From contig NC_135808.1 in assembly GCF_964213995.1 (NCBI RefSeq), positions 7,502,001 through 7,566,000 on the forward strand: a stretch of DNA of 64,000 nucleotides. Reading direction: 5' to 3'. The stretch comes from Mustelus asterias. Lineage: Eukaryota. Below the pieces are notes generated by a model, which was given only the letters and a program-made list of their open reading frames with translations, was not told where the DNA came from and searched no databases. Position 1 is the first letter of the stretch; the number at the start of each line of letters is the position of its first letter. Both the position numbers and the translations under genes were made by a program. Positions 1 through 64,000 of this stretch are shown here, in pieces.

Positions 1-980
1 AGGATCTGTGGACTTGCACACCCAGGTCCCTCTGCATATCTACACCCTTTATGGTTCTGCCATTTATCGTATAGCTCCCCCGTATGTTAGTTTTACCAAA
101 ATGCATCACTTCGCATTTATCTGGATCGAACTCCATCTGCCATTTCTTTGCCCAAATTTCCAGCCTATCTATATCCTTCTGTAGCCTCTGACAATGTTCC
201 TCACTATCTGCAAGTCCAGCCATTTTCATGTCGTCCGCAAACTTACTGATCACCCCAGTTACACCTTCTTCCAGATTGTTTATATAAATCACAAACAGCA
301 GAGGTCCCAATACAGGGCCCTACGGAACACCACTAGTCACAGGCCTCCAGCCAGAAAGAGACCCTTCCACTACCACCCTCTGTCTTCTGTGACCAAGCCA
401 GTTCTCCACCCATCTAGCCACCTCCCCCTTTATCCCATGTGATCCAACCTACCATGAGGGACTTTATCAAACGCTTTATTAAAGTCCATATAGACGACAT
501 CCACGGCCCTTCCCTCGTCAACCATTCTAGTCACTTCTTCAAAAAGCTCCACCAGGTTAGTGAGGCATGACCTCCCTCTCACAAAAGCATGCTGACTATC
601 GATAATGAGTTTATTCCTTTCTAAATGTGCATACATCCTATTTCTAAGAATCCTCTCCAACAACTTCCCTACCACGGACGTCACGCTCACCGGCCTATAA
701 TTTCCCGGGTTATCCTTCCTACCCTTCTTAAATAACGGGACCACATTAGCTATCCTCCAATCCTCTGGGACCTCACCTATGTCCAGTGACGAGATGAAGA
801 TTTGCGTCAGAGGCCCAGCGATTTCATCTCTCATCTCCCTGAGCAGCCTTGGATAGATTCCATCAGGCCCTGGGGATTTGTCAGTCTTTATATTCCCTAA
901 AAAACCTAACACTTCCTCCCTTGTAATGGAGATTTTCTCTAACGGGTCAACACTCCCCACCGAGGCACTCCCAGTCAACA
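1..980 (-). mobile_element. CR1 (HER1-like) LINE, ORF2 reverse transcriptase fragment
   Basis: [37 protein letters not shown] and VYMDFNKAFDKVPH motifs. Confidence 0.93.
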
Positions 981-1140
981 CATCCTTCAGTTGGGACAGG
1001 ACATACCTAGGGACGTACCTCGGGACGTTGATGATGGTGTTTCGGCCACTGGCTGTCAGGTATGATTCCGTGAGATTGACTATGTCAGGCTGTTCCTTTA
1101 CTGTTCTGTGGGAAAGCTCTCCCAATTTCCGCACAAGGCC
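980..1140 (-). mobile_element. LINE endonuclease N-terminal fragment (different family)
   Basis: KLGELSHR..QPDIVNLTESYL resembles the start of an APE domain. Confidence 0.5.
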
Positions 1141-1599
1141 CCAGATCGAGTACAGAAGATTTCAGCAGCTACTATTTCAGCGGGCACGTAAACGTCAACC
1201 AAATTGTGGGCTGGTTCAACCAGTTACATACGGCAGATGTCCTCTTCTAAAGAACGTTTGTGAACCGGATGGAGTCTTAGAGGGCCCAATAATCTTGCAG
1301 CCACCATCACTGAGACTAACTGCTGATTCCAGACTTATTAATGCATGAAATTTAAATTCCAACAACAGATGTATTGGAATTTGAGCTCGCATCACCACCA
1401 CGCCACTCTTCTCCAAAACTCCACACTATGAATTTCGTAAGAACGGCAGTGTGGACATTAAATTTGAGGACATAATTAAAGCAGAGTCTGTTTCATACAA
1501 ACTTTTGTTTTAGTGCCTTTTCTGTTTCCAATCGTCTTGTTCAATACAATCCATAGGCCAATCAGATTCATCTCAATGGTACAGGAACTCTCCACAATG

Positions 1600-1916
1600 A
1601 TAGAACCGCAAGACTCCCTATAGTGCAGAAAGAGGATATTCAGCACATCTGCACTGACGCCCTCTCCCTAAGAGAGCATCTCACTTCCGCCCATAACCCA
1701 ACACATTTACCATGGCTAACCCACCTAACCTACACATCTCTATACACTAAAGGACAAGTTAGCAATGCCAATCCACCTCACCTGCAAATCTTTCGACTGT
1801 GGGCGAAACCCACGCAGACACAGGAGAACGTGCAAACACCACACAGACAGTTACCCAAGGCCGGAATTGAACCGGGTCCCTTGTGCTGTGAAGCAGCACT
1901 GCCACCATGCCACCCA
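1600..1916 (-). mobile_element. HE1-type V-SINE (degenerate)
   Basis: tRNA-like head, V-domain core and CR1-like tail. Confidence 0.8.
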
Positions 1917-2054
1917 TGAACTACGATAAAATTTGATCGCTTGTATAATATTGATCAATTAATTAAGGAAAGTCAGCACGGATTTAGCGAAATGAACCCG
2001 TGCTTGAGCATTTACAATTTGATGAGGTAACCAAGAGGGTTGATGGGAATAATA

Positions 2055-2352
2055 CCCTGGGAACTTTGGTTCGAATTCCATCACGACAGCTGGTGGTATT
2101 TGAATTCGATAAAAAAATATCGAGAATTAACAATCTACTGATGACCATGAAGCTATTGTCGATTGTTGGAGAAACCCATCTGGTTCACTAATGTCCTTCA
2201 GGGAAGGAAATCTGCCGTCCTTACCTAGTCTGGCCTACATGTGACTCCAGAGCCACAGCAATGTGGTTGACTCTCAACTGCCCTCGTGCAATTAGGGATG
2301 GCAACAAATGCTGGCCAGCCAGCGACGCCCAAGTCCCATGAATGAATTAAAA
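2055..2352 (+). mobile_element. SINE family 2 (tRNA-like head; GGGAAGGAAATCTGCC core)
   Basis: Closely matches copies at 43455 and 45062. Confidence 0.8.
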
Positions 2353-2944
2353 AATTGGTGTGTAACATTATTAGGTTAGGAACCAGAGCACTGATTGTTT
2401 AAACATAATCTTATTATTAGAAACTATCACTGTCTGTATTTGAATCTGTCCTTGCTAGTTGGTAAAATAAGCAAATTTAGGAATAGGGCACAGTATAGGC
2501 AGATGATAAGGCATTGCAGCCAAGGGAATAATTATGCAACATGACGAACGCTCTTTATGTAAGATACGGGATTCGAGTTTCTATGCCTCTAGAGGAAATA
2601 AGAGCTGGGAACATTGAGATAAAATACACGGGTGACGTGAAAATCGTCCTGAATGATGCTCACATGAAAGAGACCCGGTTGATGATGGAAGGTATACTCA
2701 CACACAGGGGTGAAGATGAATGGGGTAAGGCAGTCAATAATTGGATAGCCGTCAATATATAAAAGATGACCTGAGTTTGCGGTGGAGAAAGACAGGCAAT
2801 AAGCACCGATGAGGGTGGTAGAGTGGTTGAGGGAGAGATATATAGAGAGAAAGAGAGCGGCTCCAAGATGAAACCACCCAAGTTGCGAGAGGAGACATTT
2901 GTGTGCTCTACAATCTAGATCATGACATGGGTATTATGATCCAC

Positions 2945-3380
2945 ATACCAACATACAAATTAGGAGCACGAGTGGGCCATTGACTTCTCGAGCCTGCTCC
3001 ACTATTCAATAAGAGCATGACTCATCTGATTGTAACCACAACCCACATTCTTGTCTAACCCTCGATAATCTTTCCTCTACTCGTTGATCAAGATTATATA
3101 TATCTCTGCCTTAAAAAATACTCAAAGACTGCTTCCACTGCCTTTTGCAAGAGTTCCAGAGACTCACGACCCTATGAGAGAAAACAAATTCTCCTCACCT
3201 CTGCCTTAAATAGGCGATCTATAACTATTAAGTTGTGATCCTCTACTAGATTCTCCAACAAGAGGAAACATCCTCTCCACATCCACCATGTCAGAACCGC
3301 TCAGGGTCTTAAAGCTTTGATTCAAGTTACTTCTTACTCTTCTAAACTGTCGTGGATACAAACTTAACCTCTCCAAACTT
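2945..3380 (-). mobile_element. CR1 LINE 3' fragment
   Basis: CR1 ORF2 C-terminus and 3'UTR pattern shared with the 6850 and 34518 copies. Confidence 0.7.
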
Positions 3381-3409
3381 TATGCATGATGAACTGTAAA
3401 TCACAGCCC

Positions 3410-3680
3410 AGGTTTTTTATATTTAATCTGTCGGGGACTTGGGCTTCGTTGGCGAGGCCCAGTATTTATCGTCAATCCCTGTTGGCATTCAGAAGGTAAT
3501 GGTGAGCTGCCTTCTTGAATCGCTGCAGCCCCTGAGGTGTAAGCCCACAGTGCTGTCAGAAAGGGAGCTCCAGGATTTTGACCCAACGACAGTGAAGGAA
3601 CGTCCGATATATTTTCAAATCAGAATGGTGAGTGACTTGGAGGGGGACTTGCAATTTGTGTTATCCATGTGGTTGCTTCA
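3410..3680 (-). mobile_element. LINE 3' fragment (family sharing its tail with SINE family 2)
   Basis: Reverse complement of sequence at about 31060-31300. Confidence 0.7.
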
Positions 3681-3764
3681 CAACATGATTCACAAAAAGC
3701 TTTGCTCACAAGTAGGTTCCTGCGTTAAAATGGTGTTAAACATCTAAATCCTTACACTTATTTT

Positions 3765-4205
3765 AGGGAAAGCAATGGCCTAATGGCATTATCCCGAGAC
3801 TGTTAATCCAGAAACTCAGCTAATGTTCTGCTGGCCCGGTTTGGAATCCTGCAACGGCAGATGGTGGAACTAGAATTCAATAAAAAAATATCTGGAATTA
3901 AGAATCTACTGGTGACCTCAGAATTGGCTACTCATTTCCCTCAGAAATCATAGAATCATAGAATCCTATAGAGGCCATTCGGCCCATCGTGTCTGCACCG
4001 AACTCAATCCCACGCACGCCCTATCCACATAACCATATGCATTTACCCTAGCTAATCCCCCTGACACTGAGGGACAACTTAGCATGCCTAGCAAGAAACT
4101 CAGTTGTATCAAGCGCTAACTGCAGCGTTTCAAGACGGCAGCTCACTACCAACTTCTCAAGGGCAATAAATGCTGGCCAGCCAACGACGTCCATATCCCA
4201 CAAAT
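3765..4205 (+). mobile_element. SINE family 2 copy interrupted by an HE1 3' fragment (about 3945-4090, minus)
   Basis: Family-2 head at 3765 and tail at about 4100-4205 flank an HE1 tail. Confidence 0.7.
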
Positions 4206-4339
4206 TAACAAAATATACTTTCCTGCCTATAAGATTTGAGAAGTCGCCTGACGAGCAACGGGAGACTGATGTAATTTATGTTTCCTTTTCAGATTATGTG
4301 TTCGTATGTTGTGTTTAGTCCGATTCACCTTCTTATCGA

Positions 4340-4440
4340 GCGGAGGCGGGAACATCCAAATTCGGACAGGACTCAGACGTTTGGCGCATGTGCGGCCCTG
4401 AGGGCGGCGCATGCGCACTCGGCAGTTTAAAAAACCGGCC
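4340..4440. promoter_or_regulatory. CpG-rich patch with two NRF1-type motifs and GC boxes
   Basis: GCGCATGTGC 4384-4393, GCGCATGCGCA 4407-4417, GAGGCGGG and AGGGCGGC. Confidence 0.45.
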
Positions 4441-5184
4441 ATTATGACAATGGTGTATAAAGAAAACGAAACTTTTAGAATTGTGGCTTCTTTGGAGAGG
4501 TGGCCCTCCTTAAATTTCGATGAAATGCCTTGGGTCATTTCCTAGGTTGATGCCGCTGCATAAAAGCACTGTGTTGGTCTCAACCGAATTTAATTTTGCA
4601 ATTATTTCAAATCAATACAACGTGTTACCTGCAACATTTAACAATTATTTCACTAAGACATCCATTTAATGCCGCAAAATTCCGTAGATTCGTGAGTAAG
4701 TAGCATACAATTCCTACATTGAAACAACTATGACGCATGATGTCAAATGGCGAAGTAACAAAAAGAAGTCAAATATGGTGAAACATATAATCATACGCAA
4801 TCATTATAAAATGCATGGTCAAACGGCAAGCTTGGGACATTCTTGGCAAGTAGTTTCAAGCATTGCTCCATCCCTGAACATCCTCGAGAGAATACACCAG
4901 CACAGAAAGAATAGGATCTGCATCCCCCTTGAGGCCAGCAGGAGGCAGAAGTGAAGGCGACACGGATGTTATGATACCCTTTGATAATATCGTCACCAAC
5001 AGTTCAGTCATTCGAATTATTAATATTTGTCCAAACATTTGCCCCATCAATTGTCTCGAACTGTTCGATTTGGATTTTGATTGATATAGAGTACACTTTA
5101 AGCTAAGTATTTCAGGAGCGTCTCATTGTCCCTCAGAAGGTTTGTTGTTTCGATCTGATTCCAAACGCGTTGCGGCCCCAATAT

Positions 5185-5390
5185 GAAACACAAACAGAAA
5201 AATGATGGAAATCCCCAGTAGGTCTGACAACATCGGTGGAGAGACATAAAACCAACGTTTGTGGTCAAGGATGCCTGACTCGAAACGTTGGCTCTATTCC
5301 CTCTCGACAGATGCTGCCAGACCTGCTGAGATTTTCCAACATTTCTGTTTTTGTTTCAAATTCCAGCATCCGCAGTATTTTGCTTTTATC
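5185..5390. mobile_element. Palindromic Penelope-derived element
   Basis: Inverted arms AAACAGAAAAATGATGGAAATCCCCAGTAGGTCTGACAACATC / GATGCTGCCAGACCTGCTGAGATTTTCCAACATTTCTGTTTT. A related copy lies at 23150-23380. Confidence 0.6.
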
Positions 5391-5568
5391 TATAGCGACC
5401 CCATTACATTTTATGTTTAAAGAAGGAAAAATGAAAATTAGTCACTCCATCAAAATTGTAATGCCTTTATGTTAGCTTGTAGAAACGTTCTCTGCATTTA
5501 AAGATTATTGACTGGCTCAATCTTGATTGGTCAGCTATGGATCCATGTGCTGCTATGTTCCCAACACG

Positions 5569-5606
5569 TCAGTAGCTGTTAGACGAAGCAGAAAGTATCC
5601 TATTTC
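5569..5606 (-). CDS. Gene A candidate terminal coding exon, short cytoplasmic tail [12 protein letters not shown]
   Basis: Very strong acceptor ttttttacttttcctttcctaacag in non-repeat DNA. Phase-1 join to the TM exon gives 12 aa then TGA (5571-5569). Confidence 0.55.
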
Positions 5607-8600
5607 CTGTTAGGAAAGGAAAAGTAAAAAATGTGATTATTTCCGTGGCAATTTTCGTAAGTAGTATTGAAGGTTAGCCATTTTCTTTATTTCAGACCTG
5701 GGCCGGGATTTTCGGGATGGCAGGGTTTATCTTCCACCATCCGAGGAGCCGTTATGGAACATGTCCCTGCTGATACTGCCTGTCAGGCAGCCATTTAATG
5801 CTCCAACAAGCGTTTTATTGGGGAGGAAATCGCACCTCAGTGAACTGCCGGTGATCTGCAGTCCTGCAGTTCCAGAAGCTGCAGTGGACAGAACTGGTAC
5901 TGCAGGCAACCGCCGAAGTCTCATCTCGGGAGTGACATGCAGTCATAGCATTTTATGGTACAAAAAGCAGCCCTTCAGCCCACCGTGTCTGCGCTGGCCA
6001 TCAAGCACTTATCTATTCTAACCCCATGTTCCTGCACTTGGTCCGTAGTTTTCTATACTATGACGTTTCAAGTGCTCATCTGCATGTTTCTTAAATGTTT
6101 TGAGTGTTCCATCATGTGCCATGCGTTCAGGCACTGGGTTCCAGATTCACAGCAGCCTCTGGGAGAAAAAGAAAATTCTCAAATCTTCTCTAAATCTCAT
6201 GTCCCTTACCTTAACTCTATGCCCTCTTTATGGACCCCTCTTCTGACGGAAAAAAAGTTCCTTCCTATCCACCCAATCTATGTTTCACATAATTTTGTAC
6301 CCTTCGATCAGGTCCCCGCTCAGCCTTCTCTGCTCCAAGGGAAGCAACCCCAGCCGAAACAGCCTCCCTTCATAGCTGAAACTCTCCAACTCAGCCCACA
6401 CTCTGGTGAATCTCCTGTGCACCCTCTCTAGTGTAATGATATCCTTCCTATAGTGCGGCGACCAGATCTGCGCACAGTTATCTAGCTGTGGCCAAGCACA
6501 TCAATAATAGTCTCCATGCGCTTTCGTTCTGAGCCTCCGCTAACAAAGTGCAGGACCAGGTAAGTGTAGATATCTCAGGACAGAATGGGGATTTTGAATC
6601 CGAGGGAGACGGCCAGGGGTGGGTGAGGTTGTCAGTCAAGAGACGGTGGGAGAGTGGGGTGCAGGGGAGGGGGAGGACCTGCAGGGAGTAAACATAAATT
6701 GGGAGGCAGGACGGACGCCTGTTGTCAAAAGGAGGCGGCTAATGGAGGCCTCCACCTTATCCCTTTCCTGCCAGCGTCCTGAACATAGTTCATTATCGAA
6801 CTTGCCCCTTTGCTCTTGGTTGCTCATAATTTGTATTTTTAATAAGGCTATAACATATAAGAGCAGAATTAGGTCGTTCGGCCCATTGAGTCTGCTGCGC
6901 CATTCAATCATGGCTGACATGATCCTCATCCCCATTTTCCTGCCTTCACCCGTAACTCTTGATCCCCTTATTGATCAAGATTCCATCTATTTCTGTCTTA
7001 AAGGCACTCACGAACCTGGCCTCCTCTGCAGCAATGAGTTCCACAGCATCCTCTGACTGAAGAAATTCCTCCTCATCTCAGTTTTAAAGAAACGTCCCTT
7101 CACTCTGAGGTTGTGCCCTCGAGTTCTAGTCTCTCCCACTAGTGGAAACATCCTCTCCACGTCCACTCTATCCAGGCCTCTCAGTATTCTGTAAGTTTCA
7201 ATTAGATCCCCCTCATCTTTCTAAACTCTATCGGGTCCAGAGCCAGACCCCTCAACCGCTCCTCATATGACAAGCCCTTCATTCCTGGGATGTTAATCCA
7301 AGTTACATCAATGGTACAAAAACGGATCACTGCAGCAGGGAAGTGCGTACGGGAATATAACGCAGAATCTTCAGTCTCCCTATAGCAACAGTGAAGCAGC
7401 AACAACCAGCACAGTGCCAAACCACCATCAGTACTGAGCTTGTTAAAAGCACAAAAGTAAACCGGCCAAGGCATGAAACAAAATGCTTCCCTTCTCATCG
7501 GGGGCATTGGTCACAATGAAAATGAGCGCTGTTTGGTTCTGGCGTATCATTGCTCTGTATTTTAGTTAATTTGCTTTACCAGCCTTGCTGTTCCGTCCTT
7601 AATGCTGTTCAAGTTACTCACTTGTAAGCGGTCCCCCTCTTTAACTTAAAGTGAAACGTCTGCAACATGCCTATTCGCTATCACACTCGCAATCTGTTGC
7701 TTCCAATCAGCATACTGCGGTAGCAAATTGAAAGAGACGCCCTCGTATTGGACCAGAGTGAGAGACACGGAGATGAGAAACCGGATGACGTCCGGATCGG
7801 GAGGCACAGAAAATTGAGACAAGGTGGGAAACGGCTCAATAATTGGCTACCTAATGACCTCAATTAAAGCTAGGCTAGGACTCGCCCCCTCCACAGAGAA
7901 AAATTGCTGCACTTCAGTCCCACGCTCCTGATCGACGGACACCCGGTGCGGAGAGGGGAGGGTCGGGATGGCGACCTCCTCGTGAACCTGCTCCTGGGCC
8001 TGGCGAAACGCGCCATTTACCGGTCCAGGCTGCGGGCGATCGAGGGGGCCGTCCATCCTGACTGTCTGCCCCTCTACCGCGGCTACGTTCGCGGCCAGGT
8101 GTCCCTGGAGAGGGAGCATGCGGTGTCCACGGGCGCGGTTGACGCTTTCCGCGCCCGCTGGGCACCGCAGGGGTTGGCGTGCATTATTGACCCCAATAAT
8201 CACATTTTAATTTGATGTTTTTAAGTTTCCTTTGTACTTTGATTTCTGTTCGGGCTGTTCCCCCTCCTTTTTGGGGAGCTGCCCCTTTTACTTTGTCCTG
8301 ATTTAATCTGAGTTTGTTTACTTGGTTTGGTTAGACCTAAAAAGAGGACAGAGAAAAATTGCGGAGGGACCATGAAGAATGCAACGTGACAAATAAGCAA
8401 ATAAGCTCACTCTTTGCTGAGAGTGCTCCCTACATACGAATGTACATCATTTCAAGTAAACACTACGAGTAAGGATAACCAATCGAGCTCCTAGCATGGC
8501 TCCGTTAAGCTTACTGCAAGTGCCATACATTCATAAATAGGAACCCATTCTCTGCAAAGAAACTAAACATGTTCAAGCCTTGCACATTTATTTTGGATAC

Positions 8601-11600
8601 CGGCGAGCTTGCTTCGCCTCTATTTCACGCTGCTTTCTCCATGCCAACGTTTTGGCCAATCGGAGTCGACTTTCCAACTAATGAGCACTCCTTTTCTCCT
8701 GTCTTTTCAAATATATAGTTGATTGCTTGCAGAATGGTGTAACATCATACCTGTGTAAGTCGTTGTCAATGTTCACATCTTCTATTTCAAAATCCTTCTT
8801 AAATTGAAAAACAATCTAATTATTTTATAGACTTTTGTTAACAAAGACTTGTTTAAATATATTCAGGAAGTTCCGGAAATACGCTTTACCGTGTATGTGG
8901 AATCCACTCGAGAGCCAGTTTTATTCTGTGAGAAATCTATCGTGAAGTAATAAACTTGAATAATTAAACGCCCAAAGAATTTATTAAGAGTTCTGTAATG
9001 TCACATGTCCATCTACTTGATATGTTTTCCGGTTATATTAACTGTCTGTCATCACTCTACCTTTCTATCCATACACCTAAACAATTATCTCTCTGTCCAC
9101 CTATCTTTCTATACACGTACCTCTCCAATTTACAAATTTCTGGCTGTTAATTGCAAAAGATATCAACGGCATTTCTCAAGAAGGAAATTTAACCCCAACA
9201 ATATGCGTACATGACTGTCCCACTCATAGACAGAAACGGATCTTTCATTAGATGATGATCTGATTGTTAACTTGTAGAATCATAGAGTCCTAAAGAACAG
9301 AAAGAGGCAATTCGGCCCAACAAGTCTGCACCGAACACAATCCCACCCAGGCCCTATCCCCATAACCCCGTGTATTTACTCTAGCTAGCCCGCCTAAAAG
9401 TAAGGGGCAATTTAGCATGGCAATCCACCTAACCCGCACATCTTTGGCCTATGGGAGGAAACTGAAGCACCCGGAGACACGGAGACATGGGGAGAACGTG
9501 CAAACTCCACACAGACAGAGACCCAGCCGAGAATCGAACCAGGTCCCAGGCGTTGTGAGGCAGCAATGCTAACCACTGTGCCACCATGCCGCCCCATGCC
9601 ACGTGCTAGATCTGCGATTGATAGCCTTGTGCTCAATGTATTGTAAGTTGGCAATGTTTGCCAATATCAAAATGGAGGTCAAGTTACTCTGGTTGTAATA
9701 TTTTGTGGCATCAAAATAATTCTTAAAACATGGACGATTGTAAATGTTGACGTTTACTAAAAGGAAATGCGATGTAAAAATAGGTATCTTTTGCAGCTGC
9801 AGCACCTTGGTGAAACTGCATCTGGAGGACGACACGAAGATTGCTGGAGTTGCGGATAGTGATGAACATTGTCAGAGAATACAGCAGGCTATAGATAGGC
9901 TGGAACAGTGGGCGGAGAAATGGCAGATGGAATTTAATCCAGATAAATGGGAAGTGATGCATTTCGGTCGATCTAATATCAGGGGAAGCTATACAATAAA
10001 TGGCAGAACCATCAGGAGTATAGGCACACAGAGGGACCTTGGTGCACAAGTCCACAGATCCTTAAGGGTGGCAGCACAGGTGGAGAGGGTGGTGAAGAAG
10101 GCATATGGCATGCTTGCCTTTATTGGACGGGGCATAGAATATAAAAGTTGGCATATGATGTTGCAGCTGTTTAGAACAATGGTTAGGCCACATTTGGAAT
10201 ACTGCGTCCAGTTCTGGTCGCCACACTACCAGAAGGACGTGGAGGCTTTGGAGAGAGTACAGAGAAGGTTTACCAGGATGTTGCCTGGTATGGAGGGGCT
10301 TAGCTATGAGGAGAGATTGGGTAAACTGGGGTTGTTCTCCCTGGAAATATGGAGGATGAGGGACGACCTAATAGAGGTGTATAAAATTATGAAGGGCATA
10401 GATAGGGTAAACAGTGGGAAGCTTTTTCCCAGGTCGGAGGTGACGAAACGAACACAAGGGGTCACGAGTTCAATGTGAGGGGGGCAAGGTTCAACACAGA
10501 TGTCAGGGGGACGTATTTTACACAGAGGGTGGTGGGGGCCTGGAATGCACTGTCAAGCAAGGTGATTGAGGCGGACACGCTGGGATCGTTTAAGACTTAC
10601 CTAGATAGCCACATGAACAGACTGGGAATAGAGGGATACCAAAGAATGGTCTAGTGGGCACATGAGCGGCGCAGGCTTGGAGGGCCGAAGGGCCTATTCC
10701 TGTTCTGTATTGTTCTTTGTTTGTTCTCTTTGTTTATTTTGTTCAGTTTTGGACTCTGTTTCGTAAAAAAATACCACTGCATTAGAAACTCGAAGCATTC
10801 CTGGTAGTAACGGCTTATCTTATAACGAAAGGTTAAACACGTTGGACCTATACACGAAGCGGACTTAATGGGATCAATGCAGAAGATGTTTCCTCGTGTT
10901 CTGGATAGAAGAAATAGGGGACATAATTTAAGATTAAGAGGTCTCCCAATTACAAAGGGATGAGGAGGGATTTTGTTTATCATCTCAGAGGGCCGTTAGC
11001 GTGTGAAATTCTCTTCCCCAGAAACCAGTGAACGCTGGGCCATTGAATTTAGTCAAAGTTGAGTTAGACAGATTTTTGACAGGCAAGGGAATACTGGGTA
11101 ATGGGAGGCAGGCGGGAAGGCAGAGTTGAGGCCACAATCTGAAGAATCATGATCTTAATCAATGGCGGAGCAGGTTCGATTGGGCCGAGTGACGGACTCC
11201 CGCAGCTAATGTCATTGTTCCAATGTTCCTAAGTGCTGCTTTCTGTTTTAAAACAGTGGCGAGGAATAGATTTATTCACTATATGTTAGTCAATCTAACA
11301 TTTCTGATGAGGAAACGACTACACAATATTGCCAAGGACAAGGAGGTAACCATGTATCGACGATGCATATGACAACGATTTAAAGGAACCAGTTTGGAGA
11401 GTGCTCGCATTCTACTTACAAGAATACATACCCTTACATTTCCATTTCAGGTTGCTTGCTACTATTATCGTGGGTAGCAAGATAATTAGTATAATAACTA
11501 GCAAGATTATTGTTTTCCACAGTGCAGATATGAAAGTGGTCGGGCAATTTGAATCCTTTATCCTCTCTGAAATGATAAAAAGAAGACAGTGTTTCTGCTT

Positions 11601-14600
11601 CTATGATCAGGTTGATGTTAAGGAGCAAAAATAGCTGTTCAACTCAAATTGTGGAATAGACTTAGTAACGCTTCGGATATACAGCACCGTGGAAACATAT
11701 TTGCAATAGACTTTAATTTGCATTTCTTTCTCACAGACATCTGAGCTCATATGTTAATAATCGACGTTTGACAGGGCATAGTTACTTGCACTTGTGAACT
11801 CAAGACACGTGAAGACACTGTAAACAGTAGCACTTTGGAAACAACAGACATGTCTGTAATCAAGATGCGGTTTGTTGTTGGATTGTAGTTTTGTAGTTTA
11901 AATTTCAATTTCAGCACTCAAAGTTCCGCCATTGCATCATTGCAGCAGTTACAGAGATTTAAATCTCTCGCTGCCACCTTAGAAATCCCAATCAATTCTC
12001 TTCCAGTATCAACAAATGAAACGAGTGTTTTGTCCCATCGTGTACCGAATCGCACAGTAGCCTTTGATTTGATTTGATTTATTATTGTCACATGCATTAA
12101 CATACAGTGAAAATATTGTTTCTTACACGCTATACTAGCCACTCCTCAGTAAAACATGCATTTACAAAGGGTTTTCACGTGTTATATTATGCGGTTCATG
12201 ACGTGTAGGCCTGACGGAAAATGTGAGAAGGTGGGAAAAAAATGTCGCAATATTCAAACATTTGAGATGTGTAACATGCTTACTGGAATAAATGTATGGA
12301 CAGCTGGTTAGTGATGCAGAGAGATGAAAACAGCGCGTGTTCAATTCTGAGGTTATTGATTAACCTTCTGAACCTAGCTCCTCGCCTGGCGTGTGGTGAT
12401 CCTGAAGTTAAATCAGCACCAGTCAGCTCTCCCCCTCAAAGGGGAGAGCAGCTTATGGCCATCTGAGACAATGGTGACTTTCCCTTTACCTACATTAACT
12501 TGTGAGTCATAGCAGTGATGCTAAGGCGGTTATACGTGTAACTATCATGTAGCAAAAAATCTAATTGGAGCTACCGAAGAAACCTTTCTCTGGGTTGACA
12601 GCGGATGTCAATTGTGCATGAAATCGCTCTGCCCGGTTTCTTAAGGACCTGCATTTATTGACAACAATTTAAGGCCATTGTTAAAATTGTGTTAAATTGC
12701 GCCGTCTTATTTTAAGGCACCTGTTTCTCTCATTCCATCACTCACCCCCGGGACTATCTTGTGTTACGAGGAGCACCTCAATTGATTGCAACACCAGTGT
12801 AATAATGATGTGGAGATGCCGGCGTTGGAGTGGGGTGGGCACAGTAAGAATTCTCACAACGCCAGGTTCAAGTCCAACAGGGTTAGTTAATATCACGAGC
12901 TTTCGGAGCGCTGCTCCTTCATCAGGTGAGTGATGAAAGAGGTGATCACTCACCTGACGAAGAAGCTGCGCTCCGAAAGATCGGGATACCAAATAAATCT
13001 GTTGGACTTGAACCTGGTGTTGTGAGACTTCTTACAGCAGTGTAATGGCAAGCGGTAAAGTAATTGCACGGTAGTTAAAACAGAAAAAAACGGGATCACA
13101 ACAATCTAACACGTGTAAAATTAGTGCATTTTTTTAAACGAAGCACATGTTTATACTTATCACTTACGCCTTATCACTTCCAGTTGGGTGCCATTTCCAT
13201 CCCTTACTTCTGCTCCCATTAAGTACACATGACAGTAATAGGTATCTGAGTCGTTCTCGGTCAAGTCGGAAATACTAATGAATATTCTGTTGTTGACAAA
13301 GGACTCGCTGTCCGACCTCTCCAGCCTATCTTTATAAAATGGGCTATACTCCAGTTTGTAGCCTCCTGGTTTACCTCGTGTCCAGTGAGCTGCTCCGATC
13401 AGCGAATGGTATCCTTCGAATTCCAAGGCACAATTCAGTGTCACCGACTCCCCCTCTGCTGCCGTTAGGAAGGGAGGGAACTGGTAAACGGTGAAATTCA
13501 TTTCCCCACCTATTGAAAGGGGAGAAACAATAACTTTAAACAAAAGCAGCTTGTTAATTTGGGTTGGTAAATGAAACTATCATTTTATATTATATGCGGT
13601 ACAAGAAGGCACCTTTTAGGAACGATTTGCAACGGGCAATGAATACTAGCTGAGACAGCGAAGCCCACATGCTTGAATGTCTATCCTTGATTGATAGACT
13701 GTTCTCTGCAGTCGACAGTGTGAGTCCGGATCGCTGAGTTGCCTGCTTGTAGGATCGGAATCCAATCTCACAATACCCCCAACGCCAAAAGCTTCATGGA
13801 TATAAACACTGCAAACAAGCCAAACCCCAATTGAACAGTAAGGAGGTTAATCTCCAAAACAAGTGGATACCGAAACTGGGACATTCCCACCTCAAAGATG
13901 ACTATCAGACAATCCAATTACAGAAAGTGGGAGACATTGGAGCTGATGGCCCCAGACATTATACAACCAAGAAATAACAAAAGCTAAGGAGAACTGACTT
14001 TGTCACATTCATGTCAACTTGGGAGCCAGAAATATTACAACTGAAAGAGGGCAATGTTTTTGTTGTGGACACATCATGATGAATCGTTCGCCTGAACTAG
14101 GACAAGAGCTATGTGCAAAGCGATTTAAAAGTGCTAAGCACTGACCATCCGGCCAGGACATCTGCAAGCACATGCTTTTATATTTTTTATACTGTTCTGT
14201 AATAGAAAGGGCAACACAGTCGAGTTTTTCATTGCAATCACAAAGGGCAGTTAGAAAGTTCAGGCTGATTTACGGATGTTAGGGACCGGATCAGAGCATC
14301 CGAGGCGGATTATGAAGTTAAATATGATCAGAATGAATTGGCACAAAACACATAGGCCCACATGGATGCTAGATTCCCAGCCTTGTAACCCATCTGGACA
14401 GAGATTCAGAAAGACACCTGTCTTCTGATTTCCATACAAGAACCTCCAGAGAAAGATCTATCTTCAAACAGCGAACTTCAGAGAAAGACAATTACTCATG
14501 GGCAGAATTCCAGAGAGAGGCAGAGTCACAGTGAGAGGTACTTCCTTCAAAGAATTTCCAGCAGCAACTGTTTTTCTGTGTAAGCCTATTCCTAGGCAGT

Positions 14601-17600
14601 CACATCAATCTAATCAAGCCCCCTTCCCAGGAGAAAACACTAATATAACAGAACTGCCTTAGTCCTGATTAAAACAAGCACTTCAGTAATTAGGATCAAT
14701 TATGCTTGTGGAGAATCGACATGAGCTGTCAGTTAGAGACAGCAATACGAGGTTAATAGGACAGACGGTTAATAAAATCTTGCACAAGAAACATTTCCTA
14801 AAGGCACAGTATCGTCACATGGACTATGGCTCCGATCAGAAGGACCAGCTGTGTGGGGAGCTATATCAGGCAGACCTTGGGGTATTAGGGTTGGTGTTTA
14901 AATATAACTTAACAGCAGAAATTAAATCTTTAGGGGTTCTGATTTGAGGTTTGGACAGTAACGTGGAAGTTACCTCGGGTTTTTCATGGAGGTTGTAATT
15001 AATAAGCCGTTTGTTGAGTGTCGTGTGCTATCATTATACTAGCTTTGTGTGCTTAGATTAGGATTTTGGGAGCGTTTTATTTTATTAGTAAAATCATTTG
15101 TGGTTGAACCTAAAAGCCTTCATCAGTGCAAGTTGAATTTTATAAAATCCTGAACTCAGAAAATCACAGTAAGATTAAAGGGGAGATTGGACCTCTCACA
15201 GCCCGGTGCCAGGTTTTGGGATATCTTCTCCGGGCTGGAGAGCAACTTGCAGTGGGAGATGGAAGGCCCAGTGCTCATATTTCACGTCAGTACCAACGAC
15301 GTGGATAAGACTCAGAAACAGTTTTTGCATGGAAAATATGAGGAGCTGGGCACTAAATTAAAAAACAGAATCAAAGGCAATGACCTCTGGATCCTTACTT
15401 GAGCAATGTGCAAATTGTATTGAATTGTATATGAGGACAGTGCAGCTGATGTTGCTACATGGTAGGTTGTTGCATAAGGTTAAATCTCACTGGATCCTGG
15501 ATGAGGTAGTTAAATGGATACAAAATTGGCTTGATGACAGACACCAGAGGGCGGTTGCAGAGGGTTGTTTTTCAAACCGGAGACATGTGACCAGCGGTGT
15601 GCCTCAGGGGTCGGTGCTGGGTCCACTGTTATTTGTCATTTATATGAATGATTTGGATGAGAATATAGAAGGCATGGTTAGTAAGTTTGCAGATGACACC
15701 AAGATTGGTGGCATAGTGGACAGTGAAGAAGGTTATCTCTGATTGCAACGGGATTTTGATCAATTGGACCAGTGGTTGACGAATGGCAGGTGGAGTTTAA
15801 TTGAGATAAATGCGAGGTGACGCATTTTGGTAGATTGAACCAGGGCAGCATTTACTCAGTTAATGGTAGGGCGTTGGGGGGAGTTACAGAACAAAGAGAT
15901 CTAGGGGTACAGGTTCATAACTCCTTGAAAGTGGAGTCACAAGTGGACAGATCTGCTAGTTGGTCAATATCTTTTCCCAAATGTAGGGGAGTCTAAGAAT
16001 AGAGGGCATAGGTTTAAGATAGAGGGGTGAGATATAAAACGATCCAGAGGGGCAATTGTTTCACACAGAGGGTGGTGGGTGTCTGGAACAAGCTGCCAGA
16101 GGTAGTAGAAGAGGCGGGTCCAATTTTGTCTTTTAAAAAGCATTTAGATGGTTACATGGGTAATTTGGATATAGAGGGATATGTGGCAAATGTGGGCAAT
16201 TGGGACTAGCTTAGGTGTTTAAAAAAAGGTGGCATGGACAAGTTGGGCTGAAGGGCCTTTTTCCATGCTGTAAACCTCTATGGCTCCACGACTCTATGAG
16301 TAAACAAAATCAGAGAGATCGAAGTGTGGTGTGGGAACATGGGTGAGAGTTCATGGGGCACTGGCAACAGTACTAGGCAGAGTAACTTTGTACAGTTCGG
16401 AAGGCCTACACCTGAACTGTGCTGGGTCCCCTGTTCTAGAAAACTGCGTAACTAGCGAAGTAAGTGGGTTTTAATTTAAATAGTGGAAGGAAATGATCAA
16501 ATTTGGGAATACATGCCTAATCAAACTGTAGTGACAAGGCTAAAGAAAAATATATTGACATGAGAAATGATAACGAGACCATGGAAGGAAGGGGTAGGCT
16601 AAATCAGCAGATAAGGCTAGCAGTTACAAAAATATGAAAAGGACAAAAATAAAGATGCTGTATTTCAATGTGCGCATCATTTGGAACAAAACAAATAAAC
16701 TGATAGCGCAAATAGAAATTAATAAGTACGATCCAATAGACAGTACAGATACGTGACTGCAGGATGTCATGGATTGATACCTGAATACAGTAAGAAATCT
16801 CACAACACCAGGTTAAAGTCCAACAGGTTTATTTGAAATCACGAGCTTTTGGAGCGCTGCTCCTTCATCAGGTGAGTGGAGAGGTAGGTTTCATAAACAA
16901 TGCACATAAAGACAAAGCCAGGACAGTTAGAATCGTTGAGCAGAACCTGACAGCCAAGTTCTACACGCATGAGGACGGCCTCAACTGAGATCTTGGGTTC
17001 ATGTCACATTACGTGTAACCCCCGCAATTTGGCCTGGTCTTGCAAAGGCTTACTAACTGTCCTGGTTTGAGACAATCAGATGGACAAAGATTGCATGGCA
17101 ATGTTTTGGGAATAGAATCTTACAACAACATGCTCTGGTGTGAAGCTGAGGGCAGACTATACGAGGCCTGGTATTGTGCAACAATGTAGGATTAATTAAT
17201 GATCTCAGAGTGAAGGCTCCGCTAGGTAGCAGGAATTAAGTGTGATTGAATTTAACATTCAGTCTGAAGGAGAGAAGAATGGGGTTTAGACTAGTATTTT
17301 ACGCATAAATAAGAGCACTTATGAGGACATGAAATTAGAGCTAGCTAAAGTGAACTGGCAAATTTAGTTATGGGATACTTCAATAGAGACGAAGTGGCAG
17401 ACATTTATGAGGATATTCAAAAATTCAGAATAGTCGTATTCCAACAAGAAGGAAATATCCAAAAGGAGGACCCACCATCCGAGGTTAACCAAACAGTTAG
17501 ATAACATCAAGCATTTTAATAATCATATAATTGCACAACGATATTTGACTGGTCTGAAGATTGGAAAGAATATAAAAAAGCAGGGAATGGCTAAAAAGTT

Positions 17601-20600
17601 TAATAAGTGGGGATACGTTCATTAACGAGAAAAATATACCTGGAAATATAGAAAAAACACGGTTAGTAAGAGTTTCTATAGATATTAAAAATGAAAAGAA
17701 CTAACAATCGTGTGTCCTATAGAAAGTAAGGCTGAGGATTTTTAATGGAAAATAAGGAGATGGCATGTGAATTATACAGGTACTCAGCAACTGTAGTCGT
17801 TACACACGGTACAAGTAAGAATCCAGGAATAGCTGTAAATCAGGAAATGGAAGGGAAGAACCCATAAAACTGCAAATTCATGGATGCGGTACTGAGCAAG
17901 CTGTTGAAGCTTTGGTTTAACAAGTTTATTGATCCTGGGAGATTGCATCACAGCATCTGAAATAAAGCGACTACTGACTAGGTTGGTGCACTGGTTTTCT
18001 TTTTCAAAAATTTTCTAAGTTCGGGGAAGGCTCCATTAGATTAGAAAACAATGAATGTAACTCCTTTATTCAAAAGGGGAGGGTGACAGATGCTACATCA
18101 TGGGAAATTTGTAGAAACAATTATTCAATATGTTCTAGCAGGGCAAACAGGCAGAGTCAATATGGTTTTGTGAAAGGGAAATCATGTTCAACAAATTTAT
18201 TGAACACACATATGTTGAATATAAAGGGAAACAGGTAGATGTACTGTACTTGGATTCCTAAAACGCATTTGATAAAGTACCACATCAATGGTTGATTGGG
18301 GCATAGGTTTAAGGTGCGAGGGGCACGTTTAAAAGAGATGTACGAGACAGATTTTTTACACAGAGAGTGGTGGGTGCCTGGAACTCGTTGCCGGGGGAGG
18401 TAGTGGAAGCGGGTATGGTCCTGACCTTTAAGGGGCGTCTTGACAAGTACATGAATGAGATGCGAATAGAGGGATATGGCCCCCGGAAGGGTGGGGGGTT
18501 TTTGTTAAGTCGGGCAGCATGGTCGATGCAGGCTTGGAGGGCCGAAGGGCCTGTTCCTGTGCTGTAATTTTCTTTGTTCTTTGATCGTTGTACGTGCAGA
18601 AAATAAAAGCTTGTTTTGTAGCAGATAACATGTTCACGTGGGTAGAAGATTGAATTACTAATAGACCTAATACTTACTAATGACCATATAAATGGTCATT
18701 TTCTGTTTGGCAAGACGTAAAGAGTGGTGCACCACAGGGATCAGTTCTGGGGTCTCAGCTTTCTAGAATTTATATGTGTGGCTTGGATAAAGGGATGGAT
18801 GGTACAGCTGATGAATTTGCTGATGATACGAAGATAGGTAGTAAAGTAAATTGTGAAGTGGACATAAGGAGGTTTCAAAGGGATATAGATAGGGTAGGTG
18901 GCTGAGCAACGTTTTCAAACAGTAGGCGCTTAGCGTCTGGAATTCTCTGCCTGAGAATGTGGTGGAGGCAGGTTCAGTTGGGCCAACCAAGAGGGAATTA
19001 GATGATTATTTCAAAAGAAACTATCTATAGGATTATGCAGAGCAAACAGGATAATGACACTAGGTGAAACATTCATACAGAGAGTCAATGCAGGCACAAT
19101 GAGTCAATGAGCTGAATAGCCTCCTTTTGCGCTCTAACAATTCACTGAAATCTGTGAATAAATCACTGGCTGCATAGTATATGGAACCAAATAAGGTTGT
19201 TTTACAGCTAAATTGTGAAAAGCTGCGGGAAATACCGAGCCGTGACAATGCAGTATTGTATTATCCAATCAGCCATAGATCCATAGAGTCATAGAGGTTT
19301 GCAGCATGGAAACAGGCCCTTTGGCCCAACTTGTCCATGCCGCCCAGTTTTTACCATTAAGCTAGGCCCAAGTGCCCGCGTTTGGCCCATATTTCTCTAG
19401 ACTAATCTTAACCGTGTAACTGTCTAAATGCTTTCCAAAGACAAAATTGTACTTGCCTCTACTACTACCTCTGGCAGTTCAGTCCAGACACTCACCACCC
19501 TCTGTATGGAAAAAAGCCTCTCTGGACCCTTTTGTATCTCACCCCTCTCGCCTTAAACTTATGTCCTCCAATTTTAGACTCCCCTGAGAAAAGGTGTTGA
19601 CTATCTAGCTGATCTATGCCCCTCATTATTCTATTGACCTCTAAAAGATCACCCCTAAGCCTCCTACGCTCCAAGGAAAAAAGTCACAGTCTATCCAGCC
19701 TGTCCTTATAACTCAATCTGTTAAGTCCCGGTAGCATCCTAGTAATTCTTTTCTGCACTCTTTCTAGTTTAATAATATCCTTTCTATGATATGGTGACCA
19801 GAACTGTGGAAAGTATTCCAAGTGTGGCCCTACTAATGAATTGTACAACCTCAACAAGAGGTCTCAACTCCTATATTCAGTGTTCTGACCAACGAAACCA
19901 AGCATGCTGAAAGCCTTCTTCACTTCCCAGTCCACCTGTGACTCCACTTTCAAGGAGCTATGAACCTATACCACGGATCTCTTTGTTCTATAACTCTCCC
20001 CAACTCCTTACCATTACCTAAGTAAGTCCTGCCATTGTTCGACTTACCAAAAAGGATCACCTCACAATTTATGTAAATTAAACTGCATCTGCCATTCATC
20101 AGCCCATTGGCCCAATTGATCAAGATCCCGTTGCAATCCTGGATAACCTCCTTCACTGTCCACTATGCCACCAATGTTGATATCATCTGTAAACTTACTA
20201 ACCATGCCTCCTAAATTCTCATCCAAATCATTAATATAAATGATAAATAACAGTGGACCCAGCACCGATCCCTGAGGCACACCGCTGGTCTCAAGCCTCC
20301 AGTTTAAAAGACAACCCTCTATAACCACACTCTGTCTTCTGTCATCAAACCAATTTTGTATCCAACTGGCTACCTCACCCTGGATCCCGTGAGATTTAAC
20401 CTCATGCAACGACCTACTTTGTGGTACCTTGTCAAAGGCCATAAAGGCCAGGTAGACAACATTGACTGCACTGCCCTCATCTACCTTTTTGGTTACCCTT
20501 TCAAAAAAAATTTAGTCAAATTCGTGAGACATGATTTTCCACTCATAAAGCTATGCTGACTGTCTCTAGTCCGTCCCTGCCTCTCTAAATGCCTGTAGAA

Positions 20601-22150
20601 CCTGTCTCTCAGAATACATCGTAACAACTTACCCACTACAGACGTTAGGCTCACCGGGCTGTATTTCCCAGGCTTTTCCCTGCAGCCTATCTTAAACAAA
20701 GGCACAACATTTTCCACCCTCCAATCTTCAGGCACCGCACCTGTGGATCTCCATGATTCAAATGTCTCTGCTAGGGGACCCGCAATTTCCTCCTTAGCCT
20801 CCCACAACGTCCTGGGATTCACTTCATTGGGTCCCAGGGATTTATCTACCTTGATGCGCTTTAAGACTTCCAGCGCCTCCTTCTCTGTAACATGTACATT
20901 CCTCAAGACATCACTATTCATTTCCCCAAGTTCCCGAACATCCATGCCATTCTCAACTTTAAATACTGTTGAGAAATATTCATTTAGGATCTCACCCATC
21001 TCTTGTGGATCCGCACACATATGGCCTTGTTGATCCATAAGAGGCCCCATTCTATCCCTAGTTACTCCTTTGTTCTTTATGTATTTGTAGAAGCTCTATG
21101 GATTCTTCATTGTCTTATCTGCCAAAGCCCAAGGAAGCAGTACTGGGTCTACTCCACTGGAATCTACTTGTTTCGCAAACAATATTTCAGTAGGGGCTCA
21201 TTTGGATCACAGTGATCACAATACAGTCTGGTTTAGCATAGTTATGGAAAGTGCAAGGAACAATTTCGCAGAAAAAAATTGTTTAACTAGAGAAAGGCTA
21301 TTTTCAGTGACTTATTAAAGAATCTAGCCTGCATACATTAAATACAAATATTGGTAGGCAAAGCAATAATTCAACTGTGGGAAATTGTCAATGAAGAGCT
21401 GGTTCAAGTGCAGCGTAGACTCTTTGCCATGAATGGGGAAAAGGACAGTATCCAAAGTTAAAGCTCCCTATCGAAGTTCCTTTGTCTTTGCTTTTGATGA
21501 AGTAATAGAGAGCTGATCAGGAGAATGTAGATCATGTTGTGTTTTGGGAAGTACAAATGACATCTGGGGAAAATGCCATAGATGAGACATGGTAACATAA
21601 AGAAAGCCCATAGGAATAAAGTTGTAGTGTTAGCTTTGATTTCATTATATTCGAGTAAGTTTCAAATATCATTCGTAGGACACTTGAAGCACTAAAATGT
21701 ACGAAACAATGAAGAGGATAGCAAAAGACTTCAGGATAAATTCAGATTGTTGAAATTACAGATTTTGCAAATGCACTATAACGTAGAGAAGCATGAAGTC
21801 TCGAAATTTTGCCTGGAACAATGTAGAGAGGAAATATGAGTTGATTGGGACGACTTGAATGGGGCCAGAGGAACAGGTAGAATCAAGATCGAGACCGTCC
21901 AGAAATCAGGATTCTGCAGAAGAATGACCTACATTACGACTTCATTCATCATGAACTGTGTGACTGTGCTATGCCTATAATATGTTGAAATTTAAGGCGT
22001 TCTTTTTTCAATTTACACGTTAATTACATTCCAGTGAAAATATACAATGAAAATATACAATAACAACATACAAATAATGTAAGGTAACTAACCGGTAGTT
22101 AGCAGAAGGAGAATCAGCTGTATCAGACTAATTTGCAGAATGGAATCCAT
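5569..22150 (-). CDS. NCR3-like: Gene A: NKp30/NCR3-like single IgV(J) type I membrane receptor, activating type (TM Lys, short tail). Exons 22150-22093, 13509-13168, 11566-11432, 5606-5569; about 190 aa
   Basis: Four exons (58+342+135+38=573 nt) with GT-AG boundaries join in frame, all phase 1: signal peptide [21 protein letters not shown] domain, stalk/[47 protein letters not shown], tail [12 protein letters not shown]. The last exon is the least certain. Confidence 0.8.
5940..6510 (-). mobile_element. CR1 LINE 3' fragment (old)
   Basis: Degenerate CR1 ORF2 C-terminus and tail. Confidence 0.7.
6850..7295 (-). mobile_element. CR1 LINE 3' fragment
   Basis: [23 protein letters not shown] motif plus 3'UTR. 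Confidence 0.85.
7908..8347 (+). mobile_element. 5'-truncated Tx1/L1-clade LINE with 15-bp target site duplication
   Basis: ORF2 C-terminus ([18 protein letters not shown]...FRARWAP) plus T-rich 3'UTR; ACAGAGAAAAATTGC at 7893-7907 and 8348-8362. Confidence 0.88.
9275..9597 (-). mobile_element. HE1-type V-SINE
   Basis: Full head, V-domain core and tail. Confidence 0.9.
9828..10735 (+). mobile_element. CR1 LINE, 5'-truncated (RT C-terminus plus 3'UTR)
   Basis: [29 protein letters not shown] and [10 protein letters not shown] motifs; TTCTTTG-type tail. Confidence 0.93.
10880..11230 (+). mobile_element. CR1 LINE 3' fragment (old)
   Basis: Degenerate ORF2 end and 3'UTR. Confidence 0.7.
11432..11566 (-). 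CDS. Gene A exon 3, stalk (Cys) plus transmembrane segment with Lys
   Basis: Acceptor tctttttatcatttcag, donor gtatgt, 135 nt, phase 1-1. Encodes [27 protein letters not shown] followed by basic KWKCK. Confidence 0.88.
12300..12490 (+). mobile_element. SINE-like repeat family 3 (other copies at about 38050-38190 minus and 54420-54490 plus)
   Basis: Shared AGTCAGCTCTCCCCCTCAAAG...CTATGG core between copies. Confidence 0.6.
12806..13035. mobile_element. Penelope-like element terminus as an inverted repeat (about 91-bp arms) with hammerhead-like motifs
   Basis: Arms 12844-12934 and 12945-13035. The same terminus is attached to a Penelope ORF remnant at 16787-17080. Confidence 0.8.
13168..13509 (-). 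CDS. NCR3-like: Gene A exon 2, VJ-type IgV domain (NKp30-like)
   Basis: Acceptor ...ccctttcaatag, donor gtaagt, 342 nt, phase 1-1. Contains VTLNC, IGAAHW, DSDTYYC and J-like GNGTQLEV. Confidence 0.93.
15180..19150 (+). mobile_element. Old degenerate CR1 (ORF1 esterase, endonuclease, RT remnants) interrupted by younger CR1 3' pieces (about 15460-16295 and 18298-18585) and a Penelope piece
   Basis: HVSTNDV (ORF1), [23 protein letters not shown] and FDKVPH remnants in colinear order. Confidence 0.8.
16787..17080. mobile_element. Penelope-like element fragment (inverted terminus plus GIY-YIG ORF C-terminus)
   Basis: Plus-strand translation [24 protein letters not shown] is typical of a Penelope ORF end; terminus nearly identical to 12844-12932. 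Confidence 0.75.
19280..21125 (-). mobile_element. CR1 LINE ORF2 (RT) plus 3'UTR, frameshifted
   Basis: ORFs 20493-21050, 20062-20442 and 19492-19674 carry CR1 RT motifs. Confidence 0.93.
22093..22150 (-). CDS. Gene A exon 1, signal peptide ([20 protein letters not shown])
   Basis: ATG at 22150, 19 mostly hydrophobic codons plus 1 nt, then donor gttagt. Same 58-nt length as the gene B leader, sharing Q6, L9, Q11, I13, T19. An in-frame upstream ATG lies at 22165. Confidence 0.8.
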
Positions 22151-22616
22151 CGCCGATGAACTCATGTAGTAGAGATTACGTGCAATGAGGCTGAAGACAA
22201 ATGCTGTCAATACGTTGAGGGTTGACTACAGCGATGACATTATTTTTGGGCTTTGCACTGATGATAAAAGGTGCACAGACTGGACTGTCGCTGAAAATGA
22301 AGTGAATAATTTGCGTCCAATGTAATGGTTAATATTTAACAAGTCGCTTTAAAATTGCATAGGAAATGGTATCCAGCAAATCTAGAGGTAGATCGAGCAG
22401 GATGTTCCACCTGTCAACAATTTGTCCCTACATGCTCATAAAACAGACACCTCTGAAGGTTCAGAAACTGCTGGACACTCTCGGTATCGCATCCGACGTA
22501 ACCTCCGGACAAAGAATGGAGAATAGAAGTATGCATAATCAACTTACGTTTTAAATGCGAATTGAATTGCATTTTTTCAGCTAAAATAGCAATACAGCTC
22601 TGAACCACCACATCAC

Positions 22617-22920
22617 GGGCAGCACGGTGGCACAGTGGTTAGCATTGCTGCCTCACAGTTCCAAGGGACTTGGGTTCAATTGCCGGCTTGGGACACTGTC
22701 TGTGTGGATTTTGCACATTCTCCCCGTGTCTGCGTGGGTTTCCTCCGGATGCTCCGGTTTCCTCCCAGGTGTGCGGGTTAGGTGGATTGGCCATTCTAAA
22801 TTGCCTCTTAGTGTCAGGGTGGATAGCTAGGGATATGGGATTAGGGCCTGGGAGGAATTGTGGTCAGTGCAGACTCAATGAGTCGAATGGCCTCCTTCTG
22901 CACTGTATGATTCTGTGATC
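22617..22920 (+). mobile_element. HE1-type V-SINE about 470 bp upstream of the gene A ATG
   Basis: GGGCAGCACGGTGGCACAGTGGTTAGC head; ATTCT-type tail. Confidence 0.9.
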
Positions 22921-23149
22921 ACACCGAGGTTTATTACAATGTGTTACCCTTGGATAAGGATACAGGGTGCCGCACTTATTTTATTAACAATAAAATGTTC
23001 CCTCTTAGACTTTAAGCACTGCATTGTGTGCCTTTTTCGATTAGAGTTGTTCGTGACTTGAGGTGTTGGATTAATAACAAAGAACACATGCTACATTTCA
23101 TTTGTGCCCGTTTAAGGGACACCTTTTAACGGAGAATGGTGATTCCCAG

Positions 23150-23380
23150 GAAATTGTAAGCCGAAAGTACTGGAAACAGTCAGAAGGTCCAGTCGCAACT
23201 GTGGATTAACTGAATTAACCTTTCGAATCCAGTATGTAGATTCTGAAGAACAGTCATATTGGACTCGAAGTTTTAACTCTGTTTCTCTCCCCACTGCTTC
23301 TACCGGGCCTTCAGAGGTTTTACAGCCTTTGCAATTTTCATTTCAGCATTGCGGCACCTGCAGTATTTTGATTTCAATTT
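23150..23380. mobile_element. Palindromic Penelope-derived element (degenerate)
   Basis: Related to 5185-5390; contains CTGAAGA...GTC-atattg-GACTC-GAA. Confidence 0.55.
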
Positions 23381-24879
23381 ACAGAGAATCTCAAGTTCGA
23401 TATCTAGCCTGTTTCCATTTTCGGTGACACATTGAGGAAGCTCATATTAATCAGTCACAATGGACAAGGGTCGAATTGTTTCGTAGGATACAATAACACT
23501 TCAGAAGTTTGGAATTCCGAGACAAAGAATACAAAGATCTATTCTGCTACGTGCTTCCTGCCAGACTTGTCACCGCAGGACGCAATGATAATGGAGTTCT
23601 GACCAATCACAACTATCCGTTTCTATCCATTTACCCTGACGTGAGACAAGAGGACTGCTTTGCTGGCCAGATTTGGTTCCAGAGGCCGAACCTCAAGCTT
23701 CTATTGCCTATTATGTTGCACTAACCACACTCCACCCCCTGAGTCACTCAAATAGCCTATTTAAAAATAGCCTTCTAAAAGAGAACTAAATGTGCAGTTC
23801 CATGAACCAAATGTAACTGTTTTTAACAGCCAACGGTAGACTTTTCATAGATTAACCACAACTTTACCGAGATATGCTATTCTTTCCTGATCACTCAATT
23901 TAATCGCAGATCATGTCCTTTGGTTCTACTCTTCATCTTGTCCAAATGTCAATTCATTTTCTCCTTCTTTTATTACCTCTAATAATTCCGTCACTACGGA
24001 CGTTCGGCTTACTAGCTTCTCGTAAGCCAAGTTGTTTAGCCCCTTTAGAATCACAAAAGCAACAATCATATTCCCTGTAAACCTTTGCTTTGTCAACGTC
24101 CATTCGCTCTGCATAACTCAATCCCCCCAACTTCTCACTCATTCTGATTGGTCCTTTCTGTGTTCTTTGAATAACTGCATTGCCTGTTTATTGCAGTGTT
24201 TTTTTAATGTCCTTAGCTGAGTGGGTCAGCTGTCATGGAATGAACGCTTGCATTGGACAATCGGTATGCAACAGGTTGTGAATGGCGCAAAACAGACAGA
24301 TTTCCACCCTGTTCCCCCAAATCAGACAGCATCCAGTCCCATTATCTTTTCACGCATACGAGTAATGTTGTCACAGTTGATAGAGTCAGCCCAAAACATT
24401 CAGCCGGTGACGGCAGTGAAAGCCGGCAATATCGAATTCGTAACCTCTTTTATACATCTCAATTTGAATTTTCTCGGGAAGTAATGTAAAATGAACCCCA
24501 TCGACCAAAACCAATTTAGACCTGGTGCCAACAATGGTCGCGCCCGATATCCAATATTTGGACGAGGAGGAGTACGTTTAACATAGCTAACTCTGCTTCT
24601 CCTTTATAGCTGTCGCCTGATTCTCGTCCAATTGAATTTCGTGCAATTAAAATGAGACCGGCTCCTTAATGTGGGGGAAGGGATTATGGTGCCCGTCAAA
24701 TGACCTTCCAGGTGGTAAAACTGAAATCGACATAGCCGGGAGATTAAATTATTCAATATCTTCATAAAACAGAATCGTGTATATAAGAATTTGAAAGATA
24801 AATAATTAAAGCATGAAACTCCTTCTGAATCAGTCTGCCCAAAACGTAACAGCATTCCCCTGAAAGTATACATAATTGG

Positions 24880-25230
24880 TTTTGATTTGATTTATTATTG
24901 TCACATGTATTATCATACAGTGAAAGGCATTGCTTCTTGCGCGCTATACAGACAAAACATACAGCCTGTAGAGAAGGAAACGGGAGAATGCAGAATGTAG
25001 TGTTACAGTCATAGCTAGGGTATAGAGAAAGATCAACTTCTTGCAAGGTAAGTCCATTCAAAAGTCTGACAGCAGCAGGGAAGAAGCGGTTCTTGAGTCA
25101 GTTGGTACGTGACCTCAGATTTTTGTATATTTTTCCCGAAGGAAGGAGGTGGAAGAGAGAATGCCCGGGGTGAGTGGGGTCTTTAATTATGCTGGCTGCT
25201 TGGCAGCGGGAAGTGTGGACAGATTCAATG
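24880..25230 (-). mobile_element. Rex1/Babar-like LINE 3' end (related pieces at about 12060-12140 and 43190-43440)
   Basis: (CAAAT)n tail on the minus strand. The 43 kb copy encodes [20 protein letters not shown]. Confidence 0.65.
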
Positions 25231-25994
25231 GCTGGTTAATTATGTGTGTTAAGGGCAATCAATCCATCAGTAACATTCAGCGGGGAATTTACTGATTTGA
25301 CATGTTGCAGATGTGTTTATATTTCACATCTGCTATTATCTTAACTATACCCAGATGTGTTAGAAATAGACCTTTCTATCGTACGTGTCAGCAATTAGCC
25401 TGCTACGTGACTCATTAAAGGTTAAGGTTTTGTACCTGCCGCTGTTTAAAATAACAACTTGAGTAAAACCAAATGCATTTGAGAGTATTTGAATGTGATT
25501 GTATAGAAAGCTCAGCCGCCTCTGCCATGGACGCCTGACGGTGATGTAGACAACAACGCAGAAGCTAAATACCTAACAACGTTAATCCATCCTTACAGTT
25601 TTGCCCCTTGTTAACAGATGTTAGCAAAGCGTTGCTTTTGCAGGTTGCACATTTTGACCTTCATTCCAATTTGCGGTACTACGACCTTACAATCCAATGT
25701 ATCAGTAACACTGGTAAATTAGCTTTGGCAATGGAAGGGTTAACTACTACAAAAGTTGACAAATCACATAAGCCGCAAGCAGTATTTCAGCCACACGGGA
25801 AAACTATGTGAAAACCAAAGGTCTTGGTTAAAGCAGACCCAGATAAGAAGCAAGGACCAATTAATTGAACGAGATGCAGTTGTAGCCCATTAGAACAAGG
25901 AACAATGGAAAGGAAAGTTGATTTACCGTTGGGCAGATATATAGCTATCATTGCTTGATGATATAATCTCCACAAGTTATAATTGGACAACTAT

Positions 25995-26260
25995 AAAGTA
26001 AAGTGTATTTATTAGTCACAAGTAAGGCTTACATTAACACTGCAATGAAGTTACTGGGAAATTCCCCGAGTCGCCACAGTCCGGCGCCTGTTCGGGTCAA
26101 TGCATCAGAATGTGGGAGGAAACTGGAGCACCCAGAGGAAACCCACGCAAACACGGGAGAACGTGTAAACTTCACACCATCAGTGACCCAAGCTGGGAAA
26201 CCGACCCGGATCCCTGGCGCTCTGAGGTAGCGTGCTAACCATTGTGCTACCATGCCACCC
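25995..26260 (-). mobile_element. V-SINE with alternative 3' tail
   Basis: HE1 head plus CAGTAACTTCATTGCAGTGTTAATGTAAGCC tail. Confidence 0.85.
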
Positions 26261-27004
26261 TACCCTTATGTATGCATGATGTAACCTTACTCAATATTTA
26301 TGAGTGGATAGAGCTAACTTCTTCACTTTGATCAGTCCATGCTAATCGAATTTCAAATTGCTTGACTATTTCTGAATCCTGCACTCTGTCTGGTCTAAAT
26401 GCTTTAGTCGAAGTCTGGAGTGCTACAGTCGTCAATAAATCATTTTGAACTACTCTGTCTTGCTACTTGAGGGGAACGATAGTTTTAACTGCAACAGGAA
26501 ATGCATCGTGACGGCCCCAAAACAGGCAACATTAAAGATGGGTTTCAATTCTGACGAGAAATCACAAACTGAGCCAAGGGGTGCCACAATTGAAAATGTG
26601 GTCCTAAAGCAGGAAATGTTACTAGATATGGGTAAAATTTAGCAGAAACTGATACTATCCTAGTTTCATAATATTCAAGTTCTTATAAAACATTTGACAT
26701 AACCCGGCTGTAGAGTAGAGCTTGGAGAATTCAGATAGTCTCTAAGAAATAGCAGTAGATGTTGATGTAATTTTTGCTGAATGAACTAACAGATCATGCA
26801 TAACTAATAAATCATAATATTTAATAATGTAAAAGCTTGCTGTGAAATGGTGATCTCCAGATTTTGTTTTAGTGTCAGGGAGGTTGCCTCACTCTGCGTT
26901 TGACTTCCCAGACCGCCTGCTGGTCGCGTTCTCACATACAAGGTTTTTTGTTCACTTCTCTACTCGGATGGCGGTGAATCAGAGTTCGCATCGAGGAACT
27001 CAAT

Positions 27005-27290
27005 GGGGCAGCACGGTAGCACAGTGGTTGGCACTGTTGCATCATAGCACCAGAGACCTGGGTTCGATTCCCGGCTTGGGTCACCATCTGTGTAGAGTTT
27101 GTACGTTCTCCCCGTGTCTGTGTGGGTTTCCTCCGGGTGCTATGATTTCCTCCCACATTCTGAAAGACGTGCTGGTCAGGTACATTGACCCGAAAAGGCG
27201 CTGGACTGTGGTGACTAAGGGGATTTAACAGTAACTTCATTGCAGTGTTAATGTAACCTTTACTTGTGACACTAATAAATTAACTTTAAC
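27005..27290 (+). mobile_element. V-SINE with alternative 3' tail
   Basis: Same head and tail as the 32247 copy. Confidence 0.88.
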
Positions 27291-27309
27291 TTTCATTTCT
27301 GAGCACCAG

Positions 27310-30300
27310 ACCATAAGAAATAAGAACAGGAGTAGGCCGTTCGGCCCCTCGAGCTTGCTCTGCCATTCAAAAGGATCATTGCTCCATAATTCCTCACGTC
27401 CACTTTCCTGCCCTTTCCCCACAATGCTAGATTCCCTTACTGATTCAAAATGCACCTATTTCAGCCTTGAATATGCAGAAGGGCTCTGCCCCATAGCTCT
27501 CTCCCATATGTTTCAATGATATCACCTCTCATGCTTCTACATTCCAATGAGCAGATTTCCAAGCTGGTTAAACTTTCCTCATAAGACAATCGCCCCAAAC
27601 TGGGGATCCTAGCGAACATTCTCTGAACTACCTCCAATGAAATAGTATATTTCCTTAAATAAGGGGACCAAACCTGTTCACAGTACTCTAGATGTGGTCT
27701 CACCACTGTCTTATACAGTTGAGTTTCATATTCTTATACTCCAACCCCCTTGAAATAAGGGCCAACATTCCATTCACCTTCCTGGTTGCCTGATGCACCT
27801 GTGTGCTAGCTTGCTGTGTTTCTTGGACACGTACTCCTTAGTCAACTTGTTTTTCAGCTATCTGCAGATTTTCTCCATTTAAGTGATACTCTGTTCTTTT
27901 GGTCTCCCTTCCAACATGCACAGCGTCTCATTTTCCCACATTATATTCCATTTGCCACCTTTTTGCCTACTTATTTGACCTGTCGATATATCTTTGTGGA
28001 ATGTTTGTATCCCTCTCGCAACTTTCCTGTCCATATATTTTTGTGTCATCTGCAAATTTGGTTACAGTCCATTTGCCTCTTTCCACTATGTGATGAGTTT
28101 ATATTGTAAACAGTTACAGTCCCAGTACTGATCCCTGTGGAACCCACTGGTTACAGGTCGCCAACCTGAAAAAAACCCTTTATCCCATCTCATTGTTTCC
28201 TGCCCATGAGCCAATTCTCTATCAATGCCTATATACCACTTCTAACACCATGGACTCTTATCTTATGGCTTACCCTTTTGTGAGATATCTGACCGAACGC
28301 CTTCTGCAAGTCCAAATACGACATGTCCGCTAGTTCCCCTCCATTCGCTCTGTTTGAGACTTCCTCGAACATCTCTAACAACTTAATGAGACACGGTTTC
28401 CCTTTCATGGATCCATGCGGACTCTGCTTGATTTGATTATGATTTTCCAAATGTGCCATTATTTCTTACTTAATAATTGATTGCAATTTTTTTCCAACAA
28501 TAGATGATACGCTGATAACATATAGTAATTGGCATTTTGCCTCTCTCCCTTTTTCAATAGGGGTGTAACATTGTCAGTTTTCCAATCCTCCAGTACTTTC
28601 CCAGAATCCAAGGGTTTTTGAAAATTACAAGCAAGGGATCCACCATATCTGTAGCTACTTCTTTTGGGAGCCTAGGATGCAAGCCATGAAGGCCAAGGGG
28701 GCTTATCTGCCTTTAGTTTCATTAGTGTGTCTAATAGTGATGGTGATGGTACACCATTCCTCTTCTGTATTCTTTAGTGTTAATGGGATGTTCGAGGTAT
28801 CTTCTACTGTAATGACTGGTGCAAAATATCTATTTAACTCGTCAGCTATTTCCTTGTTCCCCATAACAATCTCCCCAGGTACATTCTCTAAAGGGCTTAT
28901 GTTCACTTTGATCTTTCTCTCCTGTTTTACATATTTAAAGGAGACTTTATTGTCAGTTTTTTTATTCCTCGCTAGTTTATGCATATAGTTTGTTTTCTCT
29001 CCCTTTATTCTATTTTTAGTCCTCATTTGTTGAATCCCAGTTTTCGGGGCTATCACGCACTTTTGCCTCGATATATGCTTTTTCTTTCAACTAATACCCT
29101 CCTAACTTCCTTGGTTAGCCATGACTGGTTTATCCCTCTCTTAGAATCTTTCAACCTTCCTCAGCTTTATTTTTTGAGAGTAATGAATTACCTCCTTAAA
29201 TGTCTGCAACTGCTTGCTTATTGTATTTCTTGCTAATCAACCTGCCCAGTCCACTTCAGCTAATTCTATCCAAATGTCATTGTAATTCCCTTTATTTAAA
29301 TTAATCACAGTTGTTCTAGACCAAAGTTTCTCACTCTCATGCTGAGTATCCAATTCTGCCATGATATGATCACTATTTCCCAGGGGATCTTTTACTCTGA
29401 GGTCATTATTAAACCTGCATCACTACCCATTACCACATCCAAGATAGCCTTGCCTGGCTCCATGACTATTGCTCTGGGAAACTAACCTTAATGCACTCTA
29501 TGTATTCGTTGGTCGTAGCTACCCTTTCCATCTGATCAACCCAATCAAAATGAAATTAGGATCGAGGTAGCTAAAGTGGACTGGGCAGATGAATTAGCAG
29601 GAAATACAGTAAGCAATCAGTGGTGGACATTTAACGAGATAATTCATGACGCTCAGCAAAAATATATCCCAGTAAGGAGAAAAGATTCTAAGAGAGGGAT
29701 AAACTAACCATGGCTCACCAGGGAAGTTAAGGAGAGTATTAAGTTAAAAGAAAAAGCATATAAGGAGGCAAAAGTAAGTGATATCCCTAAAAAGATCATC
29801 CATAATTGTTGCTCTTTCTTTTGTATGCTCATATTACTTGTTGATTTATACCCCTTCCTACAGTGTGGCTATTTTTAGGGGGTCAATACCTTTCGCCTAC
29901 CAATGACTCCTTTCTCTTGCTGTTCATTGTTTCCACCCAAATGGACACTACATTATCCAAGCCTAGATCGTCTCTCACCTCATTTCATCTCTTATTAACA
30001 GTGTACCCCACCATTTTCCCCTTCCTTCGTGTCTTTCCCAAAAGTTAAATATCTTTGCATATTAAGTTCTCAGTTTTGATCTTTTAACGATGTCTCCATA
30101 ATGGCTATGACCTCATATCCATTTACCTCGATTTGCGATGTGAGTTTGTCTACCTTATTCTAAATGTTTCGTGCATTAGGATACAAATCCTTCCGCTTGC
30201 TTTTTTGCCATATTTAATCATCCTAACTTTGCTTTGTACTGTGGCTACTTGCCTCTCTCCCTTGATTACCCCGTTTACCGTTTTTGCATTTTAGTGTTCT

Positions 30301-30440
30301 TCCTCTTCTTTCTCTTCCCCTCATCACTTTTCTTAGGATCCCATCCCCCTGCCGTTCTCATTTAAACCCTCCCCAACAATCTGAGCAAATATTCGCCCTA
30401 GAATTTTAGTCTCGATCCTGCCCAGGTATAACCCATCGGG
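27310..30440 (-). mobile_element. Degenerate CR1 LINE (ORF2, with an oppositely oriented CR1 piece at about 29560-29790)
   Basis: [22 protein letters not shown] and ADELNRYFA motifs in colinear order. Confidence 0.85.
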
Positions 30441-30829
30441 ATTCCCTAATTTGATAAGATCAGAGCAGATCTGCGACTTTAAGTCCAATTTCCTACCGGC
30501 AGCTCCATAATCCTTGCGTCCCTTGTAGATAAAAAAAACAAGGTTATCTGTATTGTAGAAATGAAGGTGTGACGTTGTTTCACAAAATGTGAAAATCGAG
30601 ATAATATGAGTTCAGACTTTCAATGAAAGATATGCAGTGGACATTATTTCCTAATTTCACTGTGTAATTTAACTTGGTGATAATATACCACGGGTCAGGG
30701 AGGCGATCACTCATTCGTCAATATTCCCTTCCATCGAGCAGTTGGCTTCAGGAGGAATCTATTGAAGAAAGGCATTAAAAACGTAAAAGTCATTGGCTGT
30801 TAAATAAGAAATGGTTAGTTCCACTGTCT

Positions 30830-31310
30830 GTGGCTTCAAAGTCTTGTCCATTCTGGGAACAGCCCAAAATACTGAAGGACCTGGGCACCATCCAGCCTGT
30901 TTGATTCACACCCTGTCCACCACCTCCAACGTATACTCTTTCCAACACCGACGCTTAGCGCTTGCAATACATTATGTACTGCAGCAATTTGCCAAGTCTC
31001 CTTATTTAGCACCTTCCAAACCTCCACCACGGAGATGAACAAGGGCAGCAGGTGCATGGGAACTCCACCATCTGTAAATGCCCTTCGAAGCTACACACGA
31101 TCCTGGCTTAGAAATATACCGCCGTTCCTTCACTGTCGCTGGGTCAAAATCCTGGAACTCCCTCCATAACAGCACTGAGGGTGTACCTACACCATATGGA
31201 CTACCGAGGTTCAAGAAGGTAGCTAACTGCCATCTTCTCAAGGGCTCGAGATGGGCAAAACATATTGGCCTGGCCAGCGATGCAAACATCCCGTGAAACG
31301 GTAACAAAGG
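30830..31310 (+). mobile_element. LINE 3' fragment whose tail matches SINE family 2
   Basis: YRRSFTVAGSKSWNSL...FKKVANCHLLKG C-terminus; tail GATGGGCAA..TGGCCTGGCCAGCGA. Confidence 0.75.
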
Positions 31311-32246
31311 AAAATAATAAAATTCTCACCAAGAGAATGAAGGAGAGTTTAGTCAAACATTTCTCGTACCGCGATTTATGGGGGAGGCGGACGAGTAGCC
31401 ACAGGGAATAATAATCATAAACACTCGCTCGTTATCATTACAAAATACCTTTATTTGGTACAGGATTTGTCGATACTGATATTCATGAGGGGCGCAATCG
31501 ATGGATTGCAGACTTATGAATTTTGCTATCACTCCGGTTCATTGACAGCAGGCAGATCTCAGAGCTTCGAAACATTCAAAGACAGGATGAAGATTTAACA
31601 ATGCACTAACTTTTTCATAAAAGTATTTTAAGCTATTCAAAAATCTCGGAATCTCTAACCCCACTTATGCCTAGATATCCATGACAAACTGTTCCACTGG
31701 ACAGTTCTTAGCAAATAAAACACACAGAACAAGTAACAGGGAAAATCATATATATTTTCGAATTATAACATTTACAGATTTGTAATGGCAGTCTATTGTG
31801 CTTGCTCATATCGATTCGATCCATTTAACGTTTTGGTAGGTTTTCCAATTGTATCCAGAGTGTTGGAAAGGACTGAACCAGCGGTGAGCTGAATTTCGCA
31901 TCCTGCTACGGTCCTGCTCTTTGCAAAGTCTTTCAATATCTATTTTAGAGTTGTAAATTTTGCTTTTTACCGAAACAGTGATCTATCACTTGAGTTTAGT
32001 ACAATATGGGCTGATGAAATGTATCTCTGGTTGTACTTTTGGAACCCTGCTGAGTTTCAATTAAGGTATCATTGTCTTCAAATAAACATTATAAACCGTC
32101 CACTGTATTAGCTACTGTTATTTTTAATAATCTATGAAGGATTTGTAAAAAACCAAAGTCACTGAATATAATTCCACTGATAATACATTATAATGTCAGT
32201 GCCACCAGAACCTGGTCATTTTCTACTGTAAAATAGGAACTTAAAA

Positions 32247-32560
32247 GGGGCGGCACTGTGGCACAATGTTTAGCATTGCTACCTCACAGCACCAGGGGCC
32301 TGGGTTCAACCCCAGCCTCGGGTCACTGTCTGTCTAGAGTCTGCACATTCTCCCTGTGTCTGCGTGGGTTTCCTCCGGGTACTCCGGTTTCCTCCCACAG
32401 TCTGAAAGACGTGCTGGTTTGGTGCTTTGACCATGCTAAATTCTCCCTCAGTGTACCCAAACAGGGGCCGGAGTATGGCGACGAGGGAATTTTCACAGTA
32501 ACTTCATTGCAGTGTTAATGTAAGCCTACTTATGACTAATAAATAAACTTTACATTAAAA
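32247..32560 (+). mobile_element. V-SINE with alternative 3' tail
   Basis: Full-length head and tail. Confidence 0.9.
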
Positions 32561-32884
32561 CTTTAATTGCTGAAAGCACAATCTTCAGTTGGTCTCATTA
32601 TTATATTATAAAACAAAATGTGTTTAGGTCCTGAATACTCATTTTCCATGTTCTACGTTTCTAGGGGAAAACTGATCGTAGATCTCCTCGGTCAATTGAA
32701 CAGTATTTGATGAACCTACTTTTACATCCTCCAACTTTTGCAATTCTTAAACAATTACTACTCCAGCACGCATTATTAGAAGGGCGACCTGAAGCACACT
32801 CTTTATAGAGGTGCAGGGAGTTAGCTTGCTACTGACTCTTGATCCGAATATCATAATAATTATATACATAGCAACATAGAAAAT

Positions 32885-33135
32885 AGCACGGTGACACAGT
32901 GGTTAGCACAGCGGCCTCACAGCGCCAGTGACACGGGTTAGATTCCTAGCTTGGGTCACTGTCTGCATGGTGTTTGCACATTTTCCCATATGGTTAGGTG
33001 CATTGGCCATGCTGAATCCTCCCTCAGTGTACCCGAACAGGCGCCAGAGTGTGGCGACTGGGAAATTGTCACAGTAACTTCATTGCAATGTTAATATAAA
33101 CCTTCTTGTGACATTAATGAATAAAGTTAACTTAA
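32885..33135 (+). mobile_element. V-SINE with alternative 3' tail (internally deleted)
   Basis: Head and tail match the 32247 copy. Confidence 0.85.
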
Positions 33136-33959
33136 AAATCTCGTGGCAATACATGCAAGAGAGCCAGTAAGATTTCCCCCTGTCGGGCTTCGCGATGGGG
33201 AGTACTTTTTGCAATAAACAATTGAGGCTTTAAGTGTTAGGACTGATCAAAGATGTGCCTGGCCTGTTGCAGCGTTCAATCGCAGCCGGTATTGCCTATA
33301 AGAACAAACAAAGATCTAGCAGACACTCTACCGGGAACTGGTCTCCACAAGGATATGTTTATGGCCGGGTAGCACGTTTTAACCTACCCTTGCATTATCA
33401 GAATGGAAACAGAATTGTGTGAATTTATCAGTTGCCACTTTCCAGTCGCGTTCAGTTGGTGGCCCCCTCACCTGACAGCAGCTTCACACTCCATCAGATA
33501 TCTGGCGCTTTCTCCACCAGCTCTTTCTAATGGTGTCACATAAACTGGCGTCCGACCCTTTTAGAAATTGGATATTTGCCCACCAGCGTTTCTTTTAGGC
33601 CATGTCCCCACTGTGGTGGTGACTGGTGCACCCTTTCCTCCATAATTCACGGTTCAGTCCAGAAGCATTGAGACCACCATCCACTTTCCCCAAAAAGCAC
33701 CAGCACCCCTACCCACCCATTACACGAATAACGTGAGCAAGCTAAATCTACTGAGATTCACTCTCTGAACTCCTAGGGAGTAATTGTAGTTGTATTTAGA
33801 CCCCACCGTATTGCATTCATTGTCAACCGGCAGGAAAACTATACATTGCTGTCATACCAAAGTTAGACCCGCTGAGGAAAAAAATGTGAAAAAGTATTTG
33901 GCACCCCTACAAAAATTGATTCCTTGCGAATTGAGTTTCTTGGAACTCTGCAAATGTTT

Positions 33960-34225
33960 TAAAGTTTGAAGGTTATTTATTAGTGTCATAAGTAGGCTTA
34001 CATTAACACTGCAATGAAGTTACTGTGAAAATCCCTTCATCGCCAGACTCCGGCGCCTGTTTGGATACACTGAGGGAGAATTTAGCATGGCCAATGCACA
34101 TAACCAGCACGTCATTTGGACTGTGGGAGGAAACCGGAGCAACCGGAGGAAACCCATGCAGACACGGGGAGAACAGTGACCCAAGGCTGGAATTGAACCC
34201 GGATCCCTGGTGCTGTGGGGCAGCG
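33960..34225 (-). mobile_element. V-SINE with alternative 3' tail
   Basis: Reverse complement of the 32247 copy. Confidence 0.85.
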
Positions 34226-34354
34226 ATTTTTTAATCTTATTATCGCGCATGTGCCTGCTTCATAGTTAGCTGCAAAAGCCTTAGTGAATCTGTTTCATTG
34301 TGATACTGATCGTTGGGTCACCTTCAACCTTAGAAAAGCCCAGAATATGTGAAG

Positions 34355-34475
34355 TATAAAACGTATAAGTATATAGATACGTATGTACATGCGTGCGTAC
34401 ATATATGTGTACATACATGCATTCGTGCATGCATACATGTGTAAATGATTACACATATACATATATGCATACAGA
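34355..34475. repeat. Imperfect alternating purine/pyrimidine (TA/CA/TG) low-complexity tract
   Basis: tatatagatacgtatgtacatgcgtgcgtacatatatgtgtacatacatgc... Confidence 0.75.
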
Positions 34476-34517
34476 CGATTTGGAAGCAAGAGTAGGCTAC
34501 TCAACCCCTCAATAATA

Positions 34518-35815
34518 TCATAAGAACATAAGAACTAGGAGCACGTGTTGATCATCTGGCCCCTCGAGCCTGCTCCGTCATTCAATAAAATCATTGCTGA
34601 TCTTTTCATGGACTCAGCTCCACTTACCCGCCACTCACCATTACCCTTAATTCCTTTACTGTTCAAAAATGTATCTATCCTTGCCTTAAAAAACATTCAA
34701 TGAGGTAGCCTCAATTGCTTCACTGGCCGGGGAATTCCAGATTCACAATCCTTTGAGTGAAGACGTTCCTCCTCAACTAAGTCAAAACTCTGCTTCCCCT
34801 TATTTTGAGGCTATGTCCCCTAGTTCTAGTTTCACCTGCCAGTGGAAACAACCTCCCTGCTTCTATCTTATCTATTCCCTTTTTATATGTCTCTATAATA
34901 TCTCCCCTCATTCTTCTGAATTCCAATGAGTATAGCCCCAATCTCTCCTCATACGTCAACCCTCCCAACTCTGGAATCAACCTAGAGAATCTCCTCTGCA
35001 CCGCCTCCAGTGCCAGTATATCCTTTCTCAAGTACCGAGACCAAAACTGTACACAGTACTCCAGGTGTGGCCTCACCAGCACCTTACACAGCTGCAACAT
35101 AACCTCACTGTTTTTAAACTCGATCCCTCTCGCAGTGAAGGACAAAACTCCATTTGCCTTTTTAATTACCTGCTACACCTCCAAACCAACTTTTTGTGAC
35201 TCATGCACAAGGATACTCAGGTCCCTCTGCACAGCAGCATGCTGCAATTTTTTACCATTTAAATAATAGACTATTTCTACCAAAATGGATGACCTCACAT
35301 TTACCAACATTGTACTCCATCTGCCAGACCTTTGCCCACTCACTTAGACTATCTATATCCCTTTGCAGACTTTGTGTCCTCTGAACACTTTGCTCTGCGA
35401 CTCACCTTAATGTCATCTACGAATTTTGACACATTGCACTTGGTCCCCAACTCCATCCATGTAAATTGTAAACAATTGCGGTCCCAACACTGATCCCTGA
35501 GGCACACCACTAGCCACTGATCGCCAATCAGGAAAACACCCTTTTACCCCCACTCTTGGCTTTCTGTTAATTAACCAATCCTCTATCCATGCTAATACAT
35601 TATCCGGAACACCATGCACCTCTATTTTATGCAGCAGTCTTTGGTGAAGCACCTTGTCAAATGCCTTCTGGAAATCTAGATACACCACATCCATAGGCAC
35701 GCCATTGTCCACCGTGCCCGTAATGTTCTCAAAGAATTTCACCAAATTAGTCAAACAAGACCTGCCCTTCATAAACCCATGCTGTGTCTTCTCAATGGGA
35801 CAATTTGTATCGAGA
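34518..35815 (-). mobile_element. CR1 LINE RT plus 3'UTR
   Basis: ORFs 35413-35772 and 34777-35145 with [22 protein letters not shown] and [11 protein letters not shown]. Confidence 0.93.
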
Positions 35816-36960
35816 TATCATGGCTGATCTGATTGCAACTTCAACTTCACATTCTTGCCTCCCCCAAAATCTTTTCACCCCCATGCTTAGAGATAATCTC
35901 TCCACCTCTGCCTTCAAATACATAAATGTTCACTTCCAAAACTTTCCAGGAAGAGAATTCCACAGATCACGCCCTTCTGTGTGAAAATAATCGCCTCATC
36001 TCTCTCTCAAATGGAAAACTCTTATTTTTAAACAGTTATGCCTAGTTCTAGAAATTTCCACCAGAGGAAACATCCGTTCGACACCTGCCCTGAGAAGACC
36101 CACCAAGATCTTGAAGTCTGCGTGCAACTAAGGCAATTCAGATCAGGCGGCTATGTAAAGGGCTATTTATATGTGCAAGTCAAATAGCTACTTGCGCCGT
36201 GTTTGCGCCGGCACTTCCTTGAAGTCCACAGCAGCGTGTGATTTTCCAGTCTGGAAGAACGTTGTTTAAATCTGTGTTCCTTTTTTGAGTTTAAACGGGA
36301 ACAAACGCAGAAAAAAATGCATGAACGCCAATTCTGGTTTGAAATAACTATCCCAGAAGATAGAAAGTTACAGCGAGATTTTCCTGTTCCTGCTTTCAAG
36401 CCTGCGGCTTCAATGAAGACAGAGGTTAATCGCGACACAAAATGGAAAATGTGCTCACAATTGATATTCATAAGACCATAAGATATAGGAGCAAAATTAG
36501 GCCATTCGGCCCATCGACTCTGCTCCGCCATTCGATCATGGCTGGTACGTTTCTCAACCCCATTCTCCCGCCTTTTCCTGTAACCTTTGATCCCCTTACC
36601 AATCAAGAGCCTATCTATCTCTGTCTTCAATGCACTCAATGACTTGGCCTCCACAGCCTTCTGTGGTAATTAATATATTCATATTCAATAACCGCTGCAA
36701 GGACCATTCTCGACTAAACCTGCTGCTGCAAACATGTGCCCTGCGCAGCTTTCATTTGAGAAGCAAAGATGATTACAAATGCTCTTCCTTGTACCGGGGG
36801 TACCCGGCGTCCATAACATTATAACATTCAATATCTGAAAAATATTACAACTGGATCTGCTGCTGCGCAGGAAGGAATTGGGTGGTTGAAATGAATGTCC
36901 AAGGTTGCGTAAAGCTTTAGGAAGACAAACATCATCAGTTCCAGCACTGTGATGTAGTGA

Positions 36961-37250
36961 TGGGCAGCACGGTGGCACAGTGATTAGCACTGCTGCTTCA
37001 AAGCGCCAGGGACCCGGGTTCAATCCGGCCTTGGGTCACTGACTGTGTGGAGTTTGCACATTCTCCCGGGGGTGCTCCGGTTTCCTCCCACAGTCCAAAG
37101 ATGTGAGGGTTAGGTTGATTGGCCAATTGACCTTCGGATTAGAAGTGTAAATATTGAGGTTACGGCAATCGGGCCTGGGTGGGATTGTGGTCAGTGCGGA
37201 CTCGATGGGCCGGATGGCCTCTTTCTGCACTGTAGGGATTCTATGATTCA
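36961..37250 (+). mobile_element. HE1-type V-SINE
   Basis: Head plus GATTCTAT tail. Confidence 0.88.
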
Positions 37251-37661
37251 ATGAGTTAATGTACCCGTTCTATTCAACTGGTCTGTTCACTTCACACGAA
37301 TCTGGATTAGGGCTTTCATTTATGCTCGCAGAGGGCTGCGTCCATGATACTGATGCTGGAGTTATGTTGCTGAAAGAAAAATCCAAAATCCTGGATTGAT
37401 AATACAGCTAAATATGAGTTCAAGTCGCTACCATCGCATAATATGAATTTACGTATGAAAAATAAGCAAAAATGCGGCATTGGTTAAAGTGACTATGACG
37501 CTGTTCTTGTAAAACACAGCTGGTTCACTTCTTTGGATTTTCTTTCATTGGATCTGGCAAGGGCAGCATTTGTTGCCCATCCCTAATTGCCCATGAACAG
37601 ATTAACTTGCTAAGGCCATTACAGAGGAAAGTCTGGAGTCAACCTGGAATCACATGGGGGC

Positions 37662-37880
37662 CTCAGAATTCCTACAGTACAGAAGGAGACCATGTGGCCC
37701 ATCGCGTCTGCACTGACCACAATCCCATCCAGGCCCGTACATTTACCCTGCTAGTCCCCCTGACACTAAGGAGCAATTTAGCATGGCCAATCAACCTAAC
37801 CCGCACATCTTTGGACTGTGGGAGGAAACCGGAACGCCTGGAGCAAACCCACGCAGACACGGGGAGAATGACCAAGCCAG
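37662..37880 (-). mobile_element. HE1-type V-SINE fragment inserted in a degenerate family-2 SINE
   Basis: V-domain core and tail; the flanks resemble SINE family 2. Confidence 0.75.
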
Positions 37881-39110
37881 TCAGGGTAACGATGGGAGTT
37901 TTCTCTCGGAAAGGGCAGTAGTGAACTGGATGTCTTTTTATGGCAATCTATCAGACTTGCATGGACACCATCACTATTATTAAATTTCCACATTTATTCA
38001 TGGCGTTCAAATTTCTGTGCAATTTGAAGCCATGTCCCCTGAACATAAAGGTAACTTCGCCATAGGCTGTTCTCTTTGAGGGGGAGAGCTGACTGGTGAT
38101 TTTAACCTGAGGATCACCTCAGGCGAGTGGCAAGGTTGAGAAAGTGGGCCTTCATGAATTCCCGAATACGGGAATTGAACACATCACGCCCAACCAACTG
38201 ACTCCCAAAGGTAGAGTCGATGTAGCATAGGCGGGTCTTCATAGACAACCTCAGCAAGTAGGGAAATTAAACATGCACCATTGCTCTCATACTGCATCAG
38301 GAACCAGTTGCCCAGCCACCTGAGCTAAACCATTCCCTCAAGCGCATTAATGTCCTAAACCGGAGTATTTTTTACCTGACCTGGTCTTTGGTTAACTCCA
38401 GAACCAGCAGAACAAGGTTGACGTTTAACTGGACGCAGGAGTAGCCAACCAATTATTCAGTTGCATCGAACTACTATATTGCAGGAAAACAAGCATCGCC
38501 CTCACAAGACAAGCAGTGTTGGACACTTAATGCGGTATTAGCATACCAAAAATATATGTTTTCCATTGCGGGTAATTGATGGTAAACAACTGCATATATC
38601 TCAATGCTCAATATTTCCTGCCACTTCGATAAGTGGGAGCGAAGTGCACTCTTTGCAGACATATTGAAGTGTATTATAAATAGCGGCACGGATTCTAAAA
38701 TAACTAACATCCTCTACAATGCACAGACGGAACAAGCTCGGCGTTGTGCTGAATGCAGAGACGTGAGGAACAAACTAACCGCATGAAGAGAGGTCGCTAT
38801 GCGAGGCCTGTAGACGTAAATGAACTGTCGTGTGAAATGGGACTCTGAGCAGAAGCAAGGTTTCAAATCAGTGGCGAAGACGTTGAAATATCCATCTTCA
38901 GTGGACTGACCCTATGGTGTATCAGCTTATCAATTGAATACAATACAGGTTAAATATCATGTAAACTCTTAAATTTTCACTACCTTATAATGCTGTGATG
39001 CCGTCAACGGATGTAAACTTTGCTCACAACATAGTGATGAATTAAATTTGGCACCCCATGGCAAAGACAATACGATGACACTTGAACATGAGTACCGAGA
39101 TGCATTCTTC

Positions 39111-39385
39111 ATCATAGAATCATAGATTCCCTACAGTGCCGAAGGAGGCCATTCGGCCCATCGAATCTGCACCGACCACAATCCCACCCAGGCCCTTTGC
39201 CCGTAACCCCACATATTTATCCTGCTAATCCCCTGACACGATGGGGCAATTTACCATGGCCAATCAACCTAACTCACACGTCTTTGGGCTGTGGGAGGGA
39301 ACCGGAGCACCCGGAGGAAACCCACGAATACACGGGGAGAATGTACAAACTCCGCACAGTCACCTAAGGCTGGAATCGAACACCC
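39111..39385 (-). mobile_element. HE1-type V-SINE
   Basis: Tail CATAGAATCATAGATTCCCTACAGTG plus V-domain core. Confidence 0.88.
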
Positions 39386-39729
39386 ATATTTGCACTAAAG
39401 ACACATTTTAGCCTAATATGAAAATTATTAGTAACTTCAAATTTAATTGCGGAATCGCAGAAAACATTAATCACGCTGACATCCTCTCTCTGAAATATAA
39501 CCTGCTCCCTGGCCCTGAAAGAACTATCAGATTATTGGCCATGATGCCAGTTGGCAAAATGCTATCCCCACTTTTGGACAGTTAAACTTAGTGCAGCTGA
39601 AGCAAAATGCTGATTTCTATCTTTCCAATTACATTGCGTTCAAATGTGGAAACGCAACCTGTTTCTTTAAGTGTCCGTCATTCTCTCCAGTCTTTGCTTG
39701 TTTTGATAGGTCGGGAAACATCGCCAAGG

Positions 39730-40042
39730 ACGGCACGATGGCTCAGTGGTTAGCACTGCTGCCTCACAGCGCCAGGGACGCAGGTTCGATTCCCGACTTG
39801 CGTCACTGCCTGTGTGCATTCTCCCCGTGACTGCGTGGGTTTCCTCCGAGTGCTCTAGTTTCCTCCAACAGCGCAAATATATGCGGCTGAGATCGCTTGG
39901 CCACGTTAAATTTCTCCCTTAGTGTTAGGGGGATTAGCTAGGGTAAATGCATGGGGTTATGGGGATAGGTCCTGGGTGGGATTGTGGTGGGTGCAGACTC
40001 GATGGGCCGAATGGCCTACTTCTGTACTGTAGGATTCTATAA
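39730..40042 (+). mobile_element. HE1-type V-SINE about 350 bp upstream of the gene B ATG
   Basis: Full-length copy. Confidence 0.9.
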
Positions 40043-40289
40043 GATCACAAGTTGCGAAGCAGCAGCCTGGTGCAACTTGGCGTGAGAGGAAACGGCCGCT
40101 GCTAATGATCAGAGACCAAATAAACATTCAACACTGGGTCCATCATATCTGCATCTGAACGAACATCATGACGACGAGGCGACTAATTCTTTTTTATTCG
40201 TCCATTTCGGCATTATTTTAAAGACACTACTTCAAAAGCGAAGAGTTCTTAATTTTGTCCAACAGTCTTGTGTATCTGTGTCGTCGAGG

Positions 40290-40375
40290 TGCTAACCACA
40301 ACTAATTCCATTCGCCGGCTTGAAGTGGGTTCCTGTTATATTATCTGCTCACCTTCGATCACCTCGTGGTTTCTT
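40290..40375 (+). promoter_or_regulatory. Candidate lymphoid-type proximal promoter of gene B (RUNX and ETS motifs)
   Basis: AACCACA 40294-40300, TTCCTGT 40330-40336 and CGTGGTTT 40365-40372, all within about 100 nt upstream of the ATG. Confidence 0.35.
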
Positions 40376-40391
40376 CACACACTCAAAAAAG

Positions 40392-40449
40392 ATGGCATTA
40401 AGTCAACAGCTCACTCTCCTGCAGTTCATTATCTTTGCAACGCGCACGG
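40392..40449 (+). CDS. Gene B exon 1, signal peptide ([20 protein letters not shown])
   Basis: aagATGG start context, 58 nt, consensus donor G|gtgagt, phase 1 matching the V exon. Confidence 0.87.
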
Positions 40450-43400
40450 GTGAGTTAATTCTAATTTTTACTGCTTGTGGATGACACCGATAAACTAGAG
40501 TAACGTGCTAATTTTAATTGCAAATTTTGCAGCAGCTGATTTAGGAAAATATTCCCACTTTCCCGTCATCCCTACAGTTTACAGAAGGTTGCTGCACCCA
40601 TTACGAAATAGTATTGACATTGTGTTTAGCAATTAGAACACGCTCCTACCGGCAAGATTACTATTGTTTTCCGGAGCTGAGCACAAAGGGTGAGAAGTTT
40701 CCAAAGATTCCCTCGAACCCCGACCCTAATTTCTGCTGATCGATTTTCCGCCGAAGCTGCGACGGGAGGTAGACGCAACCCGCTGTAGAAATTCCGGGAT
40801 ATACTTTTTATTAGCTTTACGTAAGCTGGTTGAGGGACAATGCGTGACGGCTATAATTATTTCCGGAGATCAGTGCAAAATAGGTCATTCTGAAGCATGT
40901 TTCTATATTCCGACAGTGGGATGGAGAGCTCTACAAATTCACTTCTTTTTATTCATTATTCAAGTATGGTTATTATTTTCTAATCGTTGTTTTATTTCAT
41001 TCCTGGGATTTGCCCGACAATGGCTTTTGGGTAACGGTGCGAATTCTCAGCCCACGTTTTGGTGTTATCCAGGCCTTGAGTGAGGCGGAATGGCACAATC
41101 AAAGGTTTACCTGTTATCACAACTCAATATTAATCTGCACACACAACCCAACGTTTACCTACCCACACAACTCAACATTAACCTGCCCACACAACCCGAC
41201 ATCAACCTTCCCACACAACCCAACATTAATCTGCCTACACAATCCAAAAGTAACCTTCCCACACAACCCAACATTAATCTGCCTACACAATCCAAAATTA
41301 ACCTGCCCACACAACCCAACATTACTCTGCCCACACAACCCAACGTTTACCTGCCCACACAACTCAACATTAACCTGCCCACACAACCCGACATTAACCT
41401 GCCCACACAACCCAACATTAATCTGCCTACACAATCCAAAATTAACCTGCCCACACAACCCAACATTAATCTGCCGACACAACCCAACGTTTACCTGCCC
41501 ACACAACCCAACGTTTACCTGCCCACACAACTCAATATGAACCTGTCCACACAACTCAACATTAACCTGCCCACACAACCCAACATTAACCTGACAACAC
41601 AACCAAACGTTAACCTGATAACACAACTCAACATTAACCTGTCCACATAATGTAATATTAACCTGTCCACACAGCTCAACATTAGCCTGTCCACACTATC
41701 CAACATTAATCTGCCCACACAACTCAAAATTAATTTGCCTACACAACCCAACGTCATCCTGACAACACAACCCAACATTAATCTGCCCACACAACCCAAC
41801 ATTAATGTGACAACACAATCCAGCATTAACCTAACAACATAACCCAACATTAATCTGCTAACACAACACAACATTAAACGGCTAAAGAAAACCCACATTA
41901 ACCTAATAATTCAGCCCAACGTTAACCTGATAATCCAACCCACATTAACATGACAACCAATCTCACATTAACCTATCCACACAATCCAACAATAACCTGT
42001 CATTCTCTTGCAGACTCTGACTGGTTTGTTAGACATTTCAAACGCTTTCTTCGTGTATACTTGACGCTTGCAGAATGCGCCGTTCTATTCATTTTCTTCC
42101 CATCTCTATGAATTGCTTATTACGTTTAGCCACTCAGATTGCTGGTAGCACCTAGCGTTTGGGCATTATCCCGTTTACAGTCGAAATGTTTTTCCCAACA
42201 GATGGGCAGATGGATTTCACAATTTACCAGTTCCCTCCCTTCATAACGGCAGCAGAGGGGGAGTCGGTGACACTGAACTGTACCTTGAAATTTGAAGCAA
42301 ACCTAACCCCAATCGGAGCAACTTATTGGACACGGGGTGAACAAGGTGGCTACAGACTGGACAAGAGTCCATTTTATAAAGATCGGCTGGAGGCATCGGA
42401 CAGCAAAGCATTTGCCAACAACCGAATACATATTCATATCTCCAGGTTGATTGAGGAAGATTCAGATACATATTATTGTCATGTATCCTTAATGGGAGAA
42501 AAAGCGAGGAATGGAAGCGGTACCCATTTGGAAGTGAGGCGTAAGTAATAAGTAGAAAAAAGTGTTTTTTAAAAACTTCTCTTATTTCACACAGTGATTC
42601 GACCGCCCCGGCCCAGGATCCGCTTTGCTTTAATTTTCAGACTGTGGTAAATTACCTGACCTCATTGCAATACAGGAAGCTGGGCACCAGGGATCCGCAA
42701 ATCGTTCAAAATAGATCTTATGGCTATACTAAAATATTGCGCTCCGGAATGTATCTGCAGTTGTGTCTGGGGATGAGAAGGGTGCGGCATAGGAGCTGAC
42801 GCCAAATATATTGTAGAGCAATTGTGTTAGCAGAGTTAAAACTCCAAAAGTTCCTTGGTAATCAGGCCCCCAATTGCATCGTTCGATTAGGCCAATCAAA
42901 TCCAACCATAGTATCATTGGTCACTTCAGGCCTCATCATCTAAGTGGATATTGTTCACATTCCAATGCCTCGCTGAGCAACACTGGCTCCAAGAGCCTGT
43001 TCACAACTCATCCCTGCCAAGGATAAGCTGTTGAATCTGATACCTTATGTCCCTTGACAAATTCCAGGCCATTGGCCACAAGGAGAATCCAGCGTAGTGA
43101 AAGAAACAACTTTAACCCAAAACTCAAGTTTGCTTGATTGAAGATCTTTCAGCATATTAAAAGTTAAAACTCCATTTAGTCACAGTATGATAGGACAATT
43201 CAAAATGGCAGCAGGGAAGAAGCTGTTCTTCAGTCGATTGGTATGTTTTCTCAGACTTTTGTATCTTTTTCCGGACGGAAGTGAGTTGAAGGCGTGCGGT
43301 GTGCATGGGGTCCTTGATTATCGTGGCTGATTCCCGAGGCAGTGGGAAGTGTAGATGCAGTCAATGGGAGACTGGTTTGCGTGATGGACGAGGCTAAGTT

Positions 43401-46400
43401 CACAACCCTTTGTAGTTTCTTGCGGTCTTGGTCAGAGAGCCATAAGCATGATAAGGGGAGGTGATGGCCTACCGATATTATCGCTAGACTATTAATCCAG
43501 AAACTCAGCCCATGTTCTGGGGACCTGGGTTCAAACCCTGCCACGGCAGATGGTGGAATTTGAACTCAATAGAAAAAAACTGGAATTATGAATCTACTGA
43601 TGCCCATGAAACCGTTGCCGGTTGTCGGAAAAACCTATCTGGTTCACGAATGTCCTTTAGGGAAGGAAATCTGCCACCCTTACCTGATCTGGCCGAATTC
43701 AAAGCCACAGCAATGTGGTTGACTCTCAACTGCCCACCGAAATGGCCTCGCAAACCACTCAGTTCAAGGGCGACTAGGGATGAGCAATAAATGCTGGCCA
43801 GCCAGCAACACCCACGTCCCACAAATGAATATAAAAATTAAAAAATCCTGGTTGGCTCTCCAGTGCCTTATGGAGGTAGTGCTGCACTGTTGGAGGTGTC
43901 GACTATTGGACGGAACATTAAACCAAGTGAATGTAAAAGTCCCATGACCTTATTTCGAGGAATTTCAAGGCAGATATCCTCCATGTCCTGGCCAATATTT
44001 GCCCTTCAACCAGTATCATAAAACAAAAATAAATTATCTGCTCAGTTTCTCATTGTTATTTGTGTGAGCTTACTGTACGCAAATCGGTTGTACTTCCTAC
44101 ATGGCAAAAGGGGCCGCACCTCCAAAGTACTCAACCGGCTCCAAAGTGAATTGGGATGTACTGAGGTCGTGCAAGGCGCTATAGAAATGTATGTCTTCAT
44201 TTATGTATATATGTTTACAATCGCGCCTTTCCCATAATGCAAACAACATCTTCCCATCAAATTTTAAAACATTGACTTCATCTCCTTATTTCAGGCAAGA
44301 CTGCGGAGGAAACTATCGGAAATCCTTACCTGATATTTGGACTGGGAGGTGCTTCAGTTGTGCTGAGTATAACCGTCATTGTACTTATATGTGGACTGTC
44401 CTGGCAAAACAAAGGTGTGTGTGTCAGTCCTATTTGCTAATATGTTTTCGCTATAGTACGGAGCAATTGCTCTGGTTGCTATGAGAACCAATCTGGTTAA
44501 TGCTTCCAATGAATTTGTCACTTTTTCTAGTGTGATCAGAAACCCGATTAGTATGAGCAATTATTTTAAAACACGCTTAGGTATTCCCTTCAGAATTTTA
44601 CAATTGTTCCAATTCAGAAAGGCGCCATTCGGCCCGTCATGTCTGCGCTGGATCCACGTAGGAACAATTAACCTACTGTCACTCGCTGGCATTCTCCCCA
44701 TTTTCAGATAATAATCCAAATCAGCCTTGGAAACCTCGAGTAAATCTGATTCACTCATAATCTCAGGCACTGCATTCCAGACCCTAACCAGTCGAGTGAT
44801 AAAATATTCTCCTCTGTCGCCATTGCTTTTTAGCTAAATCACTTAAATTTGCCAGTCATTTAAATCTGTGCCCTCTGGTTCTAGATCCTTCCACTAAAGG
44901 TACCATTGTCACTATCTACTCTTGCCAGGCCCCTCGAGAATTTGAATAAATGAAAAATCTCATCACAGCCTTTTGTCTCCAAAGACAAAAGTCCACCTTT
45001 CTTAATCAATATGAAATGCCTTAGTCCAATGAAGAAGGAAATATCATCAGAGACCCAGACAAGACGGTGGCCTAGTGGCATTGTCGATAGATTAATAATC
45101 CAGAAGCTCAGCTAATGTTCTGGGGACCCGGGTTCGAATCCCACCTCAGCAGATGGTGGAATTTGAATTCAATAAAATATATCTGGAATTGAGAATCTAC
45201 CGATGACCATAAAAAAGGTTGTCAGAAAAACCCATCTGGTTTACTGGTGTCCTTTAGGGAAGGAAATCTGCCTTTGCTGCCTGGTCTGACCTACATGTGA
45301 TTCTGGAGCCACAGCAATGTGGTTGACTCTCAACTGCCCTCGGGTAACTAGGAATGGGCAATAAATGCTAACCAGCCAGCCCATGTCCCACGAATGCATA
45401 AAAAAGAATCTCTACAGTGCAGAAGGAGGCCATTCAACCTATCGAGTTCACACCGACTCTCCAAGAAATTTCCCACACCCCAAACCTCATGTAATCACCC
45501 TAACCCACTAATCCTGGGACACTAAAGGGAAATTTAATATAGCCAATCCCCCTAGCCTGCACATTTTGGATTCTGGGAGGAAGTAGGAGCACCCGGAGAA
45601 AACCCACACGGACACGGGGAGAATGTGCCAACTCCACATGGACAGTCACGCAAGGCTGGAAGTGAACCTGGGTTCCTGGTGTTGTGACGCAGCACCATAT
45701 TCATGCACTCATCCGTGCATATGTATCGCAATCAGTTTCTCTATGTCAGTGTTAAAGATCAATTTTATGTTTTAATAAGTAGCAGATTTAAACAATTATA
45801 TTAACGTCAGTATCATTTTCTTCCAGTTATCCGGAGACTAAGAAGGTAAAAAATATCAAATCTTATCAAATTGGTGATTATTCAGAACATGATGTGCAGA
45901 ATTTTAAATTTAAACATCATTTTGCTTCCTACAGACAGCGCGCTGAAATCGATGTGGTACCTGGTATGTGAATTTTATGTATTCTGCATTAATTACTATT
46001 CCTGGCTAATTGAAAACAAATCTAAAATAAAAAATACATTTACAAATAGTTTCATTCCAATGAATTCAATCTCTGTTGCTACCTGTGCCTATGTATGTCT
46101 GTTATGTTTGTTGTACTTATAGCTCTGACCCATCTCTGAATGCTATTCCCACAGCACCAGCCGATCTACAGCCAGCGACACAGGTAAGAGCGTCCTGATA
46201 AGCAATAGCTTTCCACAAATTCGCTATACCTTATCTCCAGCGATGGGTCTGCTCTATTCCCTCCCGGCTTTCAATATCCTGTATATGCTTGTGAAGGTTT
46301 GACTCTGTTACAACAAAATGGGAGAAATGTTTATACATTCCGACCAAATTAAATCAGCCGTAAACCATGTACAGTACAATATTGAATTAGTTATTTCAGT

Positions 46401-49400
46401 CTCAGAGGTCGCAAGGTCCGAAATGAGATAAGTAGACTTATATAAGTAAGGATCTTTCCAGAGTTTTGTGCGTCAGGATGTTGATCAAGCAGAGTAGAGG
46501 CAAATTCGCCTTCTGGACTATAGCAGATCCGGAAATATGGCATCATGCTACATATTGAGATTGCAGCAATGTGTTCCATTGGACCGCGTTGACGATTGTC
46601 ATCCGAATGAACACAAACATACATTAACCATTTGTGGTGCTATACTCAGGCATACCTCATCTCATTGTGGTGCCTTTTCTCTTCTTATCACGCACAATTT
46701 AAGTAATACTACCTTAGGCGTGTTTCAAACATTGTAACTCCATGAATAATTAATTTTTAAAAAATAAGTTTTGATGCTATATTTATATTTCTAACCAAGA
46801 TAAACTTAACAATTTCTCATTCCCGTTTTTCCCTATGGCGTGGTGCCAGCTTGCATGACTCTCAAGAGGGTACGTGGCAAACAACCGGATTAATTATTTG
46901 TCAGATGTGACTTCCCACCTTAAATTTTCAGAAGTTTCACTTTTCTCCGCAGAAACCACTCCAGGATCATTCTGGAAGATAATAACAACTGCACTCTGTT
47001 TTCCTCTACGAGTTTAAACCACTTTCCTCATTACCTACACTCCCATCTCCAGAAACATGTGAGAGAAACCCCAGAGTTTTTTTTCTCCGACCATAGAGGC
47101 CGATTCTCCAGTTGTCAGGTTCATAGAATCCATTGGATCCCTATAGTGCAGAAGGAAGCCATTCGGCCCATCGAGTCTGCACCGACCATAATCCCACCCA
47201 GGCCCTATCCCCATAATCCCATGCATTTACCCTAGCTAGACCCCCTGACATTAAGGGGCAATTTAGCACGGCCAATCCACCTAACCAGCACATCTTCGGA
47301 CTGTGGGAGAAAACCGCAGCACCCAGCGGAAACCCAGGCAAACACGGGGAGAATGTGTAGACTCCACACAGACGGTGACCCGAGGCCGGAATTGAACCCA
47401 GGTCCCTGACGCTGTGAAGTAGCAGTGCTAACCACTGTGCCACCGTTCCCTCCATCTTTCCTTTATCTACTAAGTCAAATCTTCCATCGTACTGTCTCCA
47501 CTGATTCCCTGAAATTTGGTCTCTTATTAGGCCCTGCCCAATTCCCCGCAACCCCTCCAAATTCATTTCATTCATGAGATCCCCATTCTCATCTCTTCAC
47601 CAGTATTCTGCAAGGATTGTCACAGGAAACAATCTCTCTCCTGTGGAGTAATTTCAAGAAAAGATTCCTTGCCCTTGGTGAAACACTCTGTGCATTTTTT
47701 CTTTTCCTGCTCGTCCATTTGTCCTTGCTGTGTTGCTGTTGTACGATATCTTTAGTTTTCGGAGGTTTCAACAGATCGAGTGTGGAAGACAGGAAACATC
47801 TTGGTCGCGGAGTGTGCGGTATTCCTGCACACCAATAGGAATTTGTTAAGTCATTTGATCAGAGAACCTTGTTCTCTGGTCGCTCTCAAGGTATGTTTCA
47901 TAGCTTGGATGAAACATTCTGCGGCGCCCATTTGTCAGAGGGTGGGACAGTGTGGACTTAATAAGTTGAATACCATTCTCTCGTAAGAAACGTTTGAATT
48001 CTTGCAGGGCAAATTGAGATCCATTCCCACTTATAAGTTGCTCAGGGAATGCAAAATGATGAAACACTTCTCCAAGCTTCTCAATCGTCTTCTGCGGTGA
48101 GACAGATGTCATCACAGCGACCTCTGACCACTTGTATAAGCATCGACCGATACCAAGAACATATTGGCGGCATGGTGGCACGGTGGTTAGCACTGCTGCC
48201 TCACAGTGCCTGGGACTCAGGTTCAATTCCTGGCTTGAGTCACTGTCTGTACGGAGTCTGCACGTTCTCTCCGTATCTGCGTTAGTTTCCTCTGGATGCT
48301 CCGGTTTCCTCCCACAGTCTGCTTATGTGCATTGGCCATGGTAAACCTCCCTCAGCGTACCCGAACGGGTGCCAGAGAGTGGCGACTAGAGGACTTCCAC
48401 AGTAACTTAATTGCAGTGTTAATGTCAGCCTACTTGTTCATCCATAGCGAGGCAAAGAGGAGTGATTTGCTGCAGGAGTCTGGGGTAAGAGATCGACTTT
48501 TAACATTACTTTTTTTGCGGGCTTTATTTTTTTTAAACTTTAAAACGGGAAGTAGCCGCGGGGTATTGTGGGAAGGGTGTAGATTTTGTTTTCAGCTCGG
48601 GAGGGTTAAGAGCAGGCCGCACTACCCAGCGGGCAGCGTCGTTAGCGGGCAGCGGAGTGAGGGCTGAAGGGCTTTGGCTCAACGGGCTTAGGAGGAAACG
48701 GGCGAGGCATGTTAGGTTCATCTCGTAGTTTTACCAGTGTACTTGAAGAAAGGGGAATTATGAGTGAAAGTCCAGTTTGTTGTTCTCGGTGTCGGATGTG
48801 GGAGTTCCTGGAGGCAGCTAGCCTCCAGCACGTCCATATCTGCACCGGTTGCATCGAACTGCAGCTCCGAAGGGACCGCGTTACGGTACTGGAGCTGCGG
48901 CTCGATGACCTTCGTCTGGTCAGGGAAAATGAGGAGCTGATAGATAGGAGTTCATAGAAATCATAGAAATCATAGAAACCCTACAGTACAGAAAGAGGCC
49001 ATTCGGCCCATCGAGTCTGCACCGACCGCAATCCCACCCAGGTTCTACCCCCATATCCACCCACTAATCCCTCTAACCTACGCATCTCAGGAAACTAAGA
49101 GAAATTTTTAGCATGGCCAATCAACCTAACCCGCACATCTTTGGACTGTGGGAGGAAACCGGAGCACCCGGAGGAAACCCACGCAGACACGAGGAGAATG
49201 TGCAAACTCCACACAGACAGTGACCCAAGCCGGGAATCGAACCCAGGTCCCTGGAGCTGTGAAGCAGCAGTGCTAACCACTGTGCTACCGTGCCGCCCCT
49301 CTTTACCGTAACTCTGTAAAGAGTTACAGGCAGGTGGTCACACCGGGGCCACAGGAGGAAGACACGTGGGCCACAGTTAGGAAGGGGAAAGGTCACGTAC

Positions 49401-52400
49401 TACAGAGTACCCCGGTGGCTGTGCCCCTTAAAAATAAGTACTCCTGTTTGAGTGCTGTTGTGGGGAGCAGCCTACCTGGGGGAAGCAACAGTGGCTGTGC
49501 CTCCGGCACAGAGTCTGGCCCGGCAGCTCAGAAGGGTAGGGAAAGGGAGGATGGATCGTGTTTTCGAAATCCTTAAGGGGGAGGTGGACCAGCCCCAAGT
49601 CGTGCAGGGAAAGTGGTAAAAGAGGGAGAGGTGTGGCATTGTTAGTCAAGGACAGTATTACAGTGGCAGAAAGGACATTTGATCAGGACTCGTCTACTGA
49701 AGTAGTTTGGGCTGAGGTTAGAAACAGGAAAGGAGAGGTCACCCTGTTGGGGGTTTTTTATAGACCTCCGAAAAGTTCCAGAGACGTAGAGGAAAGGATT
49801 GCAAAGACGATTCTGGATAGGAGCGAAAATAACAGTGCAGTTGTTATGGGGGACTTTAACTTTACAAATATTAACTGGAAAAGCTATAGTTCGAGTACCT
49901 TAGAGGGGTCAGTTTTTGTCTAATGTGTGCAGGAAGGCTTCCTGACACAGTATGTAGATAGACCAACAAGAGGCGAGGCCACATTGGATTTGGTACTGGG
50001 TAATGAACCAGGCCACGTGTTAGATTTGGCGGTAGGTGAGCACTTTGGTGATAGTGACCACAATTCTATTACGTTTACCTTAGCAATGGAAAGGGATAGG
50101 TATATACCGAAGGGCAAGAGTTATAGCTGGGGGGAAGGAAATTATGATGCGAATAGGTAAGATTTAGGTGGCATAGGTTGGGGAAGGAAACTGCAGGGGA
50201 TGGGCACAATTGTAATGTGGAGCTTGTTCAAGGAACAGCTACTACGCATCCTCGATAAATATGTACCTGTCAGGCAGGGAGGAAGCAGACGTGTGAGGGA
50301 ACCATGGTTTACTAAAGAGGTTGAACCTGTTGTGAAGAGGAAGAAGGAGACTTATGTTAAGATGAGACGTGAAGGCTCAGTTAGGGCGCTTGAGAGTTAC
50401 AAGCTGGCCAGGAAGGACCTAAAGAAAAAGTTAAGAAGAGCCAGGAGGCGGCATTACAGGTCTTTGGCAGGTAGGATCAAGGAAAACCCTAAGGCTTTCT
50501 ATAGGTATGTCAGGAGTAAAAGAATGACTCGGGTAAGATTAGGGCCAGTCAAGGACAGTAGTGGGAAGTTATGCGTGGAGTCTGAAGAGATAGGAGAGGC
50601 ACTGAATGAATATTCTTCATCGGTATTCACACAGGAGAGGGACAGTGTTGTCGAGGGGAGTACTGAGATGCAGGCTGTTGGACTGGATGGGATTGAGGTT
50701 CATAAGGAGGAGGTGTTAGCGACTCTGGAAAGGGTAAAATAGATAAATCCCCTGGGCCGGATGGGATTTATCCTAGGATTCTCTGGGAGGGAAGAGAGGA
50801 GATTGCAGAGCGTTTGGCTTGTTCTTTGTGTCGTCAGTGTCTACAGGAACAGTGCCAGAAGACTGGAGGATAGCAAATGTTGTCCCCTTGTTCAAGAAGG
50901 GGAGTAGGGACCACCCTGGTCATTATAGAGCGGTGAGCCTTACTTCTGTTGTGGGCAAAGTTTTGGAAAGGATTATAAGAGATAGGGTTTATAATCATCC
51001 AGAAAGGAATAATATGATTAGGGATAATCAGCACGGTTTTGTGAAGGGTAGGTCGTGCCTCACAAACCTTATTGAGTTCTTCGAGAAGGTGACCAAAGAG
51101 CTGGATGAGGGTACAGTGGTTGATGTGGTGTATGTGGATTTCAGCAAGCGTTTGATCAGGGTCCCCATGGTAAGCGATTGAGGGTGATTTAGTGGTTTGG
51201 ATCAGGAATTGGCTAGCTGTAAGAAAACAGAGGGTGGTGGTGGATGGGAAATATTCATCCTGGAGTTCAGTTACTCGTGGTGTACCGCAAGGATCTGTTT
51301 TGGGGCCACTGCTGTTTGTCATTTTTATAAATGACCTGGATGAGGGCGTAAAAGGATGGATTAGTAAATTTGCAGATGACGCTAAAGTCGGTGGAGTTGT
51401 AGACAGTGTGGAGGGAAGTGGCAGGTGACAAGGGGATATAGATAAGCTGCAGAGCTGGGATGAGAGGTGGCAAATGGAGTTTAATTCGGAAAAGTGTGAG
51501 GTGATTCACTTTGGAAGGAGTAACAGGAATACGGAGTACTGGGCTAATGGTAAGATACTTGATAGTGTGGATGAACAGAGGGATCTGAGTGACCATGTGC
51601 ATAGATCCCTGAAAGTTGGTACCCAGGTTGATAGGGGGTTGTTAAGAAGGCATACGGCGTGTTAGCTTTTATTGGTAGAGGGATTGAGTTTCGGAGCCAT
51701 GAGGTCATGCTGCCACTGTACAAAACTCTGGTGCGGCCGCACTTGGAGTATTGCGTACAGTGCTGGTCGCCGCATTATAGGAAAGATGTGGAAGCGTTGG
51801 AAAGGGTGCAGAGGAGATTTACCAGGATGTTGCCAGGCATGGTGGGAAGATCGGATGAGGAAAGGCTGAGGGACTTGAGGTTGTTTTCGTTAGAGAGAAG
51901 AAGGTTAAGAGGTGACTTAATAGAGGCATACAAGATAATCAGAGGATTAGATAGGATGGATAGTGAGAGCTTTTTTCCTCGGATGGTGATGGCTAACACG
52001 AGGGGACAGAGCTTTAAATTGAGGGGTGATAGATATGGGACAGATGTCAGAGGTAGGTTCTTTACTCAGAGAGTAGTAAGGGCGTGGAATGCCCTGCCTG
52101 CAGCAGTAGTGGACTCGTCAACATTAAAAGCATTCAAATGGTTATTGGATAAACATATGGATGATATTGGAATAGTGCAGATTAGAGGGGCTTTAGATTG
52201 GTTTCACTGATCAGTGCAACATCGAGGGCCGAATGGCCTGTACTGCGCTGTAATATTCTATGTTCTATGTTCTTGTGACTAATATATACATTTTACGTCC
52301 TTCAGAAGGTCCTGCAAAATCCACATGCATGTATCGCCACGCCTCTACAACCCGTTCCCATGTATTTCCTCTATGTGTACCACTCACAATGACCCTCATA

Positions 52401-54838
52401 TAGCTTCTCTAACACCTGTTCCCTCGATGGAGGCGGAATACGTTCTCTGAGCCCCCAGTCAACACACACTGACTCCAATTTCCCGGAGCAGTAGGATTTC
52501 AGATTTATTCTTGCTCTGAGGTCTTGCCTCATAATACCATATCCATCACTTCTGAAAGTATTGGATCACTCCAAGTGTGCTGCCTCCTTTGTTTGGAGTG
52601 ACTGATGTGTTTTCTACTTGATCAACGTAGAAAGTATTCCCACTTGAGTAGTTTGATGAACTACCTGGCAGTGGTAATCTTGAAAGTCCATCTGCATTAC
52701 CATGTAGACTTGACTGTTGATACTTAATAACGTAGGTAGTTCAGACAAAAGCAATGCCTCTCTTTTCATTGTACTTGTTACAGCTGACAGAATTCCCATG
52801 TGTGGTCCAAAAATAGTAGCTAATGGACAATGGTCCATTAACAATGCGAACTTCCTGCTGTACAAGAATTGATGGAATTTCTTTACTCCAAAAATGATTC
52901 CTAATGCTTCCCTTTCAATCTGGGAAGGGTCACTTTCACCTTTTCTCAGGGTTCAAGAAGCAAAAGCAATGGGTGATGGCAAGTTGCGAGGGACCACTAC
53001 TCCTGAACCATAAGGAGATGCATTGCAAGCTAACTGAGGATCAAAGTGCATGAGAGGTTCAGATTTAAGTAACGCTCAGTCCATTCAGGATCTGATCCGT
53101 TGCTATTTGAATTAATGCAGGAAATAATCTGATACCAAATGGTCATCTTCGGTACTGGAAGAAGCCTGTATGTGTCAGAATCGGCAGAAGGTCCTGCGAC
53201 TTCTTGTTCACGTTTATCTGTAAGTAGGCTTGGCTCAGATCAATTTTGCTGTAATCTGGGTTCTCAGGTTGCCTGCAACTATGCTAAGGGAAGTGGGCAC
53301 CATAATATCTTCAACTATTTTGTTTGCCTGTGAAAAACAATCAAAATGTTCAGTATAAGAGCTTCGTGGCTCCACATTTTCATCAGAGTCCCAGGACACA
53401 GAAAACCCCTGCCTTTTTCTACTAATGTACGTTTCCCCTATGCGCACTTTGCAACTGTGTTCTAGCAGCTACGTTGATTCCCACACACACAAGTTTCAGC
53501 CTCATTTATCACAGGTAGCGGGTACAATATGTTTTGTAGGCAGACTATCGTTAATCACGTCTAACTAGCCCGTTGGTTCTCTTGAGCACATGTTTGACAG
53601 GTGAAACGCTTTCCTTTCTAACTTTCCTTTTGTCCAACTGTTCTCGGTAAAATTCTTCTTCCCGAGTGGCTAGCCAGCATATGTTCATAGTCCTCGTCGC
53701 CAGTTTTTCTGTTGTAGTTTGGAGGTATGGTGCCAGGGAGAATGGCTGAGCTCTTACATAGCTGTTCTACTCTCTGTTTCCCGTTCTAGGATGTGTGGCG
53801 TCACTTCCGGAGAATACATTCAATCAACAGAGTTTCAGTTTAAGTTAAACTTATGTTTTAGTGTCACAACTGGGCTTCCATTAACACTGCAATGAAGTTA
53901 CTGTGAAAATCCCCTAGTCGCCACACTCCAGTGTCTATTCAGGTACACTGAGGCGGAATTTAGCATGGCTAATGCACCTAACCAGCACATCTTTCACACT
54001 GTGGGAGGAAACCGGAGCACCCGGAGGAAACCCACGCAGACAGGATTTAACGTGCAAACTCCACACAGACAGAGACCCAAGCCAGGAATTGAACCCTCGT
54101 CCCTGGCGCTGTGAAGCAGCAGTGCTAACCATTGTGCCTCCGTACTGCCCAAGAGTTAGAGCCAATAAGAAGTAACGCAAATACGTGACAATATGGGGGG
54201 ACGATTTTTGATGAGGTGTGCTTAAAATCTAGAAGGCACTGACTAAGTGTCATGGAGGGAAATTCAATTATATCTTCAAAGATTGGAGATTGGATAGTTT
54301 TCTAAAGAGGACATATTTGCAGGGCAACAACAAACAGTGCGGGACTGTTATTGGTTGAGTTGTTCTTGTAGATCGGACACGGACACAATAAGACAAATAT
54401 ATCCTTCTGTGGTGTAGACAAAGCGCCACCAATCAACTCTGAAAGGAGAGAGTAACCTATGGTCCTCTGGGACTATGGCGACGTTTACAAACTATTTACT
54501 TGTCTCAACTCATCTCCACCAACCTGGGCCACCACTTGCGATGCTAAACTCTTTCTCCGTCTTAACTCTGCATTTTTTCTTTTCCTGATTACACATTACT
54601 CTGATTCCTTTGAAATTTTTTCTACGTTAAGGATGCTGTAAACATGTGAAATGATGTAGCTGTAATTCTGCGCACTGCGGATGAAACATATTTTTTATCT
54701 TATTGCAATGATTATTAGGTTCACTCTAATCGTGGCAGTATTTCCCTACATTACGCCAAACTGAAAATCAAGCAACAGAAGAAGGCAAAGAAAATGAACT
54801 ATGACACAGATCATGCCGAATACGCCACCATCCGCTGA
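40392..54838 (+). CDS. NCR3-like: Gene B: NKp30/NCR3-like single IgV(J) inhibitory receptor with ITIM and ITSM-like tail. Exons 40392-40449, 42202-42540, 44295-44414, 45827-45845, 45935-45963, 46155-46183, 54719-54838; 237 aa
   Basis: Seven exons (58+339+120+19+29+29+120=714 nt), all GT-AG, join into one open frame: leader, [29 protein letters not shown], then [68 protein letters not shown]. Confidence 0.87.
41093..42001 (+). repeat. 24-bp minisatellite (consensus about AACATTAACCTGCCCACACAACCC), about 37-38 units, in intron 1 of gene B
   Basis: Tandem 24-nt periodicity visible directly; the ORF track shows 8-aa repeats (NINLPTQP). Confidence 0.95.
42202..42540 (+). CDS. NCR3-like: Gene B exon 2, VJ-type IgV domain (NKp30-like)
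   Basis: Acceptor tgtttttcccaacag, donor gtaagt, 339 nt, phase 1-1. Contains VTLNC, IGATYW, DSDTYYC and GSGTHLEV. Confidence 0.93.
43455..43835 (+). mobile_element. SINE family 2
   Basis: Full-length, with B-box-like GGTTCAAACC. Confidence 0.85.
43860..44200 (+). mobile_element. DeuSINE-like element (AmnSINE1/SacSINE1-type)
   Basis: GTGCTGCACTGTTGGAGGTG...TCCTGGCCAATATTT...CTGAGGTCGTGCAAGGCGCTATAGAAATG resembles the Deu domain and tail as I recall them. Confidence 0.65.
44295..44414 (+). CDS. Gene B exon 3, stalk plus uncharged transmembrane segment
   Basis: Acceptor tctccttatttcag, donor AAG|gtgtgt, 120 nt, phase 1-1. Encodes [40 protein letters not shown]. Confidence 0.88.
45062..45695. 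mobile_element. SINE family 2 (45062-45405, plus) tail-to-tail with an HE1 V-SINE (45405-45695, minus)
   Basis: Each part matches other copies in the window. Confidence 0.85.
45827..45845 (+). CDS. Gene B exon 4, 19-nt micro-exon (VIRRLR, juxtamembrane basic patch)
   Basis: Acceptor cattttcttccag, donor AAG|gtaaaa; phase 1 to 2. Confidence 0.72.
45935..45963 (+). CDS. Gene B exon 5, 29-nt micro-exon ([10 protein letters not shown])
   Basis: Acceptor ttttgcttcctacag, donor CTG|gtatgt; phase 2 to 1. Confidence 0.72.
46155..46183 (+). CDS. Gene B exon 6, 29-nt micro-exon ([10 protein letters not shown])
   Basis: Acceptor tgctattcccacag, donor CAG|gtaaga; phase 1 to 0, matching the terminal exon. 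Confidence 0.75.
47120..47446 (-). mobile_element. HE1-type V-SINE
   Basis: Full-length copy. Confidence 0.9.
48165..48437 (+). mobile_element. V-SINE with alternative tail; the end of its tail resumes at 52272
   Basis: ...GCCTACTTGT | CR1 | CTTGTGACTAAT. Confidence 0.85.
48438..52271 (+). mobile_element. CR1 LINE retaining 5'UTR and ORF1 start, internally deleted, with disrupted ORF2 (endonuclease plus RT) and (TTCTATG)n tail
   Basis: ORF1 [20 protein letters not shown]..leucine zipper; APE YRPP, MGDFN, LDLVL, SDHN; RT motifs; several stops and frameshifts. Confidence 0.95.
48953..49300 (-). mobile_element. HE1-type V-SINE inserted in CR1 ORF1
   Basis: GAGTT duplicated at 48948-48952 and 49321-49325; ORF1 reads IDRS|YRQVVTPG across the insertion. 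Confidence 0.92.
53838..54150 (-). mobile_element. V-SINE with alternative 3' tail
   Basis: Reverse complement of the 32247 copy. Confidence 0.88.
54719..54838 (+). CDS. Gene B terminal coding exon with ITIM (LHYAKL, 54746-54763) and ITSM-like motif (AEYATI, 54815-54832)
   Basis: Acceptor ttttttatcttattgcaatgattattag, 39 codons plus TGA, two Tyr motifs 23 aa apart, followed by AT-rich non-repeat sequence with AATAAA. Confidence 0.88.
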   Translation, partial: VHSNRGSISLHYAKLKIKQQKKAKKMNYDTDHAEYATIR

Positions 54839-55369
54839 AGCAGTGGGAAGAAACTTGAAACACTGCAATATCCTGACCCTCCATTAATCCTACCTCGCAC
54901 TGAGCCGTATCTGGCACACTGATTTCCTTGTTCGCTATTACACTGCTAATAATTAAACTTGTTCAATGTTAACTATGAATATGCGCGAATATGCTGTTGT
55001 TTACGAATTGTTGAATACACCAACCTTGAAATTACTCAACTTGAAGAGGCGCTGTGCCTCTTCAAGAACTTATAATCAGATCTTCATTCTCATGATCAAA
55101 TTGTACATTTTGCCAACAATGGGAAACAGAAGAATGTGGGGAAGGAGATCTACTGGGTCACTACTTGCAGGAAATGTGTAAATCAATCAGTGAAAATGTC
55201 ATTGCGTGAATATTTCTGCTAAATTCACGAGAAAGGTTATTTGCTGTCTCCCTTGGTATTTGATTCAAGTGATCTTCCCAATTTGATTCCATTATTGACA
55301 AGAAATAATAATCCAAGTACTATCACAAAATGTAAATGTATGAGTTATAGTTAACTGCTTTCAGCTTCC

Positions 55370-55375
55370 AATAAA
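55370..55375 (+). terminator. Candidate polyadenylation signal of gene B (second AATAAA at 55437-55442)
   Basis: AATAAA about 530 nt after the stop codon. Confidence 0.55.
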
Positions 55376-55841
55376 AATTAAAGTGCTTGATCATCTTAAC
55401 TCTGTGTTGCAGATCATAGTATTCTATTAATTTTGCAATAAACCCTGCAATTCTGTGCTTGACATTTTCTCAGATTCAGTGTCCCGACTCATGCACATGC
55501 AAGGGGAGGTAGGGCTCAGTATCATTTGGAGTAAATAGTTTCCTATAATATATCGCAGGGGAAAATAGAAAATAAGTCGATATTTCAAACCTTCGAGTCC
55601 GTCCTATAGATTAATACGGTCATTTTATATTATCATATCATTTTATAAACCTGCAATTTCACCGTATGCACCTGACACAGCTCCATATCCCTTAATAGCC
55701 ATTGGTATTCAAAACATCAGTCCATCTCAGATTGTACTTAATAAATTATATTTTATGGGAGATACTTTGGCATAGTTCATGACTTACAACAGTCAGGAAT
55801 ATGGAGTCCAGGAAGAGGATAAATCAGCCATGGTTAATGAA

Positions 55842-55973
55842 CACAGTAAGAAGTCTCACAACACCAGATTAAAGTCTAACAGGTTTATTTGGAATCACCA
55901 GCTTTCAGAGCGCTGCTCCTTCACAAGGTGAGTGACTCACCTGAAGAAGGAGCAGCGCTCTGAAAGCTCGTGA
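55842..55973. mobile_element. Penelope terminus with hairpin junction
   Basis: AGCTTTCAGAGCGCTGCTCCTTCACAAGGTGAGT-G-ACTCACCTGAAGAAGGAGCAGCGCTCTGAAAGCT. Confidence 0.8.
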
Positions 55974-58078
55974 AACTGAAGGGGATGGGCACAATTGTAA
56001 TGTGGAACTTGTTCAAGGAACAGCTACTACGCTTCCTTGATAAATATGTACCTGTCAGGCAGGGAGGAAGCAGACATGTGAGGGAACCGTGGTTTACTAA
56101 GGAGGTTGAATCTCTTTTGAAGAGGAAGAAGGAGACTTATGTTAAGATGAGACGTGAAGGCTCAGTTAGGGCACTTGAGAGTTACAAGTTAGCCAGGAAG
56201 GCCATAAAGAAAGAGTTAAGAAGGGCCAGGAGTGGACATGAGAAGTCTTTGGCAGGTAGGATCAAGGAAAACCCTAAAGCTTTCTATAGGTATGTCAGGA
56301 GTAAAAGAATGACTCGGGTAAGATTAGGGCCAGTCAAGGACAGTAGTGGGAAGTTGTGCGTGGAATCTGAAGAGATAGGAGAGGCACTAAATGAATATTT
56401 TTCGTCGGTATTCACACTGGAGAGGGACAGTGTTGTCGAGGGGAGTACTGAGATGCAGGCTGTTGGACTGGATGGGATTGATGTTCATAAGGAGAAGGTG
56501 TTAGCAATTCTGGAAAGGGTAAAAATAGATAAATGACCTGGGCCAGATGGGATTTATCCTAGGATTCTCTGGGAGGCTAGAGAGGAGATTGCAGAGCCTT
56601 TGGCTTTGATCTTTGTGTCGTCATTGTCTACAGGAACAGTGCCAGAATACTGGAGGATAGCAAATGTTGTCCCCTTGTTCAAGAAGGGGAGTCGGGACAA
56701 CCCTGGTAATTATAGACCGGTGATCCTTACTTCTGTTGTGGGCAAAGTTTTGGAAAGGACTATAAGAGATAGGATTTATAATCACCTAGAAAGGAATAAT
56801 TTGATTAGGGATAGTCAGCACGGTTTTGTGAAGGGTAGGTTGTGCCTCACAAACCTTATTGAGTACTTCGAGAAGGTGACCAAAGAGGTGGATGAGGGTA
56901 AAGCGGTTGATGTGGTGTATATGGATTTCAGCAAAGCGTTTGATAAGGTTCCCCATGGTAAGATTTTACAGAAAATACGGACACATGGGATTGAGGGTGA
57001 TTTAGTGGTTTGGATCAGGAATTGGCTAGCTGTAAGAAAACAGAGGGCGGTGGTTGATGGGAAATATTCATCCTGGAGTTCAGTTACTAGTGGTGTACCG
57101 CAAGGATCTGTTTTGGGGCCACTGCTGTTTGTCATTTTTATTAATGACCTGGATGAGGGCGTGGAAGGATGGATTAGTAAATTTGCGGATGACACTAAAG
57201 TCGGTGAAGTTGTAGACAGTGCGGAGGGAAGTGGCAGGTTACAGAGGGACATAGATAAGCTGCAGAGCTGGGATGAGAGGTGGCAAATGGAGTTTAATTC
57301 GGAAAAGTGTGAGGTGATTCACTTTGGAAGGAGTAACAGGAATACAGAGTACTGGGCTAGTGGTCAGATACTTGGTAGTGTGGATGAACAGAGGGATCTG
57401 GGTGTCCATGTGCATAGATCTCTGAAAGTTGGTATCCAGGTTGATAGGGTTGTTAAGAAGGTGTACAGTGTGTTAGCTTTTATTGGTAGAGGGATTGAGT
57501 TTTGGAGCCAGGAGGTCATGCTGCAACTGTGTAAAACTCTGGTGCGGCCGCATTTGGAGTATTGCATACAGTTCTGGTCGCCGCATTATAGGAAAGATGT
57601 GCAAGTGTTGGAAAGGGTGCAGAGGAGATTTACCAGGATGTTGCCTGGTATGGTGGGAAAATCGTATGTGGAAAGACTGAGGGGCTTGAGGTTGTTTTCG
57701 TTAGAGAGAAGAAGGTTAAGAGGTGACTTAATAGAGGCTTACAAGATGATCAGAGGATTAGATAGTGTGGATAGTGAGAGGCTTGTTCCTCGGATGGTGA
57801 TGGCTAACACGAGGGGACATAGCTTTAAATTGAGGGGTGATAGATATAGGTCAGATGTTAGAGGTAGGTTCTTTACTCAGAGAGTAGTAAGGGCTTGTAA
57901 TGCCCTGCCTGCAGCAGTAGTGGACTCGTCAACATTAAAAGCATTCAAATGGTTATTGGATAAACATATGGATGATATTGGAATAGTGTAAATTAGAGGG
58001 GTTTAAGATTGGTTCCACTGGTCGGCGCAACATCGAGGGCGGAAGGGCCTGTAGTGCGCTGTAATGTTCTATGTTCTA
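55973..58078 (+). mobile_element. Young 5'-truncated CR1 LINE; RT ORF 56600-57991 (463 aa) uninterrupted; same subfamily as 48438-52271
   Basis: Full set of RT motifs, one in-frame TGA at 56534-56536 upstream, (TTCTATG) tail. Confidence 0.96.
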
Positions 58079-58499
58079 TCATTGGAGCAAAGGCACTATA
58101 ATATCATGATCTCAATGAATGGTGGAGTGGACTAGATGGACTGAATAGGCTACATCCACTCCTACGGTCTTATGGTCTTACTACAGCGGTTATTGCATGA
58201 AGTGTTTCACAGCCTCTCTTCTGAATGACCTATATCTGTTTTAAACGTTACCTCCCTTTTTCTTACATACCTTCAGTAGAGTAAACATTTTCTCTCTATC
58301 CACACTAAATAAATCCTGTTAAAATCATTAAAGAAGCACATTCAAATCAATTCATGAATTACTACATTCCAAGGAGCATAAACTAAATGTATTCAATCTC
58401 TCCTTGGAGCCATCCCTTGGAGCTTTCGTCAAATTCAACTGCTGCCCAGTCCCTCATCCATGTCTCTGGTAACTATAAACTTGACTATTGAAGATATTA

Positions 58500-59310
58500 T
58501 TGGACTGGTAGTTGGGAAGAAAAGTGGCAAATGGAACATTCCACCTGGAGAAGAATTATGTGATTTACCTGAGCAAATCGAACAAGGTAAAGGATTGCAC
58601 AATAAATCGGCGAATATTAAGGAAGTGAGTGAATGTTTCAGATTCCTGAAGGTAACAGGACAGGCCGATATGGTTGTTATTAAGGCATGTGGAATCATTT
58701 CCTTTATTAGCCAAGGTAAGGGATATCAGAATCTACATGCTTCTGCTACAACTGTATGAACTAATAATTAGACCACAACTTGAGTTATTGTGTGCAGCAC
58801 TGGCCACCTCATTAGACAAAGAATGCAATTGCATTGAAGAGCTTACAGAAGAGATTTCTGTGAATGTTGCCAGGGCCGGACGATTGCAGCTGTGAGGAAA
58901 GATTAGCTAGACTGGGGTTGTTCCCACTGGAATAAAGGAGGGTGGGGGAGACTTGATTAGGGTGTAGAAAGTGGTGAGGGGTTCGGATAGAGTGGGTGGG
59001 AGGGGCCTGTTTACCTTAGCAGAGGGGTCAGCAACCACGAGGCATAGAAGTGGCTGATTGAGAGGTTAGAGAGGCGTTGAGGAACAATTCTTCAGCCTGA
59101 GGATAATAGGTGGCTGTAACTCACTGCCTGAAAGGGTAGTAGAGGAAGAAACCTTCAACAAATTTAAAGCGTGACTGGATATTCATCTCAAGCGCGGTAA
59201 CCTGCAGAGCTACGGGCCGAATGCTGGAAAGTGGAATCAGGCTGGATGGCCCGTTTTTCAGCTGGCGCTCACAGTGGGCCAATGAAGCCATAAACGTTCT
59301 ATGATTCTAT
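58500..59310 (+). mobile_element. Old CR1 3' fragment
   Basis: IRPQLE..C and EERL remnants plus tail. Confidence 0.7.
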
Positions 59311-59939
59311 ACTTGTTTGTTTCACATTTCCCTTTTGAGGGAACGTACCTTGATCGTGCCAGAAGCATCTCTTCTATGAAGGTAGCTCACTGCCCCTTCA
59401 TTGTCAGCTATGTTTTTCTTACCAACCATTGGCTTCACTTTATTTGGTCCGGATCCATTCTTACCCCATTCAAGTTGGCCTTCACCCAGTTAATTATTCT
59501 TATTCTGTTGTTTATTGTCATTTTCCAAAGTCATTCTAAACCTTATTATGCTATTATCATTGTTTCTAAATGTTCTCCCTATGATACTTGACCAAAATGG
59601 CCCACCATACTCCAGATAATCTGGTCCAGCAATGTCTCCTTTCTCGTTAGAATGAACGCATACTGCTATCGGAAATTCTATGTTCTCTTACCCCTCTTCA
59701 CCCTTTACACTACCGCTATCCAAATCGGCGCTCAGATAATTAATTATACCTACTCTCTAATTTTTGCACCACACTGTAATTCCCTTGATGATTTATTCCT
59801 CTACATTCTTCCAACTTGCTGGTGGTCCATAGACTGTATTCAGGAATATTCAGCACCCAAAATTGCCCTGCCTGGAACCAGGCTCTTTTAAAGCCACAAC
59901 CTCGTAATTCCAGTTGGCAGTAGCTCACCGCCCTGGTGT

Positions 59940-60272
59940 TTTTTATTCATTCATGGGATGTGGGCATCACTGAATGGACCAACATTTATTGCCCATTCAT
60001 AATTATCTTTGCAATGAGTATATTGTTGGGCCATTTCAGAGGGCATTCAAGAGTCAATCACATTGCTGTGGATCTGGAGTCAGATGTACGCCTGACCAGG
60101 AAAGCGTCAGATGGGTTTTTATGACAAACGACAATGGTTTAATGGTCATCATTAGACTTTTATTTCCAGATTTTTTTTTTATTGAAATTGCACCGTCTGC
60201 CTTGTGAGGAACCCAGGTCCCCAGAGCATTACCTGGGTTTCTGAATTGTTCATCCAGTGACAATAATCGCCT
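59940..60272 (-). mobile_element. SINE family 2
   Basis: Reverse complement of the 43455 copy, internally deleted. Confidence 0.75.
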
Positions 60273-60813
60273 CCCACGTGTATTCACGCGTCCGCGCTTT
60301 AACCCTGACTTCGATTTCACCCTTACTCTGACCCCGTCTATTAGCTTACTTAACAGCTGGGAAGACCTGTAGAGGTAGCTTCTATATTGTTCAGCTAGCT
60401 TAGTTGCTAGCTAATGGGACACTTCAACTCAGTGCCATGGGTTGAGCAACCTATCCTCATTGGGTGATGATTTTTTTCTTAATTATTTCGCGCGAACTTC
60501 GTGTTTCTATTAATTTTATAAAAGAATGCTCTGGGAATAATTATCTACCCATCACTCCTCGGCATCTCACATTCGCTACTGGAATAACTGTTTGAAAGGC
60601 AGCATTGTTCCAATTGATAACTCGCAAGTTTTCTCTTAAATGAAACTCTCCATCATAATTAAAGCTCCAAAGTAAGGCCATTCGTGACTACAAAGAAGAG
60701 TTCTGAGCTCGCAAAATAAGTGGGTAATTATGTGATAGAAACGAGAGCTGCAATTAAAAACATTTCTAAATTTAAACCCGGGTGATACTATCCATGCATT
60801 TACAGGATCTTCT

Positions 60814-60859
60814 CCCCCCCCCCCCCGCCCCCCCCCTGCCCCCCCCCCCCCCCCCACCC
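60814..60859. repeat. Poly-C/poly-G tract (G-quadruplex-forming on the minus strand)
   Basis: About 45 nt, almost pure C. Confidence 0.85.
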
Positions 60860-61208
60860 GCCTTGTATTGTGACACAAAAAAAGGCAAACTATGTCACGC
60901 TAGACCATTAGCCATCGCACAACTTTATTTTTCGCCTTGTTTATTGCAGTAAATCTATTGCACCGACTTTAGTAGATCGAGCTGGGCCTTGAGTCAACAG
61001 AAAATTAGATTAATCATTTGGCTAGCAATAAGAACATAAGAAGGGGGGGGGATCCTTTCAAATTTACCGGGGTACGGGATTTAGCCTGTCTGTGAAAATA
61101 AGTAGCTGTTGTTATCCTTGCTGTGAGTGTCCCCATAAAATGAGCTTCAGGTTGACGCTTTACATACCGACAGGAAAGGAAGGCGTGCGCCACTGAAACT
61201 TCCTTCGT

Positions 61209-61227
61209 CGGCCCCTAGATGGCGCCG
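61209..61227 (+). promoter_or_regulatory. Candidate CTCF binding site
   Basis: CGGCCCCTAGATGGCGCCG fits the CC(A)CYAGRKGGCGC core, in a CpG-rich non-repeat patch. Confidence 0.6.
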
Positions 61228-61751
61228 GTTGCAACGCCGACGAAAACCACAAGGTCGAATAAAAAGTCCAAGATAGAGCGATTGGATGCATCCATACGAA
61301 GCCTGCAGGAAACGGGATAACGTTAAAGGGAAACGAGGCACTCCTGGCGAGCACCGGGATTTATTTAAACCTGGTAATTTTACTCGCGATGTTAATTAAT
61401 CGCTGCTTTGGTGGCGCCCTTAACACTTCAAAAGAAAATTTGTAATCAAAATTCAGAGATTTGTAAACAGAAAGGAAGTTATAGCTGGGACTTGATTTTT
61501 TAAAACTTCTTTCAAGGGCTTTGAGTATTGCCCATCCCTAATTGCCCTCTAGAGGGTGATAGCCAGTTGCTTTCTTCAAGTTCTGTAGTCAATGTGTTGA
61601 AAATTAAGAGAATCGGATGACTTGACCCAATGATAATAAAGGAATAGCAATTAATTCCAAATCAGGGTATGGACTTGGAGGAAACTTGTTAGTGATCTCG
61701 TTCCCATTCCTCTGCTAACTGCTAGCGGTCGCGGGTTTGGCAGATGCTGCT

Positions 61752-62032
61752 CATCGAATCCTACTGTGCAGAAGTAGGCCACTCTGCCCATCGAGTTTGC
61801 ACCCAGGCCCTATCCCCATAACCCCATGCATTTACCCTGGCTAGTCCCCTGACACGAAGGGGCAATTTAGCATGGCCAATGCACCTAACCCGCCCACCTT
61901 TGGACACTGGGAGGAAATCGGAGCACCCGGAGGAAACACAGGCAAACACGAGGAGAATGCACAAACTCAACACAGACAGTGGCCCAAGCCGGGAATCGAA
62001 CCCGGGTCTCTGGCGTTGTGAGGCAGCGGTGC
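61752..62032 (-). mobile_element. HE1-type V-SINE inserted in a LINE 3' fragment (about 61530-62490)
   Basis: V-domain core; the flanks resemble the reverse complement of the 30830-31310 LINE. Confidence 0.8.
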
Positions 62033-62496
62033 CTGCTGAGGTTGCCCCGGCGAGTTGCTGTAGTGCATCTTACAGACAGTGCACACTGCTCTCTCTCTGT
62101 GCGCTGGTGGTGAAGGGAATGAATGGTTAAGGTGGTGGATGGTCGAGAAAGGACAGAATCACACTTATAACTTGTAGGTATATAACTTTGTGGATTTACT
62201 CGCTGCAGAATTCCCAGCAACGAATCTACCCCTCTAGCCACTGCATTGATATGGCCAGTCCAGTTGAATGTATTTTCAATGACGGTTCCACCAGCAGGTT
62301 GGTGGTTAAGGACATGATGATAGTAATGCCATTGACTATGACGTGGAGCTGGTTAGGCTCTCTTGTTGGAGTAGTTATTGCCTGGCACCTGGCATGAACG
62401 TTACTGGCCATGTGTCAGCCCAAGCCTGTGTGTCGTCCTTGTTTTGCTGCACCTGGTCTCTGACAGCATTATTGGCTGAGGAGTTAAAAATGAAAG

Positions 62497-62850
62497 TGGG
62501 GCGGCACGGTGGCACAGTGGTTGACACTGTTGCCTCACAGCACCAGGAATCCGTTTTCGATTCTGGCCTTGGGTGACTCTCCATGTGGAGTTTGCACATT
62601 CTCCCCGTGTCTGCGTGGGTTTCCTCCAGGTGCTCCGGTTTCCTCCCACCCTCCGAAGATGTGCATGTTAGATGGATTGGCCATGCTAAATTGCCCATCA
62701 TTGTCTCAAGATGGGCAGGTTAAGTGGATTAGCCATGCCAGATGTGTAGGGTTATGTGTTTAGGGCGGAGGAGAGGGCTTGTTAGAGAGTTGGTGCAGAC
62801 TTGCTGGGCCAAATGGCCTCTTCTGCATTATAGCGATTCTATGATTCTGT
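62497..62850 (+). mobile_element. HE1-type V-SINE
   Basis: Full-length head, V-domain core and tail. Confidence 0.9.
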
Positions 62851-63009
62851 GATACCATGAATATTGTGCAGTCAGAAAAAATACCAACTTCAGATATCTT
62901 GAAACAGGGAAGGTCATTGATGGACAACGGAAGCAGGCTGAGCCTAGGGCACTGCCTTGGAAACCTTCGTTTCAAGAAAGCAGCTCACCACGACTTTCTG
63001 AAGGGCAAC

Positions 63010-63770
63010 CTATCCATATCCATTTGCAAATTCCTTATTTCATTATAGCAACCTGCTATCCTACCTACTTTAGTGCCATCTACAGACTGGCTATGGTACC
63101 TACTATCCCTGCACCAAGGTGATTAATATAGATGGTATATGGATGGGGCCTGAGGAACGAACCCTGTGACATCCCACTAGTTGCATCTTCCCAAACAGGT
63201 AAACACCCATTTATCCTGACTCTCTGTTTTCTGTTGGTTAGCCAATTCACTATCCAAGCTAATAAATTACCCCTAACCCATGTGAACTATCCTTGTGCAT
63301 TTAGCTTTTGTGTGGCACTATCTCAAGTGTCTTCTGGAAGTCCAGATCTACAAGATCGCCATTATCCGCCTTGCTTGTTACAACTTCGAATAACTCACGC
63401 AAATTAGTCAAGCATGACTTACCCTTCATAAAACCATGCTGGCTCTGATGGATTGCATTTTGACTTTCTAAATGCCCTGTTCTTATTTTTTGCGAATGGA
63501 TTCTAACAATTTCACAACGATGGAAGTTAAACTAATTGGCAATTACTTTCCTTAATATTAACATTTTTCCAATCCACTAGAACCATTCGTGCAGCCGGAG
63601 AATTTTGGAATATTGTAACCAATGGATCCACTATCTCGAACACCACTTGTCTTAAGACCCTAGAATATAGGCCATCAAGCACTGGGAACTTGCCTGCCTT
63701 CAATCCCAATAGTTTGCTCAGCACCTTTTCCCTAGTGACGATGATGCTTCTAAATTCCTCCCTTTCTACA
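63010..63770 (-). mobile_element. CR1 RT fragment
   Basis: EKVLSKLLGLKAGKFPVLDGLYSRVLRQV..DWK motif. Confidence 0.85.
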
Positions 63771-64000
63771 ACCAGTGCATTTTCTATTACAATTGTGATT
63801 GTGCTCATGTCACCCACTGTGAAAGCTGATATCAGAGGATATCACCAGAATGGCCTTAAATGAACAATCCATTCTTCACTTCAGGTTGAAAATGGTTAAA
63901 GAATAGCTCAGCCTTCTCTGCAGCACTTTTGTGCTTATCCATGCCATCATTCAGGATGGGGTCATCAATGGAGCCTGCAACTCCCATTAGATGTTGAATA

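Follow-up and report, generated by a model that had tools for sequence, protein, structure and literature searches.

Two adjoining, divergent genes that belong to the shark NCR3 (NKp30) multigene family are present in a window of Mustelus asterias DNA (the whole stretch analysed, 64,000 nt). One of them, gene B, is predicted to encode an inhibitory receptor and is well supported by its orthologues, while the other, gene A, would be a putative activating-type member. Both seem to fall into one carcharhiniform sub-clade of the subtype typified by the nurse-shark protein QTT61901.1, and they are best read as family-level counterparts with opposite wiring, not as a tight pair homogenised by gene conversion. 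This composite explanation is favoured as a whole with moderate confidence, which applies to its parts jointly. A shark NCR3 multigene family is already known; the analysis mostly re-discovers it and adds one further, putative variant.

Two divergent genes in the window

The ATGs of genes A and B lie at 22150 (minus strand) and 40392 (plus strand), 18,242 nt apart. When the V frame of gene A was compared with the window by tblastn, five matches resulted: the frame itself, 42204-42545 (68.4% over 114 aa, E 1e-52), and three with E > 5. There are thus only two V exons, and the two divergent single-V genes proposed in the initial annotation are confirmed. The close genetic linkage known from paired receptors is present here as well. 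The head-to-head geometry looks incidental (18.2 kb of repeats separate the ATGs), and no MHC gene is found within the window. The leader exons (gene A, 22093..22150, minus strand; gene B, 40392..40449, plus strand) had been described as identical in length: in each, a GT donor closes the exon after 58 nt counted from the ATG, but the equal length is uncertain because an additional in-frame ATG, in a weak context, occurs in gene A at 22165, 15 nt upstream of the first. The leaders resemble each other (score 12 vs a maximum of 8 in 300 shuffles), and 19 of 21 residues of the gene B leader are identical to the N-terminus of the NCBI model LOC144497821 from M. asterias (P0159).

Gene B, a predicted inhibitory receptor

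The gene B model is solid, as judged from sequence, and matches LOC144497821 exon by exon: its seven exons (714 nt, all on the plus strand) give 237 codons, and P0159 is 237 aa long. The V exon (42202..42540; 339 nt, phase 1-1, GTAAGT donor) encodes a V-set domain (E 9.3e-14) with the J-like strand GSGTHLEV inside the single exon, and is 60% identical to nurse-shark NCR3 QTT61901.1. The stalk/TM exon (44295..44414; 120 nt, phase 1-1; 71% over 45 aa to P0159) encodes no stalk Cys and has the uncharged TM segment that had been reported for it. The tail exon (54719..54838; 39 codons and TGA; 82% over 39 aa to P0159) follows 10.3 kb after the TM exon and is in frame with the upstream exons only via three micro-exons. 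These are X1 (45827..45845; 19 nt, phase 1 to 2, V-IRRLR-, acceptor ttccAG, donor GTAAAA), the counterpart of VILRLR in the orthologues, X2 (45935..45963; 29 nt, phase 2 to 1, ten protein letters, acceptor ctacAG, donor GTATGT), and X3 (46155..46183; 29 nt, phase 1 to 0, ten protein letters). A short stretch just 5' of X3 (LNAIPT, 46136-46153) resembles IDAIP of Mustelus; it is regarded as chance or a relic, as spliced X2 (EIDVVP) explains the segment. Gene B and LOC144497821 share length, leader, V and TM segments, a 26-residue juxtamembrane region and a LHYAK[VL]/xEYATIR tail, whereas their V domains are 83.6% identical (over 116 aa) and the distal motif is DEYATI in LOC144497821 and AEYATI in gene B.

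The two tail tyrosines of gene B are 23 residues apart. The proximal LHYAKL fits the ITIM pattern (S/I/V/L)xYxx(I/V/L), and S[LV][HQ]YAK[VL] is kept in Mustelus and Scyliorhinus. Thus, of the ITIM and ITSM-like motifs attributed to gene B, the former stands, whereas AEYATI has no Thr at pY-2 and lies outside the ITSM definition TxYxx(V/I). The tail is conserved in proteins of Scyliorhinus, Heterodontus, Heptranchias, Pristiophorus, and Ginglymostoma. As in the PD-1 tail, an ITIM comes first and a distal EYATI core second; the tyrosines of the human PD-1 protein are Y223 and Y248. Passages of PMC12151841 give (T/V)EYATI as the distal consensus, together with SH2 preferences, and Ala at pY+1 of the proximal motif in cartilaginous-fish PD-1, as in gene B. 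Position pY-2 of the distal motif is not Thr in these shark proteins: gene B has Ala there, and other sharks have Val, Asp or Ala. The ectodomain is NKp30-like, not PD-1-like. On this model gene B encodes a type I receptor, in which a VJ-type V domain is followed by an uncharged TM segment and a tail of ~70 residues, made up by the three micro-exons and the last exon. Once phosphorylated, the ITIM/AEYATI tandem would most likely recruit the tandem-SH2 phosphatase SHP-2 or SHP-1 and dampen the cell.

Gene A and its putative membrane anchor

The V exon of gene A (13168..13509, minus strand; 342 nt, phase 1-1, GTAAGT donor) encodes a VJ-type V-set domain (E 3e-12) with the J-like strand GNGTQLEV inside the single exon. 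It is 78% identical to S. canicula P0001 and 69% to nurse-shark NCR3 QTT61901.1, contains no stop or frameshift, retains all canonical residues, and has a tree branch of 0.14. The following stalk/TM exon (11432..11566, minus strand; 135 nt, phase 1-1) encodes a stalk Cys, a Lys and a KWKCK stop-transfer sequence, and the Lys claimed for the TM segment of gene A is indeed there. The exon could also end 6 nt sooner, at a GTAAGG donor. In a control comparison of 11 hydrophobic open segments this exon ranks first, and only the TM exons of genes A and B combine a phase-1 acceptor with a phase-1 donor. By design, the leader, V exon and Lys-bearing TM exon of gene A appear convincing, because the TM exon tops the 11 segments and the phases match; the model as a whole is partly supported. 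In a comparison with 155 proteins no homologue of the TM exon was found (the best E value, 0.074, reflects a hydrophobic run), and a gapped match to the S. torazame TM (ALW...KGM) was dismissed at an E value of 10.

There are several candidate 3' ends for gene A. Read-through of the TM exon into 11412..11431 (minus strand) would add GMYSCK before a stop at 11414-11412, and an AATAAA follows at 11276. The tail exon of about 12 aa put forward in the initial annotation (5569..5606, minus strand) is not confirmed: it is one of 52 equivalent short, phase-compatible (phase-1) candidates among 60 acceptors, and it has no match among the 155 proteins. ITIM, ITSM and ITAM motifs are absent from all 60 candidate next exons, and the predicted tail is short and motif-free under every one of these continuations as well as under read-through. 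Gene A would be an older paralogue in which the leader and a conservative V domain were retained next to an unrelated stalk/TM exon. Its stalk Cys would probably allow a disulfide dimer, and signalling, if any, would most likely proceed via an ITAM adaptor with an acidic TM segment. An activating-type anchor is plausible for gene A, if unproven. Of the activating/inhibitory pair first proposed, the inhibitory half is backed by the orthologues of gene B; the activating half turns on a single Lys on the outer margin of the TM core, and its tail exon is unsupported.

In several mammalian receptors a basic residue near the outer third of the TM segment docks FcR-gamma or CD3-zeta. The Lys of gene A, beside a Trp, borders the 19-residue hydrophobic core on its outer side, and it may be interfacial and not adaptor-docking because it stands just outside the most hydrophobic 19-mer. 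Together with the single stalk Cys and a tail that is short and free of motifs under each 3' end considered, this position would also suit an expressed but non-activating product, either a decoy with a short tail or a partner chain linked by a disulfide, using no ITAM adaptor. We consider such a product rather unlikely: with the six hydrophobic or aromatic residues ahead of it (FISALW), the Lys can fall within a 26-residue span, and the mammalian receptors mentioned above dock adaptors with basic residues in a comparable position.

It is likewise improbable that gene A represents a duplicate that is silent or in decay, in which a copied leader and V exon happen to stand beside an exon-like hydrophobic segment. 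The undefined 3' end would agree with such a state, and so would the sequencing and protein records. In a search of sequencing runs, V exon A was found in two runs only, both from one study and of unspecified kind, and no RNA run on record contains it. Searches in Mustelus, Scyliorhinus and further sharks yielded no annotated orthologue, and the retrieved proteins of M. asterias include no counterpart. Within the QTT61901 subtype no annotated protein has the gene A architecture; the candidates that passed (8 of 9 and 11 of 2069) were all B-type proteins or fragments. Against decay stand the intact V exon with its canonical residues and short branch, the dN/dS of 0.36 relative to gene B at a dS of 0.50, and a TM exon in which phase, strong splice sites, stalk and stop-transfer sequence occur in a combination met otherwise only at the verified TM exon of gene B. 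Our preferred reading remains that of a putative activating-type receptor. Splicing of the gene A TM exon to distant tyrosine-motif exons beyond the window, which would make gene A inhibitory too, is very unlikely: the tail exon of gene B is itself remote from its TM exon, but the gene A strand carries no VILRL-type, PQPxxQ-type or B-type tail exon in 1-9477 and 9526-11431, and its TM exon differs from the conserved TM of the family.

Divergence of the two ectodomains

The V exons of A and B are identical at 78 of 112 aligned codons, close to the 77/113 counted initially. The TM exons score -19 against -34.6 +/- 9.7 in shuffles (shuffle maximum -3), and homology between them was dropped, as the score is no better than that of shuffles. 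A blastn comparison of the two gene regions gave 20 matches, of which a single one is genic and covers the V exon with about 55 nt of the 3' intron. The signalling halves are accordingly unrelated, as had been suggested.

Twenty of the 35 V differences fall in three stretches that correspond, by V-domain topology, to CDR1-, CDR2- and CDR3-like loops. At the 35 differing sites the family-majority residue is kept by A in 19 cases and by B in 11; the majority consensus was built from nine rows (P0156, P0157, P0002, P0158, P0003, P0160, P0161, P0162, and P0153), with P0159 kept apart. A shared or related ligand for A and B finds weak support in the sequences and is doubtful, since the V domains are only ~70% identical and so many of the differences are loop-like.

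The KIR2DL/DS, SIRP alpha/beta and PILR alpha/beta receptors come from linked genes, of which one encodes an ITIM tail, while its partner combines a basic TM residue with a short tail. Genes A and B resemble these classical pairs in their linkage and their related V-type ectodomains, and the ITIM of B and the Lys at the TM edge of A would make a further parallel. Ectodomain similarity in paired receptors is usually well above 80%, whereas A and B are ~70% identical at a dS of 0.50, and no sign of recent gene conversion between the V domains is apparent.

Placement within the NCR3 family

The best of 188 representative matches is nurse-shark NCR3 QTT61901.1 (E 5.6e-37). A tree was computed from 13 of about 177 retrieved proteins and the two window V exons; isoform duplicates (P0001, P0006), P0161, P0162, P0004, and all non-shark or multi-domain matches were omitted. 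It places A and B in a carcharhiniform clade (support 93/95) within the QTT61901 subtype, where gene B pairs with LOC144497821 at 99/99. Family profiles rank four human NKp30 chains (PDB 3NOI, 3PV6, 6YJP, and 9FWW) first among solved structures, and a shark-only profile matches these chains with E values of 4.5e-11 to 1.2e-10. Single-sequence PDB searches place NKp30 level with SIRP and antibody V domains; by itself, such a search fails to separate them and was rejected as proof of an NKp30 relationship. The NKp30-like nature of both V domains, asserted in the initial annotation, is thus upheld by the V-set assignments, the identities to QTT61901.1 and the profile ranking. Both also show the non-rearranging VJ format of the family, with the J-like strand in the V exon itself.

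In humans NKp30 is encoded by one activating gene, and its TM segment contains an Arg; in mammalian NKp30 this residue couples to CD3-zeta or FcR-gamma, and B7-H6 is bound as a ligand. A and B share with the human protein the lone VJ-type V domain and its GxGTxLxV strand, whereas B combines an uncharged TM with an inhibitory tail, and the TM of A is unrelated and accompanied by a Lys and a stalk Cys. An Arg of the mammalian type is absent from both. The earlier view that NKp30 has no ITIM partner is correct for mammals but not for sharks, for which ITIM-tailed NCR3 proteins have been deposited since 2021. An architecture tally covered proteins of at most 300 aa that show a J-like motif (48 rows). 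A crude hydropathy window gave a TM call for 27 of these rows; an ITIM pattern occurs in the tail of 9 of the 27, and K or R in the 21-residue TM window of 15.

Evolutionary reading

In mammals, the NKp30 family is represented by a lone activating receptor. If gene A is expressed and coupled to an adaptor, it would provide a concrete activating/inhibitory split within this family among the most ancient jawed vertebrates. Better supported is a second point: a PD-1-like tail with an ITIM and an EYATI motif marks an entire shark NCR3 subtype and is shared by at least six shark genera, which links the ectodomain of an NK receptor to checkpoint-type wiring. This tail offers a defined construct for SHP-binding assays and for assays with B7-H6-like ligands.

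More tentatively, a carcharhiniform activating-type receptor might have been born from an anciently inhibitory, PD-1-tailed gene of the NKp30 family. The V domain would have been kept and a TM exon with Lys and Cys stalk swapped in; the V domain of the inhibitory copy would afterwards have diverged, as though it were evading or following a ligand or pathogen. If true, the NKp30 lineage would ancestrally be of the ITIM/EYATI checkpoint type, with activating partners born repeatedly and the activating NKp30 of mammals derived.

Related receptors in other species

A nurse-shark NCR3 family was reportedly described by Kinlein et al. 2021 (Immunogenetics 73:333). Its member QTT61901.1 resembles gene B in the uncharged TM, the AILRLKR juxtamembrane segment and the VEYATI end, and differs in the loss of the proximal tyrosine (SICNAKV). 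No Lys-bearing TM of the gene A type occurs among the retrieved nurse-shark proteins. In Xenopus, XMIV is said to be an MHC-linked multigene family of NKp30-like VJ genes with mixed signalling types (Ohta et al. 2006). NCR3/NKp30 is likewise referred to as MHC-linked VJ exons in passages of PMC12227049 and PMC10751288. Among the papers searched, none combined XMIV with NKp30, NKp30-like receptors with ITIMs, or elasmobranch NCR3 with inhibition.

The architecture of gene A recurs in XP_067865594.1 from Heterodontus francisci (P0054), with a stalk Cys, a TM Lys, a Tyr-free tail of 31 residues and an NCR3-like V domain. It differs from gene A in its V domain (42% identity), its unrelated TM segment and its long tree branch. 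The accession adjoins that of the ITIM-bearing XP_067865593.1.

Two related single-V genes and their family

Both genes start with a 58-nt leader exon ending at a GT donor, gene A from an ATG at 22150 on the minus strand and gene B from an ATG at 40392 on the plus strand, and the similarity of the two leaders exceeds that of all 300 shuffles. The 64 kb contain exactly two V exons according to a six-frame scan and a tblastn search queried with the V frame of gene A: 13509-13168 (minus strand) in gene A and 42202-42540 (plus strand) in gene B. The remaining three of the five tblastn matches in the window all have E > 5. Both V exons are phase 1-1; their AG acceptors are clean, their donors read GTAAGT, and they are identical at 78 of 112 aligned codons (nucleotide identity 79.8%, dS 0.50, dN 0.18, dN/dS 0.36). 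Their likeness is due to an old duplication under selective constraint, not chance. Given two ATG-bearing leader exons, two clean V exons and the shared codons, the core observation of the initial annotation, i.e., paired single-V genes with 58-nt leaders and related V exons, stands. Another in-frame ATG, in weak context, precedes the assumed start of gene A by 15 nt (22165-22151, minus strand) and would lengthen the leader by MSSSA.

Pfam V-set matches both V domains (E 3e-12 and 9.3e-14), and both possess a J-like strand. A full HMMER search against 1.84 billion representatives (threshold E <= 1e-3) gave 188 matches, the top one (E 5.6e-37) being GenBank QTT61901.1 (P0003), 'natural cytotoxicity triggering receptor 3 [Ginglymostoma cirratum]'. 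Single-sequence searches of solved sequences give no separation of NKp30, SIRP and antibody V domains; with family profiles, the four human NKp30 chains rank first among 177,635 solved sequences, and a shark-only profile places them at E 4.5e-11 to 1.2e-10, with SIRP-beta1 next at 9.5e-9. In PMC12227049, the nurse-shark NCR3 genes are listed as MT914154-914161, and NCR3 is described as an MHC-linked non-rearranging VJ gene. The nurse-shark top match, the profile ranking, the V-set assignment and this listing together indicate that genes A and B belong to the shark NCR3 family, which is already known and published.

Divergence of the V domains

V-domain identity to Scyliorhinus canicula P0001 is 78% for gene A and 66% for gene B; to nurse-shark NCR3 it is 69% and 60%, respectively. 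At the 35 differing V sites, the family-majority residue is retained by gene A at 19 and by gene B at 11, and the V domain of gene A is the conservative one of the two. Since 21 of the gene B states at these sites are common to the annotated Mustelus asterias protein LOC144497821 (P0159), the gene B divergence is older than the split between the two. More than half of the differences (20/35) fall at positions 27-41, 46-54, and 95-105, which probably correspond to CDR1-, CDR2-, and CDR3-like stretches of the V-domain topology, judging from where they lie with respect to Cys26, Trp42, Cys92, and the J motif. In the V-domain tree, gene A, gene B with its Mustelus partner, and the Scyliorhinus genes form an unresolved trio within a 93/95 clade. 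This branching and the early divergence of gene B argue for an old A/B duplication with no recent gene conversion.

Exon structure of gene B

The TM exon of gene B (44295-44414, plus strand, phase 1-1) encodes an uncharged TM segment without a stalk Cys, and the last exon (54719-54838, plus strand) must be entered in phase 0 to yield the motifs LHYAKL and AEYATI. Three plus-strand micro-exons, all with good splice sites, connect these two exons: X1 (45827-45845, phase 1 to 2) of 19 nt, and X2 (45935-45963, phase 2 to 1, donor GTATGT) and X3 (46155-46183, phase 1 to 0), both of 29 nt. Read one after another, they correspond at every position to a 26-residue segment of P0159. The seven exon lengths total 714 nt, that is 237 codons and a stop, and P0159 has 237 residues. 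Identity to P0159 is 19/21 in the leader, 83.6% of 116 in the V exon, 71% of 45 in the TM exon and 82% of 39 in the tail, and the two are paired in the V-domain tree with support 99/99. In the intron just before X3, an in-frame stretch, LNAIPT (46136-46153, plus strand), resembles Mustelus IDAIP; the segment is already supplied by spliced X2, and the stretch may have arisen by chance or be left over from an earlier exon boundary.

The TM exon of gene B is phase-symmetric, and at both S. canicula loci (P0001 and P0157) annotated X2 isoforms skip this exon in frame while retaining the tyrosine tail; thus, a TM-less isoform could also be produced from gene B.

The tyrosine tail of gene B

The gene B-type tail is conserved across sharks. 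Its proximal and distal motifs are SVQYAKV and VEYATI in S. canicula, SQQYAKV and AEYATI in Heterodontus, SVHYVQV and VEYATI in Heptranchias, and YAQL and VEYASI in Pristiophorus. The Ginglymostoma protein P0003 has lost the tyrosine of the proximal ITIM (SICNAKV) and retains VEYATI, which suggests stronger constraint on the distal than on the proximal motif in this subtype. An additional juxtamembrane tyrosine occurs in the orthologues from Heterodontus (P0158, AMYATI) and Heptranchias (P0153, PIYETV); it is absent from gene B, P0159, and S. canicula.

The initial annotation assigned an ITIM and an ITSM-like motif to gene B. By the definitions in PMC12151841, (S/I/V/L)xYxx(I/V/L) for ITIM and TxYxx(V/I) for ITSM, the proximal LHYAKL fits the former, whereas the distal AEYATI does not fit the latter due to Ala at pY-2. 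The distal motif nevertheless has the core (EYATI) of the PD-1 consensus given there, (T/V)EYATIx(F/Y); the same paper states that the C-SH2 domain of SHP-2 favours Ala at pY+1 and Ile at pY+3. The two tail tyrosines of gene B are 23 residues apart. We infer that gene B would deliver inhibitory signals through a tandem-SH2 phosphatase, and it is best described as a predicted inhibitory NCR3-family receptor, backed by orthologues, with a PD-1-like tail.

The TM exon and 3' end of gene A

The TM exon of gene A (11566-11432, minus strand) opens at a strong acceptor (ttttatcatttcAG), ends at a GTATGT donor, and is in phase with the V exon, from which it is separated by 1.6 kb (vs 1.75 kb in gene B). 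It encodes a stalk with one Cys and a 26-residue stretch followed by SNLKWKCK. Two phase-compatible donors, GTAAGG and GTATGT, lie 6 nt apart at its end (11437-11432, minus strand) and differ in outcome by two residues. The exon has no homologue among the 155 retrieved proteins (best E 0.074), and its similarity to the gene B TM exon is not significant. As a control for a chance hydrophobic frame, all six frames of the window, minus excluded places, were scanned at a 19-residue hydropathy of at least 2.4. Among the 11 open segments that passed, the gene A exon scored highest (3.27) and was the sole one with at least two K/R just after it. Just two segments are flanked on both sides by phase-1 splice sites (a GT donor, and an acceptor with a pyrimidine tract): the TM exons of genes A and B, the latter verified by its orthologue. 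Because of its top score and of splice phases shared only with the gene B exon, we regard the gene A TM exon as real. As its Lys directly precedes the most hydrophobic 19-mer, this residue may be interfacial.

The 12-aa tail exon initially proposed for gene A (5606-5569) is unsupported: 60 acceptors are compatible in phase, 52 of them give short candidates, of which this exon is one, and it matches nothing. None of the 60 candidate next exons yields an ITIM, ITSM, or ITAM; no VILRL-, PQPxxQ-, HSNRGS-, or EYATI-type peptides occur on the gene A strand in 1-9477 or 9526-11431, and tblastn with four full-length orthologues matches only the gene A V exon on that strand. This absence of motif exons speaks in favour of a short, motif-free tail. 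Read-through past the TM exon would append GMYSCK before a stop at 11414-11412; an AATAAA lies at 11276. Gene A is a credible candidate for a Lys-TM paralogue. For the proposed activating/inhibitory pair, most of the observation is confirmed and the interpretation has partial support: the predicted inhibitory, orthologue-backed side of gene B is well supported, and the short tail exon of gene A is unsupported.

Relatives in other vertebrates

Word-indexed searches admitting full-length proteins returned 8/9 and 11/2069 candidates, all B-type or fragments, from Scyliorhinus, Mustelus, Heterodontus, Ginglymostoma, Chiloscyllium, and Heptranchias; within the sensitivity of these searches, the protein collection contained no annotated A-type orthologue. 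The design of gene A is not unique: in Heterodontus XP_067865594.1, a stalk Cys and a TM Lys are combined with a tail free of Tyr, and the adjoining accession, XP_067865593.1, bears an ITIM. Sturgeon, bichir, frog, and turtle have 'NCR3-like' proteins with an Arg in the TM; relatives with an ITIM or ITSM tail were found in spadefoot toads, manta ray, and bichir.

Repeats and mobile elements

Of the 20 DNA matches between the gene A and gene B regions, 19 are interspersed repeats; the single genic match (78.4% over 403 nt) covers the V exon and ~55 nt of the 3' intron. Copies of a ~300-nt interspersed repeat (71-80% identity) make up most of this similarity and lie at 22617-22919, 45405-45694, 47142-47446, 48969-49298, and 53945-54150. 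LINE reverse-transcriptase open frames (55964-57988 and 49540-52207 on the plus strand, 20065-21095 and 433-1161 on the minus strand) occur within and near both genes, also in the first intron of gene A; one of them runs for 484 aa with no stop. Much of the first intron of gene B is occupied by a 24-nt tandem repeat (41118-41999; consensus CACAACCCAACATTAACCTGCCCA, 36.8 copies, 78% matches).

Follow-up and report, generated by a model that had tools for sequence, protein, structure and literature searches.

Does a terminal exon that encodes two tyrosine motifs reminiscent of PD-1, placed downstream of an NKp30-like V domain, connect the NKp30 and CD28/PD-1 branches of immune receptors, or is it the ordinary tail of a receptor family that is already known from sharks? 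The question is raised by a receptor gene, here called gene B, in a 64,000-nt stretch of the Mustelus asterias genome (the window; contig NC_135808.1, positions 7,502,001 to 7,566,000), the last coding exon of which reads LHYAKL and, farther on, AEYATI. NKp30 is commonly taught as an activating receptor. We propose that gene B belongs to the known NCR3 (NKp30) multigene family of sharks as an inhibitory receptor, partnered by a neighbouring gene, gene A, that has a lysine in its membrane span, a reading to which we assign a probability of roughly 0.75, and that the likeness of its tail to that of PD-1 is most likely the product of convergence on the preferences of the SHP SH2 domains.

Exon structure of gene B

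Gene B probably encodes, in five coding exons on the + strand between 40392 and 54838, a type I membrane receptor about 221 residues long. Its parts are as follows:

40392..40449, +, leader exon, phase-1 donor g/gtgagt
42202..42540, +, V exon, 339 nt, phase 1-1, VJ-type V-set ending GSGTHLEVR
44295..44414, +, stalk and transmembrane exon, 120 nt, phase 1-1
46155..46183, +, micro-exon, 29 nt, (A)PADLQPATQ, phase 1 in and phase 0 out
46184..54718, +, last intron, 8,535 nt, retroelement debris
54719..54838, +, terminal coding exon, 120 nt, 39 codons and TGA (54836-38)
54746..54763, +, motif 1, LHYAKL (Tyr12), canonical ITIM, from translation and motif scan
54815..54832, +, motif 2, AEYATI (Tyr35), ITIM-derived with Ala at -2, from translation and motif scan
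54839..54990, +, 3' UTR, AATAAT/ATTAAA poly(A) signals at 54948-54957

The exon phases run 1, 1-1, 1-1, 1-0 and 0, the GT and AG sites are canonical, and the coding parts sum to 666 nt. The leader matches the N-terminus MALSRQLTLLQLILVATHTG of the catshark proteins P0001, P0002 and P0158. The membrane span holds zero charged residues, and the exon that encodes it aligns with the transmembrane regions of nurse shark P0005 (E=5e-07) and Heptranchias P0008 and also resembles that of catshark P0158. The micro-exon, which is left by a CAG/GTAAGA donor at 46183/46184, has the counterparts APANLQPATQ (catshark P0002 and P0158) and AVPNLQRTTQ (nurse shark P0005), and use of an alternative AG at 46121-22, upstream of it, would read into an in-frame TGA. 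Relatives in catshark, nurse shark and Heptranchias have a further 16-residue exon (...ILRLKR...), placed after the transmembrane exon and before the micro-exon, that was not found in the window.

An earlier note on this DNA had placed the terminal exon some 8.5 kb past the previous one, across retroelements and off the open reading frame track, and had read it as S-LHYAKL...AEYATIR* (the asterisk marking the stop) with tyrosines 23 residues apart; intron length, translation, frame and splice signals all agree with that description. The last intron contains LINE endonuclease (Exo_endo_phos) and reverse-transcriptase (RVT_1) fragments at 49558-51425 (+), an integrase (rve) fragment at 47846-48223 (-) and SINE-like open reading frame copies, and tblastn detected no second tail-like exon within it. 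The acceptor context is ...ttttttatcttattgcaatgattattAG/G with the AG at 54717-18, and because the codon preceding 54719 is TAG, the frame opens exactly at the acceptor. It is missing from the open reading frame lists of the window at both the 50-aa and the 20-aa minimum. The result is a firm five-exon model, including a 29-nt micro-exon and a distant last exon that open reading frame finders overlook, for a predicted inhibitory-type NKp30-family receptor that lies beside an activating-type twin in a shark.

Integrity and transcription of the terminal exon

DNA-like contigs from two runs of one sample span the terminal exon. Haplotype 1 leaves the coding part unchanged, and the sole change in haplotype 2 is a synonymous C>T at 54724 (His); the contig carrying the exon has 17 differing letters over about 1,045 nt, just one of them inside the 120-nt exon. 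Both haplotypes keep the frame open, which means that neither the stop codon nor the Ala at -2 of motif 2 is an assembly slip. In a run from another sample (X2), a single 180-nt contig (54762-54941) covers only terminal exon and 3' UTR, and depth falls to zero in the adjoining intron bins 54200-54712 and over 54998-55795. This is the pattern expected of RNA and hints at transcription, X2 being presumably an RNA run; the contig begins 43 nt short of the acceptor and so leaves the junction uncovered.

A motif pair of this kind could in principle belong to no exon at all but to an open frame that arose by chance behind a fortuitous AG. The absence of the exon from the open reading frame lists would fit such an origin, as would the frequency of the loose pair (an ITIM, 14-30 residues, then xYxx[VI]), of which the six frames of the window hold 10 against 8.9 +/- 3.6 expected (50 shuffles), so that the motif pair by itself does not stand above chance. 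What does stand above chance is whole-exon homology to the tails of related receptors: six tails from four shark species align along the exon behind the same upstream micro-exon. The tblastn match with the tail of catshark P0002 (E=2.7e-16) and the alignment of the tails led to rejection of the chance frame, the probability of which is negligible; by homology rather than by motif statistics, the exon is the real last coding exon of gene B.

The exon could also be a true homologue in a gene that is silent or decaying in Mustelus asterias, its constraint relaxed. The 8.5-kb intron filled with retroelements, the lack of the 16-residue exon, Ala at -2 and an early stop can all be taken in this sense, as can the individual loss of Tyr1 or Tyr2 in paralogues of other sharks; the stop falls 18 codons ahead of that of catshark LOC119976781, and the downstream DNA still looks like the extension, the first about 45 nt of the 3' UTR resembling the catshark C-terminal extension (tblastn read-through past the stop, R*SSGKKLETLQYPDPP versus catshark RSICGKELQTPQNPDPP). 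Against this, all five exons are open and have canonical splice sites, the frame is intact on both haplotypes apart from the one synonymous change, and the X2 contig is restricted to terminal exon and 3' UTR. The nurse shark and Heptranchias tails also end one residue past ...ATI, and the stop of gene B is therefore normal for the family; the 16-residue exon is likewise missing from Heptranchias XP_067830066 and from a Pristiophorus protein. We regard decay as unlikely.

Homology of the tail in other sharks

The six tails share 25/39, 20/34, 18/36, 18/39, 13/39 and 13/39 identities with the terminal exon. The junction ...LQPATQ/VHS... and the tail follow an NKp30-like V domain and transmembrane region in catshark XP_038673485 (P0002) and LOC119976539 X1 (P0158), and the arrangement of micro-exon and tail recurs in nurse shark QTT61901.1 (P0005, named NCR3), in Heptranchias XP_067829801 and XP_067830066 and in a Pristiophorus protein. 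Conservation of the two motifs in other sharks had been set beforehand as the test on which the idea of a tandem-motif tail could fail, and it held: in an alignment composed mostly of automatic gene models, Tyr1 is kept in 6/7 tails (Asn in nurse shark QTT61901.1), Tyr2 in 6/7 (one catshark model, LOC119976539, stops just before it), and the spacing is exactly 23 in 5/5 rows that have both. The single losses indicate that full constraint does not lie on every copy. Since relatives in other sharks carry both motifs, gene B counts as a regular member of its family and does not form a bridge to PD-1.

Motif 1 (L-H-Y-A-K-L) agrees with the ITIM consensus (S/I/V/L)xYxx(I/V/L) that is given, beside TxYxx(V/I) for the ITSM, in excerpts of PMC12151841, and its earlier description as a canonical LxYxxL ITIM is confirmed. 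The exon model puts both motifs on the cytoplasmic side, downstream of the transmembrane exon, and the same tail lies downstream of a transmembrane helix in P0158, P0005 and P0155. Motif 2 reads VEYATI, VEYASI, LEYASV or LEYSTI in the relatives; among the 157 related proteins scanned, the seven with xEY[AS][TS][IV] have Val (4) or Leu (3) and never Thr at -2. Given Val or Leu at this position in 7/7 relatives, the shark family carries tandem ITIMs; judged from the aligned sequences, its second motif is [V/L]EYA[T/S][I/V], an ITIM, of which AEYATI in the window is a derived form. The Ala at -2 lies outside both the ITIM and the ITSM consensus and may weaken binding.

The second motif had been labelled an ITSM, and a genuine ITSM that binds SAP/SH2D1A-type adaptors would make the receptor bifunctional. 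The motif does resemble PD-1 TEYATI in 5/6 residues, and a more distant relative in manta ray (P0128) has LMYACV followed 23 residues on by TEYAGI, but the defining Thr at -2 is missing in the window and in 7/7 close relatives with the motif, and phosphorylation-independent binding of SH2D1A requires, according to a passage of PMC12151841, a hydrophobic residue at -1, where motif 2 has Glu. The label is thus withdrawn, and SAP-type bifunctionality is extremely unlikely. The remark that the motif is one residue off TEYATI was right in its count, but the one residue that differs is the very Thr that defines an ITSM.

The V domain and membership in the NCR3 family

The V exon scores as a Pfam V-set (E=9.9e-14), and the domain that it encodes shares 66% identity with a catshark protein and 60% with nurse shark NCR3, its nearest proteins bearing the names NCR3 or NCR3-like. 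It is a single, non-rearranging, VJ-type V-set domain with the J-like GxGTxLxV at the exon end (GSGTHLEV), and G104, G106, T107 and V111 are (near-)invariant across a 35-row V alignment. In keeping with the NKp30-like domain originally noticed, the AlphaFold model (pLDDT 92) has human NKp30 as its four best Foldseek matches (TM 0.79-0.84), with SIRP second, and phmmer gives NKp30 at 2.5e-07, tied with SIRP-beta-1. PD-1, CD28 and CTLA-4 were absent from the 60 best phmmer rows and from the Foldseek matches listed to rank 49. The charged transmembrane residue of the mammalian activating NCR3 form is absent from gene B, and with its uncharged helix gene B is therefore an NCR3 member by descent and not an activating one.

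The closest known system is nurse shark QTT61901.1, with which gene B shares the order of leader, VJ-type V domain (60% identical), uncharged transmembrane segment, micro-exon and terminal exon. Its tail ends ...HVEYATIY where that of gene B ends ...HAEYATIR, and it differs in having Asn for Tyr12, Val at -2 of motif 2 and the extra 16-residue exon (AILRLKRDLGATNTTY). By sequence, gene B is a member of the shark NCR3 (NKp30) family that this protein exemplifies. Eight divergent subtypes of shark NCR3 (NKp30) family genes were reportedly described by Kinlein and coworkers in 2021.

Structurally, the V domain comes closest to human NKp30 (3pv6_B, 3noi_A, 6yjp_A; rmsd 2.2-2.6 A, 29-30% identity), likewise a receptor with a single VJ-type V domain. 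Excerpts of PMC6514059 describe the human NCRs as having a transmembrane segment with a charged residue (Arg or Lys), ITAM adaptors and tails without signalling capacity of their own, save for NKp44; with its uncharged transmembrane segment and two tyrosine motifs, gene B is therefore predicted to signal in the opposite direction to human NKp30. SIRP-alpha and SIRP-beta are the second-best match in fold and sequence, and SIRP-alpha, like gene B with gene A, has an activating partner with a transmembrane Lys and a near-identical ectodomain. Through the paired motifs hYADL ... xEYAS[I/V], SIRP-alpha recruits SHP-1/2. The SIRPs differ from gene B in their V-C1-C1 ectodomains and four tyrosines.

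Comparison with PD-1

Kinship of the tail with that of PD-1 or the CD28 family, whether by descent or by exon shuffling, would link the NKp30 and CD28/PD-1 branches, as the earlier note had suggested. Gene B and PD-1 both have an ITIM-like motif followed by xEYATI, with an identical EYATI core, equal motif order and the tandem SH2 domains of SHP-2 as the expected partner, and the spacing of 23 is similar to that of the human PD-1 tyrosines, given in a portion of PMC12151841 as Y223 and Y248. The same portion gives the second-motif consensus of jawed-vertebrate PD-1 as (T/V)EYATIx(F/Y), with Thr not favoured in primitive vertebrates, so that the VEYATI consensus of the shark NCR3 family is identical to the fish-type PD-1 core, and it reports Ala at ITIM +1 in cartilaginous-fish PD-1, as in gene B.

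The likeness spans six residues only, however, and nearly all of them are explained by the preferences of the SHP-2 C-SH2 domain as set out in that part of PMC12151841. Motif 1 with its flanks (SLHYAKLKI) does not fit the (I/V)(D/E)YG(E/V)L(D/E)F given there for PD-1, LHYAKLKI agreeing just at generic ITIM positions; the protein stops at +4 of motif 2 and is thereby without the F/Y of PD-1 at +5; and PD-1 has Thr at -2 where gene B has Ala and its relatives Val or Leu. The V domain is not PD-1-like: its fold matches are led by NKp30, SIRP comes next, and neither a PD-1 nor a CD28 chain is among the matches listed. A search with the tail returned NCR3-like proteins only (3/3 candidates), and the tail had no match among the sequences of solved structures (PDB). 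Its first half is common to turtle NCR3-like proteins, and its 23-residue spacing also occurs in a frog protein named CEACAM2-like by NCBI, which fits convergence on SH2 geometry. Kinship with the PD-1 tail is hence very unlikely, and the convergent acquisition that had been offered as the alternative is favoured. Of the reading of gene B as a checkpoint-type receptor, a tail anatomy suited to SHP recruitment and conserved in sharks stands, while the bridge to PD-1 falls; we take the resemblance as one of working and not of membership. A match of six residues is no ground for kinship with PD-1 where the preference of the C-terminal SH2 domain in SHP-2 is for just the xEYATI core that both have.

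Proposed mechanism and the neighbouring gene

For gene B as an inhibitory NCR3-family receptor, we infer that its exons are spliced together in this animal, that its tail is phosphorylated, recruits SHP phosphatases and inhibits, and that it pairs with gene A. Engagement of a ligand would lead Src-family kinases to phosphorylate both tyrosines of the tail, which would then dock SHP-2 or SHP-1 by their tandem SH2 domains, the N-SH2 domain binding motif 1 with its Leu at +3 and the C-SH2 domain motif 2 with its Ala at +1 and its Ile at +3. The phosphatase would then dampen signalling by ITAM-coupled receptors, gene A probably among them. According to passages of PMC12151841, the C-SH2 domain of SHP-2 prefers Ala at +1 and Ile at +3 and the N-SH2 domain Leu at +3; the order of the motifs in gene B matches these preferences, which we count in support of the mechanism.

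Two exons of gene A bear on the pairing:

13175..13507, -, V exon of gene A, 69% identity to the V exon of gene B (E=2.5e-52)
11432..11566, -, transmembrane exon of gene A, Lys in the membrane span, stalk Cys

Similar V domains, a transmembrane Lys in gene A, and an uncharged transmembrane segment with an ITIM tail in gene B make up the arrangement by which paired receptors of the SIRP, KIR and NITR type are recognised. Gene A, the head-to-head neighbour, is probably one of the ITAM-coupled receptors that gene B would dampen.

Ancestry of the tail

Both tyrosines and their spacing of 23 are kept over shark lineages, and motif 1 is kept out to turtles. Three sea-turtle NCR3-like proteins (Chelonia mydas XP_037770176 and XP_037769981, Caretta caretta XP_074975714) are collinear with catshark P0158 across the V domain, transmembrane region and tail (E=6e-20). 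The green turtle tail segment GHGSRGAEESESLHYAEIKIQ aligns with the tail encoded in the window (13/36 identities, E=1e-4), and a hidden Markov model of the shark tail gives E=6e-05 and 2e-04 for the turtle proteins, whereas the best reversed control reaches 7. The turtle tails differ in stopping shortly past the first ITIM and have no motif 2. As turtle NCR3-like proteins share it, the first half of the tail is a long-standing feature of the NCR3 family. These data suggest that an SHP-type inhibitory tail may have accompanied the family from the time of early jawed vertebrates onward.

It is conceivable that an ITIM tail was the ancestral state for the NCR3/NKp30 family across all jawed vertebrates, although we hold this tentatively and at less than even odds; the idea was not found stated in the literature searched, a scope outside which Kinlein 2021 and Flajnik 2012 lie. 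Were it so, the earliest receptor of the NKp30 type would have been an inhibitory one, or would already have formed half of an inhibitory and activating pair, and the activating-only NKp30 of mammals would be a remnant from which these exons were lost. The signature of micro-exon and tail can be used for annotating NKp30-like loci in the Mustelus asterias genome. Weaker alignments link the shark tail to one protein of manta ray (E=0.03) and one of bichir (E=0.38), and a tandem spacing of 22-23 residues also occurs in ray, bichir and frog relatives. In its ancestral form, the tail would consist of the micro-exon and an exon of the pattern '...H-x-S-R-G ... S-[VL]-[HQ]-Y-A-x-[ILV]-x-I'.

Structure of gene B and its terminal exon

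The model of gene B, the plus-strand receptor gene with an NKp30-like V domain, is given below; the exons were analyzed singly in searches and folding, and the coding length of 666 nt (221 residues) was obtained by adding their lengths.

Exons of gene B (window positions, strand, content)
40392-40449, +, leader exon
42202-42540, +, V exon
44295-44414, +, stalk and transmembrane exon, membrane span without a charged residue
46155-46183, +, micro-exon, (A)PADLQPATQ, donor CAG/GTAAGA
54719-54838, +, terminal exon

The exon phases are 1 / 1-1 / 1-1 / 1-0 / 0. Upstream of the terminal exon lie a pyrimidine-rich tract and, at 54717-18, an AG; because the codon just before 54719 is TAG, the frame of the exon opens exactly at the acceptor. 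The predicted splice runs from 46183 to 54719. Translation yields 39 residues followed by TGA, with Tyr12 (Tyr1) lying within LHYAKL (motif 1) and Tyr35 (Tyr2) within AEYATI (motif 2), 23 residues apart, while a third tyrosine (MNYDTD) is Cys in catshark and is not conserved. Poly(A)-type signals, AATAAT/ATTAAA, follow at 54948-57. An earlier note, made from the sequence alone, had described this exon as absent from the ORF track and far downstream across retroelements, and both statements held: the frame is missing from the ORF lists of the window at 50 aa and at 20 aa, and the last intron, of 8,535 nt, contains LINE endonuclease and reverse transcriptase fragments, an integrase fragment, and SINE-like copies. 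No second copy of the tail exon was found in the window, where it is thus single-copy, and Pfam returned no family for the transmembrane and tail exons. The 16-residue '...ILRLKR...' exon carried by relatives was not found in the introns of gene B by tblastn or regular expression: the one candidate (45826) runs straight into a stop, and the other matches were at chance level. We treat this exon as absent from the gene. Intron 1 holds a long tandem array at 41010-41900, a minisatellite of ~24 nt over about 0.9 kb, the frames of which translate as repeated 8-residue units (e.g., PTQPNINL / CPHNPTLT).

Homology of the tail in other sharks

Motif statistics were dropped as evidence for the tail, as the loose pattern (an ITIM with xYxx[VI] 14-30 residues further on in an open frame, counted in all six frames of the window and in fifty block shuffles) occurs at chance level, with 10 pairs in the window and 8.9 +/- 3.6 in the shuffles. 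The case for a tail exon lies instead in the homology of the whole exon and its junction. Searching with the V exon returned two catshark and two bamboo-shark proteins, and a full HMMER scan with a cut-off of E<=0.001 brought up 192 relatives, the best 150 being listed. At the junction of micro-exon and tail, catshark XP_038673485 reads ...APANLQPATQ VHSTRGSDEDDSVQYAKVNIKEGKKTRTMNCDTRHVEYATIRSICGKELQ..., and the X1 isoform of catshark LOC119976539 has the order V domain, transmembrane helix (closely resembling that of gene B), 16-residue exon, micro-exon, and tail. Nurse shark QTT61901.1, named natural cytotoxicity triggering receptor 3, comprises a V domain, a transmembrane region, the 16-residue exon, AVPNLQRTTQ, and VRSNRGS...HVEYATIY, and tails of the same type occur on Heptranchias XP_067829801 and XP_067830066 and on a Pristiophorus protein. 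Conversely, the catshark tail matched the window by tblastn at 54719-54883 (E=2.7e-16), and the micro-exon was matched too.

In a seven-row alignment of these tails, identities to gene B were 25/39, 20/34, 18/36, 18/39, 13/39, and 13/39. Tyr1 is kept in six of the seven rows, being Asn in nurse shark QTT61901.1, and Tyr2 likewise in six, the model of catshark LOC119976539 ending ...RHVE, exactly before it, such that these two family members each lack one tyrosine. All five rows with both tyrosines have an ungapped spacing of exactly 23. The reading in the earlier note depended in part on conservation of the two motifs in other sharks, and on this point the retention of both tyrosines and of their spacing speaks for it.

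Other searches with the tail returned little. Sequences of solved structures gave no match at E<=10, and the best ESM Atlas score (0.86) was to an unnamed cluster and not usable. Residues 149-218 of catshark XP_038673485 returned three candidates among 5.8 billion proteins, all catshark NCR3-like, in a search that requires common 5-residue words and thus says little on distant tails.

Gene B ends directly after ...ATIR. Past its TGA, the DNA (54836-54883) continues as SSGKKLETLQYPDPP, a match to the 18-residue extension at the C-terminus of catshark LOC119976781 (SICGKELQTPQNPDPP); the position of the stop has thus shifted between lineages. The X2 isoforms of catshark (XP_038673485 and that of LOC119976539) skip the transmembrane exon and keep the 16-residue exon, micro-exon, and tail, and are possibly soluble or mis-predicted forms.

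V domain and the neighboring gene

The NKp30-like character of the V domain, also proposed in the earlier note, was confirmed. The V exon matched Pfam V-set (E=9.9e-14), and against solved structures its sequence placed SIRP-beta-1 and human NKp30 in a tie at 2.5e-07. From a 35-row alignment, AlphaFold gave a model with a pLDDT of 92.1, and among the Foldseek matches listed for it the four best were human NKp30 (TM 0.79-0.84), followed by SIRP-alpha, IgNAR, and antibody V domains, with no PD-1 or CD28 chain among those listed.

Gene A, the minus-strand neighbor, lies head-to-head with gene B.

Exons of gene A (window positions, strand, content)
13175-13507, -, V exon, 69% identical to that of gene B
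11432-11566, -, transmembrane exon, Lys in the membrane span, unpaired stalk Cys

Such an arrangement is typical of activating/inhibitory pairs, gene A being the putative activating-type twin.

Second motif and likeness to PD-1

The earlier note had called motif 2 an ITSM. Passages of PMC12151841 give the ITSM consensus as TxYxx(V/I); gene B has Ala at -2, and among 157 related proteins scanned, the seven with xEY[AS][TS][IV] (two of which are isoforms of one Heterodontus gene) have Val (4) or Leu (3) there and none has Thr. Because this position is Val or Leu and never Thr in the carriers, the second motif of the family is to be classed as an ITIM by its residues, and the ITSM label was withdrawn. 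The Ala of gene B, present in both haplotypes of the sequenced animal (no difference listed at 54815-17), is a derived change. A distant relative in a manta ray has LMYACV and, 23 residues later, TEYAGI; this protein (P0128, Mobula birostris), the second motif of which is a true TxYxxI, is one of the single-V relatives with two tail tyrosine motifs, as are P0071 of the frog Spea bombifrons (also 23 apart) and P0135 of the bichir Polypterus senegalus (22 apart).

In the most likely mechanism, Tyr12 and Tyr35 would be phosphorylated, and SHP-2 or SHP-1 would dock on them through its tandem SH2 domains. According to passages of PMC12151841, the C-SH2 domain of SHP-2 favors Ala at +1 as well as Ile at +3, and its N-SH2 domain favors Leu at +3, preferences that the order LHYAKL, AEYATI fits; it is also argued there that SAP-type 'switch' binding requires a hydrophobic residue at -1, which in motif 2 is Glu. 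At least one tail ITIM was found in 28 of the 84 V-domain relatives with a transmembrane-like segment. Their tandem tyrosine spacings cluster at 18-25, most commonly 23, and since this cluster takes in a frog protein named CEACAM2-like by NCBI, the spacing mirrors SH2 geometry and is no evidence of kinship.

The resemblance to PD-1 is closer than the earlier note knew: the second-motif consensus given in passages of PMC12151841 is (T/V)EYATIx(F/Y), with Thr not favored in primitive vertebrates, so the VEYATI of the shark family equals the fish-type PD-1 core. Passages of PMC11599192 differ in emphasis on the chondrichthyan motifs, describing the ITSM consensus as kept in amniotes and chondrichthyan PD-1 as without conserved ITIM-related motifs. 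The likeness is, however, limited to the six residues of motif 2. Motif 1 and the flanks fall outside the PD-1 consensus, the protein does not extend past +4 of motif 2, the V domain is unlike that of PD-1, and tail searches return NCR3-like proteins only. On these differences the proposal that gene B links the NKp30 and CD28/PD-1 branches was abandoned in favor of the alternative offered alongside it, a convergently acquired tail. We conclude from the sequence comparisons that the tail's likeness to PD-1 is probably convergence, and that gene B, which would work like PD-1, BTLA, and SIRP-alpha, stands outside the CD28/PD-1 family.

Age of the tail and previous descriptions

An HMM built from the seven tails was run on 158 proteins and their reversed copies.

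Tail HMM matches outside the training set
Sea-turtle protein, E=6e-05
Second sea-turtle protein, E=2e-04
Second catshark gene, E=0.0027
Manta ray, E=0.03
Bichir, E=0.38
Best reversed sequence (control), E=7

The cluster of the second turtle match includes proteins named NCR3-like by NCBI. Green turtle XP_037769981 shares H-x-S-R-G...S-L-H-Y-A-x-[LI]-K-I with the terminal exon of gene B (13/36, E=1e-4) and is collinear with catshark LOC119976539 (P0158) from V domain through tail (E=6e-20); unlike gene B, the sea-turtle tails are without motif 2. These matches tentatively suggest that an ITIM tail is an old trait of the NCR3 family, a reading to which we give odds of about one in three because its basis is short segments and automatically made gene models.

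The shark NCR3 multigene family is already published, and a nurse shark NCR3 protein with the tail is in GenBank (QTT61901.1, presumably part of the MT914154-61 set). A full-text search, with Kinlein 2021 and Flajnik 2012 beyond its reach, found no paper in which NCR3 genes of sharks or reptiles are described with ITIM tails.

Sequencing reads and haplotypes

None of the sequencing runs holding the terminal exon stretch is on record as RNA. Three runs of one study (X1, X2, and X3) were placed on 54200-55900, and their contigs showed no splice junction. X1 and X3 are from one sample and have even, DNA-like cover at about 13x. The X1 contig differs from the window by 2 letters. That of X3 represents the other haplotype: over about 1,045 nt (54200-55245) it has 17 differing letters and 2 gaps (inserted letters), about 1.8%, and only 54724 C>T falls in the 120-nt exon, where it is synonymous. 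This number of differences, with one coding, points to two well-diverged haplotypes of the gene B locus in one animal.

X2 was made from a second sample and has 184 million letters in contigs. Apart from the high-copy repeat at the right end, its only contig here is one of 180 nt without differences (54762-54941), which begins 43 nt short of the acceptor; X2 depth is zero in the bins 54200-54712 and 54998-55795. This pattern of cover, in one low-depth contig from a run picked because it contains these words, appears RNA-like and gives a hint of gene B transcription.

Contig depth reaches about 240 across 54428-54484 and 10^5-10^6 across 55796-55900, and contigs connect 54482 to 55845 via 7 other letters; the depth jumps and this connection look like other genomic copies of repeats, not a deletion allele. 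X2 depth is likewise high on the high-copy element at the right end.
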